Part shown: piece by piece, positions 1-54,496 of the stretch
How the letters are laid out: each line of letters starts with the position of its first letter
Position numbering within the stretch: the stretch's first letter is position 1
Assembly: GCA_001793095.1 (NCBI GenBank)
Contig: MGHG01000015.1
Coordinates: 1 to 54,496, forward strand
Source: Candidatus Woesebacteria bacterium RIFCSPLOWO2_01_FULL_39_23
GTDB taxonomy: Bacteria; Patescibacteriota; Microgenomatia; UBA8517
Length of the DNA: 54,496 nt
Direction: 5' to 3'
The notes under the pieces: generated by a model
The model's database searches: none
What the model was told of the DNA's origin: nothing
The model's input: only the letters and a program-made list of their open reading frames with translations
Program-made: the position numbers and the translations under genes

Positions 1-105
1 AACAACATCAGGCCCCATGAATCTCTTGATTACCAGACACCAATTGCGTATGCTACCCAAAGATTTAAAGTGTCACCGATGTGGTCGTCCAGCACATTTC
101 GTTGA
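1..105 (+). mobile_element. 3' end of IS481/IS3-like DDE transposase (partial), probable right end ...CAGCACA at 96
   Basis: Frame 1 reads NNIRPHESLDYQTPIAYATQRFKVSPMWSSSTFR*. (Y)NxxRPHxSLxYxTP is the integrase-core C-terminal motif. ACA at 94-96 fits IS481-type termini. Confidence 0.75.
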
Positions 106-130
106 CTTGGCAGTTTCATAAAGGTAGAAT
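102..130 (+). promoter_or_regulatory. sigma70-type promoter upstream of rny
   Basis: TTGACT(102-107)-N17-TAGAAT(125-130). Confidence 0.6.
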
Positions 131-297
131 ATAGCTTGGAGTTAAGGAAAATGCTGAAGATAACTCAAATTTTAGTTTCTTCAACCGGTTTACCGACTGT
201 ATAGTTTGGTAATATTTTATTGACTCCTCAATTTTAGTTAAATTCTAAATAATAAATAACTTTGGATGTAGATGATAGAGAGTAGTATTTTACTAAT

Positions 298-1545
298 ATG
301 ACTGATAAAGACGATTTGAAACTATTAATAGTTGATCTTAAAAAACAAAGAGAAGCGCTTGAGGCGAAAGAAAGTAAACTAAAAAGTTTGGAAGAGGAGC
401 TTAAAGAAATTTTGGCAAAGGCTTCAAAAGTGTCAGTAGAAGAAGCAAAAAAACTTCTTTTGGATCAGGTACAAATAGACTTAACCGCAGACATTGCTAA
501 AAAAATCCGTGCAGCAGAGGAAAAAATTAAACTCGAAGCAAACGAAAAGGCTAAAGCAATTCTTGTTGATGCAATGCGCCATGGTGCAACCTCGTATGTA
601 GCTGAATTTACTGTTTCATCAGTTCCTGTGGCTAATGAAGAGGTGAAGGGAAGAATTATTGGCCGGGAAGGAAGAAATATTCGCACCTTCGAGAGAGAAA
701 CCGGAGTTGAGATTGAAATTGATGAAACGAATGAAATTAGGCTATCTTCCTTCGACTCTGTAAGAAGGGAAATTGCCAGACGCGCTCTTGAGGAACTCTT
801 AAAAGATACGAGGATTCAACCTTCAAGAATAGAAGAGGTTGTAGCGAGGATTAAAACCCAAATGGATGACGTACTTTTAGAAGAGGGGAAAAAAATAGCT
901 GAGATGTGCGGCGTCTATAATCTTCCTTTAGACATTCTCAAATTAATTGGCAGATATAAATTCAGGACATCATATGGTCAAAATTTAGGGGTGCATACAA
1001 TTGAAGAAACTAAAATCGGAGTTGCCTTAGCCAATGAAATTGACGCTAATGTTGAGACAGTAAGACTTGGATGTCTTCTCCACGATATCGGTAAGGTTGT
1101 AACAGACGAGGAGGGAACGCATGTCGATGCCGGAGTTGCAGTTCTCAAAAGACATGGTTTTCCCAAAGAAGTTGTTTCTTGTGTCGCCGAACACCACGAA
1201 GATAGACAGTTTACTTCTATAGAGTCTGTTATTGTCTGGACTGCCGACGCTATTTCAGGTTCAAGGCCAGGAGCAAGATACGAACCCCATGAAGGATATG
1301 TACAACGGATGGGCAAGATCGAGGAGATAGCTAAGAATTTTTCTGGTGTTGAAACAGTATTCGCTTTTCAGGCAGGCCGCGATGTCAGAGTAGTTGTTAA
1401 ACCGGATGAAGTCGACGATGATAAATTGACAATTCTTGCACATGATATCGCTAAAAGGTTAGAAAAAGAAGCGGAGTATGTCGGCCAAATTAAAGTTACT
1501 GTGATTCGGGAAGTCAGAGCAACAGATACAACTGTGGCGCGGTAA
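298..1545 (+). CDS. rny: Ribonuclease Y
   Basis: N-terminal coiled coil, KH motif KGRIIGREGRNIR, FRTSYGQN, HD motif LLHDIGK, ADAISGSRPGAR. No N-terminal TM helix. Confidence 0.95.
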   Translation: MTDKDDLKLLIVDLKKQREALEAKESKLKSLEEELKEILAKASKVSVEEAKKLLLDQVQIDLTADIAKKIRAAEEKIKLEANEKAKAILVDAMRHGATSYVAEFTVSSVPVANEEVKGRIIGREGRNIRTFERETGVEIEIDETNEIRLSSFDSVRREIARRALEELLKDTRIQPSRIEEVVARIKTQMDDVLLEEGKKIAEMCGVYNLPLDILKLIGRYKFRTSYGQNLGVHTIEETKIGVALANEIDANVETVRLGCLLHDIGKVVTDEEGTHVDAGVAVLKRHGFPKEVVSCVAEHHEDRQFTSIESVIVWTADAISGSRPGARYEPHEGYVQRMGKIEEIAKNFSGVETVFAFQAGRDVRVVVKPDEVDDDKLTILAHDIAKRLEKEAEYVGQIKVTVIREVRATDTTVAR

Positions 1546-1619
1546 GAAGATATTAAGTTGGCAATAATTCAATAAATCAGTAAAACAACAAAGTATTAAA
1601 CACGGGAATAATTTAACTC

Positions 1620-1649
1620 TTGACATAGAAGTACGATCTTATTCATAAT
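1620..1649 (+). promoter_or_regulatory. sigma70-type promoter
   Basis: TTGACA(1620-1625)-N18-CATAAT(1644-1649). Confidence 0.5.
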
Positions 1650-1721
1650 CTAATCCCAGGGGGCGAAAAACCTTGGGAATTTTTTTTAGGATAAATATTA
1701 CTCATTTTTTAATAGCAATAT

Positions 1722-1747
1722 AAGAGCCGGGAGGCTCTTTTTTTTTT
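1722..1747 (+). terminator. Intrinsic terminator-like hairpin immediately upstream of the AsnRS-like gene
   Basis: AAGAGCC-GGGA-GGCTCTT followed by a T run ending 4 nt before the ATG at 1752. Confidence 0.65.
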
Positions 1748-1751
1748 GGAT

Positions 1752-3239
1752 ATGCTGGACGCAAAAAAACATATTTCGAGCCTCGTTAAAGTGAATTCCG
1801 CGCTGAATTGGGGAGTGCAAAATCATTACAGGAAGTTGGGGCTGACATATGTAGATGTCCCCGAAATTGTTGGCATAACAGGCGCTTGCGAGAACGTCGA
1901 CACTCTTTTTAAAGTGGGGAATCGTCTAAGTGTCCCTCTTTTTATGACGCAAACCGGACAACTATCACTCGAACAATCTCTCCAATATTACTCCGGTGTT
2001 TATACACTTATTCATAGTGGTCGTGATGAAGAATTTGAAGACGAAAGACATTTGAGGCAGTTTAGGTTGATAGAAGAAGAATTTGATTGCACGCTTGCTG
2101 GTATGACAAGGGCAAACTGTGACGATGAAAAAATGTTTACAGCATTACTTGATCATATTGAGCATGCGGTGCAAGCGGCGATTATGGCAGTTGTGGAAGA
2201 ATGTGGTGAGGAATTGAGAAATCAATACGACCGGGATGTTGATTGGTTAAAAGAAGTCGGTCAAAGACCATTCTTTAAAATACCATACGAAGAAGCAATC
2301 GTTATTCTTGGGTGGAACGGTTTTCCTAATATTAAGTTTGGTGATGACTTGAAAGCTAATCATGAAGAAACAGTTGTTAATTTAGTTAACCAAAAATTAA
2401 ACAAAGGAAAAGAAGGTAAACGATTATTACCTGTATTTATTACCAAATATCCTAAAGAAATTAAATTTTTTAACATGAAAGTGTCCCTCGCAGACCCGCG
2501 GGTTGTAATGAGTGCTGATTTGATTCTACCTTTATCCGGGGAAGCAGCCGGTTCGGCAGTTCGGGAACATGATGGCGATAAACTTAAAGACAGATTACTT
2601 AGCTCAACGATGTATGAATTGCATATTGGTAGAGGGGGAACATATGAGGATTTTAAATGGTATGTCGACGGAATTGTAAATGCAGGAAAGACTAATCCGC
2701 ATGCTGGATATGGAATTGGCAATGAACGTGTAATTCAATTCATTCTTGGAAAGAATGATATCCGTGAATGTTCTTTATTTAGTTTATTGACAAAAGAATC
2801 AGGAGATTGGGATGTGTCGAAAAGTGGGAAAATGTATCTTTTTTCTGCCGATAAAAAGATGGTACTGCTATCAATTGGGAAAGAAATTAATAAGAAAAAA
2901 CTGCTTCCAACTATTAAAAAATTAACGGACAGTAATTTTGTATTTTATGCAACCGAAAAAACACACCACTTTTTAAATAATAATAATATTAATTCCACTT
3001 TGGTTTATAAAATCAGTGAGAATGGGAAACCGAATATTAAGGATCTTTTGAGGGAGAACTTCTTTGACGTTATAGTAAATATTCCGACTCATAAATTTGC
3101 TCCTAACAGCGAGCTTACAGATGGAAGAAGAATTCGAAAGGAAGCGTTGCGGACAAAAGCTGCATTGATTACAGATATGCAAGTCGCGGAAGATTTTTTA
3201 CGGGAGTATGGGGTGACTTCCAAAATCCCAAACCCTTGA
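1752..3239 (+). CDS. Class II aaRS catalytic-core paralogue (AsnRS/asparagine synthetase-like, no anticodon domain) fused to a C-terminal MGS-like domain
   Basis: GACEN..TLF, QTGQLSLE, RHLRQFRLIEEE (motif 2), PHAGYGIGNER (motif 3). C-terminus VLLSIG..YATEKT..VIVNIP..DGRRIR resembles the CarB allosteric MGS domain. Confidence 0.75.
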   Translation: MLDAKKHISSLVKVNSALNWGVQNHYRKLGLTYVDVPEIVGITGACENVDTLFKVGNRLSVPLFMTQTGQLSLEQSLQYYSGVYTLIHSGRDEEFEDERHLRQFRLIEEEFDCTLAGMTRANCDDEKMFTALLDHIEHAVQAAIMAVVEECGEELRNQYDRDVDWLKEVGQRPFFKIPYEEAIVILGWNGFPNIKFGDDLKANHEETVVNLVNQKLNKGKEGKRLLPVFITKYPKEIKFFNMKVSLADPRVVMSADLILPLSGEAAGSAVREHDGDKLKDRLLSSTMYELHIGRGGTYEDFKWYVDGIVNAGKTNPHAGYGIGNERVIQFILGKNDIRECSLFSLLTKESGDWDVSKSGKMYLFSADKKMVLLSIGKEINKKKLLPTIKKLTDSNFVFYATEKTHHFLNNNNINSTLVYKISENGKPNIKDLLRENFFDVIVNIPTHKFAPNSELTDGRRIRKEALRTKAALITDMQVAEDFLREYGVTSKIPNP

Positions 3240-3274
3240 CAATTTTTAGTCTTTAGTCTATCCTTCTTTGATAC

Positions 3275-3553
3275 ATGACTAAACGAGAACTTGTAGATAT
3301 CGTTGCACGAAAAGCACACTTGACAAAAAGAGCGGCTGAAGAAGCCATAAATGTATTTTTAAGTGAAATCGGACGTGCTCTTGGTAAAGGTGAATCAAGG
3401 ATAGTGCTTTCGGGCTTCGGAACTTTTAAAGTTAAATGGATGGAAGGTAAAACTGTTAAGATTCCGAAAAGAGATGAAACAGTAACAATAAAACGCCACA
3501 GGCTTCCCCGCTTTACTCCCGGGAATGATTTAAAAAGACAAATTAATCGATAA
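3275..3553 (+). CDS. hup: HU family DNA-binding protein
   Basis: MTKRELVDIVA..LSGFGTF..PRFTPG; TTGACA at 3236-3241 upstream. Confidence 0.9.
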   Translation: MTKRELVDIVARKAHLTKRAAEEAINVFLSEIGRALGKGESRIVLSGFGTFKVKWMEGKTVKIPKRDETVTIKRHRLPRFTPGNDLKRQINR

Positions 3554-3648
3554 CTTACAACTTAGAACTCAAAACTGATAACTCATAACCTCGTAAATCC
3601 TCTTTTTATGTTTGGATTTGTAACTTCTTCGGGTTATACTTTGTTCAA

Positions 3649-4650
3649 ATGACGAAGACGGAAAATACGGTAATTATTAAAGGTTTAACTAAAAATTTTG
3701 ACGTTAGGTTTAAAGAGGCAGGATTGGCGGGATCCATAAAATCTTTAATTAAACCAAAGAATATAGTAAAGAGAGCCTTAAAAGGCATATCTTTTACGGT
3801 CAGTAGGGGTGAGCTGATTGGTTTTATTGGTCCGAATGGTGCCGGTAAAACAACAACACTTAAAATTCTTTCCGGTCTTCTTTATCCAACGAATGGTTTT
3901 GTTCAAGTACTTGGTTTTAATCCTTGGGAAAAAAAGCCGGAGTTCTTAAAAAATATTTCACTTGTCATGGGGCAAAAAAATCAATTGTGGTGGGATTTAC
4001 CTGCAATAGAGTCTTTAAAACTTAATCGCGCAATTTACGAAATCTCTCAAAAAGATTTTACTGAGAGACTAAATAAGCTAACGGATTTATTGGACGTAGG
4101 AAATCTTCTTTCAACTCAAGTTAGAAAACTATCGCTTGGCCAGAGGATGAGATTGGAGTTTGTAACAGCGCTGATTCATGAACCCGAAATATTATTTTTG
4201 GATGAACCTACAATTGGTCTTGATGTTATAGCACAGCAGAAAGTACGCGATTTCATTTACGAATATAATCTGAAAAACAGAGCAACGATACTTTTAACTT
4301 CTCATAACATGAATGATTTGTTGGATTTAACAAAGAGAGTAATTGTTATTGATAGCGGAGAAATTTTGTATGACGGTTATTTGTCGGAGCTGGTGAGGAG
4401 TTTTGCCAAAGAAAAGATAATCAAGGTTTATTTAGCTAAGGAGTCGGATATAAAAAAGTTTGAAACAATCGGCAAAATAATTAAGCTAGATTTACCTTAT
4501 GTGAGTTTGTCTGTCCCGCGTGAGAGTGCGGCAGTTGCTGCCTCAGAGATACTCCAAAGCTTTGCAGTTGCCGATTTAACAATCGAAGAAGAGCCAATCG
4601 AAGGAGTTATAAGGCGTGTATTTAAAGGAGAAATGGTCAAGCAAAGTTAA
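3649..4650 (+). CDS. ABC transporter ATP-binding protein
   Basis: Walker A GPNGAGKTT, signature LSLGQ, Walker B LFLDEPT, H-loop TSH. Confidence 0.95.
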   Translation: MTKTENTVIIKGLTKNFDVRFKEAGLAGSIKSLIKPKNIVKRALKGISFTVSRGELIGFIGPNGAGKTTTLKILSGLLYPTNGFVQVLGFNPWEKKPEFLKNISLVMGQKNQLWWDLPAIESLKLNRAIYEISQKDFTERLNKLTDLLDVGNLLSTQVRKLSLGQRMRLEFVTALIHEPEILFLDEPTIGLDVIAQQKVRDFIYEYNLKNRATILLTSHNMNDLLDLTKRVIVIDSGEILYDGYLSELVRSFAKEKIIKVYLAKESDIKKFETIGKIIKLDLPYVSLSVPRESAAVAASEILQSFAVADLTIEEEPIEGVIRRVFKGEMVKQS

Positions 4651-4654
4651 TGAG

Positions 4655-5458
4655 ATGTCTAAATATAGCCAAGTATTTAAAATATCCCTTCAGGATGAAT
4701 TCGTATACCGACTCAATTTCGTGCTATGGAGACTGAGAAACGTTTTTTCAATCTTTTTAGTTTTTTTTCTCTGGGATAGTATTTTTTCTGTTCAAGACAG
4801 AGTGATTTTTGGTTACGATCGTGTGAAGATATTGACGTATATCTTCGCTCTTATGTTTGTTAAAGCAATCGTTTTTGCTTCCAAAACGATGGACGTGACA
4901 GGTGAGATAGCACGGGGTGATTTAAGTAACAGCTTACTAAAGCCTCTTGATTATTTTAAATATTGGCTTACTCGTGATGTTGCGAGTAAAACTTTAAATT
5001 TAAGCTTTGCATTAGTTGAGACAACATTATTGTTTTTAATATTAAAACCTCCTTTCTTTCTGCAAAATAATTTAATATCAATCCTCTTATTTATTGTTTC
5101 ATTACTAATTGCTGTCGCTCTATATTTCTTAATATTATTTATTGTCAGCTCCTCCGCTTTTTGGGTTCCCGAAATGGGTTGGGCAATACATTTTATTATT
5201 ACGATAGTTATCTTGGAATTTTTGTCCGGTTCACTTTTTCCATTAGATGTTTTACCAAAGCCTATATTTTCAATTCTAAGCTTTACCCCCTTTTATTATT
5301 TGATTTTTTTCCCCATCGAAGTGTATTTAGGTAAAATTTCAGGTGGAGAAGCTGTCAGAGGTATTCTAATTTCCTTTGTTTGGGTAGTTATTTTATATCT
5401 ATTAATGAGGTCTATTTGGCAAAAAGGTCTTAAAGTATATCAGGCATATGGCAGGTAA
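4655..5458 (+). CDS. ABC-2 family permease
   Basis: About 6 TM helices, GDLS..LLKP and SGSLFPL motifs; ATG at 4655 chosen as start. Confidence 0.85.
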   Translation: MSKYSQVFKISLQDEFVYRLNFVLWRLRNVFSIFLVFFLWDSIFSVQDRVIFGYDRVKILTYIFALMFVKAIVFASKTMDVTGEIARGDLSNSLLKPLDYFKYWLTRDVASKTLNLSFALVETTLLFLILKPPFFLQNNLISILLFIVSLLIAVALYFLILFIVSSSAFWVPEMGWAIHFIITIVILEFLSGSLFPLDVLPKPIFSILSFTPFYYLIFFPIEVYLGKISGGEAVRGILISFVWVVILYLLMRSIWQKGLKVYQAYGR

Positions 5459-5475
5459 TATTTTTTAGTAAAAAA

Positions 5476-6303
5476 ATGAAATTTCCAATTAAATTACTCA
5501 ATATAAAAACTATTGTTAAGAGAACTGGTTACTACTTAAAGATATGGGTTTTGATGAGCAGGAACGCACTTCTCGTAGTTTTATCTCAGAGATTTATGTT
5601 TATAATATTCTTATTGGCGAAAATTATCAGATATAGCTTTTTTATATCCTTTTTATATTTCGTCGTTAAGGGAACCAACACAATCGCGGGTTATGATTTA
5701 AACCAGGTAATATTGATTTATCTCACCTTTACTTTTATAGATATTGCATCGCAGTTTTTATACCGTGAGGTATATAGGTTTAGGCCGTTAATTATCTCAG
5801 GAGATTTCGACTTAGTTTTGGTGAAGCCGGTAAGTGCTTTATTCCGCGTACTTATGGGAGGGGCAGATATCATTGATTTTGTATTGATTCCACCGATCAT
5901 TTTTGCAATCTGGTTTATTGGAGCGAAGATGGACCCGTCTTTTATTCAGGTAATTCTATATGTTTTACTTTTAGCAAACGGACTTTTAATTGCGACCGGA
6001 TTTTATATTTTAGTTTTATCTTTTGGGATCCTTACTTTTGAGGTAGACCATACGGCAATGATTTTCCGCGACATGGCAAGTTTGGGAAGACTTCCGATAG
6101 AAGTATATAGACAACCACTTAGAAGTTTTTTAACTTTTCTGATACCGCTTGGAGTTATGATCACCTTACCCTCGAGAGTTCTGATGGGTATAATTTCACC
6201 CTTAAGTGTAGTCGGTTCATGTGCGCTTGGAATTGTCTTTTTGTATTTCTCAACTAAAATTTGGAGCTTTGCTTTAACCAAATATACAAGTGCGAGTAGC
6301 TAG
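5476..6303 (+). CDS. ABC-2 family permease
   Basis: About 6 TM helices, GDFDLVLVKP, ends YTSASS. Confidence 0.85.
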   Translation: MKFPIKLLNIKTIVKRTGYYLKIWVLMSRNALLVVLSQRFMFIIFLLAKIIRYSFFISFLYFVVKGTNTIAGYDLNQVILIYLTFTFIDIASQFLYREVYRFRPLIISGDFDLVLVKPVSALFRVLMGGADIIDFVLIPPIIFAIWFIGAKMDPSFIQVILYVLLLANGLLIATGFYILVLSFGILTFEVDHTAMIFRDMASLGRLPIEVYRQPLRSFLTFLIPLGVMITLPSRVLMGIISPLSVVGSCALGIVFLYFSTKIWSFALTKYTSASS

Positions 6304-6306
6304 ATG

Positions 6307-6371
6307 CCCCAGTAGTAGCTTGCCGCTCCCGAGGTCTACGTCCTCGCGTCACGGTGTCGCAACTACGGGGT
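6307..6371 (+). repeat. GC-rich intergenic REP-like stem-loop
   Basis: CCCCAGTAGTAGC ... GCAACTACGGGG outer imperfect stem with inner CGAGG..CCTCG hairpin. Confidence 0.5.
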
Positions 6372-6383
6372 AATAGCATATTT

Positions 6384-7385
6384 ATGAGAAAGTTATTAGT
6401 TATTTGTGGACCAACTGCGACCGGTAAAACAGAACTTGGGATGTATTTGGCAAAGATGTTGGCCGCCGGCCCAAAGGGCTCCGGCCCGGGGGGTGAAATT
6501 GTGTCCGCTGATTCCCGACAGATATATAAGGGAATGGATATAGGAACGGGTAAGGACCTACCAAAAAAATCCAAAATTCAAAAACTCCAAGACTCCAAAC
6601 TTGAATATGGTTTTTTTAATATTACTGGTGTTAGGATGTGGGGGTATGATATTGTTGAACCGAATGAAGATTTCAGCGTTGCGCGTTATATTAACACGGC
6701 GAATTTGATAATCAAAGATATTTGGCGGCGGAACAAATTACCAATATTGGTGGGCGGAACAGGTTTTTATATTAAGGGAGTTGTTGACGGAATCCCAACG
6801 GCTTCGGTACCGAAAAGTTTACGTATAAGAGAAAAGTTTAAAGATAAATTGGTCAAAGAACTTCAGGATGTGCTTAGAAAATTCGACGCAAAGAGATTTG
6901 CTTCTATGAATGAGTCGGATAAAAATAATCCAAGGAGGCTGGTTAGAGCAATAGAAATATACAAGTCTAAGTACAAGTTTGAGTATAAGAAACACAGCGA
7001 ACCGAATTTTAATACGCTATTCATAGGTTTGACGACTACAAAACAGATATTAGATAGGAGGATTGAAAAGCGAGTAAGGAACAGATTGCAAGTAGGTTTT
7101 GAAGATGAAATTAGGAATTTATTAAAAGCCGGAATTACATGGGATAACCAAGCAATGCAAGCACTGGGTTATAGACAATGGCAAGAGTTTTTCACTACAT
7201 CCGCTAAATCCGTTAGAAATCAGCGTGAATTTGCAATTGAATCATGGATTCGATCGGAAAAGCAATATGCCAAGCGACAATTAATTTGGTTTAAGAAAGA
7301 CAACAGAATAAAGTGGTTTGATATTAAGGAAAAAGACTATGTTGTTAGGGTGGAAAAGTTAGTTAGGGAATGGCATAATAATTAG
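6384..7385 (+). CDS. miaA: tRNA dimethylallyltransferase
   Basis: GPTATGKT, SADSRQIYKGMDIGTGK, VGGTGFY, RRLVRAIE, YAKRQLIWF. Confidence 0.95.
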   Translation: MRKLLVICGPTATGKTELGMYLAKMLAAGPKGSGPGGEIVSADSRQIYKGMDIGTGKDLPKKSKIQKLQDSKLEYGFFNITGVRMWGYDIVEPNEDFSVARYINTANLIIKDIWRRNKLPILVGGTGFYIKGVVDGIPTASVPKSLRIREKFKDKLVKELQDVLRKFDAKRFASMNESDKNNPRRLVRAIEIYKSKYKFEYKKHSEPNFNTLFIGLTTTKQILDRRIEKRVRNRLQVGFEDEIRNLLKAGITWDNQAMQALGYRQWQEFFTTSAKSVRNQREFAIESWIRSEKQYAKRQLIWFKKDNRIKWFDIKEKDYVVRVEKLVREWHNN

Positions 7386-7431
7386 AGTGTAAGAGCTGGA
7401 GAGTGTAGGGGTGTAAGATTAGAAATGTACA

Positions 7432-8418
7432 ATGGAAAACAAAGTCCAAAAGGTTGAAATTTCTCATAAAACAATAATTTTTACGTTTTTCTTCCTTCTT
7501 TTTATGTTATTTCTATATAGCATACTGGACGTGATACTCCAATTTTTTGTATCTCTTATTATAATGGCGTCGTTTAACCCAATTGTTACAAGGTTGGGGC
7601 GCTATAGAATACCAAGAGCTGTGGCTGTTATCTTTGTCTACTTAATATTCTTTTTGATTTTGGGAATCGCTGTTTATGCCTTAATCCCGGCTCTGATTGA
7701 GCAAACAACCAGTTTTGTAGCTAACCTCCCGATTTATCTGGATAACCTTGGGATTCCGACGGTCGTTAGAGAAAAAGTCCTTTCTGAATTTTTAGTGCAG
7801 ATTGGCGGTCTTCCCAGCCAAATTGCAAAAACAACTATTTCTATTTTCTCGAACGTTTTGGGGGTTATAACTGTCTTAATTTTTGCATTTTATCTCCTTA
7901 TTTACAGAAATAAGTTTGATGATATTTTAACCAACTTTTTAAGTGACGAAAAAAGAAGAGAGGTTAGACGGGTGATCGATAGACTCGAGACGCAGCTTGG
8001 CGGTTGGGCGAGGGGTGAGCTACTTTTAATGTTTTTAATAGGAGTTCTCACTTATACCGGCTTGTTGCTTTTAGGAATTCCATTTGCACTCCCTCTGGCA
8101 ATTTTAGCGGGCATGTTTGAGATAATTCCTATAATCGGGCCTGCAATATCAGCTTTGCCGGCGATTATAATCGGATTTGGGATTTCGCCTGTCACGGGTA
8201 TTGCAATGGCATCTTTAGCATTTTTAATTCAACAAGTCGAAAATTATGTATTTGTTCCCAAAATCATGCAAAGATCAGTTGGAGTAAATCCGATTGTCAC
8301 GCTTTTAGCTTTAACCATAGGCTTTAAATTGTCAGGAATTGTCGGTGTCTTAATTTCCGTTCCGGTTGTAATAACCGCGCAGGTCCTCGTTAAAGAATTT
8401 TTAACTTCGAAAGCTTAA
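7432..8418 (+). CDS. AI-2E (PerM) family transporter
   Basis: Multi-TM; IPIIGP, IQQVENYVFVPKIM, GVNP, G..GVLISVP motifs. Confidence 0.9.
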   Translation: MENKVQKVEISHKTIIFTFFFLLFMLFLYSILDVILQFFVSLIIMASFNPIVTRLGRYRIPRAVAVIFVYLIFFLILGIAVYALIPALIEQTTSFVANLPIYLDNLGIPTVVREKVLSEFLVQIGGLPSQIAKTTISIFSNVLGVITVLIFAFYLLIYRNKFDDILTNFLSDEKRREVRRVIDRLETQLGGWARGELLLMFLIGVLTYTGLLLLGIPFALPLAILAGMFEIIPIIGPAISALPAIIIGFGISPVTGIAMASLAFLIQQVENYVFVPKIMQRSVGVNPIVTLLALTIGFKLSGIVGVLISVPVVITAQVLVKEFLTSKA

Positions 8419-8447
8419 AAAGGAAAACCCCTCCTTTCGGAGAGGTT
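8417..8447 (-). terminator. Intrinsic terminator downstream of rnpB
   Basis: Minus strand AACCTCTCC-GAAA-GGAGGGGTT followed by TTCCTTTTT. Confidence 0.7.
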
Positions 8448-8454
8448 AATCCAT

Positions 8455-8915
8455 ATACCCTGGAGGGTAGTAAGCCAGGTTCTGTTTCCCCCGTGAGATA
8501 TGAAATTATCTCACTGGGTAGATAATCATCTGTCTTTGCCCTCAAACTTCTGTCCACCCCGAGCTAGACTCGGTTTCGGGAAGGCGACCTAATGTCGGAC
8601 AATTCGGAGGTTGCAACTGGGAGGATTGTCTCTTTTCACTCGTTCTCCAATACATTTTAAGTATTGGGGTCGACATCGTTTCTGTGACTCTCCCGTTCTG
8701 TTAATTCAGAACCGGTGTCTTCCACCGATTGGCGGATGACCACTAGCTGTTTGCCTTCGGCTTCGCTCAGGTTTTCGACACTGAGTTCAACCGATGGCTT
8801 CCAGTCAGAGCTTACGCTCCGTCCCATACCTTCTGTTGCCTGGACTTTCCTGACCGTGAGATGGCGAGCTTTGCAAGCTCTATCTCATGGCCCGATTATC
8901 CCTCCTCCAGAGTAT
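8455..8915 (-). ncRNA. rnpB: RNase P RNA (about 460 nt, with extra hairpins)
   Basis: Minus strand has AGGAAAGTCCAGGC, AGTCACAGAAA, GTGAAAAGAGACAATCC..GCAA, AGACAGATGATTATC and ACAGAACCTGGCTTA. P1 pairs ATACTCTGGAGG with CCTCCAGGGTAT. Confidence 0.93.
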
Positions 8916-9049
8916 GTATATTATACTCCATGAATGCTAATAATTCATTTTTTTGGTTCCTCGTCTCTGGACAATCACCAGCCGTTGATGCAATAATGGG
9001 AGAGTAAATCACCCACCCCATAAGGGGTAAGGGTAGTTTTTGCTTGCCC

Positions 9050-10729
9050 ATGTTAATATCCGATGAAAAATTAAAAAAGATACTTGTCGGATCGGGATTT
9101 GTTGGTGAGAAGGAATTTGAAGAGGCTTCAAAAAGTGCCACAGATATAGGTAAAGATATTTCAGATGTGTTGATTTTCAGAGGTTTAATAAGTGAAGATG
9201 CTCTTGGAAAACTTATATCAGAACATCTTAACGTCCCCTACGCTGATGTTAAACGCCTTTTTATTTCTGCGGATATTTTAGGCTTAATTCCCGAGAAGCT
9301 TGCTCGAACTTATCGTATGGTGCCGTTTGAGTTAAAGGGAAAGATACTCAAAGTGGCAATGGAGAATCCGGAAGATTTTGAGGCGATCGAATTTGCGAAA
9401 CGTCAGACCGGCTACGAAATTGTGCCTTATTATGCAAGAGCCGAAGATATTGCACGGGCGTTGGGTCAATATAAGAAGAATATTAAATATGACTTTGACA
9501 AGGAAATTGCCGAGAATCTTAAGAAAGCTTCTCCAGGACAGAATTTAGAGCGGGCAGCTGAAGAAATTCCGATTGTCAGAATATTAAACACAATAATGGA
9601 ATATGCTGTGGCAGAGAGATCAAGCGATGTGCATATCGAAACCCAATCTGAAGATGTAATCGTACGTTTTAGGGTGGATGGGGTACTCCGCGATATTATA
9701 AAATTTCCCCGGGGAGTAGAGGAAGCACTGGTTGCCAGAATAAAAATTCTCTCGAATCTTAAAATAGATGAACACAGAATTCCGCAAGACGGACGGTATA
9801 AATTCAGTATCGATGAAGAAATAATTGCGCTCCGTATTTCTATCATCCCCGGATTTTACGGTGAAAACGTAGTTATGAGGATTTTGCGGGAGACCAATCG
9901 ACCGCTGTCAATGGAAGAATTGGGAATTACTGGAATTTCTCTCAAACTTATCAGAGACAGTATGTTAAAACCTCATGGCATGATTTTAATTACGGGTCCG
10001 ACCGGGTCGGGTAAAACGACTACTTTATACTCGATTCTTAATATTTTAAATACGGTTGAGGTTAAGATTTGTACAATTGAGGACCCAATTGAGTACGGAA
10101 TTAATAGAGTCAGCCAGATTCAGGTAAATCCAAAAACGGGGTTAACATTTGCTACAGGTCTAAGGGCTCTAATGAGGCATGATCCAGATATAATAATGGT
10201 AGGTGAGATTAGAGATAAGGAAACTGCTGAGATAGCAATTCACTCCGCTCTCACGGGCCATTTAGTGTTGTCGACTCTTCATACAAATACCGCAACAGGA
10301 GCAATTCCGAGACTTCTTGACATGGGTACGGAGGCATTCTTACTGGCCTCAACTTTAAACATAATTATTTCCCAGAGACTTGTTCGAAGGATTTGTCCTT
10401 CGTGTATTGCCAAATATACACCTGAGGATGTTTTAGTTAAAAGACTGACAAAAGAACTCGGGGTGGAGCATTCTAAAATTAAATTTTATAAAGGCAAGGG
10501 ATGTGACAATTGTAACCAAAAAGGTTATTCTGGAAGAGTCGGTATTTATGAAATACTTCCAATAACCGAAAAGCTAAGAAATTTAATTATTCAAAAACCA
10601 TCGACAGACGAGTTATTAAAGGTTGCGCAAGACGAAGGTATGGTAACTATGTTACAAGACGGAGTTGATAAAGTTTCGTCGGGATTGACAACAATTGAAG
10701 AAGTATTCAGAGTTGCAAGTGAAACTTGA
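9050..10729 (+). CDS. pilB: Type IV pilus assembly ATPase (PilB/GspE family)
   Basis: SSDVHIE, RIPQDG, Walker A GPTGSGKTT, TIEDPIE, DPDIIMVGEIRD, TGHLVLSTLH, CxxC/CxxC zinc motif. Confidence 0.92.
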   Translation: MLISDEKLKKILVGSGFVGEKEFEEASKSATDIGKDISDVLIFRGLISEDALGKLISEHLNVPYADVKRLFISADILGLIPEKLARTYRMVPFELKGKILKVAMENPEDFEAIEFAKRQTGYEIVPYYARAEDIARALGQYKKNIKYDFDKEIAENLKKASPGQNLERAAEEIPIVRILNTIMEYAVAERSSDVHIETQSEDVIVRFRVDGVLRDIIKFPRGVEEALVARIKILSNLKIDEHRIPQDGRYKFSIDEEIIALRISIIPGFYGENVVMRILRETNRPLSMEELGITGISLKLIRDSMLKPHGMILITGPTGSGKTTTLYSILNILNTVEVKICTIEDPIEYGINRVSQIQVNPKTGLTFATGLRALMRHDPDIIMVGEIRDKETAEIAIHSALTGHLVLSTLHTNTATGAIPRLLDMGTEAFLLASTLNIIISQRLVRRICPSCIAKYTPEDVLVKRLTKELGVEHSKIKFYKGKGCDNCNQKGYSGRVGIYEILPITEKLRNLIIQKPSTDELLKVAQDEGMVTMLQDGVDKVSSGLTTIEEVFRVASET

Positions 10730-10732
10730 TAT

Positions 10733-11941
10733 ATGGCGCTTTACACATACAAGGTAAAAACAAAAAAGGGAGAAATAATAGAAGACGTTGCGCAGGCAAA
10801 TGACAGGAAAGATATTGCAGCTTCCCTCGCGGCTGAAAATTTTCAGATACTAACAATCCGAAAACTTGACACAAAGGCTGCTACAACGTCAGGAGGTGGG
10901 ATTTCAGTTTCCGAAAAAGCTGCTTTTTGCAGATTTCTGGCAACTATGCTCCGGGCTGGTATGACACTGCCTGAAGCAGTTGAGATAATAAAGGAAGAGA
11001 CAAAAAATAAAAAACTGGAAAAAATATTGTATGACCTCTCTTACGAAGTGCGAAAAGGTAAGAGCATATCTTCAGTCTTGTCTAAATATAAAAGAGACTT
11101 CGACGCTACATTTCTAACGTTAGTTAAAGCTGGTGAAGAATCCGGAACTTTAGATAAATCCTTTGACTATCTCGCTAAACAACTATTGGCGACACACGAG
11201 CTAATTCAAAAAATAAAAGGGGCCATGATGTATCCGGCTGTTATTGTCGTCGCCATGTTCGCCAACTTTCTTATCATGCTTGTTTTTGTTCTTCCCAAAC
11301 TGGGTGAAGTCTTTTTTCAGTTGAATGTTCCGCTACCTGTCGCAACAAAATTTATTTTGGGAATTGGGATTTTTGTAGGCAAGAATACAATCCCAGTTAT
11401 TATCGGGACCTCGATAGTATTATTTTTGATCGGAGTGGTTTTCTATACGTATAAAACAAGACTAGCTTTATTTAATTTCTTTTTGAGGCTTCCTGCTATC
11501 AAAAATATTGCGACACAAGTCGACATTGCCAGGTTTTCAAAAACACTTGCAACGCTTCTTAGAAGCGGAGTTCCGATAATGGTAGCTCTTGATGTTAGTT
11601 CGGACGTGATAAAACAACCCCAACTAAAAAAACAATCAAAACTGTTCAGTGCTGGAGTTGCTTCCGGAAAGTCTCTTTCTGAAATTATAACTACTGGTAA
11701 GGGGTCTTTTCCTTCAACGGTTGTGCAAACTATTAAAGCAGGTGAGAAAAGCGGTAGCTTGGAAGAAGTACTTGATGAAATGGCTGATTTTTATGAAAAA
11801 GAGGTGGACTATAACTTAAAAAGGTTAACCAGTTTACTCGAGCCGTTTTTGATGCTTGTGATCGGCGTTGCTGTGGGTGCATTGGTAATAATAATGATTA
11901 CACCAATATATTCTTTGGTTGGTGGTATGGGTAAATTTTGA
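10733..11941 (+). CDS. pilC: Type IV pilus platform protein (PilC/GspF family)
   Basis: Two T2SSF repeats (GEESGTL, GEKSGSL), YP..TM, LEP motif. Confidence 0.92.
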   Translation: MALYTYKVKTKKGEIIEDVAQANDRKDIAASLAAENFQILTIRKLDTKAATTSGGGISVSEKAAFCRFLATMLRAGMTLPEAVEIIKEETKNKKLEKILYDLSYEVRKGKSISSVLSKYKRDFDATFLTLVKAGEESGTLDKSFDYLAKQLLATHELIQKIKGAMMYPAVIVVAMFANFLIMLVFVLPKLGEVFFQLNVPLPVATKFILGIGIFVGKNTIPVIIGTSIVLFLIGVVFYTYKTRLALFNFFLRLPAIKNIATQVDIARFSKTLATLLRSGVPIMVALDVSSDVIKQPQLKKQSKLFSAGVASGKSLSEIITTGKGSFPSTVVQTIKAGEKSGSLEEVLDEMADFYEKEVDYNLKRLTSLLEPFLMLVIGVAVGALVIIMITPIYSLVGGMGKF

Positions 11942-11944
11942 CAG

Positions 11945-12640
11945 ATGGCAAAACCTCTCGACTGGAAAAATCTCTTGAAAGACCCGATTAATGTCGCGAT
12001 TTTTATATTTATTTTGTTAATTGTCACGATAGGCATTGTTAGTTTATTAAGAGCCGTTTTTATAAAAAAATCTTCTCTCGGGATAACCGAAGAGCAAATT
12101 AAAGTTCAAAGAGGAGACGATATTTTAATAGTTAATAGTAATGGTTTGGTTGAATATCATTACAAAGATAACGTGTTTTATGAAACGTGGGATTCCGGGA
12201 AAATAAGTTCGTTTTTTTCAAGTATGGAAGCGAAAGCGAAGCAATATGCAAAAAATAAAAGTGACTGTAAATATCAAGTAACAATGTATATTAATGGGCG
12301 ATTGACAGAATTTTGTATTGGCTCAGGTGACAAAGAAATGGATAGCGTGTTTAATGATTTAGACCAGAGTGTAACGGGAGGTTCGATATCCGAGTTCTTT
12401 GATCCTGATGAGACGGAAGATGAAAGTGGAAACGAAGATTTGTCGGAGATTAATTATTTCCCTACACCAAGTTCGGTTCCGACTGTAAATCCCACTCCCA
12501 CAACGCAACCGGCAGCTGGCGGGCAGACAAATTATCCACCCATAAAAGCAGATTGCGAAACTTGGAGCAGTTCAATTGTCAGAAATCGGGCGATTATTTC
12601 AAATACTTACTGTACTGTTTTGCCTACTCCAACGCCATAA
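11945..12640 (+). CDS. Hypothetical membrane-anchored protein with Pro/Thr-rich tail
   Basis: Single N-terminal TM; translationally close to pilC. Confidence 0.6.
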   Translation: MAKPLDWKNLLKDPINVAIFIFILLIVTIGIVSLLRAVFIKKSSLGITEEQIKVQRGDDILIVNSNGLVEYHYKDNVFYETWDSGKISSFFSSMEAKAKQYAKNKSDCKYQVTMYINGRLTEFCIGSGDKEMDSVFNDLDQSVTGGSISEFFDPDETEDESGNEDLSEINYFPTPSSVPTVNPTPTTQPAAGGQTNYPPIKADCETWSSSIVRNRAIISNTYCTVLPTPTP

Positions 12641-12648
12641 ATAAAACT

Positions 12649-14163
12649 TCATTCCTCTGTCCAGGAAATAAAACGGTATTCACCCGTACTGGGGAAATAC
12701 GGGGGGGGCGCATAAAGAGCATTTGTATCAAAGTTAATCTCTCTTACCCTAAATCCGGATTCGGGACCTGATCCGAAATTCCAATACGACTTGAAATAAG
12801 TAATAATCGATCCGTTTATTGTTAATTTTTCTTTAACAGCCCAATCGGTTCCACCACACCAATTGAAGTACCCATGCCGTAGAATTGTTCCCTGCTGTGC
12901 GATCATTATTGCATCGACCTGAAAATAATCAGGCACATCTCTTGTGAAGTAGATATCATTTTCTGCAACCAGTCCGAGGACGTCCGAACCATCTTGACTG
13001 GAGTAGGTGATGCTATTTGGTATCCAAATAACTGCACTGCTCGAGGTTATCGGAAATCTTACGGCAGCTACCGTAATTCTGCCTTTAACCTCTCCCTCGA
13101 CCCATAAATCATCTTCTGCAAAAAGGATTGGTGTTTCGATAATGTTATATGTTCCGACATAACTCTCATTGGTTATTAGCATGTAATTATTTCTGCATCC
13201 GCCTTTGCCGAATTCACCCAAACCCTGGCCCGGTACAGCATAACCTCTGAGTTTATCCGTTGCCTCTATCTTATTAACCCGATATGTTCCGTCTCCCAGG
13301 AAAAGGATGTGATATCCAAGCGCATCAGATGAACCGAGATAAAGGCCATTATCAATGGCTGACTGCTTCATGCTGGTAAAGTCCAAAGAAATGCTGTCCA
13401 AGTCAACGTACGAATAAGGAAATTGCCAGAGTGCTTGGTCACCGCCTATTCCCCATACTCCAGGTTTTTCCTCGGGAGGATGGCAGCCGGTTTCACTTCC
13501 ACACATATAAGTTGATTGGTAACTGGATACAATTGAAGTATTGGTTCCATCCATTCTGATGCCGTTATTTGAGTGTACTCTGCCGTTGACAACCGATCCT
13601 ACTCCGTACCATGCACTTGCATTCGACAGGAATGAAAATTCAGCCAGCGAGGGAATTCCATACTGCGCTTTTATTGTTCTTGTGATATTTGGATATTCTT
13701 TTACCCAACCGGTCGAATGTATCGTAACTATAGAGGAGCCGCCTGTCGGTTCATCTATGGTAAGCGAATATCCTCCGATAACCGAACCTTGAGGATCTTT
13801 ATATTCATGGTTATATGGTCCCGGGCCGCCGGTCCCGTCTTTAAAGTCTCCGGGTGCATGGGATAGGTGCCATTTATAGTAATTGACTCCAGCTTCGGCA
13901 ATATGAAGTGCCCGCTCAGATGCTGTTTGTCTATTGGAAAATTCCATCTGGAGACCCAGGATAAAAAGTAAACCATAGATAATTATTATAAAAGACGTGG
14001 TGATGATAAGAATAGCGGGCGTCGCCGAACCCCTTCGACTCCTTCGATTGCACTCAGGACAAGTTCGCTCAGGGTTAACAACCCTTCGGCTGGGCTCAGG
14101 GTTAACAACCCTTCGGCTGGGTTCAGAGTATGATCTTAGTTTGTTTCTATTCATATTGAACAT
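12649..14163 (-). CDS. PilX-like minor pilin / pilus accessory protein with repeat-expanded leader
   Basis: G|SATPAIL hydrophobic helix, ALHIAEAGVNYY PilX-type motif, GRVHSN, PPPYFP end. Confidence 0.7.
   Translation of the reverse strand: MFNMNRNKLRSYSEPSRRVVNPEPSRRVVNPERTCPECNRRSRRGSATPAILIITTSFIIIIYGLLFILGLQMEFSNRQTASERALHIAEAGVNYYKWHLSHAPGDFKDGTGGPGPYNHEYKDPQGSVIGGYSLTIDEPTGGSSIVTIHSTGWVKEYPNITRTIKAQYGIPSLAEFSFLSNASAWYGVGSVVNGRVHSNNGIRMDGTNTSIVSSYQSTYMCGSETGCHPPEEKPGVWGIGGDQALWQFPYSYVDLDSISLDFTSMKQSAIDNGLYLGSSDALGYHILFLGDGTYRVNKIEATDKLRGYAVPGQGLGEFGKGGCRNNYMLITNESYVGTYNIIETPILFAEDDLWVEGEVKGRITVAAVRFPITSSSAVIWIPNSITYSSQDGSDVLGLVAENDIYFTRDVPDYFQVDAIMIAQQGTILRHGYFNWCGGTDWAVKEKLTINGSIITYFKSYWNFGSGPESGFRVREINFDTNALYAPPPYFPSTGEYRFISWTEE
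14031..14130. repeat. Tandem and nested REP-like units (27-bp CCCTTCGGCTGGGCTCAGGGTTAACAA) inside a CDS
   Basis: Three units; the first is interrupted by a 24-bp related unit CCTTCGATTGCACTCAGGACAAGT. Encodes EPSRRVVNPEPSRRVVNPERTCPECNRRSRR. Confidence 0.85.
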
Positions 14164-14165
14164 AA

Positions 14166-14783
14166 CTATAAATTATCCTTTAACATTCTAATCTGGCCAA
14201 AAGATTCCAATTCATAATTTTTATTAGGATCATTCGTTAATGTGTTAACAATAAGATAAATCTTTATAATTCTAGTATCGGATAGTCTGTTTGCGGCGGC
14301 AAGGGGATTATTTGTTACATCTTCCGGCCAGTCTGAATTGTAATAATAAAATACCGGGCTGGTCCCGTTCCTGACGTTTGTTGTAAGAGTTGTTTGAACT
14401 TCGTTCGCCGGAAGATATGTAAACGGATACCCGGTCGGTTCGATTACACCTTTAATAAAGTTTGTTCCGGAAAGAGAATAACGTACCTTTTCTGTAACTC
14501 CGTCAAGGTCTATGTCCGAATAGAATTTAATCTCGGAATCATTGAGCGTATCGAACAAATATGCACCATTGTCACTCATTTTTGCAGCTCTTATTTCTTT
14601 AATAAATGTGGTAACAGATACATTTGCTTCATCTAATGATTTGTAGCTATTGATCACGAGGACTTGGTTCTTTCCGAGAACATACTGGAGAGATACAATT
14701 CCAAGACCCAGAATTCCCAGTATTGTCATGGCAACCAGAACTTCAATCAGAGTCATTCCGCGGCTATTTTTAAAAGCGATCAT
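14166..14783 (-). CDS. Minor pilin (PilW-like)
   Basis: Class III signal RG|MTLIEVLVAM with Glu at +5. Confidence 0.85.
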   Translation of the reverse strand: MIAFKNSRGMTLIEVLVAMTILGILGLGIVSLQYVLGKNQVLVINSYKSLDEANVSVTTFIKEIRAAKMSDNGAYLFDTLNDSEIKFYSDIDLDGVTEKVRYSLSGTNFIKGVIEPTGYPFTYLPANEVQTTLTTNVRNGTSPVFYYYNSDWPEDVTNNPLAAANRLSDTRIIKIYLIVNTLTNDPNKNYELESFGQIRMLKDNL

Positions 14784-14787
14784 ATTA

Positions 14788-16137
14788 TTACTCGGGAGTC
14801 ATTATTATTTTTTCTTCTTTATAACCCACTATATCGAGAGTGCCGTTGAAATTTATAAAGCCGGAAGCAGTTGCGACTAAGTTATAAATCTTATTGTCGA
14901 GAGAAGAAAAAAACGATTCTCCAAAATCGGGATGTGTTGCAATTCCGCTTGATGCCGAAGCAACAAGAGTTGAGGCATCGTATAAGTTTGCCGAGACTGA
15001 GGCGATTTGAGTATCGGCCGGGTCAGTAAAAACAACCAAGACGTTATTTGTTGTATGGCCTGTTAAAGCAAATTTTAGGTCAATTTGTGTATCGGGTGTC
15101 AAACCGATTGGGTGGTATGGAGTTATGCCTGAAATATCCCACCCAGTTGCCGAATCAACGGTTATTTGATAATTATCCCACTCAAGATCGGGAATTGTAA
15201 CTTTACCGTCGCTTCCGGTCACAAAAATATCTTCGTACTTATAAACCGGCGAATCGTCTGAATCTGTCCCGATAATCTTTTCACCTCTTATATTAAAGCT
15301 AATGTTTGATAGGCTTTCAAAGTTATTTTCCCTATCTTTGTATGAATAAGCTGTTATTGTCGAAAGTTTATCGATTGCGAAGGAGATCTCGCTGAGCTGC
15401 TTTGAATATATTGAGAGGTTTGGTTTGTCCGGATTGACTACTTCGGCTACCGAGTAAGTTCTGTCTGTACTGTAACCTTCTTTCGTGACGCTTATTTGGT
15501 AGCAAGAATTAGTACATGGGGGCGCTCCCGGAAGAATAACCCGGCCATTAACGTCGGTATCTAAATTTAAATCAACTGCTGGAGTCGTTCCCGCCTGTAT
15601 GGTTACAGTAGCTCCGGAAACAGGCTGGGCATTAGCATCGAATACCAGTATCGAGAGTGTGCCTCCTCCTGTCGTCGTTTCTATTCCGGCCGGCGAAATG
15701 TCCGTGATAATCGTGATAGGACTTCCCCTCGAAGGCGTTAGTCCTTCCCAGGAAATATCGATTTTTATTCTTTTATAATCCGTTGCTAGAAGATCGGCGG
15801 GTGCCAGCTGATCGAACTGATCGTCGATATAAACAATACTTGTAACTATCTGGTAATTTAAGCCATTTCTTTGTACTGTCTCGTTTTGCAGTAGATCGCC
15901 TGACGGAATTCCGCCAACTGTTCCGATTTGGGAGTAAGGCATATTTCGGATTTCTTCAATTTTTTCCTGGGCTAAATGTTTACCCACATTGCGGGCGCGG
16001 TTATAAGTCGTGATTGAATAGGACGTTGAAAGAAGAGTAAAAAGAGCTTGTGAGAGTATTATAAAAAGAGCAAGCGAGATTAAAACACTGATTAAAACTT
16101 GAGCTCTGTAACGATTTTGGTATTTGGGCAGCCTCAT
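14788..16137 (-). CDS. PilV-like minor pilin with Ig/carboxypeptidase-regulatory-like domains
   Basis: N-terminal hydrophobic helix, LAQEKIEEIRNMPY, V.D...QPVSGATV, YQISVTKEGY. Confidence 0.65.
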   Translation of the reverse strand: MRLPKYQNRYRAQVLISVLISLALFIILSQALFTLLSTSYSITTYNRARNVGKHLAQEKIEEIRNMPYSQIGTVGGIPSGDLLQNETVQRNGLNYQIVTSIVYIDDQFDQLAPADLLATDYKRIKIDISWEGLTPSRGSPITIITDISPAGIETTTGGGTLSILVFDANAQPVSGATVTIQAGTTPAVDLNLDTDVNGRVILPGAPPCTNSCYQISVTKEGYSTDRTYSVAEVVNPDKPNLSIYSKQLSEISFAIDKLSTITAYSYKDRENNFESLSNISFNIRGEKIIGTDSDDSPVYKYEDIFVTGSDGKVTIPDLEWDNYQITVDSATGWDISGITPYHPIGLTPDTQIDLKFALTGHTTNNVLVVFTDPADTQIASVSANLYDASTLVASASSGIATHPDFGESFFSSLDNKIYNLVATASGFINFNGTLDIVGYKEEKIIMTPE

Positions 16138-16143
16138 AGCAAT

Positions 16144-16267
16144 TTCAAGGAAACCGTGGGCCCTTAGCCCACGGAGGAATTGACAACGTCAAACGTTGGT
16201 TATTCACTTGATATGTCATTCTCTTTCAAAAGTGAAACCGCGGACTCGCAGTCCACGGAGAGTGTCA
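16144..16267 (+). mobile_element. Miniature non-autonomous IS200/IS605-like element (PATE-like), copy 1
   Basis: TTCAAG-hairpin(CCGTGGGC..GCCCACGG)-GAATTGA ... GAAA-hairpin(CCGCGGAC..GTCCACGG)-AGAGTGTCA. Confidence 0.6.
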
Positions 16268-16333
16268 TAATATCCAGTATAACATTTCTGATTACAACTT
16301 AAGTTATTTTAGTTATAATAAAGGTGTCCTGCC

Positions 16334-17734
16334 ATGAATAAAAAAGCTTTTGTTTCACTTTTCTTTTCTTCCGATAAGTTACAGGTAGTAAAGCTGTCTG
16401 CTGCTAGGAAAAAAGTGGAAACTTTTGCGACTATCGACCTTCCCAATGGGCTTATTGTAAATCATGAAGTAAAAGATACAGATGCTTTAGGAGGAATCTT
16501 AAAGAAACTGTGGTCTAAATTGCATCTTAGAGAAAAGAGTGTCGGAATAGTTGTACCTGAGTTTTCAACCTTCATTAAAGGTATGAATATGCCGAAGCTT
16601 GAAGGAGATGAGCTGGACGAGGCAGTCCGTTGGCACGCTGAAGAATTCTTGCCGATTGATCCGAAGGAAATGATAGTAGACTGGAAAATAATCGGCAGCG
16701 ACGCATTCGAATACCAGGTGCTTTTGGTAGCTATAAAGGAGTCGATATTAGCAGGTTATGTTAATGCAGCAGCAAGCGCGGGATTATATCCGTTGGTTGT
16801 TGAAACACCTTCGATCTCGCTTGCCAGAGTAGCCAATACTCCACAGGCAAAAATAATTCTCTATACTGCTTTTGATGAAATAATACTTGTGTTAACAGTC
16901 AGCGAAAAAGTGATAACCAGTTCGGTTTTATCCTATGACAATGCGACAGAGGTAATAAGTACGGTTAACAGGATGATGCATCATTACAAGGATTTGAATA
17001 TCGAAAGTATTTATGTCGGGGGAGTAGGAATAAATACGGATTTTCTAAATGACTTAGGGCAAAAAAGCGGAGTTAAGCTCGAAAAAATTAGTGTTCCCGT
17101 CAGTGGTATGACAGCTGATGATGTTCAAAGGTATATAGTTCCAGTATCACTTCAATTTAAAGACCCGGCGGAACCGGTTTCTGCTGCTACTATTAATTTG
17201 CTGCCCGAGCCGGTTGTCAAAAAGTATGAGAAGAAGCGCCTTAACCTTCAAATTTGGAGTTTACTTATGCTGGTTACTTTAATGGTTGTAGCTTCCTTTT
17301 TGACGACACTCGGATCATATATTTATATGACCCAGCAAATATCGAGCCAGAAATCAAAGGTAGTAAATGTTGTTACAGCAAATACTAAAAACAAAGACGC
17401 ATCAATGAAGATTAAGGCGGTTAATGACAATACGGATAAGGTTATGAAAATTTTGTCACTAAGTACACCTCCCCAAGAGGCATTTAACGCTATTTATAAA
17501 TCTAAGCCTGCTGGCGTTACACTCAGCAGTTACCGTGTTGATTTGGAAAAAAATACAATTTCAATTGCCGGAATTTCTGCAACCCGCGACGATTTAATAG
17601 CCTTTAAACAGGAGATTGAGAAAAGCGGAGTTTTCGGAAAAGTTACCCTTCCCTTAGCTGCATTTGAAGTTCAAAACGATCTTAATTTTTCCTTAAATTT
17701 TACGTATTTAAATCCGAGTGCGGTTAAAAAATGA
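16334..17734 (+). CDS. pilM: PilM-PilN fusion
   Basis: Actin-like PilM region (ELDEAVRW.AE.FLP, VDWKII, IYVGG), then INLLP motif, TM helix and ferredoxin-like PilN domain. Confidence 0.75.
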   Translation: MNKKAFVSLFFSSDKLQVVKLSAARKKVETFATIDLPNGLIVNHEVKDTDALGGILKKLWSKLHLREKSVGIVVPEFSTFIKGMNMPKLEGDELDEAVRWHAEEFLPIDPKEMIVDWKIIGSDAFEYQVLLVAIKESILAGYVNAAASAGLYPLVVETPSISLARVANTPQAKIILYTAFDEIILVLTVSEKVITSSVLSYDNATEVISTVNRMMHHYKDLNIESIYVGGVGINTDFLNDLGQKSGVKLEKISVPVSGMTADDVQRYIVPVSLQFKDPAEPVSAATINLLPEPVVKKYEKKRLNLQIWSLLMLVTLMVVASFLTTLGSYIYMTQQISSQKSKVVNVVTANTKNKDASMKIKAVNDNTDKVMKILSLSTPPQEAFNAIYKSKPAGVTLSSYRVDLEKNTISIAGISATRDDLIAFKQEIEKSGVFGKVTLPLAAFEVQNDLNFSLNFTYLNPSAVKK

Positions 17735-17762
17735 TCCTTCGATAAAGTTTACGAATAATAAT

Positions 17763-18404
17763 ATGGATAAAAAACGAGAAAATACGCAGATAAAAGAAGA
17801 CAAGACAGAAGTAGCTAAAAATACCATGCTTAATGAAACTATGAAGCCGGAGAGGGCTAAGAAAATTTCAAAATCAAAAGGGAAATCTTTCCCTGTTTTT
17901 GCCTTCGTTGGTGTGCTTATTTTAGCTCTGATGACTTTAACGGTTATTATTTTGTCTTCATTAGACTCCAAGGCGCAGGAGCTGAAAAAACTTAGAAACG
18001 AAGCACTCGACGCTCAAGCTAGCTCGAGAGTTGAAAAGGAGGATTTGGATATAAAATCTATCCAGGAAAATGTCGAAAAAATCAACTCGCTTTTTCCCAA
18101 TGAAACAGGACTTGTTAATTTTGTAAGAGAAATAGAAAAAATGAAGGAAGGCGGAGTTGTTAAGGGAATTTCTTTTGTCAGTCAGGACGCAGTTCGGGAT
18201 AAGAATAAATATTTGGGCATACCATTTGTAATAGACATGGAAGGGAGTTGGGAAAGTATCGATTTGGCACTTCAAGGTATCGAAAAATTACCTTATTTGG
18301 TTCGGACAATTACAGTTGAAGCGAGGGTAAGTGAGGGAGGGGGTGTAAACTTTAAGTACGGAGGTTTTATTTATGTCGATGAAAGCCTTGCAAAAAATAG
18401 ATAA
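17763..18404 (+). CDS. PilO-like protein
   Basis: TM, coiled coil, LFP..GSW..L..IEKLP pattern; follows pilMN. Confidence 0.6.
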   Translation: MDKKRENTQIKEDKTEVAKNTMLNETMKPERAKKISKSKGKSFPVFAFVGVLILALMTLTVIILSSLDSKAQELKKLRNEALDAQASSRVEKEDLDIKSIQENVEKINSLFPNETGLVNFVREIEKMKEGGVVKGISFVSQDAVRDKNKYLGIPFVIDMEGSWESIDLALQGIEKLPYLVRTITVEARVSEGGGVNFKYGGFIYVDESLAKNR

Positions 18405-18609
18405 ATTTTATGTAGTTTTTATCCTGTCAATGGTCGTGATGGGGATATTTCTGATTTATACATTCAGGTCAATTTTTACGTCGGTAACGACCTCAGGGGA
18501 TGTGGAAACAAAGGTTACTGAAGCAGAGCTTCGCATTGATAGGGAGAAATTGGGGAATGTTCTAAAAAGTTATAATGAAAGAAAGATTGTTCCCCTCGAG
18601 ATAAGATGA
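18373..18609 (+). CDS. Small membrane protein of the pilus operon
   Basis: Single TM, overlaps the end of the pilO-like gene. Confidence 0.55.
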   Translation: MSMKALQKIDKFYVVFILSMVVMGIFLIYTFRSIFTSVTTSGDVETKVTEAELRIDREKLGNVLKSYNERKIVPLEIR

Positions 18610-18653
18610 TAAAGTTAATTGGTAGTAGGTAGAAAGTAGAATGAATTAAGGGT

Positions 18654-19136
18654 ATGCAAAATTCCAAATACATTATACATAATACAACATACCGGGCGTT
18701 TACATTTATCGAGATGCTTTTGGTAATGAGTATTATCGGGATTTTGGCAACTGTCATGGTTGTCGTTGTTAACCCTGCACACCAGCTTGCAAAAGCTAGG
18801 GATACGCAACGCGAAACCGATATATATTCAATAGTTGCTACCATTCAGCAATATGCAGCCGAACATGGCGGAACTTTCCCTGATACCGATGGTGATCCGG
18901 ACACCAGTAATTTCCCGACAACATTAACTTGTATCGGAACAGGTGGAGGTTGCTTCAACTTAGCGGGTGCTGGAGACGGAACAGATTCTATAGTGCCGAC
19001 TTATGTTGCATCTCTTCCGAAAGATCCGAAAATAGGAAGCACTGAGGATAGCGGTTACTTAATCATGGTTGATGCTAATAAGCATCTCACAGCCTCCGCT
19101 TCAGGCGAAACAAAAACAATAACCTTGACAAAATAA
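18654..19136 (+). CDS. Type IV pilin
   Basis: A|FTFIEMLLVMSIIGILA, ARDTQR, LPKDP. Confidence 0.9.
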   Translation: MQNSKYIIHNTTYRAFTFIEMLLVMSIIGILATVMVVVVNPAHQLAKARDTQRETDIYSIVATIQQYAAEHGGTFPDTDGDPDTSNFPTTLTCIGTGGGCFNLAGAGDGTDSIVPTYVASLPKDPKIGSTEDSGYLIMVDANKHLTASASGETKTITLTK

Positions 19137-19209
19137 CAGAACTATATTCCTCTTGCATTACAAAACTTCCATCTTATAATACAACTAGATAACCTACCCG
19201 GATACTTAA

Positions 19210-21579
19210 ATGAAAACCGGTTGTACATTTAAACTCTTCTTATTTTTATTTTCATTCGGATTAATACTATTAAAATCATCAAGCCCTGCTGCAGCACAAT
19301 CCTGTACTGATAGCGACGGACTGGATCCTTTTCAAAAGGGTAGTGTTCAAACATCGAATGAAACTGTCAGCGATTATTGTATTGCTGATAACACGGTAGT
19401 TGAATTTTATTGTGACAATGTTACGCGAAGATCGCTTAATGCTGGCTGTGGGGCTGAAGTTGATACTACACTTTGTTTTAACGGCGAATGCTGTGGTTGG
19501 ACTAATGCACTGTGTACAGAGGACAGTGATTGTTGCGTAAATTTAACTTGTCAAAGTGGAGTGTGTCGTCCACCGGAGAATAATATTGTTCTTGTTGAAG
19601 CATATGGACGGAGTTGTTATTCCTATTGCCAAGGATTGGGTTTTTCGCATTGCGTGAGCGTAGGAACGGATCCCGAGGCTTCAAACGGAATGGTTTATCA
19701 CTACGGTTTCCAGCAAAATGCATGTGAATTGTATTCGGATTACCGCGCATCATGCAATACCGTACTTTATGATAATTTATATTCCTGCGGTGGTCGTGAA
19801 GCGGATTGGGCATATTGTAACTGCGGTGGTTCCATTCCTTTCCCGACACCAACATTAACACCGACACCGACTTTAACTCCCACTCCTTCTCCGATTCCTA
19901 CACCGCTTCCGACTATACTACCACCGCTTTCATTTCTCGACTTGCCTTGGGATTATGCAAGTAAGGGAAAAACCTTTAGTGAAGCTGCTTTAGCTATTAA
20001 CTCTTATTTCGATCACGAATATCCGTTATTAAGTACAATTTTAGTAGAATCCCCTGAATCGAGAGACAACTTGACTACTTTTAGAGGAGAGTTTAGGTCT
20101 GCGCTTAAATATTCTTCTCATGATGGTTATGATTACGGAAGCAAAGCCGGGACAAAAAAAGACGAACCTATACTTGCCCCATTTAGCGGTTACGCGATTT
20201 ATAAAAATGATTGTGGTGCGTGCGGTAATGCAATACTCATAGATCACGATAATCATTATCAAACCAGGTATTATCATTTGCAGAAAGAAGGTTTGGTGAC
20301 AAATAGTACTACTTCAGCTGTGTTTGTCAATAAAGGCCAACAACTAGGTAAAGTTGGCTATTCGGGCAATGTCTCTCCGGCCGGTGAGAAAGGGGCACAT
20401 CTGCATTTTATGATTATTGAAGATAAAAATCGTGATGGGAATTTTGAAGATAATATTCCTGACGGAATTACGGATCCCTTCGGCTGGCAAAGTGCAGAAA
20501 TTGATCCCTGGCCAATTTATAATTTTACGTATAAAGGAATACAACGGACGGGGAATTTCAGTAATTACCTTTTTATAAAACCCATCGCTAATTTATCAAA
20601 AGAATTTACTGCCAACGGTGGTTTTTTTGATCTTGAACATCTAAGTCTTACGTTTCCTGAAGGTGCCAGGGATAGTACTTACATTGTAGATGCAGCTTAT
20701 GCACCGATTGCTAGATACTCTACAGAAATAGAATCTATTGATGCAAACTTTTTAATTACAGCAAAAGATACTCTAGGTAATCTGATCTCAACTTTTTTTA
20801 AACCCTTTACAATTACAATTGATTTCAGTACAAGTATACTATCGAATTATAAAGCCGGAACATTTTCAATGTACTCAAGTGAGGATGGAGTAAGTTGGAA
20901 TAAAGAAAATACCGTAGTTGATATGACAACTAAAAAAGCAACAACTGAAGTGAATCATATGAGTTATTTTTCTTTAATGGCGGAGAGGATTGATACGACA
21001 CCCCCCATTACGGAAGCACTATTAATTGGAGAAAAAGGTGAGGATGGTTGGTATAGAAGCGATGTTAATCTGATATTACTTACTCAGGATGGAGAAGGTT
21101 TGGGGGTAGATTATACCTTGTACAGAATAGTAGATGATGATTGGGGTGAATATAAAGAACCAATAATATTTACAGAAGAGGGAGAATATAAAGTAGAATT
21201 TTATTCTGTTGATAAGGATGAGAATATTGAAGAAACAAGGCTGGTAGAATTTAATATAGATAAGACATTTCCAGCGCTTACTCTCTTAGTAGAACCGTTG
21301 ATACTTTGGCCGCCGGATGGAAAAACGATAGATATAAATATTTCAGGAAGTGTTATTGATAATTACTTTAAAAATGTAGTTTTTACAGTGGAAGATGAGT
21401 ATAATGAAATTGAGCCAATAATTGCCAACTTTGGTGATATTATAAAACTTGAAGCAAGCAGAAAGGGGAAAGATTTGGACGGCAGGAAGTATGAGATAAA
21501 GGTCGACGCATTCGATTTAGCCGGAAATTCGTCTGCATCGGGTGCAGCAGTATTAGTGCCGCATGATCAAAGTAACTAA
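19210..21579 (+). CDS. Secreted multidomain M23 metallopeptidase
   Basis: Signal peptide, Cys-rich N-terminus, PT linker, M23 motifs HDGYD, YYHL, VGYSG, HLHF, then C-terminal beta-sandwich-like domains. Confidence 0.8.
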   Translation: MKTGCTFKLFLFLFSFGLILLKSSSPAAAQSCTDSDGLDPFQKGSVQTSNETVSDYCIADNTVVEFYCDNVTRRSLNAGCGAEVDTTLCFNGECCGWTNALCTEDSDCCVNLTCQSGVCRPPENNIVLVEAYGRSCYSYCQGLGFSHCVSVGTDPEASNGMVYHYGFQQNACELYSDYRASCNTVLYDNLYSCGGREADWAYCNCGGSIPFPTPTLTPTPTLTPTPSPIPTPLPTILPPLSFLDLPWDYASKGKTFSEAALAINSYFDHEYPLLSTILVESPESRDNLTTFRGEFRSALKYSSHDGYDYGSKAGTKKDEPILAPFSGYAIYKNDCGACGNAILIDHDNHYQTRYYHLQKEGLVTNSTTSAVFVNKGQQLGKVGYSGNVSPAGEKGAHLHFMIIEDKNRDGNFEDNIPDGITDPFGWQSAEIDPWPIYNFTYKGIQRTGNFSNYLFIKPIANLSKEFTANGGFFDLEHLSLTFPEGARDSTYIVDAAYAPIARYSTEIESIDANFLITAKDTLGNLISTFFKPFTITIDFSTSILSNYKAGTFSMYSSEDGVSWNKENTVVDMTTKKATTEVNHMSYFSLMAERIDTTPPITEALLIGEKGEDGWYRSDVNLILLTQDGEGLGVDYTLYRIVDDDWGEYKEPIIFTEEGEYKVEFYSVDKDENIEETRLVEFNIDKTFPALTLLVEPLILWPPDGKTIDINISGSVIDNYFKNVVFTVEDEYNEIEPIIANFGDIIKLEASRKGKDLDGRKYEIKVDAFDLAGNSSASGAAVLVPHDQSN

Positions 21580-22084
21580 AAATAATAAATCTCTATTATT
21601 TGGTTTGGTAATCCTACTGTTAATAGTCGTTTGGGTTTACCTTACAAGAGCTAACAAACCAACGGTAAGTACAGTATTTACTACTAGTCCTACTCCTATT
21701 TCTACTAGTCAGAACCTGAAAACTTTTAAGTCATCAGAGATAATGGATTTTACAATTGAGACGCCACGAGATTACCAGGTGGTAGAAAAATATGGCTTAG
21801 CAACTTTAACGTCGTCGAAAGGTAAAATAATAATTTCCCAGAACGCAACAAACTACGACAATTTGTCTGATTTTTTAAAAGATAATCGAGGCACTTCATA
21901 TACTAATATAACTAATAAAAGATATTTAAATATAAATAATTTAGAAAGTGTTAGTGGTTTTATTGGTGAAGAGAAAATTTACTTCATTTATGTAGATTAT
22001 ACCGTTTATTTGATTAGCTCTAAAACAGGAGCTCTTTTCTCCGATCTTGATCAAATCGCCCAATCCTTCCGCTACACTCCGTAG
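21563..22084 (+). CDS. Hypothetical membrane-anchored protein (PsbP-like pattern)
   Basis: N-terminal TM, F.I..P..Y motif, ends DQIAQSFRY. Confidence 0.55.
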   Translation: MIKVTKNNKSLLFGLVILLLIVVWVYLTRANKPTVSTVFTTSPTPISTSQNLKTFKSSEIMDFTIETPRDYQVVEKYGLATLTSSKGKIIISQNATNYDNLSDFLKDNRGTSYTNITNKRYLNINNLESVSGFIGEEKIYFIYVDYTVYLISSKTGALFSDLDQIAQSFRYTP

Positions 22085-22132
22085 TGTAACTATCTTACAA
22101 AGATATAATTTAGTGGATGATTTTGTACTTTA

Positions 22133-22216
22133 CACTACATCACTACGTAGTGATGTAGTGAACATAAAAATATGAATCGGGAAGATAAAATCTACATCTC
22201 AACGTTGAGATGTAGA
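22133..22216. repeat. Two related perfect palindromes
   Basis: CACTACATCACTAC|GTAGTGATGTAGTG (22133-22160) and TCTACATCTCAAC|GTTGAGATGTAGA (22191-22216). Confidence 0.9.
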
Positions 22217-22375
22217 AAACTTTGAGATTGCAAGAAGTGATAAGGGTTTGGATGTAGGAGTATTTGATTTCGGTGGGGGTAAAAAGATATAATTCAATAC
22301 AGTAACAATTAAGCCCGAGAGAATGAACATTTTACCTTACGTAAACTTTAACCTTTACTAACTCCAATTCCGTCT

Positions 22376-23422
22376 ATGCTTCTTTTTAATAAAAAACACA
22401 TTAAAGAAATCGACGGACACAACTTAATAGCATACATAAGTGATAAAAAAGTTGGGCTTGAAGGGTATATTGCGATCCATAGAAAAAATTCCTCACATCC
22501 ATCTTTTGGTGCAACTCGTCTTTGGAACTATTCATTAAATGACGATGCAATAAAAGAGGCTCTCAGACTCTCGAGGGCGATGTCTTATAAATCAGCTCTG
22601 GCAGGTTTACCTTGCGGAGGAGGAAAAGCCGTTCTGATGTCTAAAAAAGATGCGTTCACTCATAGAAAAGAATATTTAAAATCTTATGCTAAAAAAGTAA
22701 ATTTGCTGGGTGGAAATTTTATAACCGGGTCGGACGTTGGGATAACCAGAGACGATGTGATGTTGATGAGAAAAGTAAGCCCGTATTTTGTCGGTGTAAA
22801 AACCAATCCGGAGAAATTTACTGCAATGGGCCTTTTATATGGATTGGAAACTTGCCTTTTAAGTGTTTTTGGTTCGGAAGATTTAGCCAATCGATCGTTT
22901 GCCATTCAAGGGGTAGGGAAGATTGGTACCGAATTTTTGAAACTGATTTATTCTAAGGCCAAGGAAATTTATGTTGCAGATATAGATACACTTAGAGTCG
23001 GGGAGATTAAAAAGATGTTTCCGGGCGTAATAGTAGTAACTCCACAGGAAATTCATAAAGTTGCGGTTGATATTTTTTCTCCTTGTGCATTAAGTAATTG
23101 TATCAACCATCGTAATGTTGCCGAGCTAAAGTGTAAGGCAATTGTGGGTGGAGCGAATAATCAGTTGGAAAATTCAAGTATAGGGAGTTTATTGCATAGA
23201 ATTGGAATAGTGTATGCGCCTGATTATGTTGTTAACGCGGGGGGACTAATTAGTGTTTACGATGAATATGAATACGGTAATACAAGAGTAAAAAGAGTTG
23301 AGGAGAGAATTCATAATATCAAAAAAACTTTGAAAAAGATATTAGACGAAAGCAAAAGGGAGAAAGTTCCTACAAATATTGTCGCCGACACAATGGCAAA
23401 AGAGATAATTGCGAGTTATTGA
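22376..23422 (+). CDS. Glu/Leu/Phe/Val dehydrogenase (leucine dehydrogenase-like)
   Basis: ALRLSRAMSYK, GGGKAV, DVG, IQGVGKIG, FSPCAL, GGANNQL, YAPDYVVNAGG. Confidence 0.92.
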   Translation: MLLFNKKHIKEIDGHNLIAYISDKKVGLEGYIAIHRKNSSHPSFGATRLWNYSLNDDAIKEALRLSRAMSYKSALAGLPCGGGKAVLMSKKDAFTHRKEYLKSYAKKVNLLGGNFITGSDVGITRDDVMLMRKVSPYFVGVKTNPEKFTAMGLLYGLETCLLSVFGSEDLANRSFAIQGVGKIGTEFLKLIYSKAKEIYVADIDTLRVGEIKKMFPGVIVVTPQEIHKVAVDIFSPCALSNCINHRNVAELKCKAIVGGANNQLENSSIGSLLHRIGIVYAPDYVVNAGGLISVYDEYEYGNTRVKRVEERIHNIKKTLKKILDESKREKVPTNIVADTMAKEIIASY

Positions 23423-23433
23423 TTTAATAATAA

Positions 23434-23895
23434 TTAATCGGATGGTGGAGGATAGTCAGGATATGCTTCAATTCTAGATATTATAGGTTCTGTTGCATTT
23501 GTAACAATAGTTTCAAAATAAAAGACTTGTCCAATTTTCAGATTAATAGGACCGCCCCTTAAAGATGTATAAGTATCCGTTAATACAAAAATAGACTTTT
23601 TGTTTAAATTCATATCACTGGCAGTTGGGGGCGTGTTTGCTTCATTTCCGACTACACGTATATTAAATCTAATGGAATCGACATCTTTAAAACCTATACC
23701 TAATCCTGTTAATACATTTCCTTTGCCTTCAAGTACATCAGGGAAATGTGGATCCTTAAATACGACATCATCACTTAAGATTTCTCCTAATGTATTAAAA
23801 TCTTTTAAAGATATTAAATCGAACGATTTAACAGCAATCTCTTCAGATGGTGTATATTTACGTTTCTCTCCTGAAATATCATTTTCCGTCGTCAT
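23434..23895 (-). CDS. SnoaL/NTF2-like protein
   Basis: LSDDVVFKDP..EG pattern and final ISRIEAY strand. Confidence 0.65.
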   Translation of the reverse strand: MTTENDISGEKRKYTPSEEIAVKSFDLISLKDFNTLGEILSDDVVFKDPHFPDVLEGKGNVLTGLGIGFKDVDSIRFNIRVVGNEANTPPTASDMNLNKKSIFVLTDTYTSLRGGPINLKIGQVFYFETIVTNATEPIISRIEAYPDYPPPSD

Positions 23896-23972
23896 GTCTA
23901 GTGAAGTATATGGTGGTTGATGGTATTTTACAAATAAATTGCTTCAGGATAAAATGAATATTACTTATATAA

Positions 23973-25136
23973 ATGAAAAAACGAGCTTTCACTTTTCTTT
24001 TTATAACTGTCTTTATAGATTTTTTATCTTTCGGTATAATTTTTCCTCTTCTTCCTTACTATGTTGAAAGTTTTGGCGCTTCAGCATTAACGATCGGACT
24101 TATTGCGGGCTCGTTTTCGTTTATGCAGTTTATTTTTTCACCCGTTTGGGGAAGAATTTCAGATAAAGTAGGACGGAAACCTATAATTTTAATCAGTTTG
24201 TTGGGGACGAGTATTTCACTTGTAGGTTTCGCTCTTGCCCCAAGTATTTTTTGGTTGTTTGCGACCCGAATATTAGCTGGGTTTTTTACAGCGGCATCTC
24301 TTCCGACAACGTATGCTTATGTGGCTGATTTAACCGCAGAAAAAGAGAGAGCAGAAAAATTCGGAATGTTGGGGGCTGCATGGGGATTAGGTTTTGTGTT
24401 CGGGCCTGCATTTGGCGGAATATTAAGCAAAATTTCTCCAGCTACACCTTTTTTTGTGGCTGCCGGAATTGCTTTTATTAATTTCTTATTAACGACAGTT
24501 TTTCTTCCGCAGTCAAAACCAAAGGAATCTCTAGAAATAGTTAGCAAAGGTCGTTTATTCGATTTAGCAAGAGTTACTAAACATTTGCAGGGTGACGTCG
24601 GGAATTTATTTATTATCTTTTTTATAGTTGCTTTTGCGCTGTCAGGTCTGGAAATAGTTTTTCCTCTTTTTGCAAAGGAAAAATTCAATTTTAACGAAAC
24701 TAATATCGGTTTTTTCTTTACATTAATTGGTGTTGTAGTAGGAGTTACTCAAGGAGTATTGGTCGGAAAGGCAGTAAAACGTTTTGGGGAGTTTAAAACT
24801 ATCACTATTGCACATGTTTGTATGATTGTAGGTTATTCTGCGTTAAGTCTGTCTCCAAACTTGGTTTTTTTAGTCTTATCCGCAATAATTCTGGCAGCCG
24901 GAATTGCACTCAACGAGCCTTCTCTTGCCGCATTAATCAGTCAAAGAAGTAAAGAGGCTCAAGGCACAACACTCGGAGCAACGTGGTCTTTTGATTCTTT
25001 GGCACGTATTATTGGACCTGCTTTTGCGGGGTTTTTATTCGGTAGTGTTTCTTCCCGAGCTCCCTTTTTCAGTAATTCGCTAATGTTAATATTTTCGATT
25101 TATGTTTTAAAGATTTATGCTTCAAAAGAAAGATAA
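23973..25136 (+). CDS. MFS efflux transporter (TetA-like DHA1)
   Basis: 12 TM; motif A WGRISDKVGRKP, motif C GFVFGPAFGG. Confidence 0.92.
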   Translation: MKKRAFTFLFITVFIDFLSFGIIFPLLPYYVESFGASALTIGLIAGSFSFMQFIFSPVWGRISDKVGRKPIILISLLGTSISLVGFALAPSIFWLFATRILAGFFTAASLPTTYAYVADLTAEKERAEKFGMLGAAWGLGFVFGPAFGGILSKISPATPFFVAAGIAFINFLLTTVFLPQSKPKESLEIVSKGRLFDLARVTKHLQGDVGNLFIIFFIVAFALSGLEIVFPLFAKEKFNFNETNIGFFFTLIGVVVGVTQGVLVGKAVKRFGEFKTITIAHVCMIVGYSALSLSPNLVFLVLSAIILAAGIALNEPSLAALISQRSKEAQGTTLGATWSFDSLARIIGPAFAGFLFGSVSSRAPFFSNSLMLIFSIYVLKIYASKER

Positions 25137-25140
25137 AAAG

Positions 25141-25926
25141 ATGATAGATTATAAAACCCTGTTCTCCAGAAATATAGGAATTTTAAAAGAAGAAGAACAG
25201 GAAAAAATAAAAAATACCAAGGTGGCAATTTTAGGATGCGGTGGTGGAAGTGAAATAGCTCGGCAAATGGTACAATCTGGTTTTGTAAGCCTTAAATTGG
25301 CAGACATGGATACGGTTGCACCGCATAATCTAAATCGACAATTTTACTTTCAGAAAGATATAGGTAAAAAGAAGACACACGCGCTTGATGAAAATTTACG
25401 TATGATAAATCCTAATATAACAACAGAGATTTTAGATCAAGGAGTTAATACTAATAACATAGAAGAGATTGTATATAAAAGTGATTTGATAATTGATGCA
25501 ATTCCTCAGGACACTGCTCTAAGAGAGGAAATGTTATTAGCTAGGGAAGTGAGAAAGAGTAATAATAAATATCTTTTATATTTTATGGATATTGTGTGGG
25601 GTGCAAAAGCTTTAATATTTTCAAAAACTAGTCAAACACTTGAGGAATTTTATGGTTTAGAACCAAATTGTGAACTTTATAAGCTCGATAAATTGAGTAT
25701 AGAAAAGCGTTTCAGTTCTTATTTGGAGAATGCATCGAGTGACATGATTCGAGTTGGGAACATGATGTATAAACGTGAACTAAATTATTACCCACAAATG
25801 GCTCTGACTGTTTCACTTGCCGGATCTGTTGTTGCAACAATGTGTATTTTTCTTATTATGGGAAAGAAAATACCTCTTGCACCTTTCATATATCACATCG
25901 ATTATTATAAAGATCTGGTTGAATAG
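25141..25926 (+). CDS. ThiF/E1-like adenylyltransferase
   Basis: FSRNIG, KVAILGCGGG, LADMDTV..HNLNRQ, DIGKKK, INP; no zinc CxxC pairs. Confidence 0.88.
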   Translation: MIDYKTLFSRNIGILKEEEQEKIKNTKVAILGCGGGSEIARQMVQSGFVSLKLADMDTVAPHNLNRQFYFQKDIGKKKTHALDENLRMINPNITTEILDQGVNTNNIEEIVYKSDLIIDAIPQDTALREEMLLAREVRKSNNKYLLYFMDIVWGAKALIFSKTSQTLEEFYGLEPNCELYKLDKLSIEKRFSSYLENASSDMIRVGNMMYKRELNYYPQMALTVSLAGSVVATMCIFLIMGKKIPLAPFIYHIDYYKDLVE

Positions 25927-25930
25927 GTAT

Positions 25931-27460
25931 ATGACTAACAGTTACATTACGCCCTCCGACTTCGAGAATCCCCGAAAGATATTAAAATGGTTACCTAAAC
26001 AAAGTGAAGAATATTGGCTTGAAGGCGTAAGAAATAACGCGTTTAAGGTTTTTGAGATATTAAGAGACAAAATTCCTTTTTATAAGGAATTTTTAAAGGA
26101 ACATGGTGTTGAAATCAATGATATAAAGAATTCCCAAGATATAGACATGCTTCCTGTCATGACTAAAGAAAATTATCTTAATAAATTTGGGTTGGAGGGA
26201 TTGTTGAATGGTAAAGTTGAAGATATAAAAAGTTTTTATATGAGTTCGGGATCCAGTGGTAAACCTGGTGTATGGCCCAGGCTTGAACAATCGAATTTAG
26301 CCTACGCTATTTTTGTTAATTTTTTCTACACTTTATATTGGGATATTGATGTTAAAAAAACATTATACATTTCCGCTATGGATTTGGGGATTTGGGCATC
26401 TGGAAATTTACAATTCCATGCTGCAACATACTGTGCTCATAGACATAGGTTTACTTTCGCTAATTCGGGGGCTGACTTTAGTTTCATTTATCATATTTTG
26501 AAAGAACTGGGTTCCTATTATGATCAGGTTATTATTGCTACTTATCCTTCATGGGCAAGACGAGTTTTAGATTATTTGCTAGACAAAAAGGATATAGATC
26601 TTAAAAAATTGAATATCAAGCTTATGTTAGGCGGAGAACCACATACGATAGAGTGGAGACAATTTATATTAAAAAAAATCGGTCATTCTGAAGATGGATT
26701 AACTGATGTGATGGATTATTATGGCACTAGTGATTCTGGTGGCCCCGGATCGAGCACTCTATTAAGTACGTTAATTCAAAACTTATGCGAAAAGGATAAT
26801 TTATTGTGTAATGATTTATTTGGACAGCCAATAGTTCCCTCATTGTTTCAGCAAAATCCCACCCTTTACGTAGAAGCCGTAAACGGAAATATTGTTATTA
26901 CATATCCCGGCCAGTTACCGCTATGTCGATATGATAGTGGGGATACTGGTGGAGTAATAAAGTTTTCAGAAGTTATAAAGAAACTTGAAAAACACGACTA
27001 CGACATAAATGGACTTATGTCTAAATATGGTTATAAAAACTTTATATGGAAATGGCCATTTGTATATTTAACTGGAAGGTATGACTTAGCGATAAATATT
27101 GGCGGGGCTATTGTCTATCCCAAAGATATAGAGGGATTATTTTTTGGAGATGAAACTAAAGAAATAAATAGCTTTAAACTTGCCGTTGAGTCAGGTGAAG
27201 ATCAAAAATATAGTTTTAAAGTTTATCTAGAGTTAAAACATAATATTATACTTTCTTCCAGTGAAAGGGAAAAATTGATAGAGAAGTATACGAAAATTAT
27301 ATTAAATAAACTAGTTGAATCCAATTTGGATTATGCTGCAGCCTATGATATGGATAAAGACTTAAGTAAGCCGGATGTTAATATTTGTAACTATCGAGAA
27401 CCACCTTTTGAGAGCGAAGAAATTAGACAAAAACCCCTTTTTGTTAAAAAATATAATTAA
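25931..27460 (+). CDS. Phenylacetate-CoA ligase-like (PaaK family) AMP-dependent ligase
   Basis: LPVMTK, SSGSSGKP P-loop, GGEP, YGTSD, RYDSGD, GR.D..INIGGAIVYP.DIE. Confidence 0.85.
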   Translation: MTNSYITPSDFENPRKILKWLPKQSEEYWLEGVRNNAFKVFEILRDKIPFYKEFLKEHGVEINDIKNSQDIDMLPVMTKENYLNKFGLEGLLNGKVEDIKSFYMSSGSSGKPGVWPRLEQSNLAYAIFVNFFYTLYWDIDVKKTLYISAMDLGIWASGNLQFHAATYCAHRHRFTFANSGADFSFIYHILKELGSYYDQVIIATYPSWARRVLDYLLDKKDIDLKKLNIKLMLGGEPHTIEWRQFILKKIGHSEDGLTDVMDYYGTSDSGGPGSSTLLSTLIQNLCEKDNLLCNDLFGQPIVPSLFQQNPTLYVEAVNGNIVITYPGQLPLCRYDSGDTGGVIKFSEVIKKLEKHDYDINGLMSKYGYKNFIWKWPFVYLTGRYDLAINIGGAIVYPKDIEGLFFGDETKEINSFKLAVESGEDQKYSFKVYLELKHNIILSSSEREKLIEKYTKIILNKLVESNLDYAAAYDMDKDLSKPDVNICNYREPPFESEEIRQKPLFVKKYN

Positions 27461-28105
27461 TCAACTTCTGGTAAACCTAGCAGTATAGAAGAAAAACCAG
27501 CCTTGAATATTTTGTTTAATAAATCCAGCTTTCTCGCAGAGTTTTACTGTTGCTGACTTAAATGCAAAGTCAGGATCCATAAAATATTCAGTTATTGCTA
27601 GTATTCCATTTGGTTTCAACACTCTCTTAATTTCAATTAACGCTTTAAGTGAGTTAGGAATTTCTTGAAGTACATCTATTAAATAGACTAAATCAAACGT
27701 ATTTGGTTTAAAAGGTAGTTTAGATGCATTGGCTTTTACAATTTTTATATTATTTAGGTTGTGAAATTCTTCTTTCTGTAATTTAGCTTTTAATTGAGCT
27801 AGCATTTCGTCTTGTAAATCTACAGCATATACTAAACCATTTTTACCTACGGCGCGGGCGGTATCTGTAGTATATGCACCGCTTCCGCAACCCAAATCTA
27901 ATACGGTCATTCCCTTAGTAATGCCCGATCTTTTCAAAATTAGCTCAGTTGGCTGTAATTTTTTTCTTAACCTGCTATCAAAAAACGGTCCGCCTTTTGG
28001 AGACGCTGGGACGGGATTTTTATGACGTTCCTGTCGAAATTTAAGCTCTTTGTAAAGTAATTTTGTTGCTATCGTGGCAAAAATAATTATTAGAACAATG
28101 TACAT
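27461..28105 (-). CDS. Class I SAM-dependent methyltransferase with N-terminal TM
   Basis: VLDLGCGSG, VYAVD, LPF..FDLV, RVLKPNG. Confidence 0.9.
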   Translation of the reverse strand: MYIVLIIIFATIATKLLYKELKFRQERHKNPVPASPKGGPFFDSRLRKKLQPTELILKRSGITKGMTVLDLGCGSGAYTTDTARAVGKNGLVYAVDLQDEMLAQLKAKLQKEEFHNLNNIKIVKANASKLPFKPNTFDLVYLIDVLQEIPNSLKALIEIKRVLKPNGILAITEYFMDPDFAFKSATVKLCEKAGFIKQNIQGWFFFYTARFTRS

Positions 28106-28263
28106 ACTATTGTTTAAAAGTATTCTAACATACTTATGGGGTCAATAAATAACTAACGAAAGTTATGTTTTTGTGGTGCAAAAGGAATAAAAAGAATGAA
28201 TTTTGTTTCAAATTATCAAAACACCTTCTTTTATTTCTGTAAAACATGTATTATTTATATTAA

Positions 28264-29877
28264 ATGAACATTGTTAATAACATATTACTAAATGCAATTA
28301 TAGTAATTTTGATAACAGTAAGCTCATTTTATTTAGGTTTACTTGCCTACAGGGAAAATAGAAAATCCTCTTCAAACCGAATCTTTGCACGTTTCGCTAT
28401 AGCTACAGCATTATGGATCTTATTAGCTTTTATTCCTGATGTACCATACTTCCGGGGTATCGCGTTGATTAGCGCTAAACTAAATTATTTAGCTTTATTA
28501 GTAGTAGGTTTCACATTAATTGAGCTTCCATTCTATTTTCCTCACGAACGTAGAATAAACCCCTATTTAAAATATCCTATTTTAGGAATTGCAGTGATTT
28601 TAGGAATTCTTACCTTGTTTACAGATAAAGTAATTGCGGGATTAAGTTTTTTTGAGTGGGGTACAAGCTATGTTGATGGTGAGTTCGCAGGTCCTATTTA
28701 TCTTTATATGATGTTGGCGCCAATAATTTCATTTATTCAATATGTGTTTCTTTGGAAAAAAATCGATCAACAGGATAAAAGAAGGGTGAAGTTATTTCTA
28801 ATGGGACTTTTTATATTTATGGCTGTAAATATTATTGCTCAATCGATAGTTGAACCTCTTATTACTCATACTGATGAGTTTTATAAAATTGGGAATTACT
28901 CTGCGATCTTTATGATAGTCTTGACGAGTTATGCAATTGTTAAATACGAGTTGTTTAATATTAAGGTACTTGCAACTGAAATAATTACAGTAGCTCTTTG
29001 GGTAATATTATTTTCCAAGATTCTTGTATCAACTTCTCTTACTGAGACGATAGTTAATAGTTCTATCTTCATTCTCGTTCTAGTTTTTGGGATTTTACTA
29101 GTCCGCAGTGTTATGAATGAAGTTAGGCAACGAGAAAAGTTGGCGGAGCTTAACGAGAAATTAAAAGCCTTGGATAAGCAAAAGGATGAATTTATTTCGA
29201 TGGCTGCCCACGAGCTTAGATCCCCTCTTACCGCAATCAAGGGTTATGTCTCGATGATTATTGAAGGAGATACTGGCGATATTCCTGAAAAAGCACGAGA
29301 ATTTTTAGCTGATGCTCAAGCTGTTACTGACCGCTTGGTCAGACTCGTTAATAATATGTTGAATGTCAGTAGGATCGAAGAGGGACGACTTGTTTATCAG
29401 CTTGAGACAACTTCTCTTATCAGAGCAGTTCAGGAAATTTATTTTGCATTCAGAGTTGAGGCTGAAAGAAAAGGCTTAAAAATTACTATGGATATTCCGG
29501 ATGGTATCAAGGATCAGGTGTATGTCGATCCCGACAGAGTCCGCGAAGTAATTAGTAATCTCGTTAGTAATGCCATAAAGTTTACCGTAAAGGGTTCGGT
29601 CACGATCAAGATGCGCAATCCCACTCCCGGTACGGTAAAAGTAGAAGTAATTGATACCGGTCCTGGCATTTCGACGGAAGAACAGGTAAAGCTTTTCCAG
29701 AAATTTTATAGAGCGGAGTCAACGGCAGGTAAAACTTTCGGAACAGGGCTGGGTCTTTATATTACAAGACTTTTAATTGAGAAATTCGGTGGTAAAATTG
29801 GAGTAGAATCGCAAGTAGATCGCGGAAGCAATTTCTGGTTTGAGCTTCCGGTATCAAAAGGTGCTACAATTAAATAA
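28264..29877 (+). CDS. Sensor histidine kinase with multi-TM (HisKA_7TM-like) input domain
   Basis: Multi-TM N-terminus; H-box AAHELRSPL, N-box NLVSNAIKF, DTGPGI, GTGLGL. Confidence 0.92.
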   Translation: MNIVNNILLNAIIVILITVSSFYLGLLAYRENRKSSSNRIFARFAIATALWILLAFIPDVPYFRGIALISAKLNYLALLVVGFTLIELPFYFPHERRINPYLKYPILGIAVILGILTLFTDKVIAGLSFFEWGTSYVDGEFAGPIYLYMMLAPIISFIQYVFLWKKIDQQDKRRVKLFLMGLFIFMAVNIIAQSIVEPLITHTDEFYKIGNYSAIFMIVLTSYAIVKYELFNIKVLATEIITVALWVILFSKILVSTSLTETIVNSSIFILVLVFGILLVRSVMNEVRQREKLAELNEKLKALDKQKDEFISMAAHELRSPLTAIKGYVSMIIEGDTGDIPEKAREFLADAQAVTDRLVRLVNNMLNVSRIEEGRLVYQLETTSLIRAVQEIYFAFRVEAERKGLKITMDIPDGIKDQVYVDPDRVREVISNLVSNAIKFTVKGSVTIKMRNPTPGTVKVEVIDTGPGISTEEQVKLFQKFYRAESTAGKTFGTGLGLYITRLLIEKFGGKIGVESQVDRGSNFWFELPVSKGATIK

Positions 29878-29881
29878 TACT

Positions 29882-30259
29882 ATGGCTGAGGAGGGTAAAA
29901 AGAAGGTATTAATTATTGAAGACGACCCGTTCCTCCTAAAAATATATCAGGAGAAATTTACGGGTGAGGGTTTTGATGTAGTAACTGCTGAGGATGGTGT
30001 AGAAGGATTGAGGTTGGCAAAGGAGGGTAATCTTAATATTGTAATTTTGGACATTTTAATTCCCAAACTTTCCGGGGTTGATCTACTTCTTAAACTGCGG
30101 GAAGATGATAAAGGAAAGACTCTTCCGGTAATTGCTCTTACTAATCTTACCCAACCGGAGGAGCAACAAAAAGTAATGACTTTGGGCGTTAAGGAATACC
30201 TTGTTAAAAGCGACTATACTCCGAACCAAGTTGTCGAAAAAATCAGAAAGTATATCTGA
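29882..30259 (+). CDS. Single-domain response regulator
   Basis: IIEDD, ILDILIP, LTN, YLVK. Confidence 0.92.
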   Translation: MAEEGKKKVLIIEDDPFLLKIYQEKFTGEGFDVVTAEDGVEGLRLAKEGNLNIVILDILIPKLSGVDLLLKLREDDKGKTLPVIALTNLTQPEEQQKVMTLGVKEYLVKSDYTPNQVVEKIRKYI

Positions 30260-30261
30260 CC

Positions 30262-30870
30262 TTACCCCCTAGGCCGCGTGAGAACGAATACTAATCCGAG
30301 TATTGCTATCAGTGCGAGGCCTGACGCGAGTCCGGCTCTTTTAAGTCCCAGAAGAAGTCGGTCTTTAGCCGAAGATTTTGGAGTTGGGGTTTCTTCCGGT
30401 GTCGTAGTTTCTTCATCACCACCCGACGTCGGAGCAGGAGAACCGGGTTTTTCCAAGAAAGTAATCGGTTTGATAGAACCTTTCATGACGACATTCCCGG
30501 CTGGAGCTTTGGTGTTGGGATTTTCTTCAGTTGTAACAAAGAGAGAGGTAAAAGCAGGTTTAACATCAAATTGAGCTTTCCCCAATCCTAACGCTCCAAC
30601 TTTTACTGGGGCGCTGGCATCCGCCGGATTTGCCCAAAGAATATATGAGAAGATTGTGTTATCAACCGGGTATAGTATGTCACGGCAGGACACGGTTACT
30701 TTATAAACTAAATTTTGCATTTGGAGAGATGCAGCAAAACATCTGTAAGTGTTGTCGTTTGTACTTCTGAGTTCAAATGTTCCCTCTGATGCAAAAGCAC
30801 TACCTTTTGAGATTAAAAATAGACCACTTGCAAGAATTAATGATGTTACTAAAATAGTTCTTTTTTTCAT
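30262..30870 (-). CDS. Hypothetical surface protein (signal peptide, C-terminal TM)
   Basis: AFA signal cleavage site, P/T/E linker, C-terminal hydrophobic helix plus RPRG. Confidence 0.65.
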   Translation of the reverse strand: MKKRTILVTSLILASGLFLISKGSAFASEGTFELRSTNDNTYRCFAASLQMQNLVYKVTVSCRDILYPVDNTIFSYILWANPADASAPVKVGALGLGKAQFDVKPAFTSLFVTTEENPNTKAPAGNVVMKGSIKPITFLEKPGSPAPTSGGDEETTTPEETPTPKSSAKDRLLLGLKRAGLASGLALIAILGLVFVLTRPRG

Positions 30871-30959
30871 GCAACTTAGGTAATTATATACTTATTCTCT
30901 TTTGCTTTGCAATTTGAATGATTGAAAAGAGGGTATATCTGATTTAATATGAATCTAGC

Positions 30960-31418
30960 ATGAATGGGCAAAATTCTACCACCAACCAGAAACAAAATCC
31001 GGTTCAGGCAGCCCCTGCCCCGAATATCGGCTCGGAAAACATTAGCCTGCCGGTTATTCTTCTCGTCGAAGACGATCCGGTTCTTTCGAAGATGTATACC
31101 GAAAAATTTAAATTTGAGGGCTTCAGTGTCCTGACTGCTGCGAATGGTGAAGACGGACTACACGTTGCATTAACCCAAAAAGTTGACTTGATACTACTTG
31201 ACTTGATGCTTCCGAGACTTTCCGGGACCGAACTATTAGCAAGACTGCGTGAAGATCCGAAAGGTAAGGGAGTAGTTGTCGTGGCTTTAACAAATCTTGC
31301 TGAGGAAGAGGAAAAACAGAAAGCAATTCAACTCGGAGTTAAGGAATATTTAATCAAAGCCATGCAAACACCCGAGGAAGTAGTCAAAAAGGTCAAGGGT
31401 TATATAGGAAAGTCTTAA
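30960..31418 (+). CDS. Single-domain response regulator
   Basis: LVEDD, LLDLMLP, LTN, YLIK; paralogue of 29882. Confidence 0.92.
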   Translation: MNGQNSTTNQKQNPVQAAPAPNIGSENISLPVILLVEDDPVLSKMYTEKFKFEGFSVLTAANGEDGLHVALTQKVDLILLDLMLPRLSGTELLARLREDPKGKGVVVVALTNLAEEEEKQKAIQLGVKEYLIKAMQTPEEVVKKVKGYIGKS

Positions 31419-33076
31419 TATAGCTTTTCTACGTATTCTTCGAACATTCTTTTTGCAGAAAATGCTTTGGCAGTATCAATTGATTTTTTCATCCTTTCAA
31501 TCCAGAGTTTTGGGAGACCTTCGGCGTTTCTGTCGTAATATAGTGGCGCGATTTCGTTCTCAAGGAGTTTATAGAAGTCATCGGCCACGTTATCTGGACT
31601 CATAACCCAACCAATTCCGTCCCAATTAACTTCATACGTCCATCCGTCAAGTACCGTACAATTGAGCACACCATTGCCGATAGCCTTCATCCCCGAAGTT
31701 CCGCATGCTTCTAAATTGCCTTTCGGGGTATTTAGCCAGATATCTGACCCGCTCGTCAGATGATTGGCGAGAGATACATTATAATTCGGAATGAAAATAG
31801 CGTGCCCCGATAGGTCAGTTGAAAAAATTTTAATTATTTCTTCAATAATAGATTTTGCGTGAGGGTCGGCAGAATGGGAGTTACCAGCAAAAAGGAGTTG
31901 TATCGGTTTATCGGTAGTCGAAAGAATGTTTTTTAATCTTGCAATATCGGAAAATATAGCTTTCGGTTGTTTATATTCTGCCAGTCTTCTTGCCCAGGTA
32001 ATAACTAAGTGATTCGGGTCATAACCGAAACCTGTTCTTTGAATAACAGTTTCGACAAGCTCTCTTTTTTTAAGCATATGGAGATGCCATAAATCTTCAT
32101 CGCTGATGTTAATCTCTCTGTAATCGCTGTCCTGCCAGCGCTCACTACTTACGCCATTTGTTATGTATGTCCAGGTATAGTTCGGGTAAGCTTCCTTGCA
32201 ATATTTTTCGTGGATTTTGCTGACGGCGGTATGTTTACTGGAAATGTTCAGTGCAAATTGTGTAATAGCGAAAGTATTAGCATCTTGTGCTCCGTCTCTA
32301 ATAAGAAGGTCAGTGTCGACTCCTGCTTCCTTTGCAAACGCTTGACCCCACCACTGAAGAGTTCCAAGGGGATAAGTTAGATTACCCGCGGCGACGAGTG
32401 TGTGATTGGTGTAAACTATTTTTTTGACTGCTTTTTTCCAACCTTCATTGAAACTAACCCTCTCGGCAACAGAGATATTTTTGGCGATTTCCCAAATGAT
32501 AAAACCGGGACGGCCCTCATTGATATGATAAATTCTTGGAGTTATTCCGAGCTTTTCCAGTAGTTTAACTCCCCCAACCCCTAAAAGTATTTGCTGACGG
32601 ATTTGACTACCGGTATCTCCATGGTACAGGGCATCCATATCCGATATCCATTCCGGCGGATTACCGTCGACGTCGGTTGATAAGAAAAAAAGAATTGCGG
32701 TGTCCGAGAGTCTGATGTGGTAAGACTTGAATTTTATTTCTCCCGTCGGAGATGGAAGAGTTAGAATTAAGGGTTTACCGGCTTCAGTTGTTGGTCTAAG
32801 AAACGATGCATCATGATCAAATTCCGAATCCCGCTTTTCTTCTCTGGCATCGGCCGTAATGTGCTGATTAAACTCTTTGCCTTTATAAAGAATTCCCACT
32901 CCGACGAAGGGGTAATGAGCCGTTGCGGCAGCATTGATAAGATCAGATGACAGAACACCTAAACCTCCGGAGTAGGTAGGAAGATCATTATCTATTGCAA
33001 ATTCACTGCAAAAAAATGCGACAGGATTTTTTATTTCAGGCAGTTTCACTTTATTAAATGTAGCATTCAACAACAT
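31415..33076 (-). CDS. glgP: Alpha-glucan (glycogen/maltodextrin) phosphorylase
   Basis: YSGGLGVL, HINEG, TNHT, ITNGV, ARRLAEYK, PLP motif EACGTSGMKA. Confidence 0.9.
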   Translation of the reverse strand: MLLNATFNKVKLPEIKNPVAFFCSEFAIDNDLPTYSGGLGVLSSDLINAAATAHYPFVGVGILYKGKEFNQHITADAREEKRDSEFDHDASFLRPTTEAGKPLILTLPSPTGEIKFKSYHIRLSDTAILFFLSTDVDGNPPEWISDMDALYHGDTGSQIRQQILLGVGGVKLLEKLGITPRIYHINEGRPGFIIWEIAKNISVAERVSFNEGWKKAVKKIVYTNHTLVAAGNLTYPLGTLQWWGQAFAKEAGVDTDLLIRDGAQDANTFAITQFALNISSKHTAVSKIHEKYCKEAYPNYTWTYITNGVSSERWQDSDYREINISDEDLWHLHMLKKRELVETVIQRTGFGYDPNHLVITWARRLAEYKQPKAIFSDIARLKNILSTTDKPIQLLFAGNSHSADPHAKSIIEEIIKIFSTDLSGHAIFIPNYNVSLANHLTSGSDIWLNTPKGNLEACGTSGMKAIGNGVLNCTVLDGWTYEVNWDGIGWVMSPDNVADDFYKLLENEIAPLYYDRNAEGLPKLWIERMKKSIDTAKAFSAKRMFEEYVEKLY

Positions 33077-33125
33077 TTAGTTAAAGTACGTAGTGTTTTG
33101 TAATATAATAGTTGAGGTTAGCAAT

Positions 33126-34766
33126 ATGAATGAAAATAGTGAAAAAATCGATGAGTTTACCCTTAGTCGGGAAATTCTGAATTTAATTGATAGTTATAAA
33201 GAAGCGGGAGGTGGTAAAAAGAACGGCTCGATAGAATCGACGATAAAGGTCAGCCAGGTATTAGGACCGCTTGCTTTTTTTTATGAAAGGGTGAGAAACG
33301 CTCTCGAATACAAGGGTGAACACCTGATTAAAAGAAATGCAATTGAACGCATGCTCAGGCGGCAAATTTGGGAAAGACGCTCGCACGATCCAAAAATCCT
33401 TGCGGATACCTTAATAAAAGAGCTTATTTGGGCACGGTATGTTAAAAACGATTCTGTTCCAAAAAGAAAACTGACACTGATCAGTAAAATTATTGCTAAA
33501 TACCTCAAGATCTTCGCAGCCCTCTCAAGAACCGCCGACAATTATAATTACACCGACTTGAAAGATTGGCTTTTGGGAATATTTTCATGCGAGATTGAAG
33601 AAGTTCTTGACTCCTCTTATTTCTATAAAGAAGCACTCAATTATGCTGTCTTTTCTTGGTTTAAGAAGAACTACGAATGGCTTGACGGCGGATTAAGCCA
33701 GAAGGAAAAAGAAACGCAAATTTTTATTGCGGTTCACCGGAGTTTATCGAAATCGGATAAAGCCGGCATTCGCTACAGACTGCTAAAGGTTTATTATCCA
33801 TCCTGGATTGAAATGAAGGACGAAGAATTTCCAGTAAACTTGGAAAAACTTATCAATTCATATCGAGAAATTGAAAAGGAAATAACTTCCCCCTATCAGT
33901 CGAAGATGTATCGTTTTGTCCAAAGACAATCGGCTGCCTTTCTAGTTTTAAGAGAGGTGATTGGTGATAATCCGGAACTGGCAATGGATGTAATAAATAA
34001 ACCCCAGAAACTCGAGGCTAAAATAAAAGAGGTATGTAGCAATAAATACTCACAAATCAGAAGGCGGGTAAATAGAGGAATTTTACGGAGTATTATTTAT
34101 ATCTTTTTAACGAAAGTTTTATTGGCTATACTAATCGAAGCTCCGTACGAAATTTTCTTTAAAGACAGATTTAATGTTGTACCTATTTTGATAAATGTGA
34201 TGTTCCCGCCTTTTTTAATGTTTTTAGTGGGCTTGAGTATTAGAAAGCCGGATGAGGATAACACTCAAAGAATTATTACTATTATTAATAGTTTTGTATA
34301 TAGCGGTAGTGATAGTATTAAACAGGAATTTTCTCTTGTATCCAATACCGGGGGTGGTTTGATTTATCGGATATTTTTTGTAATTTACAGCTTACTTTTC
34401 CTGCTAACATTCGGCGGCATTAGTCTTATTTTATTTGACCTCGGCTTTAATATCATGTCGGCAGGAATATTTTTTGTATTTATATCACTCGTCTTACTCT
34501 TTGCTTACCGTATCCGCTACACGGCGGGGGAGTTAAGCGTCAGGGGAGAAAAGGAAAGTTTCATGTCCCACATGATTACCAATCTGGCCTTACCGTTATT
34601 AAATCTTGGCTCGTGGCTTTCGCAAGGACTGCAAAAATTTAATTTTTTGCTTCTTTTTATGGATTTCCTTATTGAGGCACCCCTGAAAAATATTATTCGT
34701 GTCTTTGAAGAGTGGACAAGTTTTATTAAAGAGAAGAGGGAAGAAGTAGTTGAAGTCCCGAACTAG
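33126..34766 (+). CDS. Hypothetical integral membrane protein
   Basis: Long soluble N-terminus then several TM helices; no family recognised. Confidence 0.7.
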   Translation: MNENSEKIDEFTLSREILNLIDSYKEAGGGKKNGSIESTIKVSQVLGPLAFFYERVRNALEYKGEHLIKRNAIERMLRRQIWERRSHDPKILADTLIKELIWARYVKNDSVPKRKLTLISKIIAKYLKIFAALSRTADNYNYTDLKDWLLGIFSCEIEEVLDSSYFYKEALNYAVFSWFKKNYEWLDGGLSQKEKETQIFIAVHRSLSKSDKAGIRYRLLKVYYPSWIEMKDEEFPVNLEKLINSYREIEKEITSPYQSKMYRFVQRQSAAFLVLREVIGDNPELAMDVINKPQKLEAKIKEVCSNKYSQIRRRVNRGILRSIIYIFLTKVLLAILIEAPYEIFFKDRFNVVPILINVMFPPFLMFLVGLSIRKPDEDNTQRIITIINSFVYSGSDSIKQEFSLVSNTGGGLIYRIFFVIYSLLFLLTFGGISLILFDLGFNIMSAGIFFVFISLVLLFAYRIRYTAGELSVRGEKESFMSHMITNLALPLLNLGSWLSQGLQKFNFLLLFMDFLIEAPLKNIIRVFEEWTSFIKEKREEVVEVPN

Positions 34767-34774
34767 GTGTTACT

Positions 34775-35389
34775 TCATCCCATTGCTGCAACGTAATTTC
34801 TTGCGACTTCTTGCCAATTTACGATATTCCACCAGGCTCTGATATATTCTGCGCGGCGATTTTGGTATTTAAGATAGTATGCATGTTCCCAAACATCGAT
34901 TCCAAGTATTGGAACATTGTCGTCGGATAAAGGGTTATTTTGGAAAGAATGTTTCTTTAGCGACAACTTTTTATCGGGAGTTAGGATAAGAAATGCCCAA
35001 CCGCTGCCGAAAACGCCCATGGCTTTAGTTGTAAATTCTTCTTTAAATATGTCGATTGATCCAAAGGTTGAATTGATGGCATCTTTTAATTCCTCCGAAG
35101 GCGGTGATGAGTCAGCCTCGGAAGCCATTATATTCCAAAAAAAGCTGTGGTTAGCGTGACCACCTCCGTTATTGATTACGCCTTGTTTAATATCGGCGGG
35201 TAAGTCATCGAGGTTTGATAATATTGTTTCGATACTTTTTTCATAAAATTGCGGATATGGCTCCAGCAATTTATTGAGATTGTCAACGTAAGCTCCGTGG
35301 TGTTTATCATGGTGGATTGTCATAGTTTCCTTATCTATGAAAGGCTCAAGTGCGTCGTAGTCGTACGGTAAGTCGGGTAGAGTAAACAT
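34775..35389 (-). CDS. sodA: Mn/Fe superoxide dismutase
   Basis: LPY.YDALEP, HHDKHH, NGGGHANH, FGSGW, DVWEHAYY. Confidence 0.95.
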   Translation of the reverse strand: MFTLPDLPYDYDALEPFIDKETMTIHHDKHHGAYVDNLNKLLEPYPQFYEKSIETILSNLDDLPADIKQGVINNGGGHANHSFFWNIMASEADSSPPSEELKDAINSTFGSIDIFKEEFTTKAMGVFGSGWAFLILTPDKKLSLKKHSFQNNPLSDDNVPILGIDVWEHAYYLKYQNRRAEYIRAWWNIVNWQEVARNYVAAMG

Positions 35390-35614
35390 AATTAATTATT
35401 GCCAGAGAGCATATATTTATCTGTAATAATAATTACACTATTTGTATTATAGCTAATACCCAAATTGCTACTTGATTTTTAGTTTATCAATTAGTATTAT
35501 TGAGCTCTTCATCCTTATTGATTCCCTTTTTGTTTTTGACAAAGTGGCGTATTTTAAGCGCCTTGCAAACTTGCCGAAGCGTAAGCAGTGGCGGGCCTGC
35601 CCACAAAAGATTAT

Positions 35615-35716
35615 ATGCCAAACATGAGAGCTGAAGAAGCATTTTATATCGTTACATTTTTTTCTATGGCAACCTTTTTTCTGGTTTTGATAGGATTGGT
35701 GGGGTTGATTATTTAA
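35615..35716 (+). CDS. Putative 33-aa single-TM peptide (below ORF-track cut-off)
   Basis: MPNMRAEEAFYIVTFFSMATFFLVLIGLVGLII*. Confidence 0.35.
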   Translation: MPNMRAEEAFYIVTFFSMATFFLVLIGLVGLII

Positions 35717-37184
35717 TTACAATACTCACTTCGTTCGAGTATGTAACAATGTGGCCGGCACCGTCATATACGCCGACTCTGAAGTAATAAGTTGTTCCGC
35801 TTGTTAAGCCCGTCCAAGGATAATCCCTTAGCTCGGGTCTGTTTTCATATCTCCCAAGATCCTCGCCGTTTCTGGGGGGGTATGTCGGACCTGGGTTTTG
35901 TGAATATATTAATTTAAAACCTTTAGGAGCGCTTCCTCCTGAAATAGTCCAGGTAAGTTTTGCCTGAGCTGTTGTAGATGACTCAACATTTAAGTTTACG
36001 GACGTTGCGTAATTTCCACTGGTCGATTCGCCTTGCGTAGGCGTAGCTGTTACATCGTTGGAATAGGAAACTATTTTCCCGCTATTATATATACCAACTC
36101 TGAAGTGGTAGGTAGTGCCTGCATTAAGCCCGCTCCAGGTGTAGCTTCTGTTATCGGAGGATATGAATACTGCCTGATCTCCTTCTCTTGCTGGATATGT
36201 CGGATCGGAATTGCGTGAACTTACGACTTTGAAACCGTACGGGGAAGACCCGGTAAGTGTCCAATTTAGTGTTACCTTGCCTGCTCCGGCGGTTGCACTG
36301 AGGGTGAGAGACCCGCTTGCCGGTTGGCCGGATTCGGCAGGTTTAGTTGTCGGTTTTGGGGTAGGGACACTTGTGGTAGTTGGCGTGACGTTTGAACTTT
36401 GTTCCTTGTCTTCATCGAGTATTTTATTCCACTCATAAAAATTTTCGTTTTGCTCGCTCGTGCTGAGTTCCGATGTAGCGAGTTTTTCGCTCTTGTTATC
36501 GTAAGTTGCTTTTTCACCTTTCCCGGCAGTATCTGATTGGGTTTCTTCTCCTTTAGCAGTTATCTGGACACTATTCTCAAAAACCGCAATTTCCGTAGAT
36601 TCTTCTTCCGCATTGCTGGTTACACTGAATTTTGTTCCGAGCGCAGTTGCCAGTACATTTAAACTTTTGACGTTATAGACGAGCGCTCCGGGTTGGACGC
36701 GGTGATAGACACGGCCTTGTAGTTGGGTAATGAGGATAACGGAGTCAGTGAGTGCTGAAAATTGTGCTTCAGTATTTTCGTCAAAACGCACTGAGCTACC
36801 ATCGTCGATTTCGAAGACCGCTTTACTTTCAGCACCAGTCCTGATTTGATCGCCTCCAATAATTTTTTGTCCTTTATCCAGCGACTTCCAAGTCCCGTCC
36901 GTATTTTCAATTTCGACTGTCCCTTCTTTAATAACAAGTACACCCGCAAGTTTGTAATTTTTTGTTTCGGTTATGACGGAATCGGAATTTTCTTTTCCGT
37001 CAGGCTGATTATCTTGAGATAAAAATGTTTTGCCGAGGAAAATTCCAGCCAGGAATATTAAAACAAGAAGTAATACAACAAGTATTGAAATGATATATAA
37101 CTTTTTACCTTTTTTTGGTGGTGTGGGAGTAGTAATAGTTGGTTCGGGGGCTGGTACAGGTGATTTCGGGATAGCGTCGTCCAT
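35709..37184 (-). CDS. Membrane-anchored FecR-domain protein with two FN3-like domains
   Basis: TM; GDQIRTG..S...DGS.VR..ENT and ALGTKFSV (FecR); two repeats W..GL..GTTY.FRVG.Y...YSN.V. Confidence 0.75.
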   Translation of the reverse strand: MDDAIPKSPVPAPEPTITTPTPPKKGKKLYIISILVVLLLVLIFLAGIFLGKTFLSQDNQPDGKENSDSVITETKNYKLAGVLVIKEGTVEIENTDGTWKSLDKGQKIIGGDQIRTGAESKAVFEIDDGSSVRFDENTEAQFSALTDSVILITQLQGRVYHRVQPGALVYNVKSLNVLATALGTKFSVTSNAEEESTEIAVFENSVQITAKGEETQSDTAGKGEKATYDNKSEKLATSELSTSEQNENFYEWNKILDEDKEQSSNVTPTTTSVPTPKPTTKPAESGQPASGSLTLSATAGAGKVTLNWTLTGSSPYGFKVVSSRNSDPTYPAREGDQAVFISSDNRSYTWSGLNAGTTYHFRVGIYNSGKIVSYSNDVTATPTQGESTSGNYATSVNLNVESSTTAQAKLTWTISGGSAPKGFKLIYSQNPGPTYPPRNGEDLGRYENRPELRDYPWTGLTSGTTYYFRVGVYDGAGHIVTYSNEVSIVIK

Positions 37185-37232
37185 ATGCTTACTTAAATAT
37201 TATTTAATAATATGGGATATGTCAAGTTGGGG

Positions 37233-37415
37233 TTACCACGTAAGATACCAGAGTGCGGTTCCCGCTCCCCAGACAATAAAACCCATACCGGCGAGGGGTT
37301 TATTGAAGAAAAATAAAATAATAAGACCTACTAAAATAATAATGTGTATCATAAATCTTCTTAAGAACCTGTTTACTTTGTAGCTGTTAAAAAAGTTCGT
37401 TTGATTATAATCCAT
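37233..37415 (-). CDS. Small hypothetical membrane protein
   Basis: 60-aa ORF with two hydrophobic stretches. Confidence 0.4.
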   Translation of the reverse strand: MDYNQTNFFNSYKVNRFLRRFMIHIIILVGLIILFFFNKPLAGMGFIVWGAGTALWYLTW

Positions 37416-37506
37416 GATTATTTATGGTAACACAAATTTTCAAGGAAATTTTTTGTTTTATGCTAAATTTTGTTTCATCTGTACATTTAAATTTATTATA
37501 GGAACA

Positions 37507-37598
37507 TTCAAGAATGCCCCGCTAAGCGGGGATGAATTGAACGTTCATATGTCATCCTCCTTTAGAGGAGTACCCGAGTTTGACTCGGGAGGATGTCA
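37507..37598 (+). mobile_element. Miniature non-autonomous IS200/IS605-like element (PATE-like), copy 2
   Basis: TTCAAG-hairpin(CCCCGCTAAGCGGGG)-ATGAATTGA ... hairpin(CCCGAGTTTGACTCGGG)-AGGATGTCA. Confidence 0.6.
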
Positions 37599-37617
37599 TG
37601 GGTACAATCGAGTTATC

Positions 37618-39150
37618 ATGCTCGCCAAAATTACTTCAGGGGCAACCGTAGGGCTTAATGCTACAACTATCGATGTTGAAGTTGATATCCCAAACGAAGG
37701 CTTGCCGAGCTTTACAATAGTTGGTCTTCCCGATAAAGCCGTCGAAGAAGCAAAGGAAAGAGTGCGAAGTGCGATTAAAAACTCAGGGGCCGACTTCCCT
37801 ACGACCAGAATCACGGTTAATCTTGCTCCGGCGGATCTTCCCAAAGTAGGACCGGCGTATGATTTGCCGATTGCATTGGGTATATTAATTGCATCAGGGA
37901 ATATTGCGCCTCGAATTTCCGACACTCTTTTCTTCGGTGAACTTTCTCTTGATGGAAGTTTGCGTCACACAAACGGAATTCTTCCAATGGCGTACCTGGC
38001 AAAGGAGAAAGGTATCAAAAGGCTTTTCATTCCTAAAATTAATGAAAAAGAAGCAGCTGTGGTATCAAACATCGACGTTTTTGCGCCCGAGTCACTTCTT
38101 GATCTGGTCAGATTTCTTTCAGGAACAATTGCTATTGAAAAAACTAAAAAAGTTAGTCTTTTATCTCTCCTTAAAACTTCGGAAGCGGAATTTGATTTCT
38201 CCGAAATTATAGGTCAGGAACATGCGAAACGGGCGATGGAGATCGCTGCAGCCGGATCTCATAATATATTTATGAAAGGCACCCCCGGATCCGGAAAAAC
38301 TATGCTTGCCCGTGCTCTTCCTGGAATACTTCCGACATTAACAGAGGATGAAGCATTAGAGGTAACAAAAATTTATTCGATAACCGGTAATTTACCCTCC
38401 GGACAATCGATAATTACCAGCCGACCGTTCAGAAGTCCGCACCATACAACTTCACGGATTGGTTTAATTGGAGGTGGATCGAATCCGTTCCCCGGAGAAA
38501 TTTCCCTTGCCCATCGGGGAGTCCTTTTTCTTGACGAATTTCCGGAATTCCCAAGGCATGTATTGGAATCGATAAGGCAGCCGATGGAAGATGGTGTTGT
38601 AACAATATCGAGGGCAAAGGGGTCGGTTACGTATCCTGCACAATTTTTACTTGTGGCAGCGAGCAATCCTTGTCCATGCGGGTATTTCGGCGATCCGAAG
38701 CGAGCCTGTAAATGTCTCCCCGGCATGATTTTACGATATCAGAAGCGAGTTTCGGGGCCTATTCTTGACAGAATTGATCTGCACATATCATTGCGTTTGT
38801 TGGAGACTGATAAATTGGTAGGAAATAAAGAAAAAGCTGAAAGTTCCAAGTCAATTCAAGCTAGAGTTCAAAAAGCCAGAGATATGCAGATTAGACGCTT
38901 CAAGGGTTCTAAGTTTAAATCAAATAGTGAAATGAGCTCGAAAGCAGTTAAAGAATTCTGCAAGTTATCTCCGGAATGTTATGCAATATTAAGAAGTGCA
39001 GTAGCCTCGATGAATCTAACCGCGCGTTCATATCATAAAGTCATAAAGGTAGCCAGAACTATTGCAGATTTGGAGGGGGCGAAAGATATTACTACAAACC
39101 ATATAGCCGAAGCCCTCCAGTACAGACCCCAGAATGATGACGAGATTTAA
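37618..39150 (+). CDS. comM: ComM/YifB Mg-chelatase-like AAA+ ATPase (hybrid: host 5' part plus element-supplied 3' part)
   Basis: IVGLPD.AV.EA.ERVRSA, NLAPADLPK, G.PGSGKT, PFRSPHH, GEISLAHRGVLFLDE, NPCPCG, DRIDL, EALQYR. Confidence 0.95.
   Translation: MLAKITSGATVGLNATTIDVEVDIPNEGLPSFTIVGLPDKAVEEAKERVRSAIKNSGADFPTTRITVNLAPADLPKVGPAYDLPIALGILIASGNIAPRISDTLFFGELSLDGSLRHTNGILPMAYLAKEKGIKRLFIPKINEKEAAVVSNIDVFAPESLLDLVRFLSGTIAIEKTKKVSLLSLLKTSEAEFDFSEIIGQEHAKRAMEIAAAGSHNIFMKGTPGSGKTMLARALPGILPTLTEDEALEVTKIYSITGNLPSGQSIITSRPFRSPHHTTSRIGLIGGGSNPFPGEISLAHRGVLFLDEFPEFPRHVLESIRQPMEDGVVTISRAKGSVTYPAQFLLVAASNPCPCGYFGDPKRACKCLPGMILRYQKRVSGPILDRIDLHISLRLLETDKLVGNKEKAESSKSIQARVQKARDMQIRRFKGSKFKSNSEMSSKAVKEFCKLSPECYAILRSAVASMNLTARSYHKVIKVARTIADLEGAKDITTNHIAEALQYRPQNDDEI
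38767..38801 (+). other. attL junction (B arm, core TGCAC, P' arm)
   Basis: GACAGAATTGATCTG-CA-CATATCATT-GC-GTTTGTT; right arm is the inverted complement of the left arm of attR. Confidence 0.85.
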
Positions 39151-39212
39151 CTCCTTAGTGCTTCTTATTTCAACAATTTAAAGCTATAATTCGTTATAGT
39201 ATTAAAATTAAT

Positions 39213-39938
39213 ATGAATCTTAAAGATAAAGTAGTATTAATTACCGGATCGAATCAAGGATTGGGGAAAGTTCTTGCTAAAAAGGTTGCAAAGGATGGAG
39301 CAAAAGTAATTCTTTTGGCAAGAAGAGAGAATCTTCTTAAAGAAGTTAAAGATGAAATAACTAAAGATGGAGGTTTAGCGGAGTACTTCGTTTGTGACAT
39401 TCGCGATAGTAAACAGGTAACAAAAACAGTAAATAATCTTATCCACAAATACAAAAAAATCGATGTCTTAGTAAATAATGCAGGAGTATGGACAGATGAT
39501 GAAAGTGAGAAGAGAAAACCAGAGTTAAGGAAAAACGCCTTTGATACCAATGTTTTTGGGCATGTTCAGGTTACTGAAGAAATATTACCTTACCTAAATA
39601 AAGACGAAAGTATTATCTTCAATACAATTTCTACAGCAGGAGTACCAGATATTCCATCAGGCAATAATTTGATGTGGAAATCATATGGAGCCTCAAAATG
39701 GGGAATGGTTGGTTATACACAGGCACTACGGGAATCTTTAAGAGATACTAATACAAAAGTAATCCAGTATTTTCCTGGTGGTTTTGAAAGCAATTTATAT
39801 GAGAATGCAGGAAGAGAAAATCCTCATAATCAGCCTTGGATGATGAAAACGGTAGATGTTGCAGACATAATTATATTTGCATTAACCAGACCGAAAGATG
39901 TTTATATGGAGAAAATTGTTGTGTCGAAAAAGAAGTAA
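39213..39938 (+). CDS. SDR family oxidoreductase
   Basis: TGSNQGLG, NNAG, YGASK. Confidence 0.92.
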   Translation: MNLKDKVVLITGSNQGLGKVLAKKVAKDGAKVILLARRENLLKEVKDEITKDGGLAEYFVCDIRDSKQVTKTVNNLIHKYKKIDVLVNNAGVWTDDESEKRKPELRKNAFDTNVFGHVQVTEEILPYLNKDESIIFNTISTAGVPDIPSGNNLMWKSYGASKWGMVGYTQALRESLRDTNTKVIQYFPGGFESNLYENAGRENPHNQPWMMKTVDVADIIIFALTRPKDVYMEKIVVSKKK

Positions 39939-39943
39939 ACATT

Positions 39944-40312
39944 ATGGCTAAACCTAACAAAATAAATTTAAAAGATAAGTTTAGTAAATTTACTAATTTA
40001 TGGAGTCCAAAAGTAATTGGTGAACTTCACGGGGTATCACTTAAAGTGGTTAAGGTTAAGGGTGAATTTAACTGGCATCATCATGATAATGAAGATGAAC
40101 TGTTTTGGGTTATTAAAGGCCAACTAACGATTCATTTTAGAGATGGTGATGAGATTCTTAATCCAGGAGAACTATTAATTATTCCCCATAAGATTGAGCA
40201 CAAGCCCGAAGCAAAAGAAGAGGCAGAGATAGTACTTATTGAACCTAAAGAAACACTAAACACTGGTAATGTAAAGACCGATAAAACAATTGAGAAATTA
40301 GAGGAGATATGA
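39944..40312 (+). CDS. Cupin domain protein
   Basis: GEFNWHHH..EDELF, PGE..IP...EHKP. Confidence 0.88.
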   Translation: MAKPNKINLKDKFSKFTNLWSPKVIGELHGVSLKVVKVKGEFNWHHHDNEDELFWVIKGQLTIHFRDGDEILNPGELLIIPHKIEHKPEAKEEAEIVLIEPKETLNTGNVKTDKTIEKLEEI

Positions 40313-40782
40313 CATTTGTTCCTAAAGACTTTAAAGTACCAGAAAAACTTAAGCAGACAGATTTTCTAATACGTAAATTATGCGCGAGAGATGTCTACCT
40401 TGATTATTTGGCTGTAATGTCGAGCATTGATGTTATTCAGAAAACCCGAGGGGGGAGTTGGCCAACCAAAGACCTAACATTTGAAGATGATTTAATTGAT
40501 TTAGCTTGGCACCAAAGAGAGTTTGAACATAAATCCTCTTTTGCTTACACAGTGATGAATAAAGACGAAACTGAATGTTTAGGTTGTCTTTACTTCTATC
40601 CTCCAAGATTCCGAAAAGAAGCTCCTGAAGGAACAGACGTTGATGTCAGTTTTTGGGTAACACAGAAAGCTTATGAACAGGGTTTATACGATAAGCTGTA
40701 CAAAACAATAAAAGAATGGCTTACAAAAGACTGGCCATTCAAGAAACCGTTTTGGACAAATAAAGAGATTCCCACAATATAA
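40309..40782 (+). CDS. GNAT-like protein
   Basis: DYLAVMSS, HQREF...SFAY, CLGCLY..P, VSFWV, WPF. Confidence 0.6.
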   Translation: MTFVPKDFKVPEKLKQTDFLIRKLCARDVYLDYLAVMSSIDVIQKTRGGSWPTKDLTFEDDLIDLAWHQREFEHKSSFAYTVMNKDETECLGCLYFYPPRFRKEAPEGTDVDVSFWVTQKAYEQGLYDKLYKTIKEWLTKDWPFKKPFWTNKEIPTI

Positions 40783-40788
40783 ATTAAT

Positions 40789-41262
40789 ATGGGTGATTTA
40801 AATAAACTAGCTAAAGAAGTAATTAAAAAAAATCAGTATCTTGCCTTAAGTACAGTAAGGGCTGATGGAAAGCCTTGGACCTGTATTTTGGCTTATATAT
40901 TTGATGATAATTACAACTTTTATTATGTTTCACTTCCTACTTCAGAGCACTCAAAACATATAGAAAAATCTAAGAATGTGTCATTTGCAATTTATGATTC
41001 AACTCAAGGATTTGGTTTAGGGGCAGGATTGCAGGTTGAAGCAGAAGCGGAAAAATTAAACGAAGAAAAAATCCCTGAAATATCAAAGATGTATTTTGAA
41101 AGGAAGTATCCCTACGGGAATATATCCAACGATTTTACCGTAGGTCTTAAAAAGATGATAGAGAGTGGAGTTTATTTCTTCTATAAGTTAACGCCAATTC
41201 ATATTTGGATAAATGACCCAAACGTTGATACAGATAGAAGAGTAGAAGTTTTTGCTAAATAA
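40789..41262 (+). CDS. Pyridoxamine 5'-phosphate oxidase family (FMN-binding split barrel)
   Basis: LSTV..DGKPW, S.HS..I...VSFAIYD, GLQV. Confidence 0.8.
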   Translation: MGDLNKLAKEVIKKNQYLALSTVRADGKPWTCILAYIFDDNYNFYYVSLPTSEHSKHIEKSKNVSFAIYDSTQGFGLGAGLQVEAEAEKLNEEKIPEISKMYFERKYPYGNISNDFTVGLKKMIESGVYFFYKLTPIHIWINDPNVDTDRRVEVFAK

Positions 41263-41305
41263 AGGAAGTTTATAGTATAAGCCACATATAGTAATTAAGA
41301 TTAAT

Positions 41306-41929
41306 ATGATCATAAATTATAAGAATAAAGAACAAGAAGTATTGGTTAAAACAAATCTCAAGAAACTTCTGGATAAAATACCCAATCTTCGTTCAGTAAT
41401 TGAAACCTTAAACAAAAACAATATTAAATATGGTTTATATGCAGGGGCTCACGTAGCGGTTTTGACTTCTAATAGAGAGTCAACAGATGTTGATTTGCTC
41501 GTAGCTGATGAAGATTTTGACAAGTTGAAAGAACTATTTCCAAATTCTGTAATAAAGGGTGGCAAAAGTAATATTTCAGATGGTATTTTTCTTTATCCAG
41601 GAGGAGAAGAGAAAATAGAGTTTATGGCTAATGCAAATATGATTGAGGATGGTAAAAAGTATCCTAATCGACTAACCGAAGCTGTTTGGAATAAAGTTGT
41701 AAGGTATGAAGTTGATGGACTTACTTTCCTAATGCTAGATCCTGTTGATACAGTGGTAATGAAAGCAATACTTCAGAGAGGAAAGGGACAAGGTAAACAT
41801 GATATAGAAGACATTGAGGCTATTGTTAATGTAATAGATCTGGATAAGGAATATCTCAAAGCACGACTTAAGGAGGTAGAAGCAGACAAAAGAGTGTTTA
41901 GAGTATTAAAGAAGTTCAATTTGATTTAA
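41306..41929 (+). CDS. Nucleotidyltransferase-like protein
   Basis: YAGAH...RESTDVDLLV motif and C-terminal K...R..K..D. Confidence 0.6.
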   Translation: MIINYKNKEQEVLVKTNLKKLLDKIPNLRSVIETLNKNNIKYGLYAGAHVAVLTSNRESTDVDLLVADEDFDKLKELFPNSVIKGGKSNISDGIFLYPGGEEKIEFMANANMIEDGKKYPNRLTEAVWNKVVRYEVDGLTFLMLDPVDTVVMKAILQRGKGQGKHDIEDIEAIVNVIDLDKEYLKARLKEVEADKRVFRVLKKFNLI

Positions 41930-41934
41930 AAAAT

Positions 41935-42792
41935 ATGTCGTGGCAATTATTAGTTGGAATTAGTGTTGTTTTGTATTCAGTTTCCGTGCTTCTTCAAAGA
42001 CTCCTTCTGAAAGATGAAAAGAGTGAACCCATATCTTTCTCTATATTTTTTCAGGTAGGAGTTGCGTTAACAATAGCTGTATTAGTTCTCTTAATTCACG
42101 GCAGTATTCCATTGCCAGACTTTTCAGAAATCTCGTGGAGTGTTTTAATAATGACAGTTTTATATGCCTTAGCGAATATTTCAATATTCAAATCTTTAAA
42201 AGCCACTGAAGCCTCACGATTTACTGTCATATTTTCAAGTCGAACAATATTTGCTGTAATTGCTACCTCAGTTGTTTTTTCCGAAACATTAACAATAAAT
42301 CAGTGGTTCGGAGCATTATTAATAATAATTGGTGTAATTATTGTTTCAATCAAAGAAACAAAATCAAAGATAAATAAAGGGGATTTACTGGCAATGATAG
42401 CAGCTGTTCTTTTCGGGCTTGCTAATACTAACGACAGATTTCTAGTCAAATTTTTTGATCCATACTCTTATGTGATTATTGGATTTCTTTTACCCGCAAT
42501 CTTAATTGGAATTATTTACCCGAAGAAAATTACTGGTATTAAGACGTATTTCAAAAAGGATTTTATTTATAAAATGATCTTACTCTGTACCTTATATGGT
42601 CTTTCAGCTTTAGCTTTCTTTACGGCATTACAGATTACTCCAAATGCCTCATTAGCATTCGCTATGTATGCGTTTAGTGGTGTTTTAACAGTTGTTTTAG
42701 CAATAATACTCCTTAAGGAAAAGGATTATCTTTCGAGAAAAATTGTAGGGGCGGTGTTAAGTTTGGTTGGTTTATTGTTAACGAACAAATGA
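41935..42792 (+). CDS. EamA/DMT family transporter
   Basis: 10 TM in two repeats ending FSETL and LLKEK. Confidence 0.88.
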   Translation: MSWQLLVGISVVLYSVSVLLQRLLLKDEKSEPISFSIFFQVGVALTIAVLVLLIHGSIPLPDFSEISWSVLIMTVLYALANISIFKSLKATEASRFTVIFSSRTIFAVIATSVVFSETLTINQWFGALLIIIGVIIVSIKETKSKINKGDLLAMIAAVLFGLANTNDRFLVKFFDPYSYVIIGFLLPAILIGIIYPKKITGIKTYFKKDFIYKMILLCTLYGLSALAFFTALQITPNASLAFAMYAFSGVLTVVLAIILLKEKDYLSRKIVGAVLSLVGLLLTNK

Positions 42793-43298
42793 AAAACCAT
42801 TTTTCAGAAAAAAAGTTAAGATACTTTATAGGAGAAACTATCAAAGAGGCTCAGATAGCTGTCAGTAAAGGTAATTATCCAATAGGGTCTCTTATTGTTG
42901 ATGAAAAAGGAAATATTATTGCGAAGTGTCAAAATGAAAACGCGACCAGAGATGATATAACTGCGCACGCAGAAGTTTTATGTCTGAGAAAAATGGGATC
43001 AAAAAGACTTGCGAAGGAAAATGGTAAAAGTTATTATTTATTTTCCTCTCTTGAACCTTGTGGGGGTTGTGGATTTTTCATGGCAAGAACTAATATTAAG
43101 ATAGTTTATATTGCTTCTTTAGATCCCTACAGATCTGGTATGAGCGTTCTTAAGAAATCAACTGACTTTTCTGAAATCTTTAAAAATATAAATGTAGTTG
43201 TTTGTGATTTTCTCGATTTAGCAACAAAATCTAAGTTGCTAATGAGAGATTATTTAATAAAAAAAGGTAAAAAGGAGGCAGCGAAAATATATGAGTAA
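42789..43298 (+). CDS. Nucleoside/nucleotide deaminase (TadA-like)
   Basis: PIGS, HAE, EPCGGC zinc motif. Confidence 0.88.
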   Translation: MKNHFSEKKLRYFIGETIKEAQIAVSKGNYPIGSLIVDEKGNIIAKCQNENATRDDITAHAEVLCLRKMGSKRLAKENGKSYYLFSSLEPCGGCGFFMARTNIKIVYIASLDPYRSGMSVLKKSTDFSEIFKNINVVVCDFLDLATKSKLLMRDYLIKKGKKEAAKIYE

Positions 43299-43767
43299 AG
43301 ACTACGATTTTGTATCAACCACAAATATGCTCATCGTTAAAGACGGGAAAGGTTTGTTTATCAAACGGAGCGAGAAATTAGAGAATTTTCCAGGTTGGTT
43401 GATGCTTCCTGGTGGAAAACAAGAGGTTGATGAAACTCCACAACAAGCAGCAATTAGAGAAACTTGGGAAGAAACAGGAATAAAAGTATTAAACCCCAAA
43501 CTCAGGGTTGTAGCCACACACAACCATTTTTACAGGAACAAGGTTTACTTAGTTTTTATCTTCCAATCAGATGAATTTTCAGGAGAACTTAAAGAATCAG
43601 ATGAAGGAACTCCACTATGGCTTCCTCTTGACGAAGTACTAAAAGATCCTAAGTTATACCCCGATCTTAAGCGTCATATTAAGTTAGTTTTGGAAGCAGA
43701 AAATGATCAAGTGATATTTACTTACCATAAATTTAATAAAGATTTAGAAATAATCGAGGAGGTTTAA
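43291..43767 (+). CDS. NUDIX hydrolase
   Basis: Nudix box GGKQEVDETPQQAAIRETWEETG. Confidence 0.92.
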   Translation: MSKDYDFVSTTNMLIVKDGKGLFIKRSEKLENFPGWLMLPGGKQEVDETPQQAAIRETWEETGIKVLNPKLRVVATHNHFYRNKVYLVFIFQSDEFSGELKESDEGTPLWLPLDEVLKDPKLYPDLKRHIKLVLEAENDQVIFTYHKFNKDLEIIEEV

Positions 43768-43769
43768 AT

Positions 43770-44234
43770 ATGAATGTAATAGTTAAAACAGCAAAAAGTG
43801 GAGATTGGGAAACCATACAGAAACTTAATAACCAAGTTTTTATTAATGACCAAGAGCATGATAATGATCTTGATATGAATTGGCCGTTTTCTCCAAAAGG
43901 TATAAAGTATTACAAAGATTTGGCGAGCGGGAAATACGGGAAATGCTTCATTGCATATCTTGATAATCAGCCCGTAGGTTATATAGCATTGGCCATTAAA
44001 GACTTCGGGTATCGAAAAAGTAAATATATTGAAATCGAAAATATCGGAGTTAATCCTCAACACCGGTCAAAAGGAATAGGTAAAATGCTAATGGATGAAG
44101 CTGTTGGGTGGGCAAAAGAACAAAAAGCTACAAAATTATACGTTTCTGCTTATTGGGGTAACGAGAGAGCTATAGATTTCTACAAAAAGAATGGTTTTTA
44201 CGAATCGGGTGTAGAAATGGATAAGAGATTGTAA
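43770..44234 (+). CDS. GNAT acetyltransferase
   Basis: VNPQHRSKGIGKML, NERAIDFYKKNGF. Confidence 0.92.
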   Translation: MNVIVKTAKSGDWETIQKLNNQVFINDQEHDNDLDMNWPFSPKGIKYYKDLASGKYGKCFIAYLDNQPVGYIALAIKDFGYRKSKYIEIENIGVNPQHRSKGIGKMLMDEAVGWAKEQKATKLYVSAYWGNERAIDFYKKNGFYESGVEMDKRL

Positions 44235-44311
44235 GTCACTCCTTTTCTGGGACTTCTTTAGTAAATATAAATAACGACAGCTACATCTGGCGAGATTCTG
44301 CATAGGGAAGA

Positions 44312-44515
44312 ATGTCGGGGCAAGTTGAAAGACTTCCTGACCTTCTATATGGATATCCTTTCTATGAGCAAAACGACATTAATCAGTCTGAGATTTATTT
44401 CGGAGACTGGAAGATGTATGTCATCGGGGATAGACAGACAATCTCTGTCAGAACAACAACTGAAGGTGGAGAAGCTTGGAGAAGAAACTCAATGGAGGTT
44501 AAATTTTCTTCCTAA
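44312..44515 (+). CDS. Hypothetical protein (possible remnant)
   Basis: 67-aa ORF with purine-rich sequence upstream; no motif. Confidence 0.3.
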   Translation: MSGQVERLPDLLYGYPFYEQNDINQSEIYFGDWKMYVIGDRQTISVRTTTEGGEAWRRNSMEVKFSS

Positions 44516-44575
44516 GATAGCTTCTTGACATTTTATTTAAGTATAGTTAAGATATACTCAAGATATCTTAACATA

Positions 44576-45274
44576 ATGACCAAAAAAAGCGGAAAAATAG
44601 TTAAGTGTGTCTGGTGCGGCAAGTCTTTATATAAGATACCAAGTCGAGTTCGTAAGTTTAATTTTTGTACGCCTGAGCATTATAGAACTTTTCTAGCCAG
44701 TCCAAAAAATAAAACACTAAGTAAAGGTTGGAAACATAGTGAAGATGCAAAACAAAAGATAAAACTAGCAAATTTGAGTAGGAATTATGATGAAATTTTT
44801 ACAAAAGAAACTCGAAAAAAACTTGCAGAAAGCGCTGGAAATAAAATATGGACTAAAGAGGCTAGAGATAATGCTAGAAAATCTCATTTAGGTAAAAAAC
44901 TTTCTTTAGAACAGATACGGAAAATAAAAGATCATGCAAAATATGATTGGAGAAATAAATCTTGGCGAGGTCGTTATTCAAGTTATGTTGCAAAGCATGT
45001 TTGGGCTGCAAAACATATAAGGAAAACTAGATGTGAATATAAAGACTCTGGTTTCGGTCCATGTAATGGTAAGTTACAGTTAGCAAATATCGATCACAAA
45101 TATTATAAGAGAATCAAGGACTGGAAAGTATTATGTAAATTCCATCACGACTTATACGATTATAGACATGGCTTAAGAAAATTGACAAGTAAAACCAAAC
45201 GCATGTATGTAAGATTTGATCCTCTTCAATTAAGAGACTTTACTGTTGATGGGATAATAGTCAGCTCTACATAA
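44576..45274 (+). CDS. Zn-finger/NUMOD3/HNH-like endonuclease
   Basis: CVWCGK..FC; NUMOD3-like GWKHSEDAKQKI and GKKLS; C-terminal H.W..CE..ANIDH.Y.R...W..LC..HH..YD. Confidence 0.6.
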   Translation: MTKKSGKIVKCVWCGKSLYKIPSRVRKFNFCTPEHYRTFLASPKNKTLSKGWKHSEDAKQKIKLANLSRNYDEIFTKETRKKLAESAGNKIWTKEARDNARKSHLGKKLSLEQIRKIKDHAKYDWRNKSWRGRYSSYVAKHVWAAKHIRKTRCEYKDSGFGPCNGKLQLANIDHKYYKRIKDWKVLCKFHHDLYDYRHGLRKLTSKTKRMYVRFDPLQLRDFTVDGIIVSST

Positions 45275-45279
45275 ATAAT

Positions 45280-45636
45280 ATGAGAACGACTTACAAGAAA
45301 ATGAATAATATAGAAGATATACTAAGGCGCTTGAGTTTGAAGCAATTAGAAGCGCTTGCGGTTTTTATACCAACAGGCGAGAGAGCTAGTACACATATGA
45401 GTATTGAGACGGCTAGCAATACTATTCACACTGCGGTAAATGACAATATAAAAAGAAAGAAAGCAATTGGGGGTGTAATTTCGACTTTGTGTAAGATTGA
45501 AACTCCTTATGGCAAACTTATTTTGCCAGCCGCATGGACTAAGGAAGAAGGAATGCGTTGGACTCTAAATGAGAAAGTTATAAATAGACAGGAACTGAAG
45601 GAGATATTGTTACAGATACCAGGATTAAATATATGA
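45280..45636 (+). CDS. Hypothetical protein
   Basis: 118-aa ORF coupled to neighbours. Confidence 0.55.
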   Translation: MRTTYKKMNNIEDILRRLSLKQLEALAVFIPTGERASTHMSIETASNTIHTAVNDNIKRKKAIGGVISTLCKIETPYGKLILPAAWTKEEGMRWTLNEKVINRQELKEILLQIPGLNI

Positions 45637-45881
45637 GCAGGTTGAAAAATCAGAAAACATTTCAAAAAGATGGTTGGAGAAGAATGTTATGTAAAGCTTG
45701 TGCGCGTATTATTGGCGAAAGTCACCTTAATGAAAAAAATAGTAGAGAGATCAGATGTAAGGAATGTGGAAACATCCAAATAATAGCCCCTCCGAGAAAA
45801 GGTACTAAGAACGGAAAAATTGGATACTTTTGGTATGAACCAGGTGATAGCTGTTTTACGGCTATAGTGTATAACAATTGA
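45633..45881 (+). CDS. Small zinc-ribbon protein (Mu Com-like)
   Basis: CKACARII...EIRCKECG CxxC/CxxC. Confidence 0.5.
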   Translation: MSRLKNQKTFQKDGWRRMLCKACARIIGESHLNEKNSREIRCKECGNIQIIAPPRKGTKNGKIGYFWYEPGDSCFTAIVYNN

Positions 45882-45921
45882 ATTTTGAGTTAATTTAGGT
45901 TCCTGTTTAAGGAAATATTAG

Positions 45922-45969
45922 AGAACTCAGCTTTACGCATCTTCAGATGTCATGAGCTGAGTTTTTTTA
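45922..45969 (+). terminator. Long hairpin with T tract
   Basis: AGAACTCAGCT...CATCTTCAGATG...AGCTGAGTTTTTTT. Confidence 0.65.
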
Positions 45970-45979
45970 TGGAGAGGTT

Positions 45980-46138
45980 ATGAAGAAGAGAGAAAAATAC
46001 AAAGTAGTAAATAATCTCAATTCAGAGAGCGATAAAAATATGATAGCAAAAATATTAGGAAAAGAATTTTTAATATTTCTTAACAAAAACATTAGAGCAT
46101 ATAAAGATAGTAATAATTCAAAAAATGAAAGGGAGTGA
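45980..46138 (+). CDS. 52-aa hypothetical protein (not in ORF track)
   Basis: GGAGAGGT SD then MKKREKYKVVNNLNSESDKNMIAKILGKEFLIFLNKNIRAYKDSNNSKNERE*. Confidence 0.5.
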   Translation: MKKREKYKVVNNLNSESDKNMIAKILGKEFLIFLNKNIRAYKDSNNSKNERE

Positions 46139-46368
46139 TAATAATGGCTATTTATAAAGTGGATCTGGAGGAAATTTGGATAAGGTCGATATATACCCGT
46201 GCGAGTTCTGAAAAGAAAGCGCTTGAGAAAATTTTAAATGGAGATAACGAGGCAAATCTAATAGCTGATAATTTTAACTACGATCGAATAAATACATCAA
46301 CAAAAGATAATTGGTTAGTTGAAAAAGTGGAGAAGAAAGATTTACCAAGTAAATTAAAACAATTTTGA
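46135..46368 (+). CDS. Hypothetical protein
   Basis: 77-aa ORF with SD-like AAGGGAG. Confidence 0.5.
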   Translation: MIIMAIYKVDLEEIWIRSIYTRASSEKKALEKILNGDNEANLIADNFNYDRINTSTKDNWLVEKVEKKDLPSKLKQF

Positions 46369-46450
46369 TAAAGAACAATTAGATTAAACGACCGTAAGTC
46401 AGAGAGACTGAAAAGTTAATGAAAATATGAGATAGGTGGGGGTGATAAAA

Positions 46451-46717
46451 ATGAGTAAAAAAAGGAAAAAAAAGGACAGAAAGTTTAAATGTCTTACTTT
46501 GAATGAGTTAAGACTTATAAGCGATAGCTTAGTGGCTTATAAAGCACTATATGCTATGAAGCTATCCAATTTATATAGAGAATATTTTGACAAATCAGAA
46601 GTGATGGATACTTTTACTGAAGATATTCAAAAAGCAAATTTTGAATGGCCAGATAAAGATGATTTTTGTAACGAGATAGAAAGAGAAATAAGCACGAGAG
46701 AAGTTAATGAAGATTAA
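46451..46717 (+). CDS. Hypothetical protein
   Basis: GGGGGTGAT SD before ATG. Confidence 0.55.
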   Translation: MSKKRKKKDRKFKCLTLNELRLISDSLVAYKALYAMKLSNLYREYFDKSEVMDTFTEDIQKANFEWPDKDDFCNEIEREISTREVNED

Positions 46718-46861
46718 TTAGATTAAATAAGGATTTAACTCAATTTTTAGCCTTAAAAATAAACTATAAGTTATTTAAATTTATTATATGTAACCTTAAA
46801 TAATAATCAATAGCCAAAAATAATCTATGTATTTTATTAGATTAAATCCTTATTAAAACGC

Positions 46862-47050
46862 ATGGAAGAAAAGATATTAACAATTAGAGAAGTGGCAACT
46901 TTACTCAAATATTCTGAAGCTACTATACGATCATGGGTAAAGTCCGGAAAATTACCAGCATTTAAGATAGGAAGAAAGTATAGGATTCGGCTTAGGGATA
47001 TAAATAAACACTTTAAACAGCATTTGCAGGAGGATAATGAAGATGAGTAG
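46862..47050 (+). CDS. Excisionase-family HTH protein
   Basis: LTIREVATLL..SEATIRSWVKSGKLPAFKIGRKYRI. Confidence 0.88.
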   Translation: MEEKILTIREVATLLKYSEATIRSWVKSGKLPAFKIGRKYRIRLRDINKHFKQHLQEDNEDE

Positions 47051-47942
47051 TTATAAGTTAGAAACTGCGATAAATGGTTTTCTAGGCTATTTAAGAAGTG
47101 TTAAACGCCTCTCAAACAGGACTATTAAAGCATATCAATATGATTTGACAAGCTTTTTAGGTTATTTCAGAGATAATAACGTCTTAGATATAGAAGACAT
47201 ATCGAAAGAGCATATCAACCAATATTTATCTTGTATAACATTATCAAAAACAGGTTCAACAGCAAATTACAATAGAAAATTATCTTGCATAAGGTCTTTT
47301 TACAATTATTTAGGGCAAAAAGGATTCAATAAAGCTTTTATTGAAGAATATCGGCCAGTTAAGAACCACTCTAGACAAATAAGTTATTTAACGGAGGTCG
47401 AAAAGAAAAAATTTATAGATACAGTTAAATATCACTCTACCCCTTTTTATAAAATTCGAGATTTATCAATAATATCACTCTTTCTAAATACAGGAATTAG
47501 AGTAAGTGAGCTTGTTAATCTTAGGATTGACGATATAGATTTTAGAAAGGAAGGCTTCAGTTATATTCGAATTACGAGAAAAGGCGGCAGTGAGGAAACT
47601 CTTCCATTATCGAATGAGGTTGCAAAAAGAATACAGAAATATTTAAAGAAACGTCCACAAATTAAAGAAAGAAGAGTATTTATAGGCCGTAAAGGAACAA
47701 ACTTACAAGCTAACTCTATATATTACTTAGTCAAAAAATATTTAAGAAAAGCCGATATAAATAAGAAAAAAATGGGACCCCATATGTTAAGGCATACAGT
47801 AGGGGTCAGCCTTCTGAAAAAGGGAGTTGATTTGTTTACCATTCAAAAGATCTTAGGTCATAAAAGATTGGACACTACTTCTGTTTACCTACATGTAGAA
47901 CCGGAAGATATTGAACGCGCTATTAATCTTATCACCATATGA
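47037..47942 (+). CDS. XerC/D-like tyrosine recombinase
   Basis: SAM-like N-domain (LS.RT..AY..DL); catalytic TGIRVSE, RKGG, HMLRH, LGH, TSVY. Confidence 0.93.
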   Translation: MKMSSYKLETAINGFLGYLRSVKRLSNRTIKAYQYDLTSFLGYFRDNNVLDIEDISKEHINQYLSCITLSKTGSTANYNRKLSCIRSFYNYLGQKGFNKAFIEEYRPVKNHSRQISYLTEVEKKKFIDTVKYHSTPFYKIRDLSIISLFLNTGIRVSELVNLRIDDIDFRKEGFSYIRITRKGGSEETLPLSNEVAKRIQKYLKKRPQIKERRVFIGRKGTNLQANSIYYLVKKYLRKADINKKKMGPHMLRHTVGVSLLKKGVDLFTIQKILGHKRLDTTSVYLHVEPEDIERAINLITI

Positions 47943-49627
47943 ATATGTTAGGAACATATGACCATCATGCAACTTATGTAAATGAAGATAGTGGGCTCCA
48001 AAAGTCAAAATTTATAGTGGCAGTATATATACGAGTCTCCGGTGAATCGCAAGCCGAAAAAGACAAAGTCAGCTTAGACATTCAAAAGAAAGACTCATTG
48101 AATTATGCAAACAAACAATGTTGGAGAGTATTTAAAGTTTATGAAGATGTTTTAACTGGCTATTTAGACTTTGAAAACAGAATCGGAGGAAAAGAACTTT
48201 TGGATGATGCAAGACAAGGAAAATTTAATTTAGTACTACTTTGGGATAGTGATAGGACTGGCAGGGACCCTGAAGCTTTGGCAGCAAAGCTTTTTAGGCA
48301 TTATATGAGAGAGTTGGGAATACAAGTTACGTCACTTGACCAGCCCCTTATTCTAAAAGACCCAGATGAATATAAATATGACCCATATGATGAGGGACAA
48401 ATATTTATGGAAACAATACATGACTTACAAAGTGCTACTACAGTAAGCAAGTTTAGACGTAGAAGTATGGAGTCAAAGCAAGAGAGGGCTAGGGGTGGAA
48501 AGATGCTTAATACACCGCCCTACGGTTATAAGCTTGAGCCCCTTCGAGACGAAAATGGAAACATCATTATTAAAAAAGATGGCAGGATCGTTTATAAAAG
48601 AGTCGTTCAAGAGAAAGAAAAACCTATCGTTTTGAGAATTTATCATGAATACGTATTTAAAGGTAAAAGCATGAATGGAATTAGAGATCAGTTAAATGCT
48701 GAAGGTGTACCTACACGTAAAGGCAGACATTGGGAGAGAGCTATGGTTGCCAGAATATTGAAAAATCCAGTTTATTTTGGAGCATTAATCTATAACAAAT
48801 ATTTTAGAAGAAAAAATGCTTTAACAGGCACAACGAAAATGGGAAAAAATCCGTTCGAGAAATGGATTGTAGTTCCTCCCGGACAAACGGAACATGAGGC
48901 AATTATTAAAAAAGATTTATTTGATAAAGCTCAAGAGGTAAGGAAAGCAAAATTAAGATTAGGATCGGTGGCAGTTTATAACGACTTCTTATTAAGTGGA
49001 TTATCTAAGTGTGAAATATGCGGCAGTAAGATGTATCGAACGAAAGTAAAAACAACTTATACGAGGAAAAGTGATGGAGTTACAACAAAATCTCAAAGTA
49101 ATGGTTATATATGCGGAAGATGGCAGAGGTTTAGAGATACAGAAAGAAACTATATATCTGAGTCAGAGTTAAAGAGTGCTGTAATAAACGACTTAAAACG
49201 TCTAAAAGATAACCCAGATGTCTTAAAAGGATTTTTAGCTGAAAGCGATAAAAAAAAGGTAGATGACATTTCGAGTAGGTTGGAGTTTTTAAGGAGTAAC
49301 CTATCAAAAATAGACAGCAGATATAGTCGTCTAAGGCGTGCTTACGAATATGGAAGTTTATCAATGACTAAGTTTAATGATGCGGTAGACGAGTTAGGGC
49401 ATGAAGAAGGGGTTATGAGGGAACAAGTTGTAAAACTTGAGAGCCAGATAAAAGATGAACAAAGAAGGGAGCTTACCAGAGAAGATTTTAAACAGGCAAT
49501 TAACAGGTTTGAGGAAATATTTCTAAAAGGAGACATTGCTGACCAAAAAGCATTTTTAAGATCTCTAATACAAGAAATTGTGGTTGGTAATAAGAAGATA
49601 ACTATCAATTATTTAATTAGTAGATAA
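47939..49627 (+). CDS. Large serine recombinase (integrase)
   Basis: YIRVS catalytic Ser, DRTGR, PPYGY, ILKNPVYFG, HEAII, zinc ribbon LSGL.KCEICG..YIC, coiled coil. Confidence 0.95.
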   Translation: MNMLGTYDHHATYVNEDSGLQKSKFIVAVYIRVSGESQAEKDKVSLDIQKKDSLNYANKQCWRVFKVYEDVLTGYLDFENRIGGKELLDDARQGKFNLVLLWDSDRTGRDPEALAAKLFRHYMRELGIQVTSLDQPLILKDPDEYKYDPYDEGQIFMETIHDLQSATTVSKFRRRSMESKQERARGGKMLNTPPYGYKLEPLRDENGNIIIKKDGRIVYKRVVQEKEKPIVLRIYHEYVFKGKSMNGIRDQLNAEGVPTRKGRHWERAMVARILKNPVYFGALIYNKYFRRKNALTGTTKMGKNPFEKWIVVPPGQTEHEAIIKKDLFDKAQEVRKAKLRLGSVAVYNDFLLSGLSKCEICGSKMYRTKVKTTYTRKSDGVTTKSQSNGYICGRWQRFRDTERNYISESELKSAVINDLKRLKDNPDVLKGFLAESDKKKVDDISSRLEFLRSNLSKIDSRYSRLRRAYEYGSLSMTKFNDAVDELGHEEGVMREQVVKLESQIKDEQRRELTREDFKQAINRFEEIFLKGDIADQKAFLRSLIQEIVVGNKKITINYLISR

Positions 49628-49642
49628 AGGGGGTGATTAAAC

Positions 49643-50161
49643 ATGAAGGAAACAGAAAAGATTAAAAAATGCCCTCATTGTGATAAAGATATTTCATTTC
49701 GAGCTAAGAAATGTCCTTATTGCCAGTCAGATTTGCGAAGTTGGGTAAATAGACATCCCATTTTAGCTTTCTTAAGTGCAATAATCTTATTACCGTTCTT
49801 TTTGATGATAGTGGTTGGATCAACTACAGATACTAATGAGTCAGTAGAACAAACGCCACGAAGAGAATCTTTTAGGGCTAATGTGAATTTTACAGGTACC
49901 CAATTTGTAATAAGTAATTTGGATGATGTGGATTGTTTGGGATCGCAAATGAGTATAAATGGAGGATTACTCAAAGGAGGTTATGAATTGAATGACTACA
50001 ACTTGAGAGCAGGTGAGACTTATACAGTAGGTGCTCTGCAGTTTGCTGATGATAGCGGTAATAGGTTTAATCCATTAACGACTAAACCTAAAACTTTTTA
50101 TATTTACTGTCGAGGTAATAATGAATTGCATGGTACGGGGTGGGGAGGAGAGTTTAACTAG
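49643..50161 (+). CDS. Zinc-ribbon membrane protein
   Basis: CPHC..CPYC, TM helix, extracytoplasmic domain; SD AAGGGGGTGAT. Confidence 0.65.
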   Translation: MKETEKIKKCPHCDKDISFRAKKCPYCQSDLRSWVNRHPILAFLSAIILLPFFLMIVVGSTTDTNESVEQTPRRESFRANVNFTGTQFVISNLDDVDCLGSQMSINGGLLKGGYELNDYNLRAGETYTVGALQFADDSGNRFNPLTTKPKTFYIYCRGNNELHGTGWGGEFN

Positions 50162-50299
50162 TCGAGGATACTTTATCATTAAAGTTAAGTGTTTTCTCTG
50201 AGGCTAGCTTGATGAATAAAAATTGAGATTTTATAAAAGATGATTACCCATACCTCTTTTAGGTAAAATTGATTTTTAATTCAGGTAAAAAAATGCTAT

Positions 50300-50950
50300 T
50301 TACTTCCCTTTTAAAAGGTTTATAAGTTTCCCTTGGACTACAAAATTGTTAACAATTGGACTGTATTTTGGATTAGCGGGAACTAGAATTGGCCAACCAT
50401 CAACGATTTTGAATTTTTTCAAAGTAACTCCCCTATCTGGTATCAAAGCTGCTACGATATCTCCATCATTTGCTATAGGCTGTGAGGCAATGATAGCTGT
50501 ATCGCCATCATCTATTCCAGCACCAATCATGCTATCACCTGTAACTTTTACAGCAAATACATTTGTAATACCTTTTGTGTCTTGTATTGAGACATCAATT
50601 TTAGAATCACTGAATTCGTCGACCATAGAAGCGTAGCCGGCAGGTATTGGGGAGGTCATTAAGGGAATGGAGATTGTTTCTTCTTCCTCTGCAAATGGTA
50701 CGGAAACTGTTTTATTAGAAGAAGTTCCTAGTAGAGCGGGGTTTAAATAAATACCTCTCGCGCCACGGTTCCTTGTAATATAACCAGCTTCTTGTAATGC
50801 TTCGAGTTGCAAGATTACGCCCCGTGTGGATTTGATGCCAGATGCTTTTTGAATTTCTCTTATTGTGGGCGAATTACCAAAAGTGTTTACTTGAGTAACT
50901 ATAGTATCTAATACTTTTTTCTGCCTATCTGTGAGATTTTTATAGTACAT
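50300..50950 (-). CDS. lexA: LexA-like repressor (wHTH plus S24 peptidase)
   Basis: LTDRQ..PTIREI..L...GYI.R..ARGI; AG cleavage site (IPAG), GDSM Ser, TLKK Lys. Confidence 0.9.
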   Translation of the reverse strand: MYYKNLTDRQKKVLDTIVTQVNTFGNSPTIREIQKASGIKSTRGVILQLEALQEAGYITRNRGARGIYLNPALLGTSSNKTVSVPFAEEEETISIPLMTSPIPAGYASMVDEFSDSKIDVSIQDTKGITNVFAVKVTGDSMIGAGIDDGDTAIIASQPIANDGDIVAALIPDRGVTLKKFKIVDGWPILVPANPKYSPIVNNFVVQGKLINLLKGK

Positions 50951-51014
50951 TAATAATTTGTTTACTTGGTATACTTGACTTATGTTTACCTAAAATGTTA
51001 CCATTCTTGCAGTT

Positions 51015-51041
51015 CTTATGTCAAGCATATTTTGGCATAAG
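51015..51041. promoter_or_regulatory. Candidate operator in the lexA/CBASS divergent region
   Basis: CTTATGTCAA-N7-TTGGCATAAG inverted repeat (1 mismatch) overlapping a minus-strand TTGACA at 51019-51024. Confidence 0.45.
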
Positions 51042-51054
51042 AGGAAATCAAAGA

Positions 51055-51348
51055 ATGATAATAGCAGATTACAACTTCGAAGGTCCGTGGTCTTTAGATC
51101 AAATCTTCAATGATGTTCCTGGTATTTATGTAATTTATACTTCCCAAAAATGGTTGGATGTGGGAGAAACAGATAAATTAGGTCAACGCCTTAATGGAGA
51201 AAACCATGAGAGGAAATCTCAGTGGATTTTGAATTCTAATAGACTTCCAATAAGTATTGCATTTTTACAGGTTGACAACATAGCTCTTAGATTAGTGGTT
51301 GAGTCTCGGTTAAGACAGGTATTGTCTCCCGTTTGTGGAGAAAAGTAA
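51055..51348 (+). CDS. Small GIY-YIG-like nuclease
   Basis: PGIYVI...DVGET..L..RL...H..W...R...E pattern. Confidence 0.6.
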   Translation: MIIADYNFEGPWSLDQIFNDVPGIYVIYTSQKWLDVGETDKLGQRLNGENHERKSQWILNSNRLPISIAFLQVDNIALRLVVESRLRQVLSPVCGEK

Positions 51349-51350
51349 AA

Positions 51351-51902
51351 ATGAATTTAGACAAAATAAGCTCTGCATTAACTATTTGGGATATTGTCAA
51401 AGTAGCATTTGGATTCTTGGTTCTCTTTTTTGGATTCCTGATTATATTTTGGAGGTCAATTAAAGTCTTTTTTCGATTAGGTAGAAATTTAGGTCGTAAA
51501 GTTTTTGTCTTTTGTCCTCCCGGAGGAAACAGGAATTCTGGAACTAATAAAAATATGGAACGGGAGCTAATAGTTCTCAGAAATTCTGGTTATTTTGAAG
51601 TACCTAAACAACCAATAACTGATTTTAATTCGATTGATGTTGTTGATATCGAAAAAGCTGGAGTGATCGTATTGGGATATCATCAGGAAATGAAAAACTT
51701 TAATGAATTTGTTGACTTAGTTAGACATGTCGGTAAACCTCTTATTATTTACACTTTTGAGTTGGGGTATCAACTTAAAGAAGAACATAGAAAAAAAGTT
51801 AAAGGTTACAAATGGTATGTGTTATCGAGTATGCCGCTTCGATTAGTGAGCGACCTCTTTGCTGTTATGGCTTCATATAAATATGAACAAGAACGAAATT
51901 AA
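51351..51902 (+). CDS. Putative CBASS effector: single TM plus Rossmann-like soluble domain (possibly NARF)
   Basis: N-terminal TM, alternating beta/alpha pattern (VFVF, VIVLG, LIIY); overlaps the CD-NTase start. Confidence 0.5.
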   Translation: MNLDKISSALTIWDIVKVAFGFLVLFFGFLIIFWRSIKVFFRLGRNLGRKVFVFCPPGGNRNSGTNKNMERELIVLRNSGYFEVPKQPITDFNSIDVVDIEKAGVIVLGYHQEMKNFNEFVDLVRHVGKPLIIYTFELGYQLKEEHRKKVKGYKWYVLSSMPLRLVSDLFAVMASYKYEQERN

Positions 51903-53313
51903 TACCACTCTAGAAGAATTTTGTAGAAAATATTTATCCCCTTCATCAGACGAGAGGACGTCAATTTCCAAACTCTATAAACAGCTTCAAGATATATTGC
52001 CAGGTAATGAGATTTTTCAAAGTGGTTCATATAAAAGGGAAACAGCGGTAACCCCCGTTCATGACTTAGATGTAATTTGGGTGTTACCTGAATCTTTACA
52101 GGTATCAGGAGAGGAGTTGTTTTCTAGAATCAGTCAAGGAGAACCTTTTTATTTTGATGTCAAAAAACCGCTTGAAAGTTTAGCTTCGGTGTTGACTGAC
52201 GGTTATAGAAAAGTTGGTATGGATATAAAAATAGACTTGTCGCAAACACACTCTGTAAATATATCCTTTCCTAAAGAAAAAGACTTCTCAGTAGACGTTG
52301 TTCCTGCTCTGAGGTCAGGTAGAAAAAACAAGTATGGAGATGATGTCTACCTGGTACCTGAAATTCAGAAGTTTAGTCGTGGAAGGCGAGTTGAAATGTA
52401 TAAAGCATACGGTGAAAAAATTCCGTGGATTTTGTCTGACCCAAAAGGTTATACAAGTCAGTCATTAGAGCTTAATTCGAATCTAAGTTATAGAAAAACA
52501 GTTAAATTTGCCAAAGTTTGGAAGAAATCGTGCAATGCGAGTTTGATAGACTTTGAGTTGAAATCTTTCCATTTAGAGCTGATTGTTGTCGATATATTTC
52601 TCCGAAACAAAAGTATAAATTTTTTTGATGCTATCTGTCTTTTTTTCAGCAACCTGGACACATGGCTAGCAGCTCCAACAATACCAGATATGGCAGACTG
52701 TAATATGTTTGTAGATAGTTATTTAAATGATGACGTTGCAGGCTTGCAAAGAGAACGAGCTATAAACTTTGCTTCAAAAACCCTAGATAGGCTGCAGAGT
52801 ATGTTACTAAAAAATAATATCGATGAGCTTTATTTATTGCTCAGGGAATCTTTAATTTCCACACCTCCATGGGGCGCTAACTCGTCTGCGAGAAAATTAG
52901 AAATTACTTGCCAGATTGAACGTAGAGAGAAAGATAAATTTCGCAACTCAACTAATTTGAAAAGAATAAAGAGTAATCTGCCAAGTTATGCGCTTCAAGC
53001 GATTAACGGACCGAAGCCTATGATCTCTGGGGAATATATTGGAAAAGAATATTTTTTACTTTTTACTCCTCTGATTGATGGATTAGAGTATGATGATATA
53101 CGATGGTTGGTTGTGAATAACGGTATAGAAGCTTTAGATATTGCCAGAATAGGAGGCTGGAGGGGTAATGAGTTTCATTTCTGTGAGAAAGATTCTATTT
53201 CTCGAGAAGAGCATACAGAATATCCAGGTATGCATTGGATTGAGTGCTATGTAATTAAAGAAGGAGTCTGCGTAGGCTCAGGCAAGTTCTACGTAGGAAT
53301 TAGATCAGATTGA
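51883..53313 (+). CDS. cGAS/DncV-like nucleotidyltransferase (SMODS) with C-terminal AGS-C domain
   Basis: QSGSYKRETAV.P.HDLDV, VDVVPA, SDP, K.WK, KSFHLEL; AGS-C motif W.VVNNG.EA..RG...E.T.Y.G.HWIECY. Confidence 0.88.
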   Translation: MNKNEINTTLEEFCRKYLSPSSDERTSISKLYKQLQDILPGNEIFQSGSYKRETAVTPVHDLDVIWVLPESLQVSGEELFSRISQGEPFYFDVKKPLESLASVLTDGYRKVGMDIKIDLSQTHSVNISFPKEKDFSVDVVPALRSGRKNKYGDDVYLVPEIQKFSRGRRVEMYKAYGEKIPWILSDPKGYTSQSLELNSNLSYRKTVKFAKVWKKSCNASLIDFELKSFHLELIVVDIFLRNKSINFFDAICLFFSNLDTWLAAPTIPDMADCNMFVDSYLNDDVAGLQRERAINFASKTLDRLQSMLLKNNIDELYLLLRESLISTPPWGANSSARKLEITCQIERREKDKFRNSTNLKRIKSNLPSYALQAINGPKPMISGEYIGKEYFLLFTPLIDGLEYDDIRWLVVNNGIEALDIARIGGWRGNEFHFCEKDSISREEHTEYPGMHWIECYVIKEGVCVGSGKFYVGIRSD

Positions 53314-53378
53314 GACTCGTTTTGTTTCTCTTCATATCTGGAAACTACAACCAACCGTTGCAATATTTTTAAAATAAA

Positions 53379-53413
53379 AACAAACTAAATGATATGCACG
53401 TTGACGTCCCAAG
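53379..53413 (+). other. attR junction (P arm, core TGCAC, B' arm)
   Basis: AACAAAC-TA-AATGATATG-CA-CGTTGACGTCCCAAG. Confidence 0.85.
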
Positions 53414-53792
53414 TGTAGAGGTGCAGAAGTTAACCGAAAGTTCAACCCGTTCGGCCAGCTCAGGGTTGATGCTGAGCAAAGTCGAAGCATCGAAGGAAAT
53501 TCAAAAACGAGTACAAAGCGCAAGGAATATTCAAATTAAAAGATTCAAGGGAACCTTTATTAAATCGAACGCCGAAATGAGTACTAAGGACGTTAAAAAG
53601 TATTGCGAAATGTCGACGGACTGCAGAATGATGATGATATCAGCAACGGCTAGTATGAATTTAACAGCCAGGTCTTACTTTAAAGTAATCAAAGTTGCCA
53701 GAACAATCGCTGATTTAGAAGGAGTAAAAAATATTACAACAAATCATCTAGCAGAAGCACTTCAATATCGGCCTCAAGAGGAAGAGTTTTAA
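53397..53792 (+). pseudogene. comM: Displaced native 3' end of comM
   Basis: HVDVPSVEVQKL...RVQSARNIQ..NLTARSY.KVIKVARTIADLEG...EALQYRPQ, collinear with 38782-39150. Confidence 0.9.
53442..53490. repeat. Pair of REP-like units in frame in the native comM tail
   Basis: TCAACCCGTTCGGCCAGCTCAGGGTTGA plus ATGCTGAGCAAAGTCGAAGCAT (reverse complement ATGCTTCGACTTTGCTCAGCAT). Confidence 0.7.
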
Positions 53793-53845
53793 AAATGAAA
53801 TTTAAAAGTAAAAACAGGAATTGCTGATATAATTGCTTTATAAAT

Positions 53846-54348
53846 ATGAATGATTTTAGCAAATACACAGATTATAAAACGGTTCTTTCGGTAAACGCTT
53901 TAATATTTTGTGATGGTAAAGTGTTACTACTCAAAAGAGCTGATGATAAAAAAGTTGATCCAGGATTTTATTCAGGGATTGGTGGAAAAGTCGAGCCGCA
54001 TGAAAGTTTTATAATGCGCTACTTAGAGAAATAGAGGAAGAAACTGGAATTAAAGAATTTGAAGACGTCAGACTCTTTTCTGTAACTCAACATCCATTTC
54101 CTCCAACTGATTCTGAATGGGTAAACCTATACTTTATAGTAAATATTAAAAAGCAAATAGAAATTAAACCTTCAAGTGAAGGAACTTTCCACTGGCACAA
54201 CCCTAAAAATATAAATTCATTGCCAATGGTTAAGGATTTGAAGGAATATCTAAAAACCCTGACAGTTAACCCAAAAGCATTTATCTTCGGTTTTTTCGAC
54301 CACGATAAAGAAGGTAATTTAATAAGCAAAACAACAAATACACTTTAA
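53846..54348 (+). pseudogene. NUDIX hydrolase split by a 1-nt frameshift
   Basis: GGKVEPHESF continues in another frame as YNALLREIEEETG...TNTL*; one T is missing at 54007-54010. Confidence 0.85.
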
Positions 54349-54403
54349 GCTTTTTCACTAATCAGATTTGAATCGGACTACTGTCTCTCAGAGCAATCAA
54401 ATC

Positions 54404-54496
54404 GGTATGTTTCCGTAAATATCCGGCACTAATGCCTTTCTAAAGGTGGTTTCATACCAAGACTTATATGGGGTCTATGGTAATGATATCTCTCAA
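54404..54496 (-). mobile_element. 3' end of a second IS481/IS3-like transposase (partial; stop codon at 54429-54431)
   Basis: Minus strand reads ERYHYHRPHISLGMKPPLERH*, matching the Y...RPH.SL...P motif; exact terminus uncertain. Confidence 0.65.

Follow-up and report, generated by a model that had tools for sequence, protein, structure and literature searches.

Do the adenylating enzymes encoded beside a membrane histidine kinase in a Patescibacterial genome form one system with that kinase, and what would such a system make? The locus lies in the window, by which we mean the whole stretch of DNA analysed, the 54,496-nucleotide contig MGHG01000015.1 of Candidatus Woesebacteria bacterium RIFCSPLOWO2_01_FULL_39_23, a groundwater bacterium with a small genome. 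An earlier note on this DNA had proposed that two adenylating enzymes, one ThiF and one PaaK-like, condense an amino-acid-derived acid into an exported signal which the neighbouring kinase senses. The cassette, kinase included, is borne out by what follows; the condensation is recast as one of N-acyl-amino-acid/oxazolone type. Tentatively, and giving it a little less than an even chance, we see the locus as an instance of a small-molecule cassette that is conserved in Patescibacteria and has a 7TM sensor kinase of its own, with an oxazolone-type pathway and sensing of the product.

Gene content of the locus

Every open reading frame listed earlier between 22376 and 30259 exists, and the genes that had been described there are present; families were assigned by Pfam and NCBIfam profile searches (Table 1).

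Table 1. Features of the locus and the basis of their assignment
Feature	Position	Strand	Basis
ELFV-family (Leu/Trp-type) amino-acid dehydrogenase	22376..23422	+	PF00208 1.6e-19, PF02812 1.2e-12
153-aa ORF, weak SnoaL/NTF2-like similarity	23434..23895	-	SnoaL_2 sub-threshold only
DHA1-type MFS efflux transporter	23973..25136	+	MFS_1 3e-66
Short stand-alone ThiF/E1-like adenylating enzyme, 269 aa	25117..25926	+	PF00899 1.4e-31
PaaK-fold ANL adenylate-forming ligase, 509 aa	25931..27460	+	NCBIfam PaaK models, predicted fold
Class I SAM methyltransferase, convergent with ligase	27461..28105	-	Methyltransf_31/11/25, 1e-22 to 1e-25
HisKA_7TM-family sensor histidine kinase	28264..29877	+	HisKA 4.8e-17, HATPase_c 4.6e-29
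Receiver-only response regulator, overlaps kinase gene end	29840..30259	+	Response_reg 2.3e-21
Conserved 202-aa protein, no family	30262..30870	-	synteny with kinase in the window's own family
Second receiver-only response regulator	30960..31418	+	Response_reg 8.4e-23

The solved chains closest to the dehydrogenase are a tryptophan dehydrogenase (5b37, 6.3e-69) and a leucine dehydrogenase (3vpx, 3.1e-68); it matches the NCBIfam ScyB tryptophan dehydrogenase model at 8.9e-85, below the cut-off, and we propose it as the supplier of a 2-oxo acid. The frame that follows is real, but the name SnoaL-like given to it did not hold: its best Pfam SnoaL_2 match (E 0.0019, 19.2 bits) is under the cut-off of 27, it is a cluster partner at none of the 41 other ligase loci described below, and it probably lies outside the conserved system. 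The MFS gene, a candidate exporter which scores 4e-68 against the NCBIfam Tet-family model (below cut-off), is present as the earlier note had it, but among ligase loci it is common only to the closest relative, genome G010 (56% identity); these two are the only ones of 42 to encode an exporter.

Gaps of 4 nt had been reported throughout the MFS-ThiF-ligase tandem. That between ThiF and ligase stands, the ThiF stop ending at 25926 and the ligase ATG lying at 25931, whereas that between MFS and ThiF requires ThiF to begin at the second of its ATGs (25141), since a start at 25117 gives a 20-nt overlap with the MFS gene. The ligase frame as listed begins at a TTG (25817), ATG 25931 being the likely start. 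Because the convergent methyltransferase gene stands between ligase and kinase, the kinase is not in the ligase's transcript in the window.

The kinase has about 7-9 hydrophobic segments within residues 1-280. Its HisKA_7TM label is sound at the level of the family: 31 of 34 aligned kinase relatives match PF16927 (HisKA_7TM), and the window kinase scores 1.6e-47 against a profile from which it and its closest relative had been left out; its own N-terminus, however, gives no match to the Pfam model. The 202-aa protein, which matches nothing in Pfam or NCBIfam, is found beside the kinase at all five loci of family f1 and in genomes G001 and G002.

Recurrence of the ligase, ThiF and kinase across the phylum

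We sampled 401 genomes of the phylum and examined neighbourhoods of ±5 genes at 42 ligase loci, with counts that rest on in-house ORF calls and HMMs built from the same loci; Pfam and NCBIfam checks of the locus genes covered representatives only. The ligase is present in 43 of the 401 genomes, about a tenth, so that the cassette is not peculiar to this one genome. ThiF adjoins the ligase at 35 of the 42 loci. Downstream of the ligase and in its orientation, 34 loci, drawn from 24 GTDB families, encode a 7TM kinase, and at 25 of these it directly follows a core gene (median gap 22 nt, several 4-nt overlaps). In six further ligase-positive genomes outside this set, coordinates likewise put a 7TM kinase match downstream of the ligase, with contig and strand in common. 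Gene order varies (ligase-kinase, ligase-ThiF-kinase, ligase-ThiF-nitroreductase-kinase, ThiF-ligase-kinase and others) with the kinase always last. At the remaining eight loci no 7TM kinase was found within ±5 genes; among them, L066 and L069 are short contigs (9.3 and 5.8 kb) and the contig of L068 ends two genes 3' of the ligase.

Natural fusions join the same partners: ligase with ThiF (P0057), ThiF with ligase (P0135), and ELFV dehydrogenase with ligase and ThiF (P0148, from a Patescibacteria group bacterium according to NCBI). Since the window's genome encodes seven HisKA kinases, only one of them of the 7TM family, we estimate chance adjacency of ligase and 7TM kinase at roughly 1% per genome; the arrangement of ligase, ThiF and kinase is not due to chance. 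Synteny of these three genes across Patescibacteria was the test that the earlier note had named, and their co-occurrence elsewhere, together with the fusions, supports one functional cassette that includes the kinase. The pairing of synthesis genes with a 7TM kinase recurs across the phylum, beyond this genome.

An ELFV dehydrogenase adjoins the ligase at 12 of the 42 loci, a receiver lies within ±5 genes at 18, and an aromatic (tyrosine-ammonia-lyase-like) lyase gene is present at five. The methyltransferase, found at eight, is a recurrent accessory gene; L088, L090 and L093 combine it with a short ThiF and the kinase.

The enzymes, a proposed pathway and its nearest counterparts

The ligase has no Pfam match, not even to AMP-binding, and meets NCBIfam PaaK models only through its N-terminal half (8e-14). 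Foldseek places its AlphaFold model (pLDDT 93.6) nearest to PaaK1, BT_0428, ClxA, NatL2 and AjiA1 (E 1.6e-21 to 2.7e-15), with TM by target of 0.77-0.78 for the first two; the last three are benzoxazole-pathway ligases, which we take to be PaaK-family CoA-independent condensing enzymes. The fold is the same, but the window ligase is ~80 residues longer than PaaK-family ligases, stands in another gene context, and at 47-51 bits is far below the PaaK equivalog cut-offs (646-700). Its relatives number 1135 representatives at E<=1e-3, and the invariant or near-invariant columns include S106, G107 and G110 (a glycine-rich segment), D338, R383 and K501, presumably the ANL motif positions. We propose that the enzyme forms an N-acyl amino acid; its product would then be an amide rather than a CoA thioester.

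ThiF proteins at ligase loci are usually of ~350-400 aa. These long forms match positions 4-357 of the 722 of the NCBIfam Rv1355c-family model (4e-74 to 2e-86), and the flavoenzyme adjoining them matches positions 366-647, the pair thus representing the two halves of the model; this nitroreductase-type protein, found at 24 of the 42 loci, scores 1e-48 to 1e-56 against the Acg family. Rv1355c is TrzS, a ThiF cyclase with a flavin oxidase, which is described as making N-acyl tryptazolones (PMC12856293); TyzB and TyzC are its split counterpart (PMC10404671), and in our relatives too the two are separate genes. By homology to TrzS, TyzBC and OxzB, the common ThiF-flavoenzyme pair probably marks a system of N-acyl-amino-acid/oxazolone type. 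The window carries a variant, with a short ThiF and no flavoenzyme, plus the MFS exporter gene and the methyltransferase. Its ThiF keeps the residues conserved in the family alignment (G40/G42/G44, D63, N71, R74, K86, D127), falls in a clade of nine short ThiFs (SH-aLRT 100) and matches the Rv1355c-family model at only 2.9e-13. Oxazolone formation is least certain for the window locus, since its genome has neither an Acg-type flavoenzyme nor FeeM. Over the full length of the window's short ThiF, the nearest solved structure is that of another stand-alone ThiF, of ~264 aa: AclA from Tenacibaculum discolor (PDB 9egb/9egc; phmmer 6e-15; Foldseek 3.1e-17, TM 0.79/0.84); sequence identity is 23%, and we draw no functional transfer from it.

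What is observed is which genes are present, how their products fold and fuse, and how they are arranged and distributed among genomes; from this we infer the following chemistry, export and sensing. The dehydrogenase would convert a hydrophobic or aromatic amino acid to its 2-oxo acid, a step for which relatives would use a tyrosine-ammonia-lyase-like enzyme or an aminotransferase. The ligase would adenylate the deaminated acid and join it to an amino-acid amine, in place of the FeeM/OxzA/TyzA-type acyltransferase of known systems, and ThiF would adenylate the free carboxylate for cyclisation to a 5(4H)-oxazolone or transfer to another nucleophile. In most relatives the flavin oxidase may then desaturate the product, as in TrzS, TyzBC and OxzB; in the window, where short ThiF, methyltransferase and MFS gene stand instead of that enzyme, a saturated or methylated derivative would probably be the exported end product. 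The membrane domain of the kinase would be the site at which this hydrophobic product binds, and the kinase would phosphorylate the receiver-only regulators, closing an autoinducer-like loop.

The known oxazolone pathways, OxzAB of Pseudoalteromonas rubra and TyzACB and TrzAS of Mycobacterium tuberculosis and relatives, likewise apply a ThiF-like ATP-dependent cyclase and a nitroreductase-superfamily flavin oxidase to an N-acyl aromatic amino acid, and pairs of FeeM-like acyltransferase and ThiF occur in the Patescibacterial phylum. In the Patescibacterial cassettes, by contrast, the first step would fall to an ATP-dependent ligase of PaaK fold where the known pathways use an acyl-CoA-dependent GNAT; their acyl donors are likely to be deaminated amino acids, given the accompanying genes for a dehydrogenase, lyase or aminotransferase; and their operon ends in a HisKA_7TM kinase. 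In gene arrangement they recall the quorum-sensing pairs LuxM/LuxN and CqsA/CqsS, where a small-molecule synthase gene adjoins that of a multi-pass membrane histidine kinase. The oxazolone pathways also come from other lineages: reports of OxzB concern proteobacteria (56 proteins), and those of TrzS mostly Actinomycetota (PMC12856293). For CPR genomes, Bernard et al. 2020 (PMC7567580) report homologues of LuxI (18), CqsA (51) and PpyS (3) whose genes adjoin those of putative sensory kinases; the main text of that paper contains no occurrence of 'ThiF', 'N-acyl' or 'histidine kinase', and it describes neither a module of ligase, ThiF and flavoenzyme nor a connection of one with oxazolone chemistry.

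The kinase and the fate of the product

We propose that the kinase is the receptor for the product of the cassette. A synthase with its own downstream kinase is the architecture typical of cognate synthase-receptor pairs, and it is seen with a second type of synthase: FeeM-type N-acyl-amino-acid synthases, present in 9 of the 401 genomes, are directly followed by a 7TM kinase at eight of nine loci and adjoined by ThiF at five. FeeM occurs at none of the 42 ligase loci, nor the ligase at any of the nine FeeM loci, and genome G061 carries one system of each type, each with its own 7TM kinase. FeeM and the ligase may represent analogous displacement of the first step.

These pairings with unrelated synthases, and the kinase's position as last gene of the biosynthetic operon, closely spaced, at most loci, argue against a rather unlikely alternative, in which the kinase regulates the cassette on another cue and does not sense its product, an amino-acid-derived metabolite that might, for instance, serve as an antimicrobial, protect against stress as a membrane lipid-like compound, or target the host bacterium. 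Its appeal comes from the wider distribution of the kinase, which is present in 187 genomes against 43 with the ligase, including 146 of the 358 ligase-negative ones, and which at 5 of 20 ligase-less loci (probably two more) has a UbiA prenyltransferase directly upstream, so that the family is not tied to ligase/ThiF chemistry alone. In the window's own family, moreover, kinase, 202-aa protein and receiver hold their chromosomal slot while the cassette upstream varies or is absent. Stress and antimicrobial roles are discussed for known oxazolones, the role being treated as unsettled (PMC12856293).

Were the product sensed by the kinase, as we prefer, it might still act within the producing cell alone, as a ligand, cofactor or chromophore that serves the 7TM(-GAF) kinase in redox or light sensing, with no intercellular signal. 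The lyase genes paired with some ligases are suggestive here, tyrosine ammonia-lyase and a ligase being the pair that makes the photoactive yellow protein chromophore; so are the GAF domain in the ~700-aa kinases of other loci and the rarity of exporters. Absorption at 360 nm is described for tyrazolones, and strong absorption at 400 nm for the product of the TrzS reaction (PMC12856293). The window kinase, though, has no GAF domain by Pfam, the operons of the window and G010 contain an MFS efflux gene, and there is no sign of covalent ligand attachment; we consider this version quite improbable.

It is very unlikely that ThiF and ligase act instead on a ribosomal peptide or ubiquitin-like protein, as a RiPP or conjugation system. 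The window does have MFS and ThiF genes in tandem, and the ThiF RiPP clusters of lactic acid bacteria, for which a quorum-sensing role has been proposed, likewise combine ThiF with MFS or other transporters, a histidine kinase and a response regulator, but the enzymes described there act on a co-encoded precursor peptide (PMC11256085). Among 162 small ORFs in clusters at the 42 loci, in a scan that would miss precursors under 20 aa, none is conserved between loci and none ends in GG. ThiS matches in the window's genome number zero; the short ThiF, beginning ~13 residues ahead of the ThiF domain, has no space for a peptide-recognition domain, and in the long forms the N-terminal extension aligns to the beginning of the Rv1355c/TrzS family model. 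Equally hard to credit is ordinary catabolism or salvage, with the deaminated acid passing to a CoA thioester for energy or amino-acid resynthesis beside an unrelated ThiF and kinase: relatives do bear the JGI name 'phenylacetate-CoA ligase', the PaaK fold is confirmed and one of the closest structures, BT_0428, is that of a putative acyl-CoA ligase, but the ligase misses the PaaK equivalog cut-offs by far, ligase-ThiF fusions exist, and ThiF, flavoenzyme and kinase share a conserved operon.

The cassette and its surroundings

An ORF check with Pfam and NCBIfam searches recovered, each in its place, all the genes that the earlier note had joined into a synthesis, export and sensing cassette, in which two adenylating enzymes make an exported signal for the neighbouring kinase. 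The tight ThiF-PaaK-like spacing stands, since the likely ATG of the ligase lies 4 nt past the ThiF stop, and so does the multi-TM histidine kinase with its receiver: a HisKA/HATPase_c core was found and a multi-pass N-terminus seen. One label is not borne out. The supposed SnoaL-like protein scores 19.2 bits against a Pfam gathering threshold of 27, with an E-value of 0.029 for TIGR02096, and its ORF is unique to the window. A promoter and terminator scan of 22000-31500 gave results resembling those from shuffled sequence (42 promoter-like matches vs 32.3±5.1; 6 terminator-like vs 6.1).

Features in and around the cassette, with the library or match on which each call rests
Feature	Coordinates	Strand	Evidence
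AI-2E family transporter gene	7432-8418		PF01594, 5.7e-56
Type IV pilus cluster	9044-19136
M23 peptidase-domain protein and small neighbour	19210-22084
ELFV amino-acid dehydrogenase	22376-23422	+	Pfam/NCBIfam; nearest solved chains Trp-DH 5b37 and Leu-DH 3vpx, E-values about equal
SnoaL_2 match, sub-threshold only	23434-23895	-	Pfam
DHA1-type MFS transporter	23973-25136	+	Pfam/NCBIfam
269-aa ThiF	25117-25926	+	PF00899, 1.4e-31
Ligase, 509 aa, predicted PaaK fold	25931-27460	+
Class I methyltransferase	27461-28105	-	Pfam/NCBIfam
HisKA/HATPase_c kinase, multi-pass N-terminus	28264-29877	+	HisKA 4.8e-17, HATPase_c 4.6e-29
Receiver-only regulator	29840-30259	+	Pfam/NCBIfam
202-aa protein	30262-30870	-
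Mg-chelatase/ComM-like gene, full	37414-39150
Stretch between the ComM copies	~39.2-53.4 kb
ComM fragment	53394-53792

Upstream of the cassette lies an AI-2E family transporter gene and, between the pilin gene and the dehydrogenase, genes for a 789-aa M23 peptidase-domain protein and a 173-aa protein, neither of which has a BLASTP match in four family relatives. Downstream, the full ComM-like gene (578 aa) and a shorter second version (132 aa), a fragment 65% identical to the ComM of relatives, flank a tyrosine integrase, a large serine recombinase, a LexA-like repressor, a SMODS/AGS_C nucleotide cyclase and several small enzymes; this stretch has the appearance of a mobile island inserted in comM.

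The ligase and its conserved neighbours

The ligase has no match in Pfam, and scores 51.1 and 47.6 bits against the PaaK equivalog models of NCBIfam, over its N-terminal half only and against cut-offs of 700 and 646; PDB 4r1l matches at 9e-7. Its AlphaFold model (pLDDT 93.6) superposes on PaaK1 and BT_0428 (Foldseek, TM by target 0.77-0.78), with further PaaK-family structural matches to ClxA, NatL2 and AjiA1, and in an alignment of 46 members the residues of the glycine-rich segment, D338, R383 and K501 are invariant or nearly so. The ligase is thus predicted to have the PaaK/ANL fold and adenylation motifs. It shares these with PaaK but differs in scoring far below equivalog level and in lacking a paa context: as had been claimed, there are no other paa genes among the window ORFs, and the partners conserved instead are ThiF, a flavoenzyme and the kinase.

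An exhaustive search returned 1135 family representatives at E<=1e-3, of which 299 reach E<=1e-30; most are about 500 aa long. Three are natural fusions, ligase with ThiF (863 aa), ThiF with ligase (880 aa), and ELFV dehydrogenase with ligase and ThiF (1242 aa), the last bearing the NCBI source name Patescibacteria group bacterium; that of the closest relative's ligase is Candidatus Woesebacteria bacterium. At strong E-values, 5 of the 24 other genomes in the window's family carry the ligase and none of 16 further relatives does; among 401 genomes sampled evenly across the phylum it occurs in 43. Outside these, P0169 is a 588-aa relative (31% identity, 2.9e-47) with the source name Nanoarchaeota archaeon, and look-alike clusters of about 500 aa appear in Actinomycetota and Cyanobacteriota (Atlas). 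The sole match in a contig scan with the single ligase, 46 residues in an Alteromonas contig, was judged spurious.

Synteny was examined in 42 ligase loci: that of the window, four in relatives within its family, and 37 in the phylum sample, where they come from 36 genomes. Six ligase-positive genomes whose contigs were short or partial were omitted. ORFs were taken from a simple longest-ORF caller, neighbours within ±5 genes were clustered, and representatives were checked against Pfam and NCBIfam. The phylum-wide association of ThiF, ligase and HisKA_7TM kinase proposed as a check on the cassette was borne out: ThiF lies within ±5 genes in 35/42 loci and a HisKA_7TM-type kinase in 34/42, these counts coming from HMMs built on the same loci, with only representatives compared with curated libraries, and from related genomes that are not independent. 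Counted in the same way, a nitroreductase-type flavoenzyme is found in 24 loci, a receiver in 18, an ELFV dehydrogenase in 12, a methyltransferase in 8, and an aromatic amino-acid ammonia-lyase (FlxA tyrosine-ammonia-lyase-like, 9.5e-186) and a divergent Rossmann-fold protein in 5 each; three loci have a divergent class I/II aminotransferase. On these counts a chance neighbourhood was rejected. One locus, L048 of genome G248, has a different architecture: a radical-SAM/SPASM protein and a methyltransferase precede the ligase and a 922-aa protein follows it, with neither ThiF nor kinase within ±5 genes and a kinase match about 6 kb downstream by coordinates.

Candidate products of the cassette

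Oxazolone pathways are already known. Rv1355c is TrzS, whose ThiF domain is described as cyclising N-acyl tryptophan, supplied by the acyltransferase TrzA, in an ATP-dependent reaction, after which its flavin-oxidase domain desaturates the product to give an N-acyl tryptazolone (PMC12856293). TyzA, TyzB and TyzC are presented as a split equivalent (PMC10404671), and OxzA and OxzB as a proteobacterial system (bioRxiv 10.1101/2020.06.11.147165; review PMC12596934); a passage of that ThiF review states that, of the ThiF-like enzymes, OxzB alone is known to act on a small molecule (PMC12596934).

The common ThiF of the ligase loci, of about 350-415 aa, matches positions 4-357 of the 722 of the NCBIfam Rv1355c-family model (4e-74 to 2e-86; 250-291 bits for the long ThiFs of relatives over this ThiF half), and the adjacent flavoenzyme of about 350 aa matches positions 366-647 as well as the Acg family (1e-48 to 1e-56). 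By these matches most relatives would encode a split, TrzS-like oxazolone synthase. In contrast to TrzS, TyzB with TyzC, and OxzB, they lack the usual acyltransferase; the ligase would replace the FeeM/OxzA/TyzA/TrzA-like enzyme in forming the N-acyl amino acid, and its acid substrate would come from the adjacent dehydrogenase, lyase or aminotransferase. We know of no fatty-acid synthesis in organisms of this phylum.

The distribution of FeeM, an N-acyl-amino-acid synthase (PF21926), bears on this assignment. A direct search found it in 9/401 genomes. ThiF adjoins it in five of the nine loci, and in eight a HisKA_7TM-type kinase gene comes directly after it on the same strand, the ninth locus ending inside a ThiF gene. 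FeeM and ligase were never found in one locus (0/42 ligase loci, 0/9 FeeM loci). Such mutual exclusion would fit two unrelated enzymes for one step, from which we infer that the ligase, too, forms N-acyl amino acids.

A small-molecule substrate is favoured over a protein or peptide because no ThiS/MoaD-type carrier was found in the window's genome (no PF02597 match; 12 of 14 control genomes do match) and, of 162 small ORFs in the clusters, none is conserved from one locus to another, nor does any end in GG. A search for a ThiS-like carrier or RiPP precursor was thus empty, and a thiocarboxylate (sulfur-transfer) pathway was set aside for want of such a carrier.

The window itself carries a variant, with a ThiF from a well-supported clade of short ones (nine members, 258-283 aa; SH-aLRT 100). 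Four of these occur with the ligase and five without it, and none with the flavoenzyme in its locus; a methyltransferase is their recurrent partner. Alignment shows their nucleotide-binding residues to be conserved, and these, with the PF00899 match, mark the window protein as a putative ThiF-like ATP-dependent cyclase. It is not a member of the Rv1355c (TrzS) family (2.9e-13, 49 bits; cut-off 476), and is the only ThiF of its genome apart from one sub-threshold match. Neither the Acg-family model nor a search for FeeM-like acyltransferases gave any match in that genome. The window therefore shares with OxzB, TyzB with TyzC, and TrzS the ThiF-like cyclase, but not the flavin oxidase, Rv1355c membership or an adjacent FeeM-like GNAT. 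The nearest solved structure to the short ThiFs is AclA of Tenacibaculum discolor (PDB 9egb/9egc), for which a literature search found no function. The MFS gene is common only to the window and its closest relative, G010, where dehydrogenase, MFS, ThiF, ligase and kinase follow in this order on a single strand. With a short ThiF and no flavoenzyme, the end product is less certain here than in relatives; our best guess is an exported compound, either a saturated oxazolone or an N-acyl amino acid that is methylated or trapped in some other way.

The kinase as a candidate receptor

All 34 kinase-bearing ligase loci, which span 24 GTDB families by the labels of their genomes, have the kinase downstream of the ligase and on the ligase's strand. 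Enzyme order varies and the kinase is always last, directly after a core gene in 25 of the 34, with a median gap of 22 nt and some 4-nt overlaps. In the six ligase-positive genomes left out of the survey, too, a HisKA_7TM-type kinase match follows the ligase by coordinates, on one contig and strand with it. The putative synthase and the candidate receptor kinase of the membrane are thus encoded together across lineages. The sensor domains align as one family, 31/34 members matching PF16927 (HisKA_7TM), a domain for which we know of no ligand. The N-terminus of the window kinase has no Pfam match at E<=0.01, and a family profile from which it and its closest relative had been withheld scores it at 1.6e-47. 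Kinases of this type occur in 187/401 genomes, namely 41/43 ligase-positive and 146/358 ligase-negative; among close relatives they are present in 5/5 ligase-positive genomes and 6/35 others. As the window's genome (1.13 Mb, 99% complete) has seven HisKA kinases and just one of this type, we estimate chance adjacency at about 1% per genome.

We also inspected 20 loci in which the kinase occurs in a genome without the ligase; they were picked for the highest kinase scores and so are not a random sample. ThiF lies upstream of the kinase in eight by HMM label (L079, L080, L085, L086, L088, L090, L093, L097); Pfam at E<=1e-5 confirms six and is silent for L079 and L080. A nitroreductase-type flavoenzyme stands beside ThiF in two, L079 (HMM only) and L085 (also Pfam). 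The 725-aa protein of L080, which matches the ThiF HMM but no nitroreductase model, is, at a guess from its length, a ThiF-flavoenzyme fusion. Upstream of the kinase there is a FeeM-type synthase in 3/20 loci, a short ThiF with a methyltransferase in 3/20, an AMP-binding ligase with a methyltransferase in one, and a UbiA prenyltransferase in five and probably two more.

The full reading, in which the cassette makes such a signal and its own 7TM kinase senses it, we rate at somewhat below an even chance. A cognate pair is favoured by the operon architecture, by the pairing of the kinase with synthases of two unrelated types, and by genome G061, where a ligase locus (L054) and a ThiF-FeeM locus (L104) each have their own HisKA_7TM kinase. 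Several points weigh against it. Kinases of this family are found far more widely than the enzymes, and they also occur behind UbiA prenyltransferases; within the window's family the kinase holds its chromosomal slot even where the cassette upstream of it varies or is absent; and in the window a convergent methyltransferase separates kinase from ligase. A kinase that only regulates the cassette and does not sense its product is unlikely, if the strongest of the alternatives. Rather improbable is a product acting as cell-autonomous ligand or chromophore. The presence of a ThiF might suggest a RiPP-type system, for which no precursor came to light among the small ORFs of the clusters, and the PaaK-like fold a catabolic one, set against the missing paa context; both are very improbable.

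The cassette offers a concrete candidate pair of synthase and receptor. Oxazolone-type metabolites would thereby gain a receptor and a physiological role, and an orphan sensor domain a class of ligands; the ligase would be a new, ATP-dependent first-step enzyme in place of an acyl-CoA transferase. More broadly, N-acyl-amino-acid or oxazolone molecules might be widespread, unrecognised cell-cell signals of Patescibacteria, with HisKA_7TM kinases as receptors and the acyl part drawn from deaminated amino acids by a PaaK-fold, amide-forming ligase. We regard this as doubtful; if true, it would give bacterial oxazolones a physiological role and a receptor, each the first of its kind, and, if confirmed, would reveal a dedicated signalling system kept and diversified in genome-reduced bacteria. 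Pairs of synthase and membrane kinase are known as such. What a literature search did not turn up is a PaaK-fold ligase and ThiF, with or without flavoenzyme, coupled to HisKA_7TM kinases across Patescibacteria, where cassette enzymes and kinase share one operon in at least 24 families. Bernard et al. 2020 list adjacencies of LuxI, CqsA and PpyS homologues with kinases in CPR genomes (PMC7567580), and the role of bacterial N-acyl oxazolones is termed "a major unresolved question" in a text where signalling is a matter of speculation (PMC12856293). The phylum consists of tiny bacteria, and its cultivated members are all described as obligate episymbionts.

Several features of kinase loci deserve record. 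In L081-L084, L091, L094 and L095 a UbiA-type prenyltransferase is followed directly by the HisKA_7TM kinase, frequently accompanied by a polyprenyl synthetase. Such a pair occupies the chromosomal slot of the window's cassette in G001 and G002, relatives with the kinase; genes for hydrophobic metabolites of several kinds may be partners of this kinase family. The 202-aa protein, which matches neither Pfam nor NCBIfam, is beside kinase and receivers in 5/5 ligase-bearing family loci and also in G001 and G002, and may be part of the signalling unit. Directly upstream of the window's cassette is the type IV pilus cluster (PilB-like ATPase, PilC-like platform, N_methyl pilins, PilM/N/O), a flank syntenic in four family relatives; pili are a conceivable output of the kinase and the receiver-only regulators.

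Follow-up and report, generated by a model that had tools for sequence, protein, structure and literature searches.

Large serine recombinases (LSRs) interrupt genes that are restored only by excision, as with SPbeta in spsM, skin in sigK and A118 in comK, and the Tn7-like islands of Acinetobacter baumannii leave comM interrupted. Phage 21 and e14, which occupy icd, use tyrosine integrases, and their attP is identical to the gene end over a stretch of sequence. According to the main text of Durrant et al. (2022), 12.4% of predicted site-specific LSRs have homologues of magnesium chelatase/ComM (YifB) as their target (PMC10083194). The same gene family is described as disrupted by the Wolbachia phage WO sr1WO, with portions of the gene flanking the prophage (PMC9203015), and Tn7-like resistance islands are described in comM of A. 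baumannii (PMC11014353). The ssrA islands of Dehalococcoides are characterized as integrating into a conserved gene present in one copy by means of a serine-recombinase module, with the 3' end of that gene repeated at the opposite boundary; they form tandem arrays downstream of the target, in which some members have no integration genes ("cis-mobilizable," accretion) (PMC3146451).

That elements insert into comM is no novelty; what is unusual at the locus reported here is a built-in repair. The stretch of DNA analyzed (54,496 nucleotides; the window) comes from a tiny groundwater bacterium, Candidatus Woesebacteria, whose genome (G000) is a 1.13-Mb metagenome bin of 18 contigs, with the right flank stopping in a repeat 1.1 kb past attR. 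Here, we report that the window very probably holds a nonphage integrative island, inserted into comM by an LSR, whose own ComM 3' end keeps the gene whole (Table 1).

Table 1. Features of the comM locus and its island (window coordinates)
Feature	Position	Strand	Basis or remark
comM 5' part (host)	37624-38781	+	Lon-like ChlI domain and AAA+ core, to DRIDL motif; Pfam ChlI, Mg_chelatase
attL	38757-38808	.	Host B arm, central CA 38782-38783, element P' arm; extent approximate
Element-borne replacement ComM C-terminus	38782-39150	+	122 aa and stop, in frame with host 5' part
Island	38784-53398	.	14,615 bp between the two crossover dinucleotides; basis, inner-arm match and depth equal to flanks in 4 runs
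Cargo a	within 39213-44234	+	SDR, cupin, GNAT-like, PNPOx-like, nucleotidyltransferase; Pfam
Cargo b	within 39213-44234	+	EamA transporter, cytidine/dCMP-type deaminase, NUDIX, GNAT; Pfam
Five ORFs without significant Pfam family	44525-46717	+	249, 118, 82, 77 and 93 aa
HTH_17 (excisionase/AlpA-type) protein, candidate directionality factor	46862-47050	+	Pfam HTH_17, E 7e-17
Tyrosine recombinase (Xer-like)	47037-47942	+	Pfam Phage_integrase, Phage_int_SAM_1; overlaps genes on both sides
LSR, proposed integrase	47939-49627	+	Pfam Resolvase, Recombinase, Zn_ribbon_recom
Zinc-ribbon membrane protein	49643-50161	+	Pfam Zn_ribbon_3
LexA-like repressor	50300-50950	-	LexA DNA-binding domain and Peptidase_S24
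CBASS-like pair	51333-53313	+	Pfam SMODS, AGS_C
CBASS-like transmembrane effector	51333-51902	+	PADLOC TM effector, E 3e-20
CBASS-like oligonucleotide cyclase, AGS-C sensor domain	51859-53313	+	PADLOC cyclase, E 2e-73
attR	53372-53423	.	Element P arm, central CA 53397-53398, host-type B' arm; extent approximate
Displaced comM 3' end	53397-53792	+	131 aa and stop; frame still open

The initial annotation had described two junctions sharing TGCAC, 14,615 bp apart from core to core, and both statements hold: within 38700-38900 the pentamer is found at 38780 alone, and within 53300-53500 at 53395 alone. The inner arms, which it had joined into an attP with an inverted repeat around a central CA, do agree at 16 of 18 positions when the 18 nt preceding the CA at 53397-53398 are set against the reverse complement of the 18 nt following the CA at 38782-38783. 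No pair of positions drawn at random from the window scored as high in 200,000 draws (top random score, 14), and when the 22 TGCAC sites of the window were compared in all 462 ordered pairs, the runner-up scored 11. The outer arms, compared with each other as an inverted repeat, gave 5 of 25 matches and so form no such repeat; joined as attB, they read D-R-I-D-L-H-V-D-V-P in frame as predicted, a motif type carried by all 29 relatives examined. In these relatives, all from other genera and element free, a native-type tail follows DRID.H without interruption. In the window, the inner arms form around the nonpalindromic CA the kind of short imperfect inverted repeat typical of attP sites used by LSRs, and the corresponding arms match at 13/18 positions both in G041, a genome of another genus (the same genome as G064), and in G079. 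LSR-type attB and attP sites need have no more than the central dinucleotide in common; here, the common nucleotides are TGCAC in G000 and GCA alone in G041, and the exchange is placed at CA because attR and attL of G041 have only that GCA in common.

As had been claimed, the comM ORF (37414-39150) runs open through the left junction into element DNA and is full length in the integrated state; its true start is probably 37624, the start position in relatives. The host 5' part is syntenic with contig C6 of G041 and 56 to 79% identical to comM of relatives L002 to L030. None of the three ComM Pfam domains is lost from the chimeric ORF, whose residues 476-571 match Mg_chelatase_C (E 7e-32). The displaced piece (53394-53792), an open 132-aa frame whose junction motif is that found in relatives, also matches Mg_chelatase_C (E 6e-31). 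The P' arm runs in frame into a diverged ComM tail, as described earlier; carried and displaced tails are 68% identical over 103 aa. Between G000 and G041, the carried tails are 94% identical (dN 0.037, dS 1.58, dN/dS 0.024), compared with 85% for the host 5' parts, 73% for the displaced tails and 72% for the LSRs, and the dN/dS ratio indicates strong purifying selection on the carried tail. Codon usage indicates that its first nine codons are constrained as DNA too: codons for the same residue were identical in 82 of 86 pairwise comparisons within codons 1 to 9 versus 501 of 939 in the rest (five tails, with nonindependent pairs). The locus shows the marks of a surrogate gene end, in that the target ORF is open across attL and the tail is homologous to the displaced end and kept by selection. 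Regulated gene integrity, where the target is inactive while the element is in, does not describe the window, whose comM is full length. Selection on the tail suggests that the chimeric ComM works, but its full function is uncertain because the P' arm supplants a V/I-P motif: 26 of the 29 relatives read x-x-[VI]-P after DRID.H, like the displaced tail.

None of the 29 relatives reads ISLRLL after DRID.H; HISLRLL as the normal ComM sequence of relatives would, by the initial annotation's own terms, have refuted it. In-frame ISLRLL, ISLSLL and ISLPLL junctions do occur in several other Woesebacteria ComM proteins, and in G085 the tail is 93% similar, the junction is native looking and no second tail precedes dtd. 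These observations are what would be expected if the ISLRLL tail were the lineage's own comM end and the HVDVPSV fragment a stray duplicate or foreign piece, with nothing repaired. We consider that reading highly improbable. ISLRLL-like junctions are better seen as insertions than as normal sequence, because a further tail or remnant lies downstream in all four contexts read (G139, G054, G079 and G052). The in-frame tail of the window sits on the LSR-bearing segment between both crossover points, and the 5' parts closest to that of G000 (P0047 and P0030; 88%) have HVDVPSV junctions and unrelated tails. In G079 and G054, it is the HxxVPSV tail that adjoins the conserved neighbor dtd, as expected of the original end. 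The proposed comparison of phylogenies gave the same picture: the 11 tail hosts are scattered on the 5'-part tree (136 rows; 10 label changes, of which starred branches alone force at least 3), and the element tails of the window, G041 and G000 contig C17 form one starred clade in the tail tree (100/95).

The LSR is 562 aa long, above the 450 aa of the LSR domain definition, with PF00239 (residues 27-188), PF07508 (225-336) and PF13408 (351-420), and Y30, R32 and S34 of its catalytic motif Y-x-R-x-S are invariant in 12/12 aligned homologues. Its clade (E ≤ 1e-100) was found in 3 of 139 genomes of the order, each time at comM. The G041 homologue lies at the same comM site, with an HTH_17 gene (54% identical) directly upstream, and the attL there bears the same ISLRLL tail as the window. 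In G106, an LSR 54% identical to that of the window shares a contig with a comM cut after DRIDLH, at the same codon, with no carried tail; a stop 16 codons past the junction truncates the gene, which is split while the element is in. comM is also split by the LSR island of G010 (stop after NPCP). Related LSRs at the same comM codon in G041 and G106 support the earlier proposal that the LSR of the window acts on these sites. Less in its favor, in-frame tails of the carried type (at least 79% identity) occur in eight genomes of the family, only two of which (G000 and G064) have the LSR clade; no recombinase was found among the seven ORFs scanned in the G079 island.

Between the HTH_17 gene and the LSR lies a tyrosine recombinase gene, missing from the initial annotation, and it appears to share an operon with the LSR. 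Could integration be the work of this enzyme, possibly aided by the HTH_17 protein as excisionase, with the LSR as a passenger or resolvase? HTH_17 proteins are usual partners of tyrosine integrases, the three genes overlap as a single operon, the G000 junctions have 5 nt in common, the G079 island is flanked by a 17-nt direct repeat with one mismatch, and the LSR island of G010 has a Phage_integrase protein too (but 23% identical over 220 aa). Tyrosine recombinases, however, normally require an identical overlap of about 6 to 8 bp in attL and attR, for which the GCA of the G041 junctions is too short and the 5 nt of G000 also fall short, and the inverted arms flank a 2-nt center, not a 6- to 8-nt spacer. 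A homologue of the tyrosine recombinase was not found in L052 (tblastn) or in the G041 pieces compared (tblastx), and none was apparent among the G106 island ORFs (by eye, with Pfam on part of the ORFs); the LSR, in contrast, was found in the window, G041 and G106. A tyrosine integrase is thus very unlikely here, and the LSR, rather than its neighbor, appears to do the exchange.

None of 22 island ORFs belonged to a Pfam family of phage capsid, portal, terminase or tail genes (44312-44515 and 45980-46138 lay outside the scan); judged by its gene content, which includes cargo of housekeeping type, the segment is a genomic island in which no phage structural genes were found. The zinc-ribbon protein has a similar-looking N-terminus in the G106 island (L064 ORF 4381-4998; comparison by eye).

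In the mechanism that we propose, the LSR (47939-49627) would insert the island into the host comM by exchanging strands with a two-base stagger at CA, within the His codon after the DRIDL motif. The attP would be an imperfect palindrome of about 40 bp, and its right half would also encode I-S-L-R-L-L, the first residues of the carried comM 3' end, so that the host 5' part would read directly into the island-encoded C-terminal (lid) domain. The original comM tail would be stranded at the far end as an unexpressed fragment. The HTH_17 protein may be the directionality factor, and the LexA-like repressor may act as the switch.

An independent assembly of a public run (X1) crossed both junctions in single contigs (37000-44096 and 44070-53493) with 0 differences; as X1 is possibly the source sample, these contigs are not independent proof. 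Island depth equaled flank depth in four runs, which may include the source sample. Samples do contain variant tails (including a 130-nt X14 contig with 12 differences at 38783-38912), and X11 and X14 contigs break at 38775-38804 and 53462-53493, as might happen if an assembler had joined the junctions across repeated comM tails of different strains. Such a chimera is scarcely credible given the unbroken X1 contigs, the same architecture in G041, its recurrence in two metagenome contigs that are nearly identical, and the presence of LSR and attR together on one contig in L067.

The initial annotation had further held that integration and excision toggle between two ComM alleles. The two tails and the full-length integrated gene stand; the toggling found no backing, as neither empty-site nor circle junctions were seen at the predicted places in contigs of the four runs. 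This is silence, not absence, because contigs lose rare forms, and the island may still excise. With the anatomy as described, the island could nonetheless be a fixed fossil, integrated once, with no excision and no switching between ComM forms, a prospect that we take seriously but lean against. Besides the missing joints and the even depth, the recombinase has been lost from many related islands, displaced tails decay (three stops in G013, two in G141 and partial remnants in G022, G052 and G086), and the lineage is old, given the dS between the G000 and G041 tails. Against a fossil, the LSR still has an undamaged ORF that encodes the catalytic Ser, the frame of the displaced tail is still open, attP is almost perfectly symmetrical and synonymous sites of the P' arm are conserved.

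At least 11 genomes of the family have accumulated tails downstream of comM, and a third tail of G000 lies on contig C17, upstream of dtd (the usual neighbor of comM); the window locus is probably part of a deeper stack of tails, a point missing from the earlier reading. A P'-type junction sits on a displaced tail itself in G054, G139 and G000 contig C17, which suggests that a later element took an earlier attL as its target. To our knowledge, use of attL as an integration target is unexpected of canonical serine integrases. It is conceivable, if rather doubtful, that comM of Woesebacteria is a landing pad for exchangeable cassettes, each headed by a conserved recombination half-site that doubles as the start of a ComM lid domain, with recombinase-less ones (G079 and G054) moved in trans by LSR-bearing ones and an earlier attL serving as target. 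If so, the ordered stacks of displaced tails would be an accretion system, the ComM C-terminal domain would be swapped at every capture and ComM properties may change.

LSR targeting of this gene family is already published; the carried repair appears new when set against the main-text descriptions of known elements. Like phage 21 and e14 in icd, the island brings a surrogate for the gene end that it displaces, and insertion is no knock-out; unlike them, window-type tails have at most 3 to 5 nt in common at the crossover, the surrogate extends over about 120 codons and is just 61 to 68% identical to the displaced end, and half of attP is coding sequence of the surrogate. With SPbeta, skin and A118 the window shares an LSR and a site in mid-coding sequence, and the G106 and G010 islands also split the gene; in the window, unlike those systems, the gene is complete when integrated as well. 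The comM hotspot recalls the Tn7-like islands of A. baumannii (PMC11014353), which are described as using a transposase and target-selector proteins, not site-specific recombination. The elements of Durrant et al. and phage WO, as presented in their main texts, have in common with the window an LSR, the target gene family and an intragenic coding site (PMC10083194, PMC9203015). Unlike phage WO as described there, the window element brings a substitute C-terminal domain that keeps the gene open (PMC9203015); its host belongs to Patescibacteria, and the element is an island in which no phage genes were found. The Dehalococcoides ssrA islands, as characterized in the main text, share with the comM islands a serine-recombinase integration module, a conserved target present in one copy, 3'-end duplication, tandem arrays and members without integration genes; their target is an RNA gene with a 20-bp near-identical repeat (PMC3146451), whereas the comM islands target a protein gene, and with each of them comes an entire diverged protein domain.

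The crossover dinucleotide CA of the 14,615-bp comM island lies within a TGCAC that occurs at both ends (38780 and 53395, likewise 14,615 bp apart). The inner arms form an inverted repeat matching at 16 of 18 nt (the 18 nt left of the CA at 53397-53398 against the reverse complement of the 18 nt right of the CA at 38782-38783), a score reached by none of 200,000 random position pairs in the window (maximum, 14); the window's 22 TGCAC sites, taken as 462 ordered pairs, gave 11 as the second-best score. The outer arms are without symmetry and, when joined, read D-R-I-D-L-H-V-D-V-P in frame. These data confirm the junctions, arms, and reading frame described in the initial annotation, and its statement that comM is full length when integrated also holds: the comM ORF is open across the left junction (relatives start at the Met at 37624) and retains ChlI, Mg_chelatase, and Mg_chelatase_C domains. 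The displaced tail, i.e., the original comM 3' end, remains open over 132 aa and likewise has a Mg_chelatase_C match, and the island-borne C-terminus (element tail, ISLRLL junction) is 68% identical to it over 103 aa. Within the ORF of 578 aa, the His at the junction is residue 457, and the AAA+ core match (261-466) ends 9 residues later, so the swap exchanges the last core element and the lid domain.

The clade of the large serine recombinase (LSR) proposed as integrase was found (E ≤ 1e-100) in 3 of 139 genomes of the order, all three with the LSR at comM, and in 1 of 401 class-sample genomes, that one being the window's own (0 of 400 others). One carrier, G041, belongs to another genus than the window; it was reached from locus L052 and is treated as the same genome as G064 (identical contig numbers and coordinates). 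An HTH_17 gene immediately precedes its LSR, and the G041 sequence compared gave no homologue of the tyrosine recombinase. At attL, G041 and the window agree in both the B and P' arms; the G041 attR differs, and only GCA is common to both G041 junctions, which places the exchange at CA, as expected of a serine recombinase, and argues against a 6- to 8-bp overlap. With related LSRs at the same comM site and the element tail positioned between the crossover points, alongside the LSR, the interpretation first offered for this island is supported, apart from its proposed switching by excision: LSR-mediated integration at CA, with the replacement tail carried by the island, is in our judgment the likely explanation. 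In a third genome, G106, a 54%-identical LSR shares a contig with a comM truncated 16 codons past DRIDLH, and the matching 3' end lies at the end of another contig; this is the same site in an unrepaired gene.

Scans for further instances returned one locus in genome contigs (L052), two in metagenome contigs (99.8% and 98.4% identical to L052, hence not independent), and none in viral contigs. Further LSR homologues with 53-65% identity were P0004-P0013; P0012 and a ComM protein with an ISLSML junction (P0022) have the same longest-contig figure (19,550), which hints that the two lie together on one contig. The metagenome contig with 98.4% identity to the G041 island, L067, matches the LSR in two overlapping pieces (residues 7-270 and 276-562), suggesting a frameshifted variant. 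The public record of L052 is titled "uncultured Gammaproteobacteria bacterium," a label that looks wrong, given 87% identity between its comM and that of the window and the placement of the genome in the window's family by genome search. The tail-less G106 island encodes a 924-aa N6-methylase-specificity domain fusion (Eco57I-like) and a zinc-ribbon membrane protein resembling that of the window.

The approximately 18 kb between the G041 attL and attR is syntenic with G000 (the window's genome) at C7:1-7570 and C14:9400-19975 (80-98% amino acid identity); its ORFs, named by eye from their starts, include a two-component system and BlaI/BlaR-like and heavy-metal-ATPase-like genes. The link from the end of G041:C6 to the start of C7 was drawn from that synteny only. 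In G000 the block adjoins another serine recombinase (500 aa, Resolvase domain only at E ≤ 0.001). It was first taken as evidence against a simple island and is now read as putative shuffled cargo.

Between G000 and G041, amino acid identity is 94% for element tails (dN, 0.037; dS, 1.58; dN/dS, 0.024), 85% for host 5' parts, whose synonymous sites are saturated, 73% for displaced tails, and 72% for LSRs. In the tail phylogeny that the initial annotation had proposed (35 rows), the element-type tails of G000, G041, and G000:C17 form a starred clade of their own, and displaced tails sit among ordinary tails. A FastTree phylogeny was also built from 136 ComM 5' parts, leaving out those of <370 aa and P0015 (N-terminal part, LSR). 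The 11 proteins with the element tail type required 10 label changes on it (at least 3 forced by starred branches), against a mean of 10.7 in label shuffles on this weakly resolved tree, whose protein set was picked by tail likeness and is enriched for the element type; tail type is thus not clustered with the host 5' part. A 93%-similar tail with a native-looking junction (HVHLPAV) occurs in G085, where no second tail was found, and a G085-like gene may be the kind of source from which such a tail is captured.

In all 29 comM loci of relatives, DRID.H leads into sequence of the displaced-tail type, with Val or Ile followed by Pro at positions 3-4 in 26; ISLRLL occurs in none, and HISLRLL as ordinary ComM sequence, which the initial annotation would have held against its own reading, is therefore absent from these loci. 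The wider, tail-seeded protein search did return in-frame ISLRLL, ISLSLL, ISLSML, ISLPLL, and VHLSLL junctions. In the four genomes with such junctions whose context was read (G139, G054, G079, and G052), at least one further tail or remnant lies downstream (a second tail in G139, a remnant in G052), so these genomes carry insertions too. In G014, G019, and G038, comM is split across contig ends at positions other than the window's.

By tail search, 11 of 125 family genomes have more than one tail or remnant (G000, G064, G139, G079, G054, G086, G052, G022, G013, G080, and G141). The order in G079 is comM with an ISLRLL tail, 5.3 kb of cargo (no recombinase among its 7 ORFs), a native-type tail, and dtd, the usual neighbor of comM; that in G054 is comM with its tail, an island, a P'-type tail after a stop codon, an island, a native-type tail, and dtd, giving three tails. 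G000 itself has an orphan P'-type tail on C17 (locus L031; 90% amino acid and 80% nucleotide identity to the island tail; dN/dS, 0.019), with its own ATG, a stop codon just upstream, and no recombinase nearby. It is followed by Ham1-like and NUDIX genes, with dtd and its membrane-protein neighbor 13.6 kb downstream, and the window's comM locus probably continues onto C17. Displaced tails show decay (3 stops in G013, 2 in G141, several others partial). From such tail stacks, the succession of insertions at the locus can be read.

Among five element-type tails, 82 of 86 pairwise comparisons of same-residue codons show identity over codons 1-9, and 501 of 939 do beyond them (pairs not independent), a large contrast that fits a recombinase-binding half-site overlaid on coding sequence. 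An attP half-site with this double duty of recombinase binding and coding would be a natural test case for the freedom of site sequence.

A distant LSR type (28% identical) lies 30 codons upstream of the window's site, between NPCP and CGY, and there comM is broken. In G010 and in proteins P0015 and P0126, the ORF of this LSR reads through in frame to the 3' part of comM, which gives predicted fusions of 716-729 aa with recombinase and Mg_chelatase_C domains. The G010 island has an R.HinP1I-like restriction enzyme, C-5 methylase, Vsr, small terminase subunit, SpoVG, and tyrosine recombinase. P0015 has the ISLRLL tail in its comM part; a single gene can therefore be occupied at both sites.

Features of the comM island and of related loci (window coordinates unless a contig or locus is named)
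Feature	Location	Strand
comM ORF with element tail	37414-39150	
SDR, cupin, two GNAT-type, PNPOx-like, nucleotidyltransferase, EamA transporter, deaminase, NUDIX	within island	
Island GNAT gene with second copy	43768-44226; copy at G000 C14:3618-4076	
Five ORFs without significant family	within island	
HTH_17 protein	46862-47050	
Tyrosine recombinase	47037-47942	
Large serine recombinase	47939-49627	
Zinc-ribbon membrane protein	49643-50161	
LexA-like repressor		opposite to other island genes listed
CBASS-like pair: transmembrane effector (PADLOC E, 3e-20) and cyclase (E, 2e-73) with AGS-C domain		
Displaced tail	53394-53792	
NUDIX-like gene	53846-54350	
Terminal repeat	54403-54496	
Orphan P'-type tail	G000 C17:5645-6013	
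500-aa serine recombinase	G000 C7:8501-10003 (L074:1502-3004)	
Distant LSR insertion	L033 (G010:C1) 3916-6066	minus
LSR in two pieces	L067 4907-6549	
Methylase-specificity fusion	L064 (G106:C27) 5186-7960	minus

The HTH_17, tyrosine recombinase, and LSR genes overlap end to end. A complex prediction for the LSR and the HTH_17 protein, from alignments of 12 and 2, scored zero and gave no answer for or against. No phage structural or conjugation families were found among the 22 island ORFs scanned, and no tRNA genes in the window. GC content was 0.28-0.365 in 39001-53000 versus 0.305-0.456 in the first 38 kb of the window, and the left flank shows synteny with another genus. The genome is 1.13 Mb in 18 contigs, of which the window is C15; its close ComM homologues bear the source name "Candidatus Woesebacteria." The island GNAT gene has a 75% nucleotide-identical copy on C14, in a region not syntenic with G041. 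The NUDIX-like gene directly after the displaced tail is open for only 62 aa, has 12 stops in frame, and looks broken. The last 94 nt of the window also occur at the ends of C5 (100%) and of C4 and C17 (85-86%); depth there is 3- to 8-fold up in the runs examined, marking an assembly-breaking repeat.

Public data comprised 21 runs, all stored as contigs rather than raw reads, of which four were examined at the locus. At least half the words of 33781-43780 were present in 20 public runs, 17 of these being flagged as possible sources. Run X1 has single contigs for 37000-44096 and 44070-53493 with 0 differences, and island depth equaled flank depth in all four runs examined. Contig breaks in runs X11 and X14 fall at 38775-38804 and 53462-53493, where other strains' variant tails were present. 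Neither the empty-site joint (~38783 to ~53397) nor the circle joint (~53396 back to ~38784) was seen in contigs of the four runs. An X14 contig joining 38778 to 53686 was not counted as an empty site (shorter side, only 22 letters) and may be a relative's uninterrupted comM; X14 also has a low-depth (3.3) record that links 53391 backward to 39334 through 15 further letters and so differs from the circle predicted. The chances for and against the island being mobile at present seem to us about equal.

Mobile elements in competence genes are usually seen as sabotaging DNA uptake. This serine-integrase island does the opposite: in return for a place to insert, it supplies a spare protein domain. 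The strong selection on that carried domain is an argument for the importance of ComM in these reduced, uncultured bacteria. The practical yield, from a Patescibacteria lineage, is a candidate LSR whose two attachment sites are defined. A limited literature search, supplements not covered, found no description of an LSR element restoring comM, nor of an LSR with an attP half-site that forms the beginning of a diverged, element-carried replacement domain of ~120 codons; a search pairing large serine recombinases with Patescibacteria found nothing. The comM gene family as an LSR target (Durrant et al., PMC10083194) and the general principle are already published. A published parallel is offered by the Dehalococcoides ssrA islands (PMC3146451), which have serine recombinases, accrete in tandem, and include islands that lack integration genes.

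Follow-up and report, generated by a model that had tools for sequence, protein, structure and literature searches.

What does a gene for a small GIY-YIG-like protein do at the head of a CBASS operon? The question is raised by three tightly packed, co-directional plus-strand genes at the right-hand end of a genomic island in the window (the whole stretch of 54,496 nucleotides analysed here), which the initial annotation interpreted as a minimal CBASS-like operon with an atypical effector set. The answer favored by the analysis is that the right end of the island is probably a DNA-damage-controlled defence operon, in which a conserved GIY nuclease-like leader is combined with a type I CBASS.

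The island is delineated by the following features:

37414..39150, plus strand: comM (Mg-chelatase-like; Pfam ChlI, Mg_chelatase and Mg_chelatase_C, and alignment with the displaced remnant)
38775..38784: left attachment core TGATCTGCAC (pattern search)
47037..47942, plus strand: tyrosine recombinase of the island (Pfam Phage_integrase, 8.8e-38)
47939..49627, plus strand: large serine recombinase of the island (Pfam Resolvase, Recombinase and Zn_ribbon_recom)
49643..50161, plus strand: zinc-ribbon membrane protein (Pfam Zn_ribbon_3)
53390..53399: right attachment core TGATATGCAC (pattern search)
53394..53792, plus strand: displaced original C-terminus of comM (Pfam Mg_chelatase_C, 6.4e-31)

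The island is 14.6 kb long and is inserted in comM. Downstream of 38784, the sequence that completes the 3' end of the intact comM gene comes from the inserted island, and the displaced original C-terminus is 68% identical, over 103 aa, to residues 474-576 of the intact protein. The boundary is real: when the whole window is scanned, the 10-nt core pattern TGATNTGCAC is found only at 38775 and 53390, and in a DNA run, contigs are interrupted at 38775-38804, at the left core. The host of the island has a 1.13-Mb genome of the Patescibacteria type.

The right-hand end of the island is organized as follows:

50300..50950, minus strand: LexA-type S24 autopeptidase repressor, divergent from the operon (TIGR00498, Pfam)
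50951..51054: divergent control region of 104 nt (promoter and palindrome scans), a putative operator region
51055..51348, plus strand: gene 1, the leader gene of the operon, encoding a GIY-YIG-fold protein of 97 aa
51351..51902, plus strand: gene 2, a CBASS effector candidate of 183 aa (PADLOC, AF2, hydropathy)
51883..53313, plus strand: gene 3, a CD-NTase (SMODS) of 476 aa with a C-terminal AGS-C (Pfam, PADLOC, motifs)

Genes 1 and 2 are separated by 2 nt, and genes 2 and 3 overlap by 20 nt, in agreement with the earlier description of a tightly coupled trio of 97, 183 and 476 aa. The first possible starts in the ORF list would yield 117, 189 and 484 aa, respectively; the 97-aa form of gene 1 is seen in all 32 aligned homologues. 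Given the position of the right core, the stop of gene 3 lies 76 nt before it: the operon does end near the attachment site, as had been noted, at this distance and not at about 65 bp. The range delimited in the initial annotation opens at 50300, where the minus-strand lexA-type gene, unmentioned there, has its stop codon.

Judging from sequence comparisons, genes 2 and 3 make up a minimal two-gene type I CBASS, ordinary in kind. The gene 3 product exceeds the Pfam cut-offs for SMODS (PF18144; 36.9 bits against 26.5) and, at the cyclase C-terminus, for AGS_C (PF18134; 54.9 bits against 26.7, in an alignment that covers only model positions 62-129 of 129 and residues 410-482 of the 484-aa form), and it also matches the PADLOC cyclase model PDLC00785 (2e-73), which substantiates the initial recognition of a minimal CBASS with an AGS-C-fused CD-NTase. 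The match to NCBIfam CBASS_cyclase_b (3.6e-16, 59.6 bits) falls below the model cut-off of 200. The active-site motifs of the cyclase are present in the 476-aa translation (G48-S49, D61-L-D63 and D137, the last assigned as the third Asp from motif context and not by structural alignment); the closest sequence match in the PDB is CdnC (E 0.003), which places the protein far from any solved structure. The type I class is reportedly that of the classification of Millman et al. 2020. As stated in the initial annotation, Cap2, Cap3 (E1/E2/JAB), HORMA and TRIP13 are missing: searches with Pfam, PADLOC and NCBIfam matched none of them in the five proteins encoded between 49643 and 53313. Type I CBASS with a CD-NTase-AGS-C fusion likewise consist of a cyclase and effector pair, with AGS-C fused to the cyclase C-terminus and neither Cap2/Cap3 nor HORMA/TRIP13; in a preprint (bioRxiv 10.1101/2023.05.21.541620), such fusions are reported for ~40% of type I operons and as confined to operons of this type. 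The window differs from these systems in the 1.13-Mb Patescibacteria-type host, in the remoteness of its cyclase from solved structures, and in a 1TM effector with a flavodoxin-like domain.

This effector candidate contains a single N-terminal TM helix (hydropathy peak at residues 15-33) and a predicted cytosolic flavodoxin/receiver-like domain (residues about 48-180; AF2 pLDDT 84.7) that aligns with receiver domains at a VIA-align Z of about 11. Its family is already covered by PADLOC models, namely C3a59 ‘trans-membrane’ (2.9e-20) and the CBASS ‘Effector 1TM’ (1.5e-6), and the notion of an atypical effector set is accordingly not supported; a paper characterising the C3a59/1TM family by experiment was not found in the literature listing. 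At E ≤ 0.1, the protein matches 0 families in Pfam and 0 in NCBIfam and, hence, none of the patatin, SAVED, STING and SLATT models, in line with the first impression. The proposed relationship to NARF is not supported by HMM searches, as PF20299 matches neither the 189-aa form of the effector (Pfam, E ≤ 0.1) nor the whole genome (E ≤ 10); the sole lead in this direction is a 278-aa cluster in row 4 of the Atlas structure matches, 30% of whose members carry NARF (TM 0.67 by query). The structural matches listed for it, none of which stands out, are to generic folds of the flavodoxin, receiver and GTPase types and reveal no ligand-binding function. Ten homologues of the effector were found. A homologous effector directly precedes the CD-NTase in one of the compared loci, L035, and in L002 a distant homologue (18% identity, PADLOC Mem_02) occupies this position; unlike in the window, a PADLOC ‘E2’ gene follows the cyclase in both. 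As a CBASS, then, the locus adds little beyond a type I system with an uncharacterised single-TM effector that reaches 1-Mb symbiotic-type bacteria.

The AF2 model of the gene 1 product (pLDDT 95.6, pTM 0.86) has a true GIY-YIG fold. Ranks 1-9 in the Foldseek search of the PDB are UvrC GIY-YIG domain structures (5 entries; probability 1.00, TM 0.56-0.68, E 1.4e-3 to 1e-2), followed by T4 EndoII and Eco29kI, and hhalign of the family with a PF01541 protein yields a probability of 94.7 (E 6e-8). PF01541 itself is matched by 21 of the 80 wider-family members at E ≤ 0.01 (best 1e-8), the 97-aa protein of the window giving no Pfam match to it at E ≤ 0.1. With respect to the fold, the original ‘GIY-YIG-like’ label was thus correct. 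The catalytic residues of the GIY-YIG superfamily are the GIY Tyr, the YIG Tyr, Arg, His/Tyr, Glu and Asn. Of these, the gene 1 family also keeps the GIY Tyr, Arg, His and Glu (Y25, R45, H51 and E83, at least 90% conserved in 80 sequences); the position of the YIG Tyr is occupied by Asp35, invariant in the family, and an equivalent of the motif Asn was not identified in the gene 1 alignments, so that catalysis by this protein is not assured. Features peculiar to the 97-aa family are an invariant Cys-Gly at the C-terminus and Trp57. The same fold type is found in the UvrC N-terminal domain (PDB 1ycz, 1yd6), T4 EndoII, R.Eco29kI and I-TevI; unlike these named nucleases, the gene 1 product, at only 97 aa, lacks any accessory domain for binding DNA or a partner. 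The family, so far unnamed, includes 710 cluster representatives at E ≤ 0.001.

The gene divergent from the operon brings the number of lexA-type genes in the genome to three. Its product scores 119.5 bits against the TIGR00498 equivalog cut-off of 110.95 and contains PF01726 LexA_DNA_bind (5.6e-16) and PF00717 Peptidase_S24 (1.6e-19). All 12 aligned repressors share the catalytic Ser140 and Lys178 as well as Gly105 of the cleavage site, which is A-G or C-G. Another lexA paralog of the genome is followed, after a 2-nt gap, by an HSDR_N_2 + N6_Mtase gene. Within the control region of the operon, promoter-like sites are positioned face to face (51024-50995 on the minus strand and 50975-51004 on the plus strand), the overall number of such sites in 50100-53500 showing no excess (9 found vs 10.8 expected from shuffles). 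There is also an imperfect palindrome at 51017-51039. L002 has a positionally similar perfect palindrome, and in L016 and L019, palindromes lie over the -35 box; given that the palindromes differ among the loci scanned, no conserved operator could be called.

The gene neighbourhoods of the GIY family were compared in 23 distinct loci, 20 of which have enough upstream sequence to judge. An S24 repressor adjoins the GIY gene in 12 of these 20 (10 divergent and 2 co-directional), an HTH_3 + Peptidase_M78 pair does so in one (L007), and neither repressor type is present in seven, two of them in a housekeeping context (between rpsJ and rplC, and after dnaK). The GIY-adjacent repressors are only 21-60% identical to that of the window. 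The zinc-ribbon membrane protein is a neighbour beyond lexA that is kept in the window, L002 and L005 (tblastn, 2e-24 and 9e-11, respectively). The cargo downstream of the GIY gene is diverse and includes CBASS, an AriAB-like ATPase, E2/E1-JAB, Schlafen, HEPN, a Cas4-like nuclease, type II R-M and PIN.

Such diversity bears directly on the possibility that the three genes constitute a single CBASS, with the GIY-YIG protein as a CBASS-specific accessory or second effector. The 2-nt gap between the GIY and effector genes fits this interpretation, as does the recurrence of the order GIY, TM protein, CD-NTase in L002/L006. However, a CD-NTase is encoded in only 2 of the 23 distinct loci, and GIY proteins 69-72% identical to that of the window, whose own copy precedes a type I CBASS, are located before CBASS with an E2 gene, E2/E1-JAB, an unknown 319-aa protein and Schlafen, the cargo being other than CBASS in L005, L007 and L008. 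Moreover, in the homologous CBASS locus L035, the repressor is present, a DUF1508 gene occupies the GIY position, and no GIY match is detectable even at E ≤ 10, so that co-occurrence with homologous CBASS, the lack of which the initial annotation had listed as a refutation, fails in the one independent locus examined. The GIY gene tracks the repressor and precedes many unrelated cargoes, and a role as a CBASS component, as implied by the initial annotation, is very improbable.

A different interpretation is prompted by L039, where a LexA-GIY pair without defence cargo lies between groEL and housekeeping genes: the pair could be a two-gene SOS repair unit alongside which defence genes gather, with no functional tie. 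The E. coli Cho protein, an SOS-induced incision nuclease, is a natural comparison, and the best structural matches of gene 1 are to the UvrC incision domain. Cho and UvrC, however, carry a UvrB-binding region, for which 97 aa is too short. Furthermore, the pair in the window resides on a mobile island and includes a third lexA, whereas no GIY gene adjoins the housekeeping lexA on contig 9; L007 replaces LexA with the HTH + M78 pair and keeps the GIY gene; and gaps of 0-12 nt or overlaps with the downstream cargo in 9 of the 16 loci with a co-directional downstream gene argue for one transcript. We regard an independent repair unit as rather unlikely.

The mobile context of the window suggests a further alternative, namely that the S24 protein is an immunity repressor of the element, similar to cI/SetR, with the GIY gene in the ‘cro/early gene’ position and CBASS as a moron-type passenger, in which case induction would serve excision or transfer of the element. 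Two recombinases and an excisionase-like HTH ORF are encoded 0.7-3.4 kb upstream on the island, the PHROG families ‘transcriptional repressor’ and ‘CI-like repressor’ match the S24 protein, and L002 has phage-like or replication-like neighbours. Against this, the S24 protein scores above the LexA equivalog cut-off, the recombinase genes lie outside the divergent operon (co-directional with it, upstream of lexA), and the pairs in L039 and L019 have no recombinases within the stretches examined. Taken as a whole, this scenario has a low probability.

DNA methyltransferases fused to or following the repressor in L003, L009 and L025 (where the contig ends within the GIY gene), solo GIY copies inside conserved loci (L020 and L023) and a distant relative (29% identity, E 9e-4) inside a type I R-M operon of a Sulfitobacter plasmid could indicate that the small GIY-YIG protein serves as the nuclease in a restriction-modification cassette linked to LexA, or that its gene is a selfish one of the homing type and carries its neighbours along. 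No methyltransferase, however, adjoins the pair in the window, L002, L005, L010, L016 or L039, and UvrC is matched better than Eco29kI and I-TevI in the Foldseek search. GIY-YIG restriction and homing enzymes carry a DNA-recognition domain, for which 97 aa leaves no room, and we consider either variant extremely unlikely.

The damage-controlled defence operon with a GIY leader can be compared with known regulators. Three damage-responsive regulator families of immune operons have been described recently, namely CapH/CapP, CapW and CapK/CapS. Like the repressor in the window, known shared repressor modules are divergent from, and common to, many unrelated defence operons and are expected to respond to DNA damage. 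The CapH/CapP pair (an HTH repressor and an M78 ImmA/IrrE-type metallopeptidase) is absent in the window, where the repressor is of the S24 LexA type; the same domain combination, HTH_3 + Peptidase_M78, precedes the GIY gene in L007 only. In contrast to CapH/CapP-type modules, the window encodes a single S24 LexA paralog with putative RecA-dependent self-cleavage, and it differs from the known modules in that a conserved GIY-YIG gene comes first in the operon that this paralog would control. An S24 repressor opposite a small damage-response gene is also found in UmuDAb-DdrR of Acinetobacter and in Gram-positive lexA with a divergent SOS gene; the arrangement resembles that in the window, where the S24 repressor is likewise divergent from a small gene. 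To our knowledge, neither is linked to swappable defence cargo, and we know of no reason to expect a sequence or fold relation between their partners and the GIY protein. In the main text of PMC13373217, ‘LexA’, ‘GIY-YIG’ and ‘S24’ have 0 occurrences. What is new for damage-responsive defence regulation is the LexA/GIY leader module; the CBASS itself is of a known type.

From the observed gene identities, folds, conserved residues and neighbourhood statistics, we infer the following course of events. The LexA paralog would repress two promoters, its own and the divergent one of the three-gene operon. Because recA is present in the genome, RecA filaments would form upon DNA damage or phage replication and stimulate self-cleavage of the repressor at the Ala-Gly site via the Ser140/Lys178 dyad, which would allow transcription of the operon. 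The first product would be the 97-aa stand-alone GIY-YIG nuclease-like protein, the gene for which appears to be a portable leader and no part of CBASS, located behind a damage-responsive repressor and ahead of varied cargoes in related bacteria. The AGS-C-fused CD-NTase would then sense infection and produce a cyclic nucleotide, which the single-pass effector may bind through its flavodoxin-like domain, oligomerising and damaging the membrane, with abortive infection as the outcome. A bolder version, which we consider unlikely, is that LexA paralogs and the ~97-aa GIY-YIG nuclease form an undescribed portable ‘damage switch’ with feed-forward, in Patescibacteria and beyond: the derepressed nuclease would cut or nick phage or own DNA, generating more RecA-activating ssDNA and locking the defence cargo ON, and this trigger would be common to at least 8 kinds of defence systems.

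The main interest of these observations is in how dangerous abortive-infection systems stay silent. Two of the three lexA copies in the genome directly adjoin defence-type genes, and the findings suggest that bacteria with tiny genomes use extra LexA copies to keep such systems silent. If confirmed, a GIY gene that travels with a LexA switch would link antiviral immunity directly with the classical SOS pathway, and the unnamed GIY family would gain a testable context.

The three co-directional ORFs at the right end of the island occupy positions 50995–53313 of the plus strand. The initial annotation, with a range starting at 50300, recognized this three-gene operon and left unmentioned the divergent LexA-type repressor gene that lies inside the same range.

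Features of the island and its right end
37414–39150, plus strand: comM, intact, with a new 3' end
47037–49627, plus strand: two recombinases of the island, one tyrosine recombinase and one large serine recombinase
50300–50950, minus strand: lexA-type repressor gene, 216 aa (50300 is its stop codon)
51055–51348, plus strand: gene 1, the GIY gene, 97 aa, start backed by homologues
51351–51902, plus strand: gene 2, the effector candidate, 183 aa, start backed by homologues
51883–53313, plus strand: gene 3, the CD-NTase, 476 aa, start backed by homologues
53394–53792, plus strand: displaced original C-terminus of comM (68% identity over 103 aa)

Genes 1 and 2 are separated by 2 nt, genes 2 and 3 overlap by 20 nt, and gene 3 stops 76 nt short of the right copy of a 10-nt core, TGATNTGCAC, which is found at 38775–38784 and 53390–53399 and nowhere else in the window. 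These core positions imply an island of ~14.6 kb, and the island context proposed in the initial annotation is borne out by the comM remnant and the repetition of the core at both ends; comM is intact because the inserted element brings a new 3' end. The host genome (1.13 Mb in 18 contigs) is 99.45% complete. In four DNA runs aligned with the window, contig breaks fell at 38775–38804 and 53462–53486. One joint, 38778 to 53686, was rejected as too weak for an island-free allele (22 letters on the shorter side, 90% likeness), and its source may be comM of other organisms. The DNA occurs in groundwater or soil habitats, and no RNA data set was listed as covering 50200–53400. A rival explanation takes the module on this element to be an immunity switch of the element itself. 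The remainder of the island (39213–46717) encodes a series of enzymes for small molecules or nucleotides (SDR, cupin, PNPOx-like, NTP_transf_5, EamA transporter, cytidine/dCMP deaminase, NUDIX, GNAT), with ORFs of no assigned family at 44525–45274, 45280–45636 and 46436–46717.

The neighbourhood of the GIY gene was surveyed in species genomes, metagenomes and a 400-genome sample of the phylum, and the relatives of the module that carry names come from WWE3, Levybacteria and ‘Patescibacteria group’ assemblies. Merging (L004 is the window, L006 is L002, and L011 and L012 are L010) left 23 distinct loci, excluding L026, where the weak match is a longer canonical GIY-YIG protein, and a Sulfitobacter plasmid match. 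The upstream side, re-checked with the LexA profile across all six frames, can be assessed in 20 of the 23 loci, the other three having too little upstream sequence. A divergent S24 repressor lies upstream in 10 loci (the window, L002, L003, L005, L009, L010, L016, L019, L025 and L039), a co-directional one in two (L021 and L022), an HTH_3 and Peptidase_M78 pair in one (L007), and neither repressor type in seven (L013, L015, L017, L020, L023, L024 and L040). What follows the GIY gene varies among the loci.

Genes downstream of the GIY gene (cargo) in the loci compared with the window
Window: type I CBASS
L002: CBASS with an E2 gene
L003: AriAB-like ATPase
L005: Prok-E2_E and JAB-ThiF fusion
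L008, L009: Schlafen/AlbA_2 proteins
L010: HEPN and DUF2971/PDC-S31
L014, L040: Cas4-like nucleases
L019: ApaLI restriction enzyme and methylase
L024: PIN_12
L016: DUF1508
L007, L015, L023: proteins without an assigned family
L022: second GIY copy
L039: none

Four different cargoes are headed by GIY proteins 69–72% identical to that of the window, and the adjacent repressors are only 21–60% identical to the window's. In 9 of the 16 loci with a co-directional next gene, that gene overlaps the GIY gene or starts no more than 12 nt after it, start codons being scripted as the first in frame. In the reverse direction, relatives of this CBASS were examined for a GIY gene at one independent locus, L035, and at L002: the homologous CBASS of L035 has the divergent S24 gene and lacks the GIY gene, with a 59-aa DUF1508 gene in its place. 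The GIY gene tracks a repressor and not the CBASS, and the initial reading of a three-gene CBASS that includes the GIY gene is not supported. At L007 the repressor is of another type and the GIY gene is kept, which places this gene with the regulated part of the module and not with the regulator. The repressor–GIY pair without cargo at L039 favours a rival explanation, under which the GIY protein is an SOS repair nuclease and defence genes merely land beside it.

A small DUF1508 (YegP-like) gene lies between the S24 repressor and the CBASS in L035 (6564–6743) and after the GIY gene in L016 (2778–2963); it may be a further leader gene that recurs in such loci. Beyond the repressor, the window (49643–50161), L002 (4363–4863) and L005 (105–731, where DUF4352 is present) share a conserved gene for a zinc-ribbon protein with one membrane helix; these three loci are the most closely related. 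Solo intact GIY genes, with 400–500 nt of non-coding sequence upstream, occur in L020 (6992–7288) and L023 (6992–7285). Their placement is insertion-like: one is flanked by rpsJ and rplC and lies on the opposite strand, the other comes directly after dnaK. In L022, the second, diverged GIY copy (959–1156) directly follows the first (31% identity over 58 aa).

The assignment of gene 1 as GIY-YIG-like in the initial annotation was confirmed by modelling. Its 35 homologues are 73–139 aa long, mostly 96–98 aa, and the AF2 model built from a 33-homologue alignment (pLDDT 95.6) finds as its best nine PDB matches the structures of the N-terminal GIY-YIG domain of UvrC (TM 0.56–0.68). The GIY family as a whole aligns with a bona fide PF01541 protein at an hhalign probability of 94.7; by these models, gene 1 has a genuine GIY-YIG fold. 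T4 EndoII, Eco29kI and I-TevI rank after the UvrC structures. A rival explanation takes the protein for a restriction or homing nuclease. Exhaustive profile search yields 710 cluster representatives at E≤0.001, of which 166 still pass E≤1e-10, with lengths of 93–115 aa in almost every case; among 80 sampled members, 21 match PF01541 and one contains a TIR_2 domain. Conservation is at least 90% at Y25, R45, H51 and E83, W57 and C94 are invariant, and the position of the ‘YIG’ tyrosine is occupied by an invariant Asp35. The GIY protein is probably an active nuclease. The family profile gives only chance-level ARF1 matches among PDB sequences (E 0.7–0.9), the GIY protein has no match in phage records, and a search of 8000 candidates for longer, fused forms gives none at E≤0.01, which is weak evidence. 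A predicted complex of the LexA paralog and the GIY protein (score 0.01, mark 0.32) gives no support and decides neither way. A distant 101-aa relative (29% identity, E 9e-4, no Pfam match) is encoded on the conjugative plasmid NZ_CP085149.1 of Sulfitobacter dubius (L041, 4989–5294), inside a type I R-M operon, with a short fragment of hsdS on one side and hsdM on the other.

The repressor of the window exceeds the cut-off of the LexA equivalog model. Aligned with one another, 12 repressors of the module show no variation at the Ser/Lys dyad or at the Gly of the cleavage site, and recA is present in the genome. Two more lexA-type genes are found there, one in a housekeeping setting with no GIY gene beside it. 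The second paralog (205 aa; L028, contig 4, 53156–56482, ORF 1237–1854) is followed after 2 nt by an HSDR_N_2 and N6_Mtase restriction-type gene (ORF 1857–3326), so that L028 is another LexA-headed restriction-type unit. Thus, with lexA paralogs beside the CBASS operon and beside this gene, LexA-headed defence-type genes occur twice in one genome. In L003 (5024–6916, minus strand), LexA (DNA-binding and S24 domains) is fused with an N6_N4 DNA methyltransferase in a single 630-aa ORF, and L009 and L025 have lexA followed by a methyltransferase gene. In the 104-nt divergent region of the window, promoter-like sites face each other and one imperfect palindrome is present. Palindrome and promoter scans across the loci define no operator common to all; palindromes of the TGTCAAG/CTTGACA and TGCAAAT-N5-ATTTGCA types recur in some loci, overlapping −35-like hexamers, and were not called as an operator motif because they are not shared by all loci.

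Judged by sequence, genes 2 and 3 together make up a standard, minimal type I CBASS, in agreement with the minimal CBASS with an AGS-C CD-NTase that had been proposed: in the 476-aa protein, both SMODS and AGS_C score above their Pfam cut-offs, a PADLOC cyclase model matches at 2e-73, and G48-S49, D61-x-D63 and D137 are retained. Solved structures are distant from this cyclase, the best match being CdnC (E 0.003). According to bioRxiv 10.1101/2023.05.21.541620, AGS-C fusions are exclusive to type I CBASS, where ~40% of the operons have one, and the fusion here is therefore typical rather than unusual. The CBASS relatives of L002 (8038–8874) and L035 (8375–9103) have a third gene matching PADLOC ‘E2’ models and bearing a SEC-C motif; the window is without this gene and has AGS-C on the cyclase instead.

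The 183-aa protein consists of one hydrophobic helix (peak at residues 15–33), an Arg/Lys run and an alpha/beta domain (AF2 pLDDT 84.7) of the generic flavodoxin/receiver type, for which VIA-align returns a flat list of receiver domains (Z ~11) and Foldseek weak GTPase, receiver and DNPH1 matches. SAVED, STING, CARF and TIR are not prominent in the PDB fold lists, and the Atlas fold list includes a ThsB-type TIR cluster (TM 0.50); with only generic flavodoxin, receiver, GTPase and DNPH1-like folds listed, no sensor family was named. By sequence, Pfam, NCBIfam and PHROG give no family, and the PADLOC models matched are ‘C3a59, trans-membrane’ (2.9e-20, full length) and the CBASS ‘Effector 1TM’ (1.5e-6). 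The NARF-like effector suggested in the initial annotation is not supported: PF20299 matches neither this protein nor anything else in the genome, and the one lead is a structural neighbour cluster with NARF in 30% of its members. The literature search found no paper pairing NARF with SMODS. The assignment as an effector is reasonable because of the PADLOC family match and the repeated gene order, with a homologue again upstream of the CD-NTase in L035, from an unrelated Patescibacteria genome, and a distant one in L002. By analogy with other transmembrane effectors, the cytosolic domain would bind the ligand and oligomerize, leading to membrane damage. In viral contigs, none of the 35 pattern matches to the effector family was confirmed.

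The closest published concept is a set of regulators, CapH/CapP, CapW and CapK/CapS, that control immune operons in response to DNA damage; LexA, S24 and GIY-YIG are absent from the main text of the CapK/CapS paper, and the literature search found no paper describing the LexA/GIY-YIG pairing with defence systems. The best-supported interpretation of the locus is a defence operon that a LexA paralog, and through it DNA damage and RecA, is predicted to gate, in which a portable mini GIY-YIG nuclease would be the leader and a standard type I CBASS the cargo.
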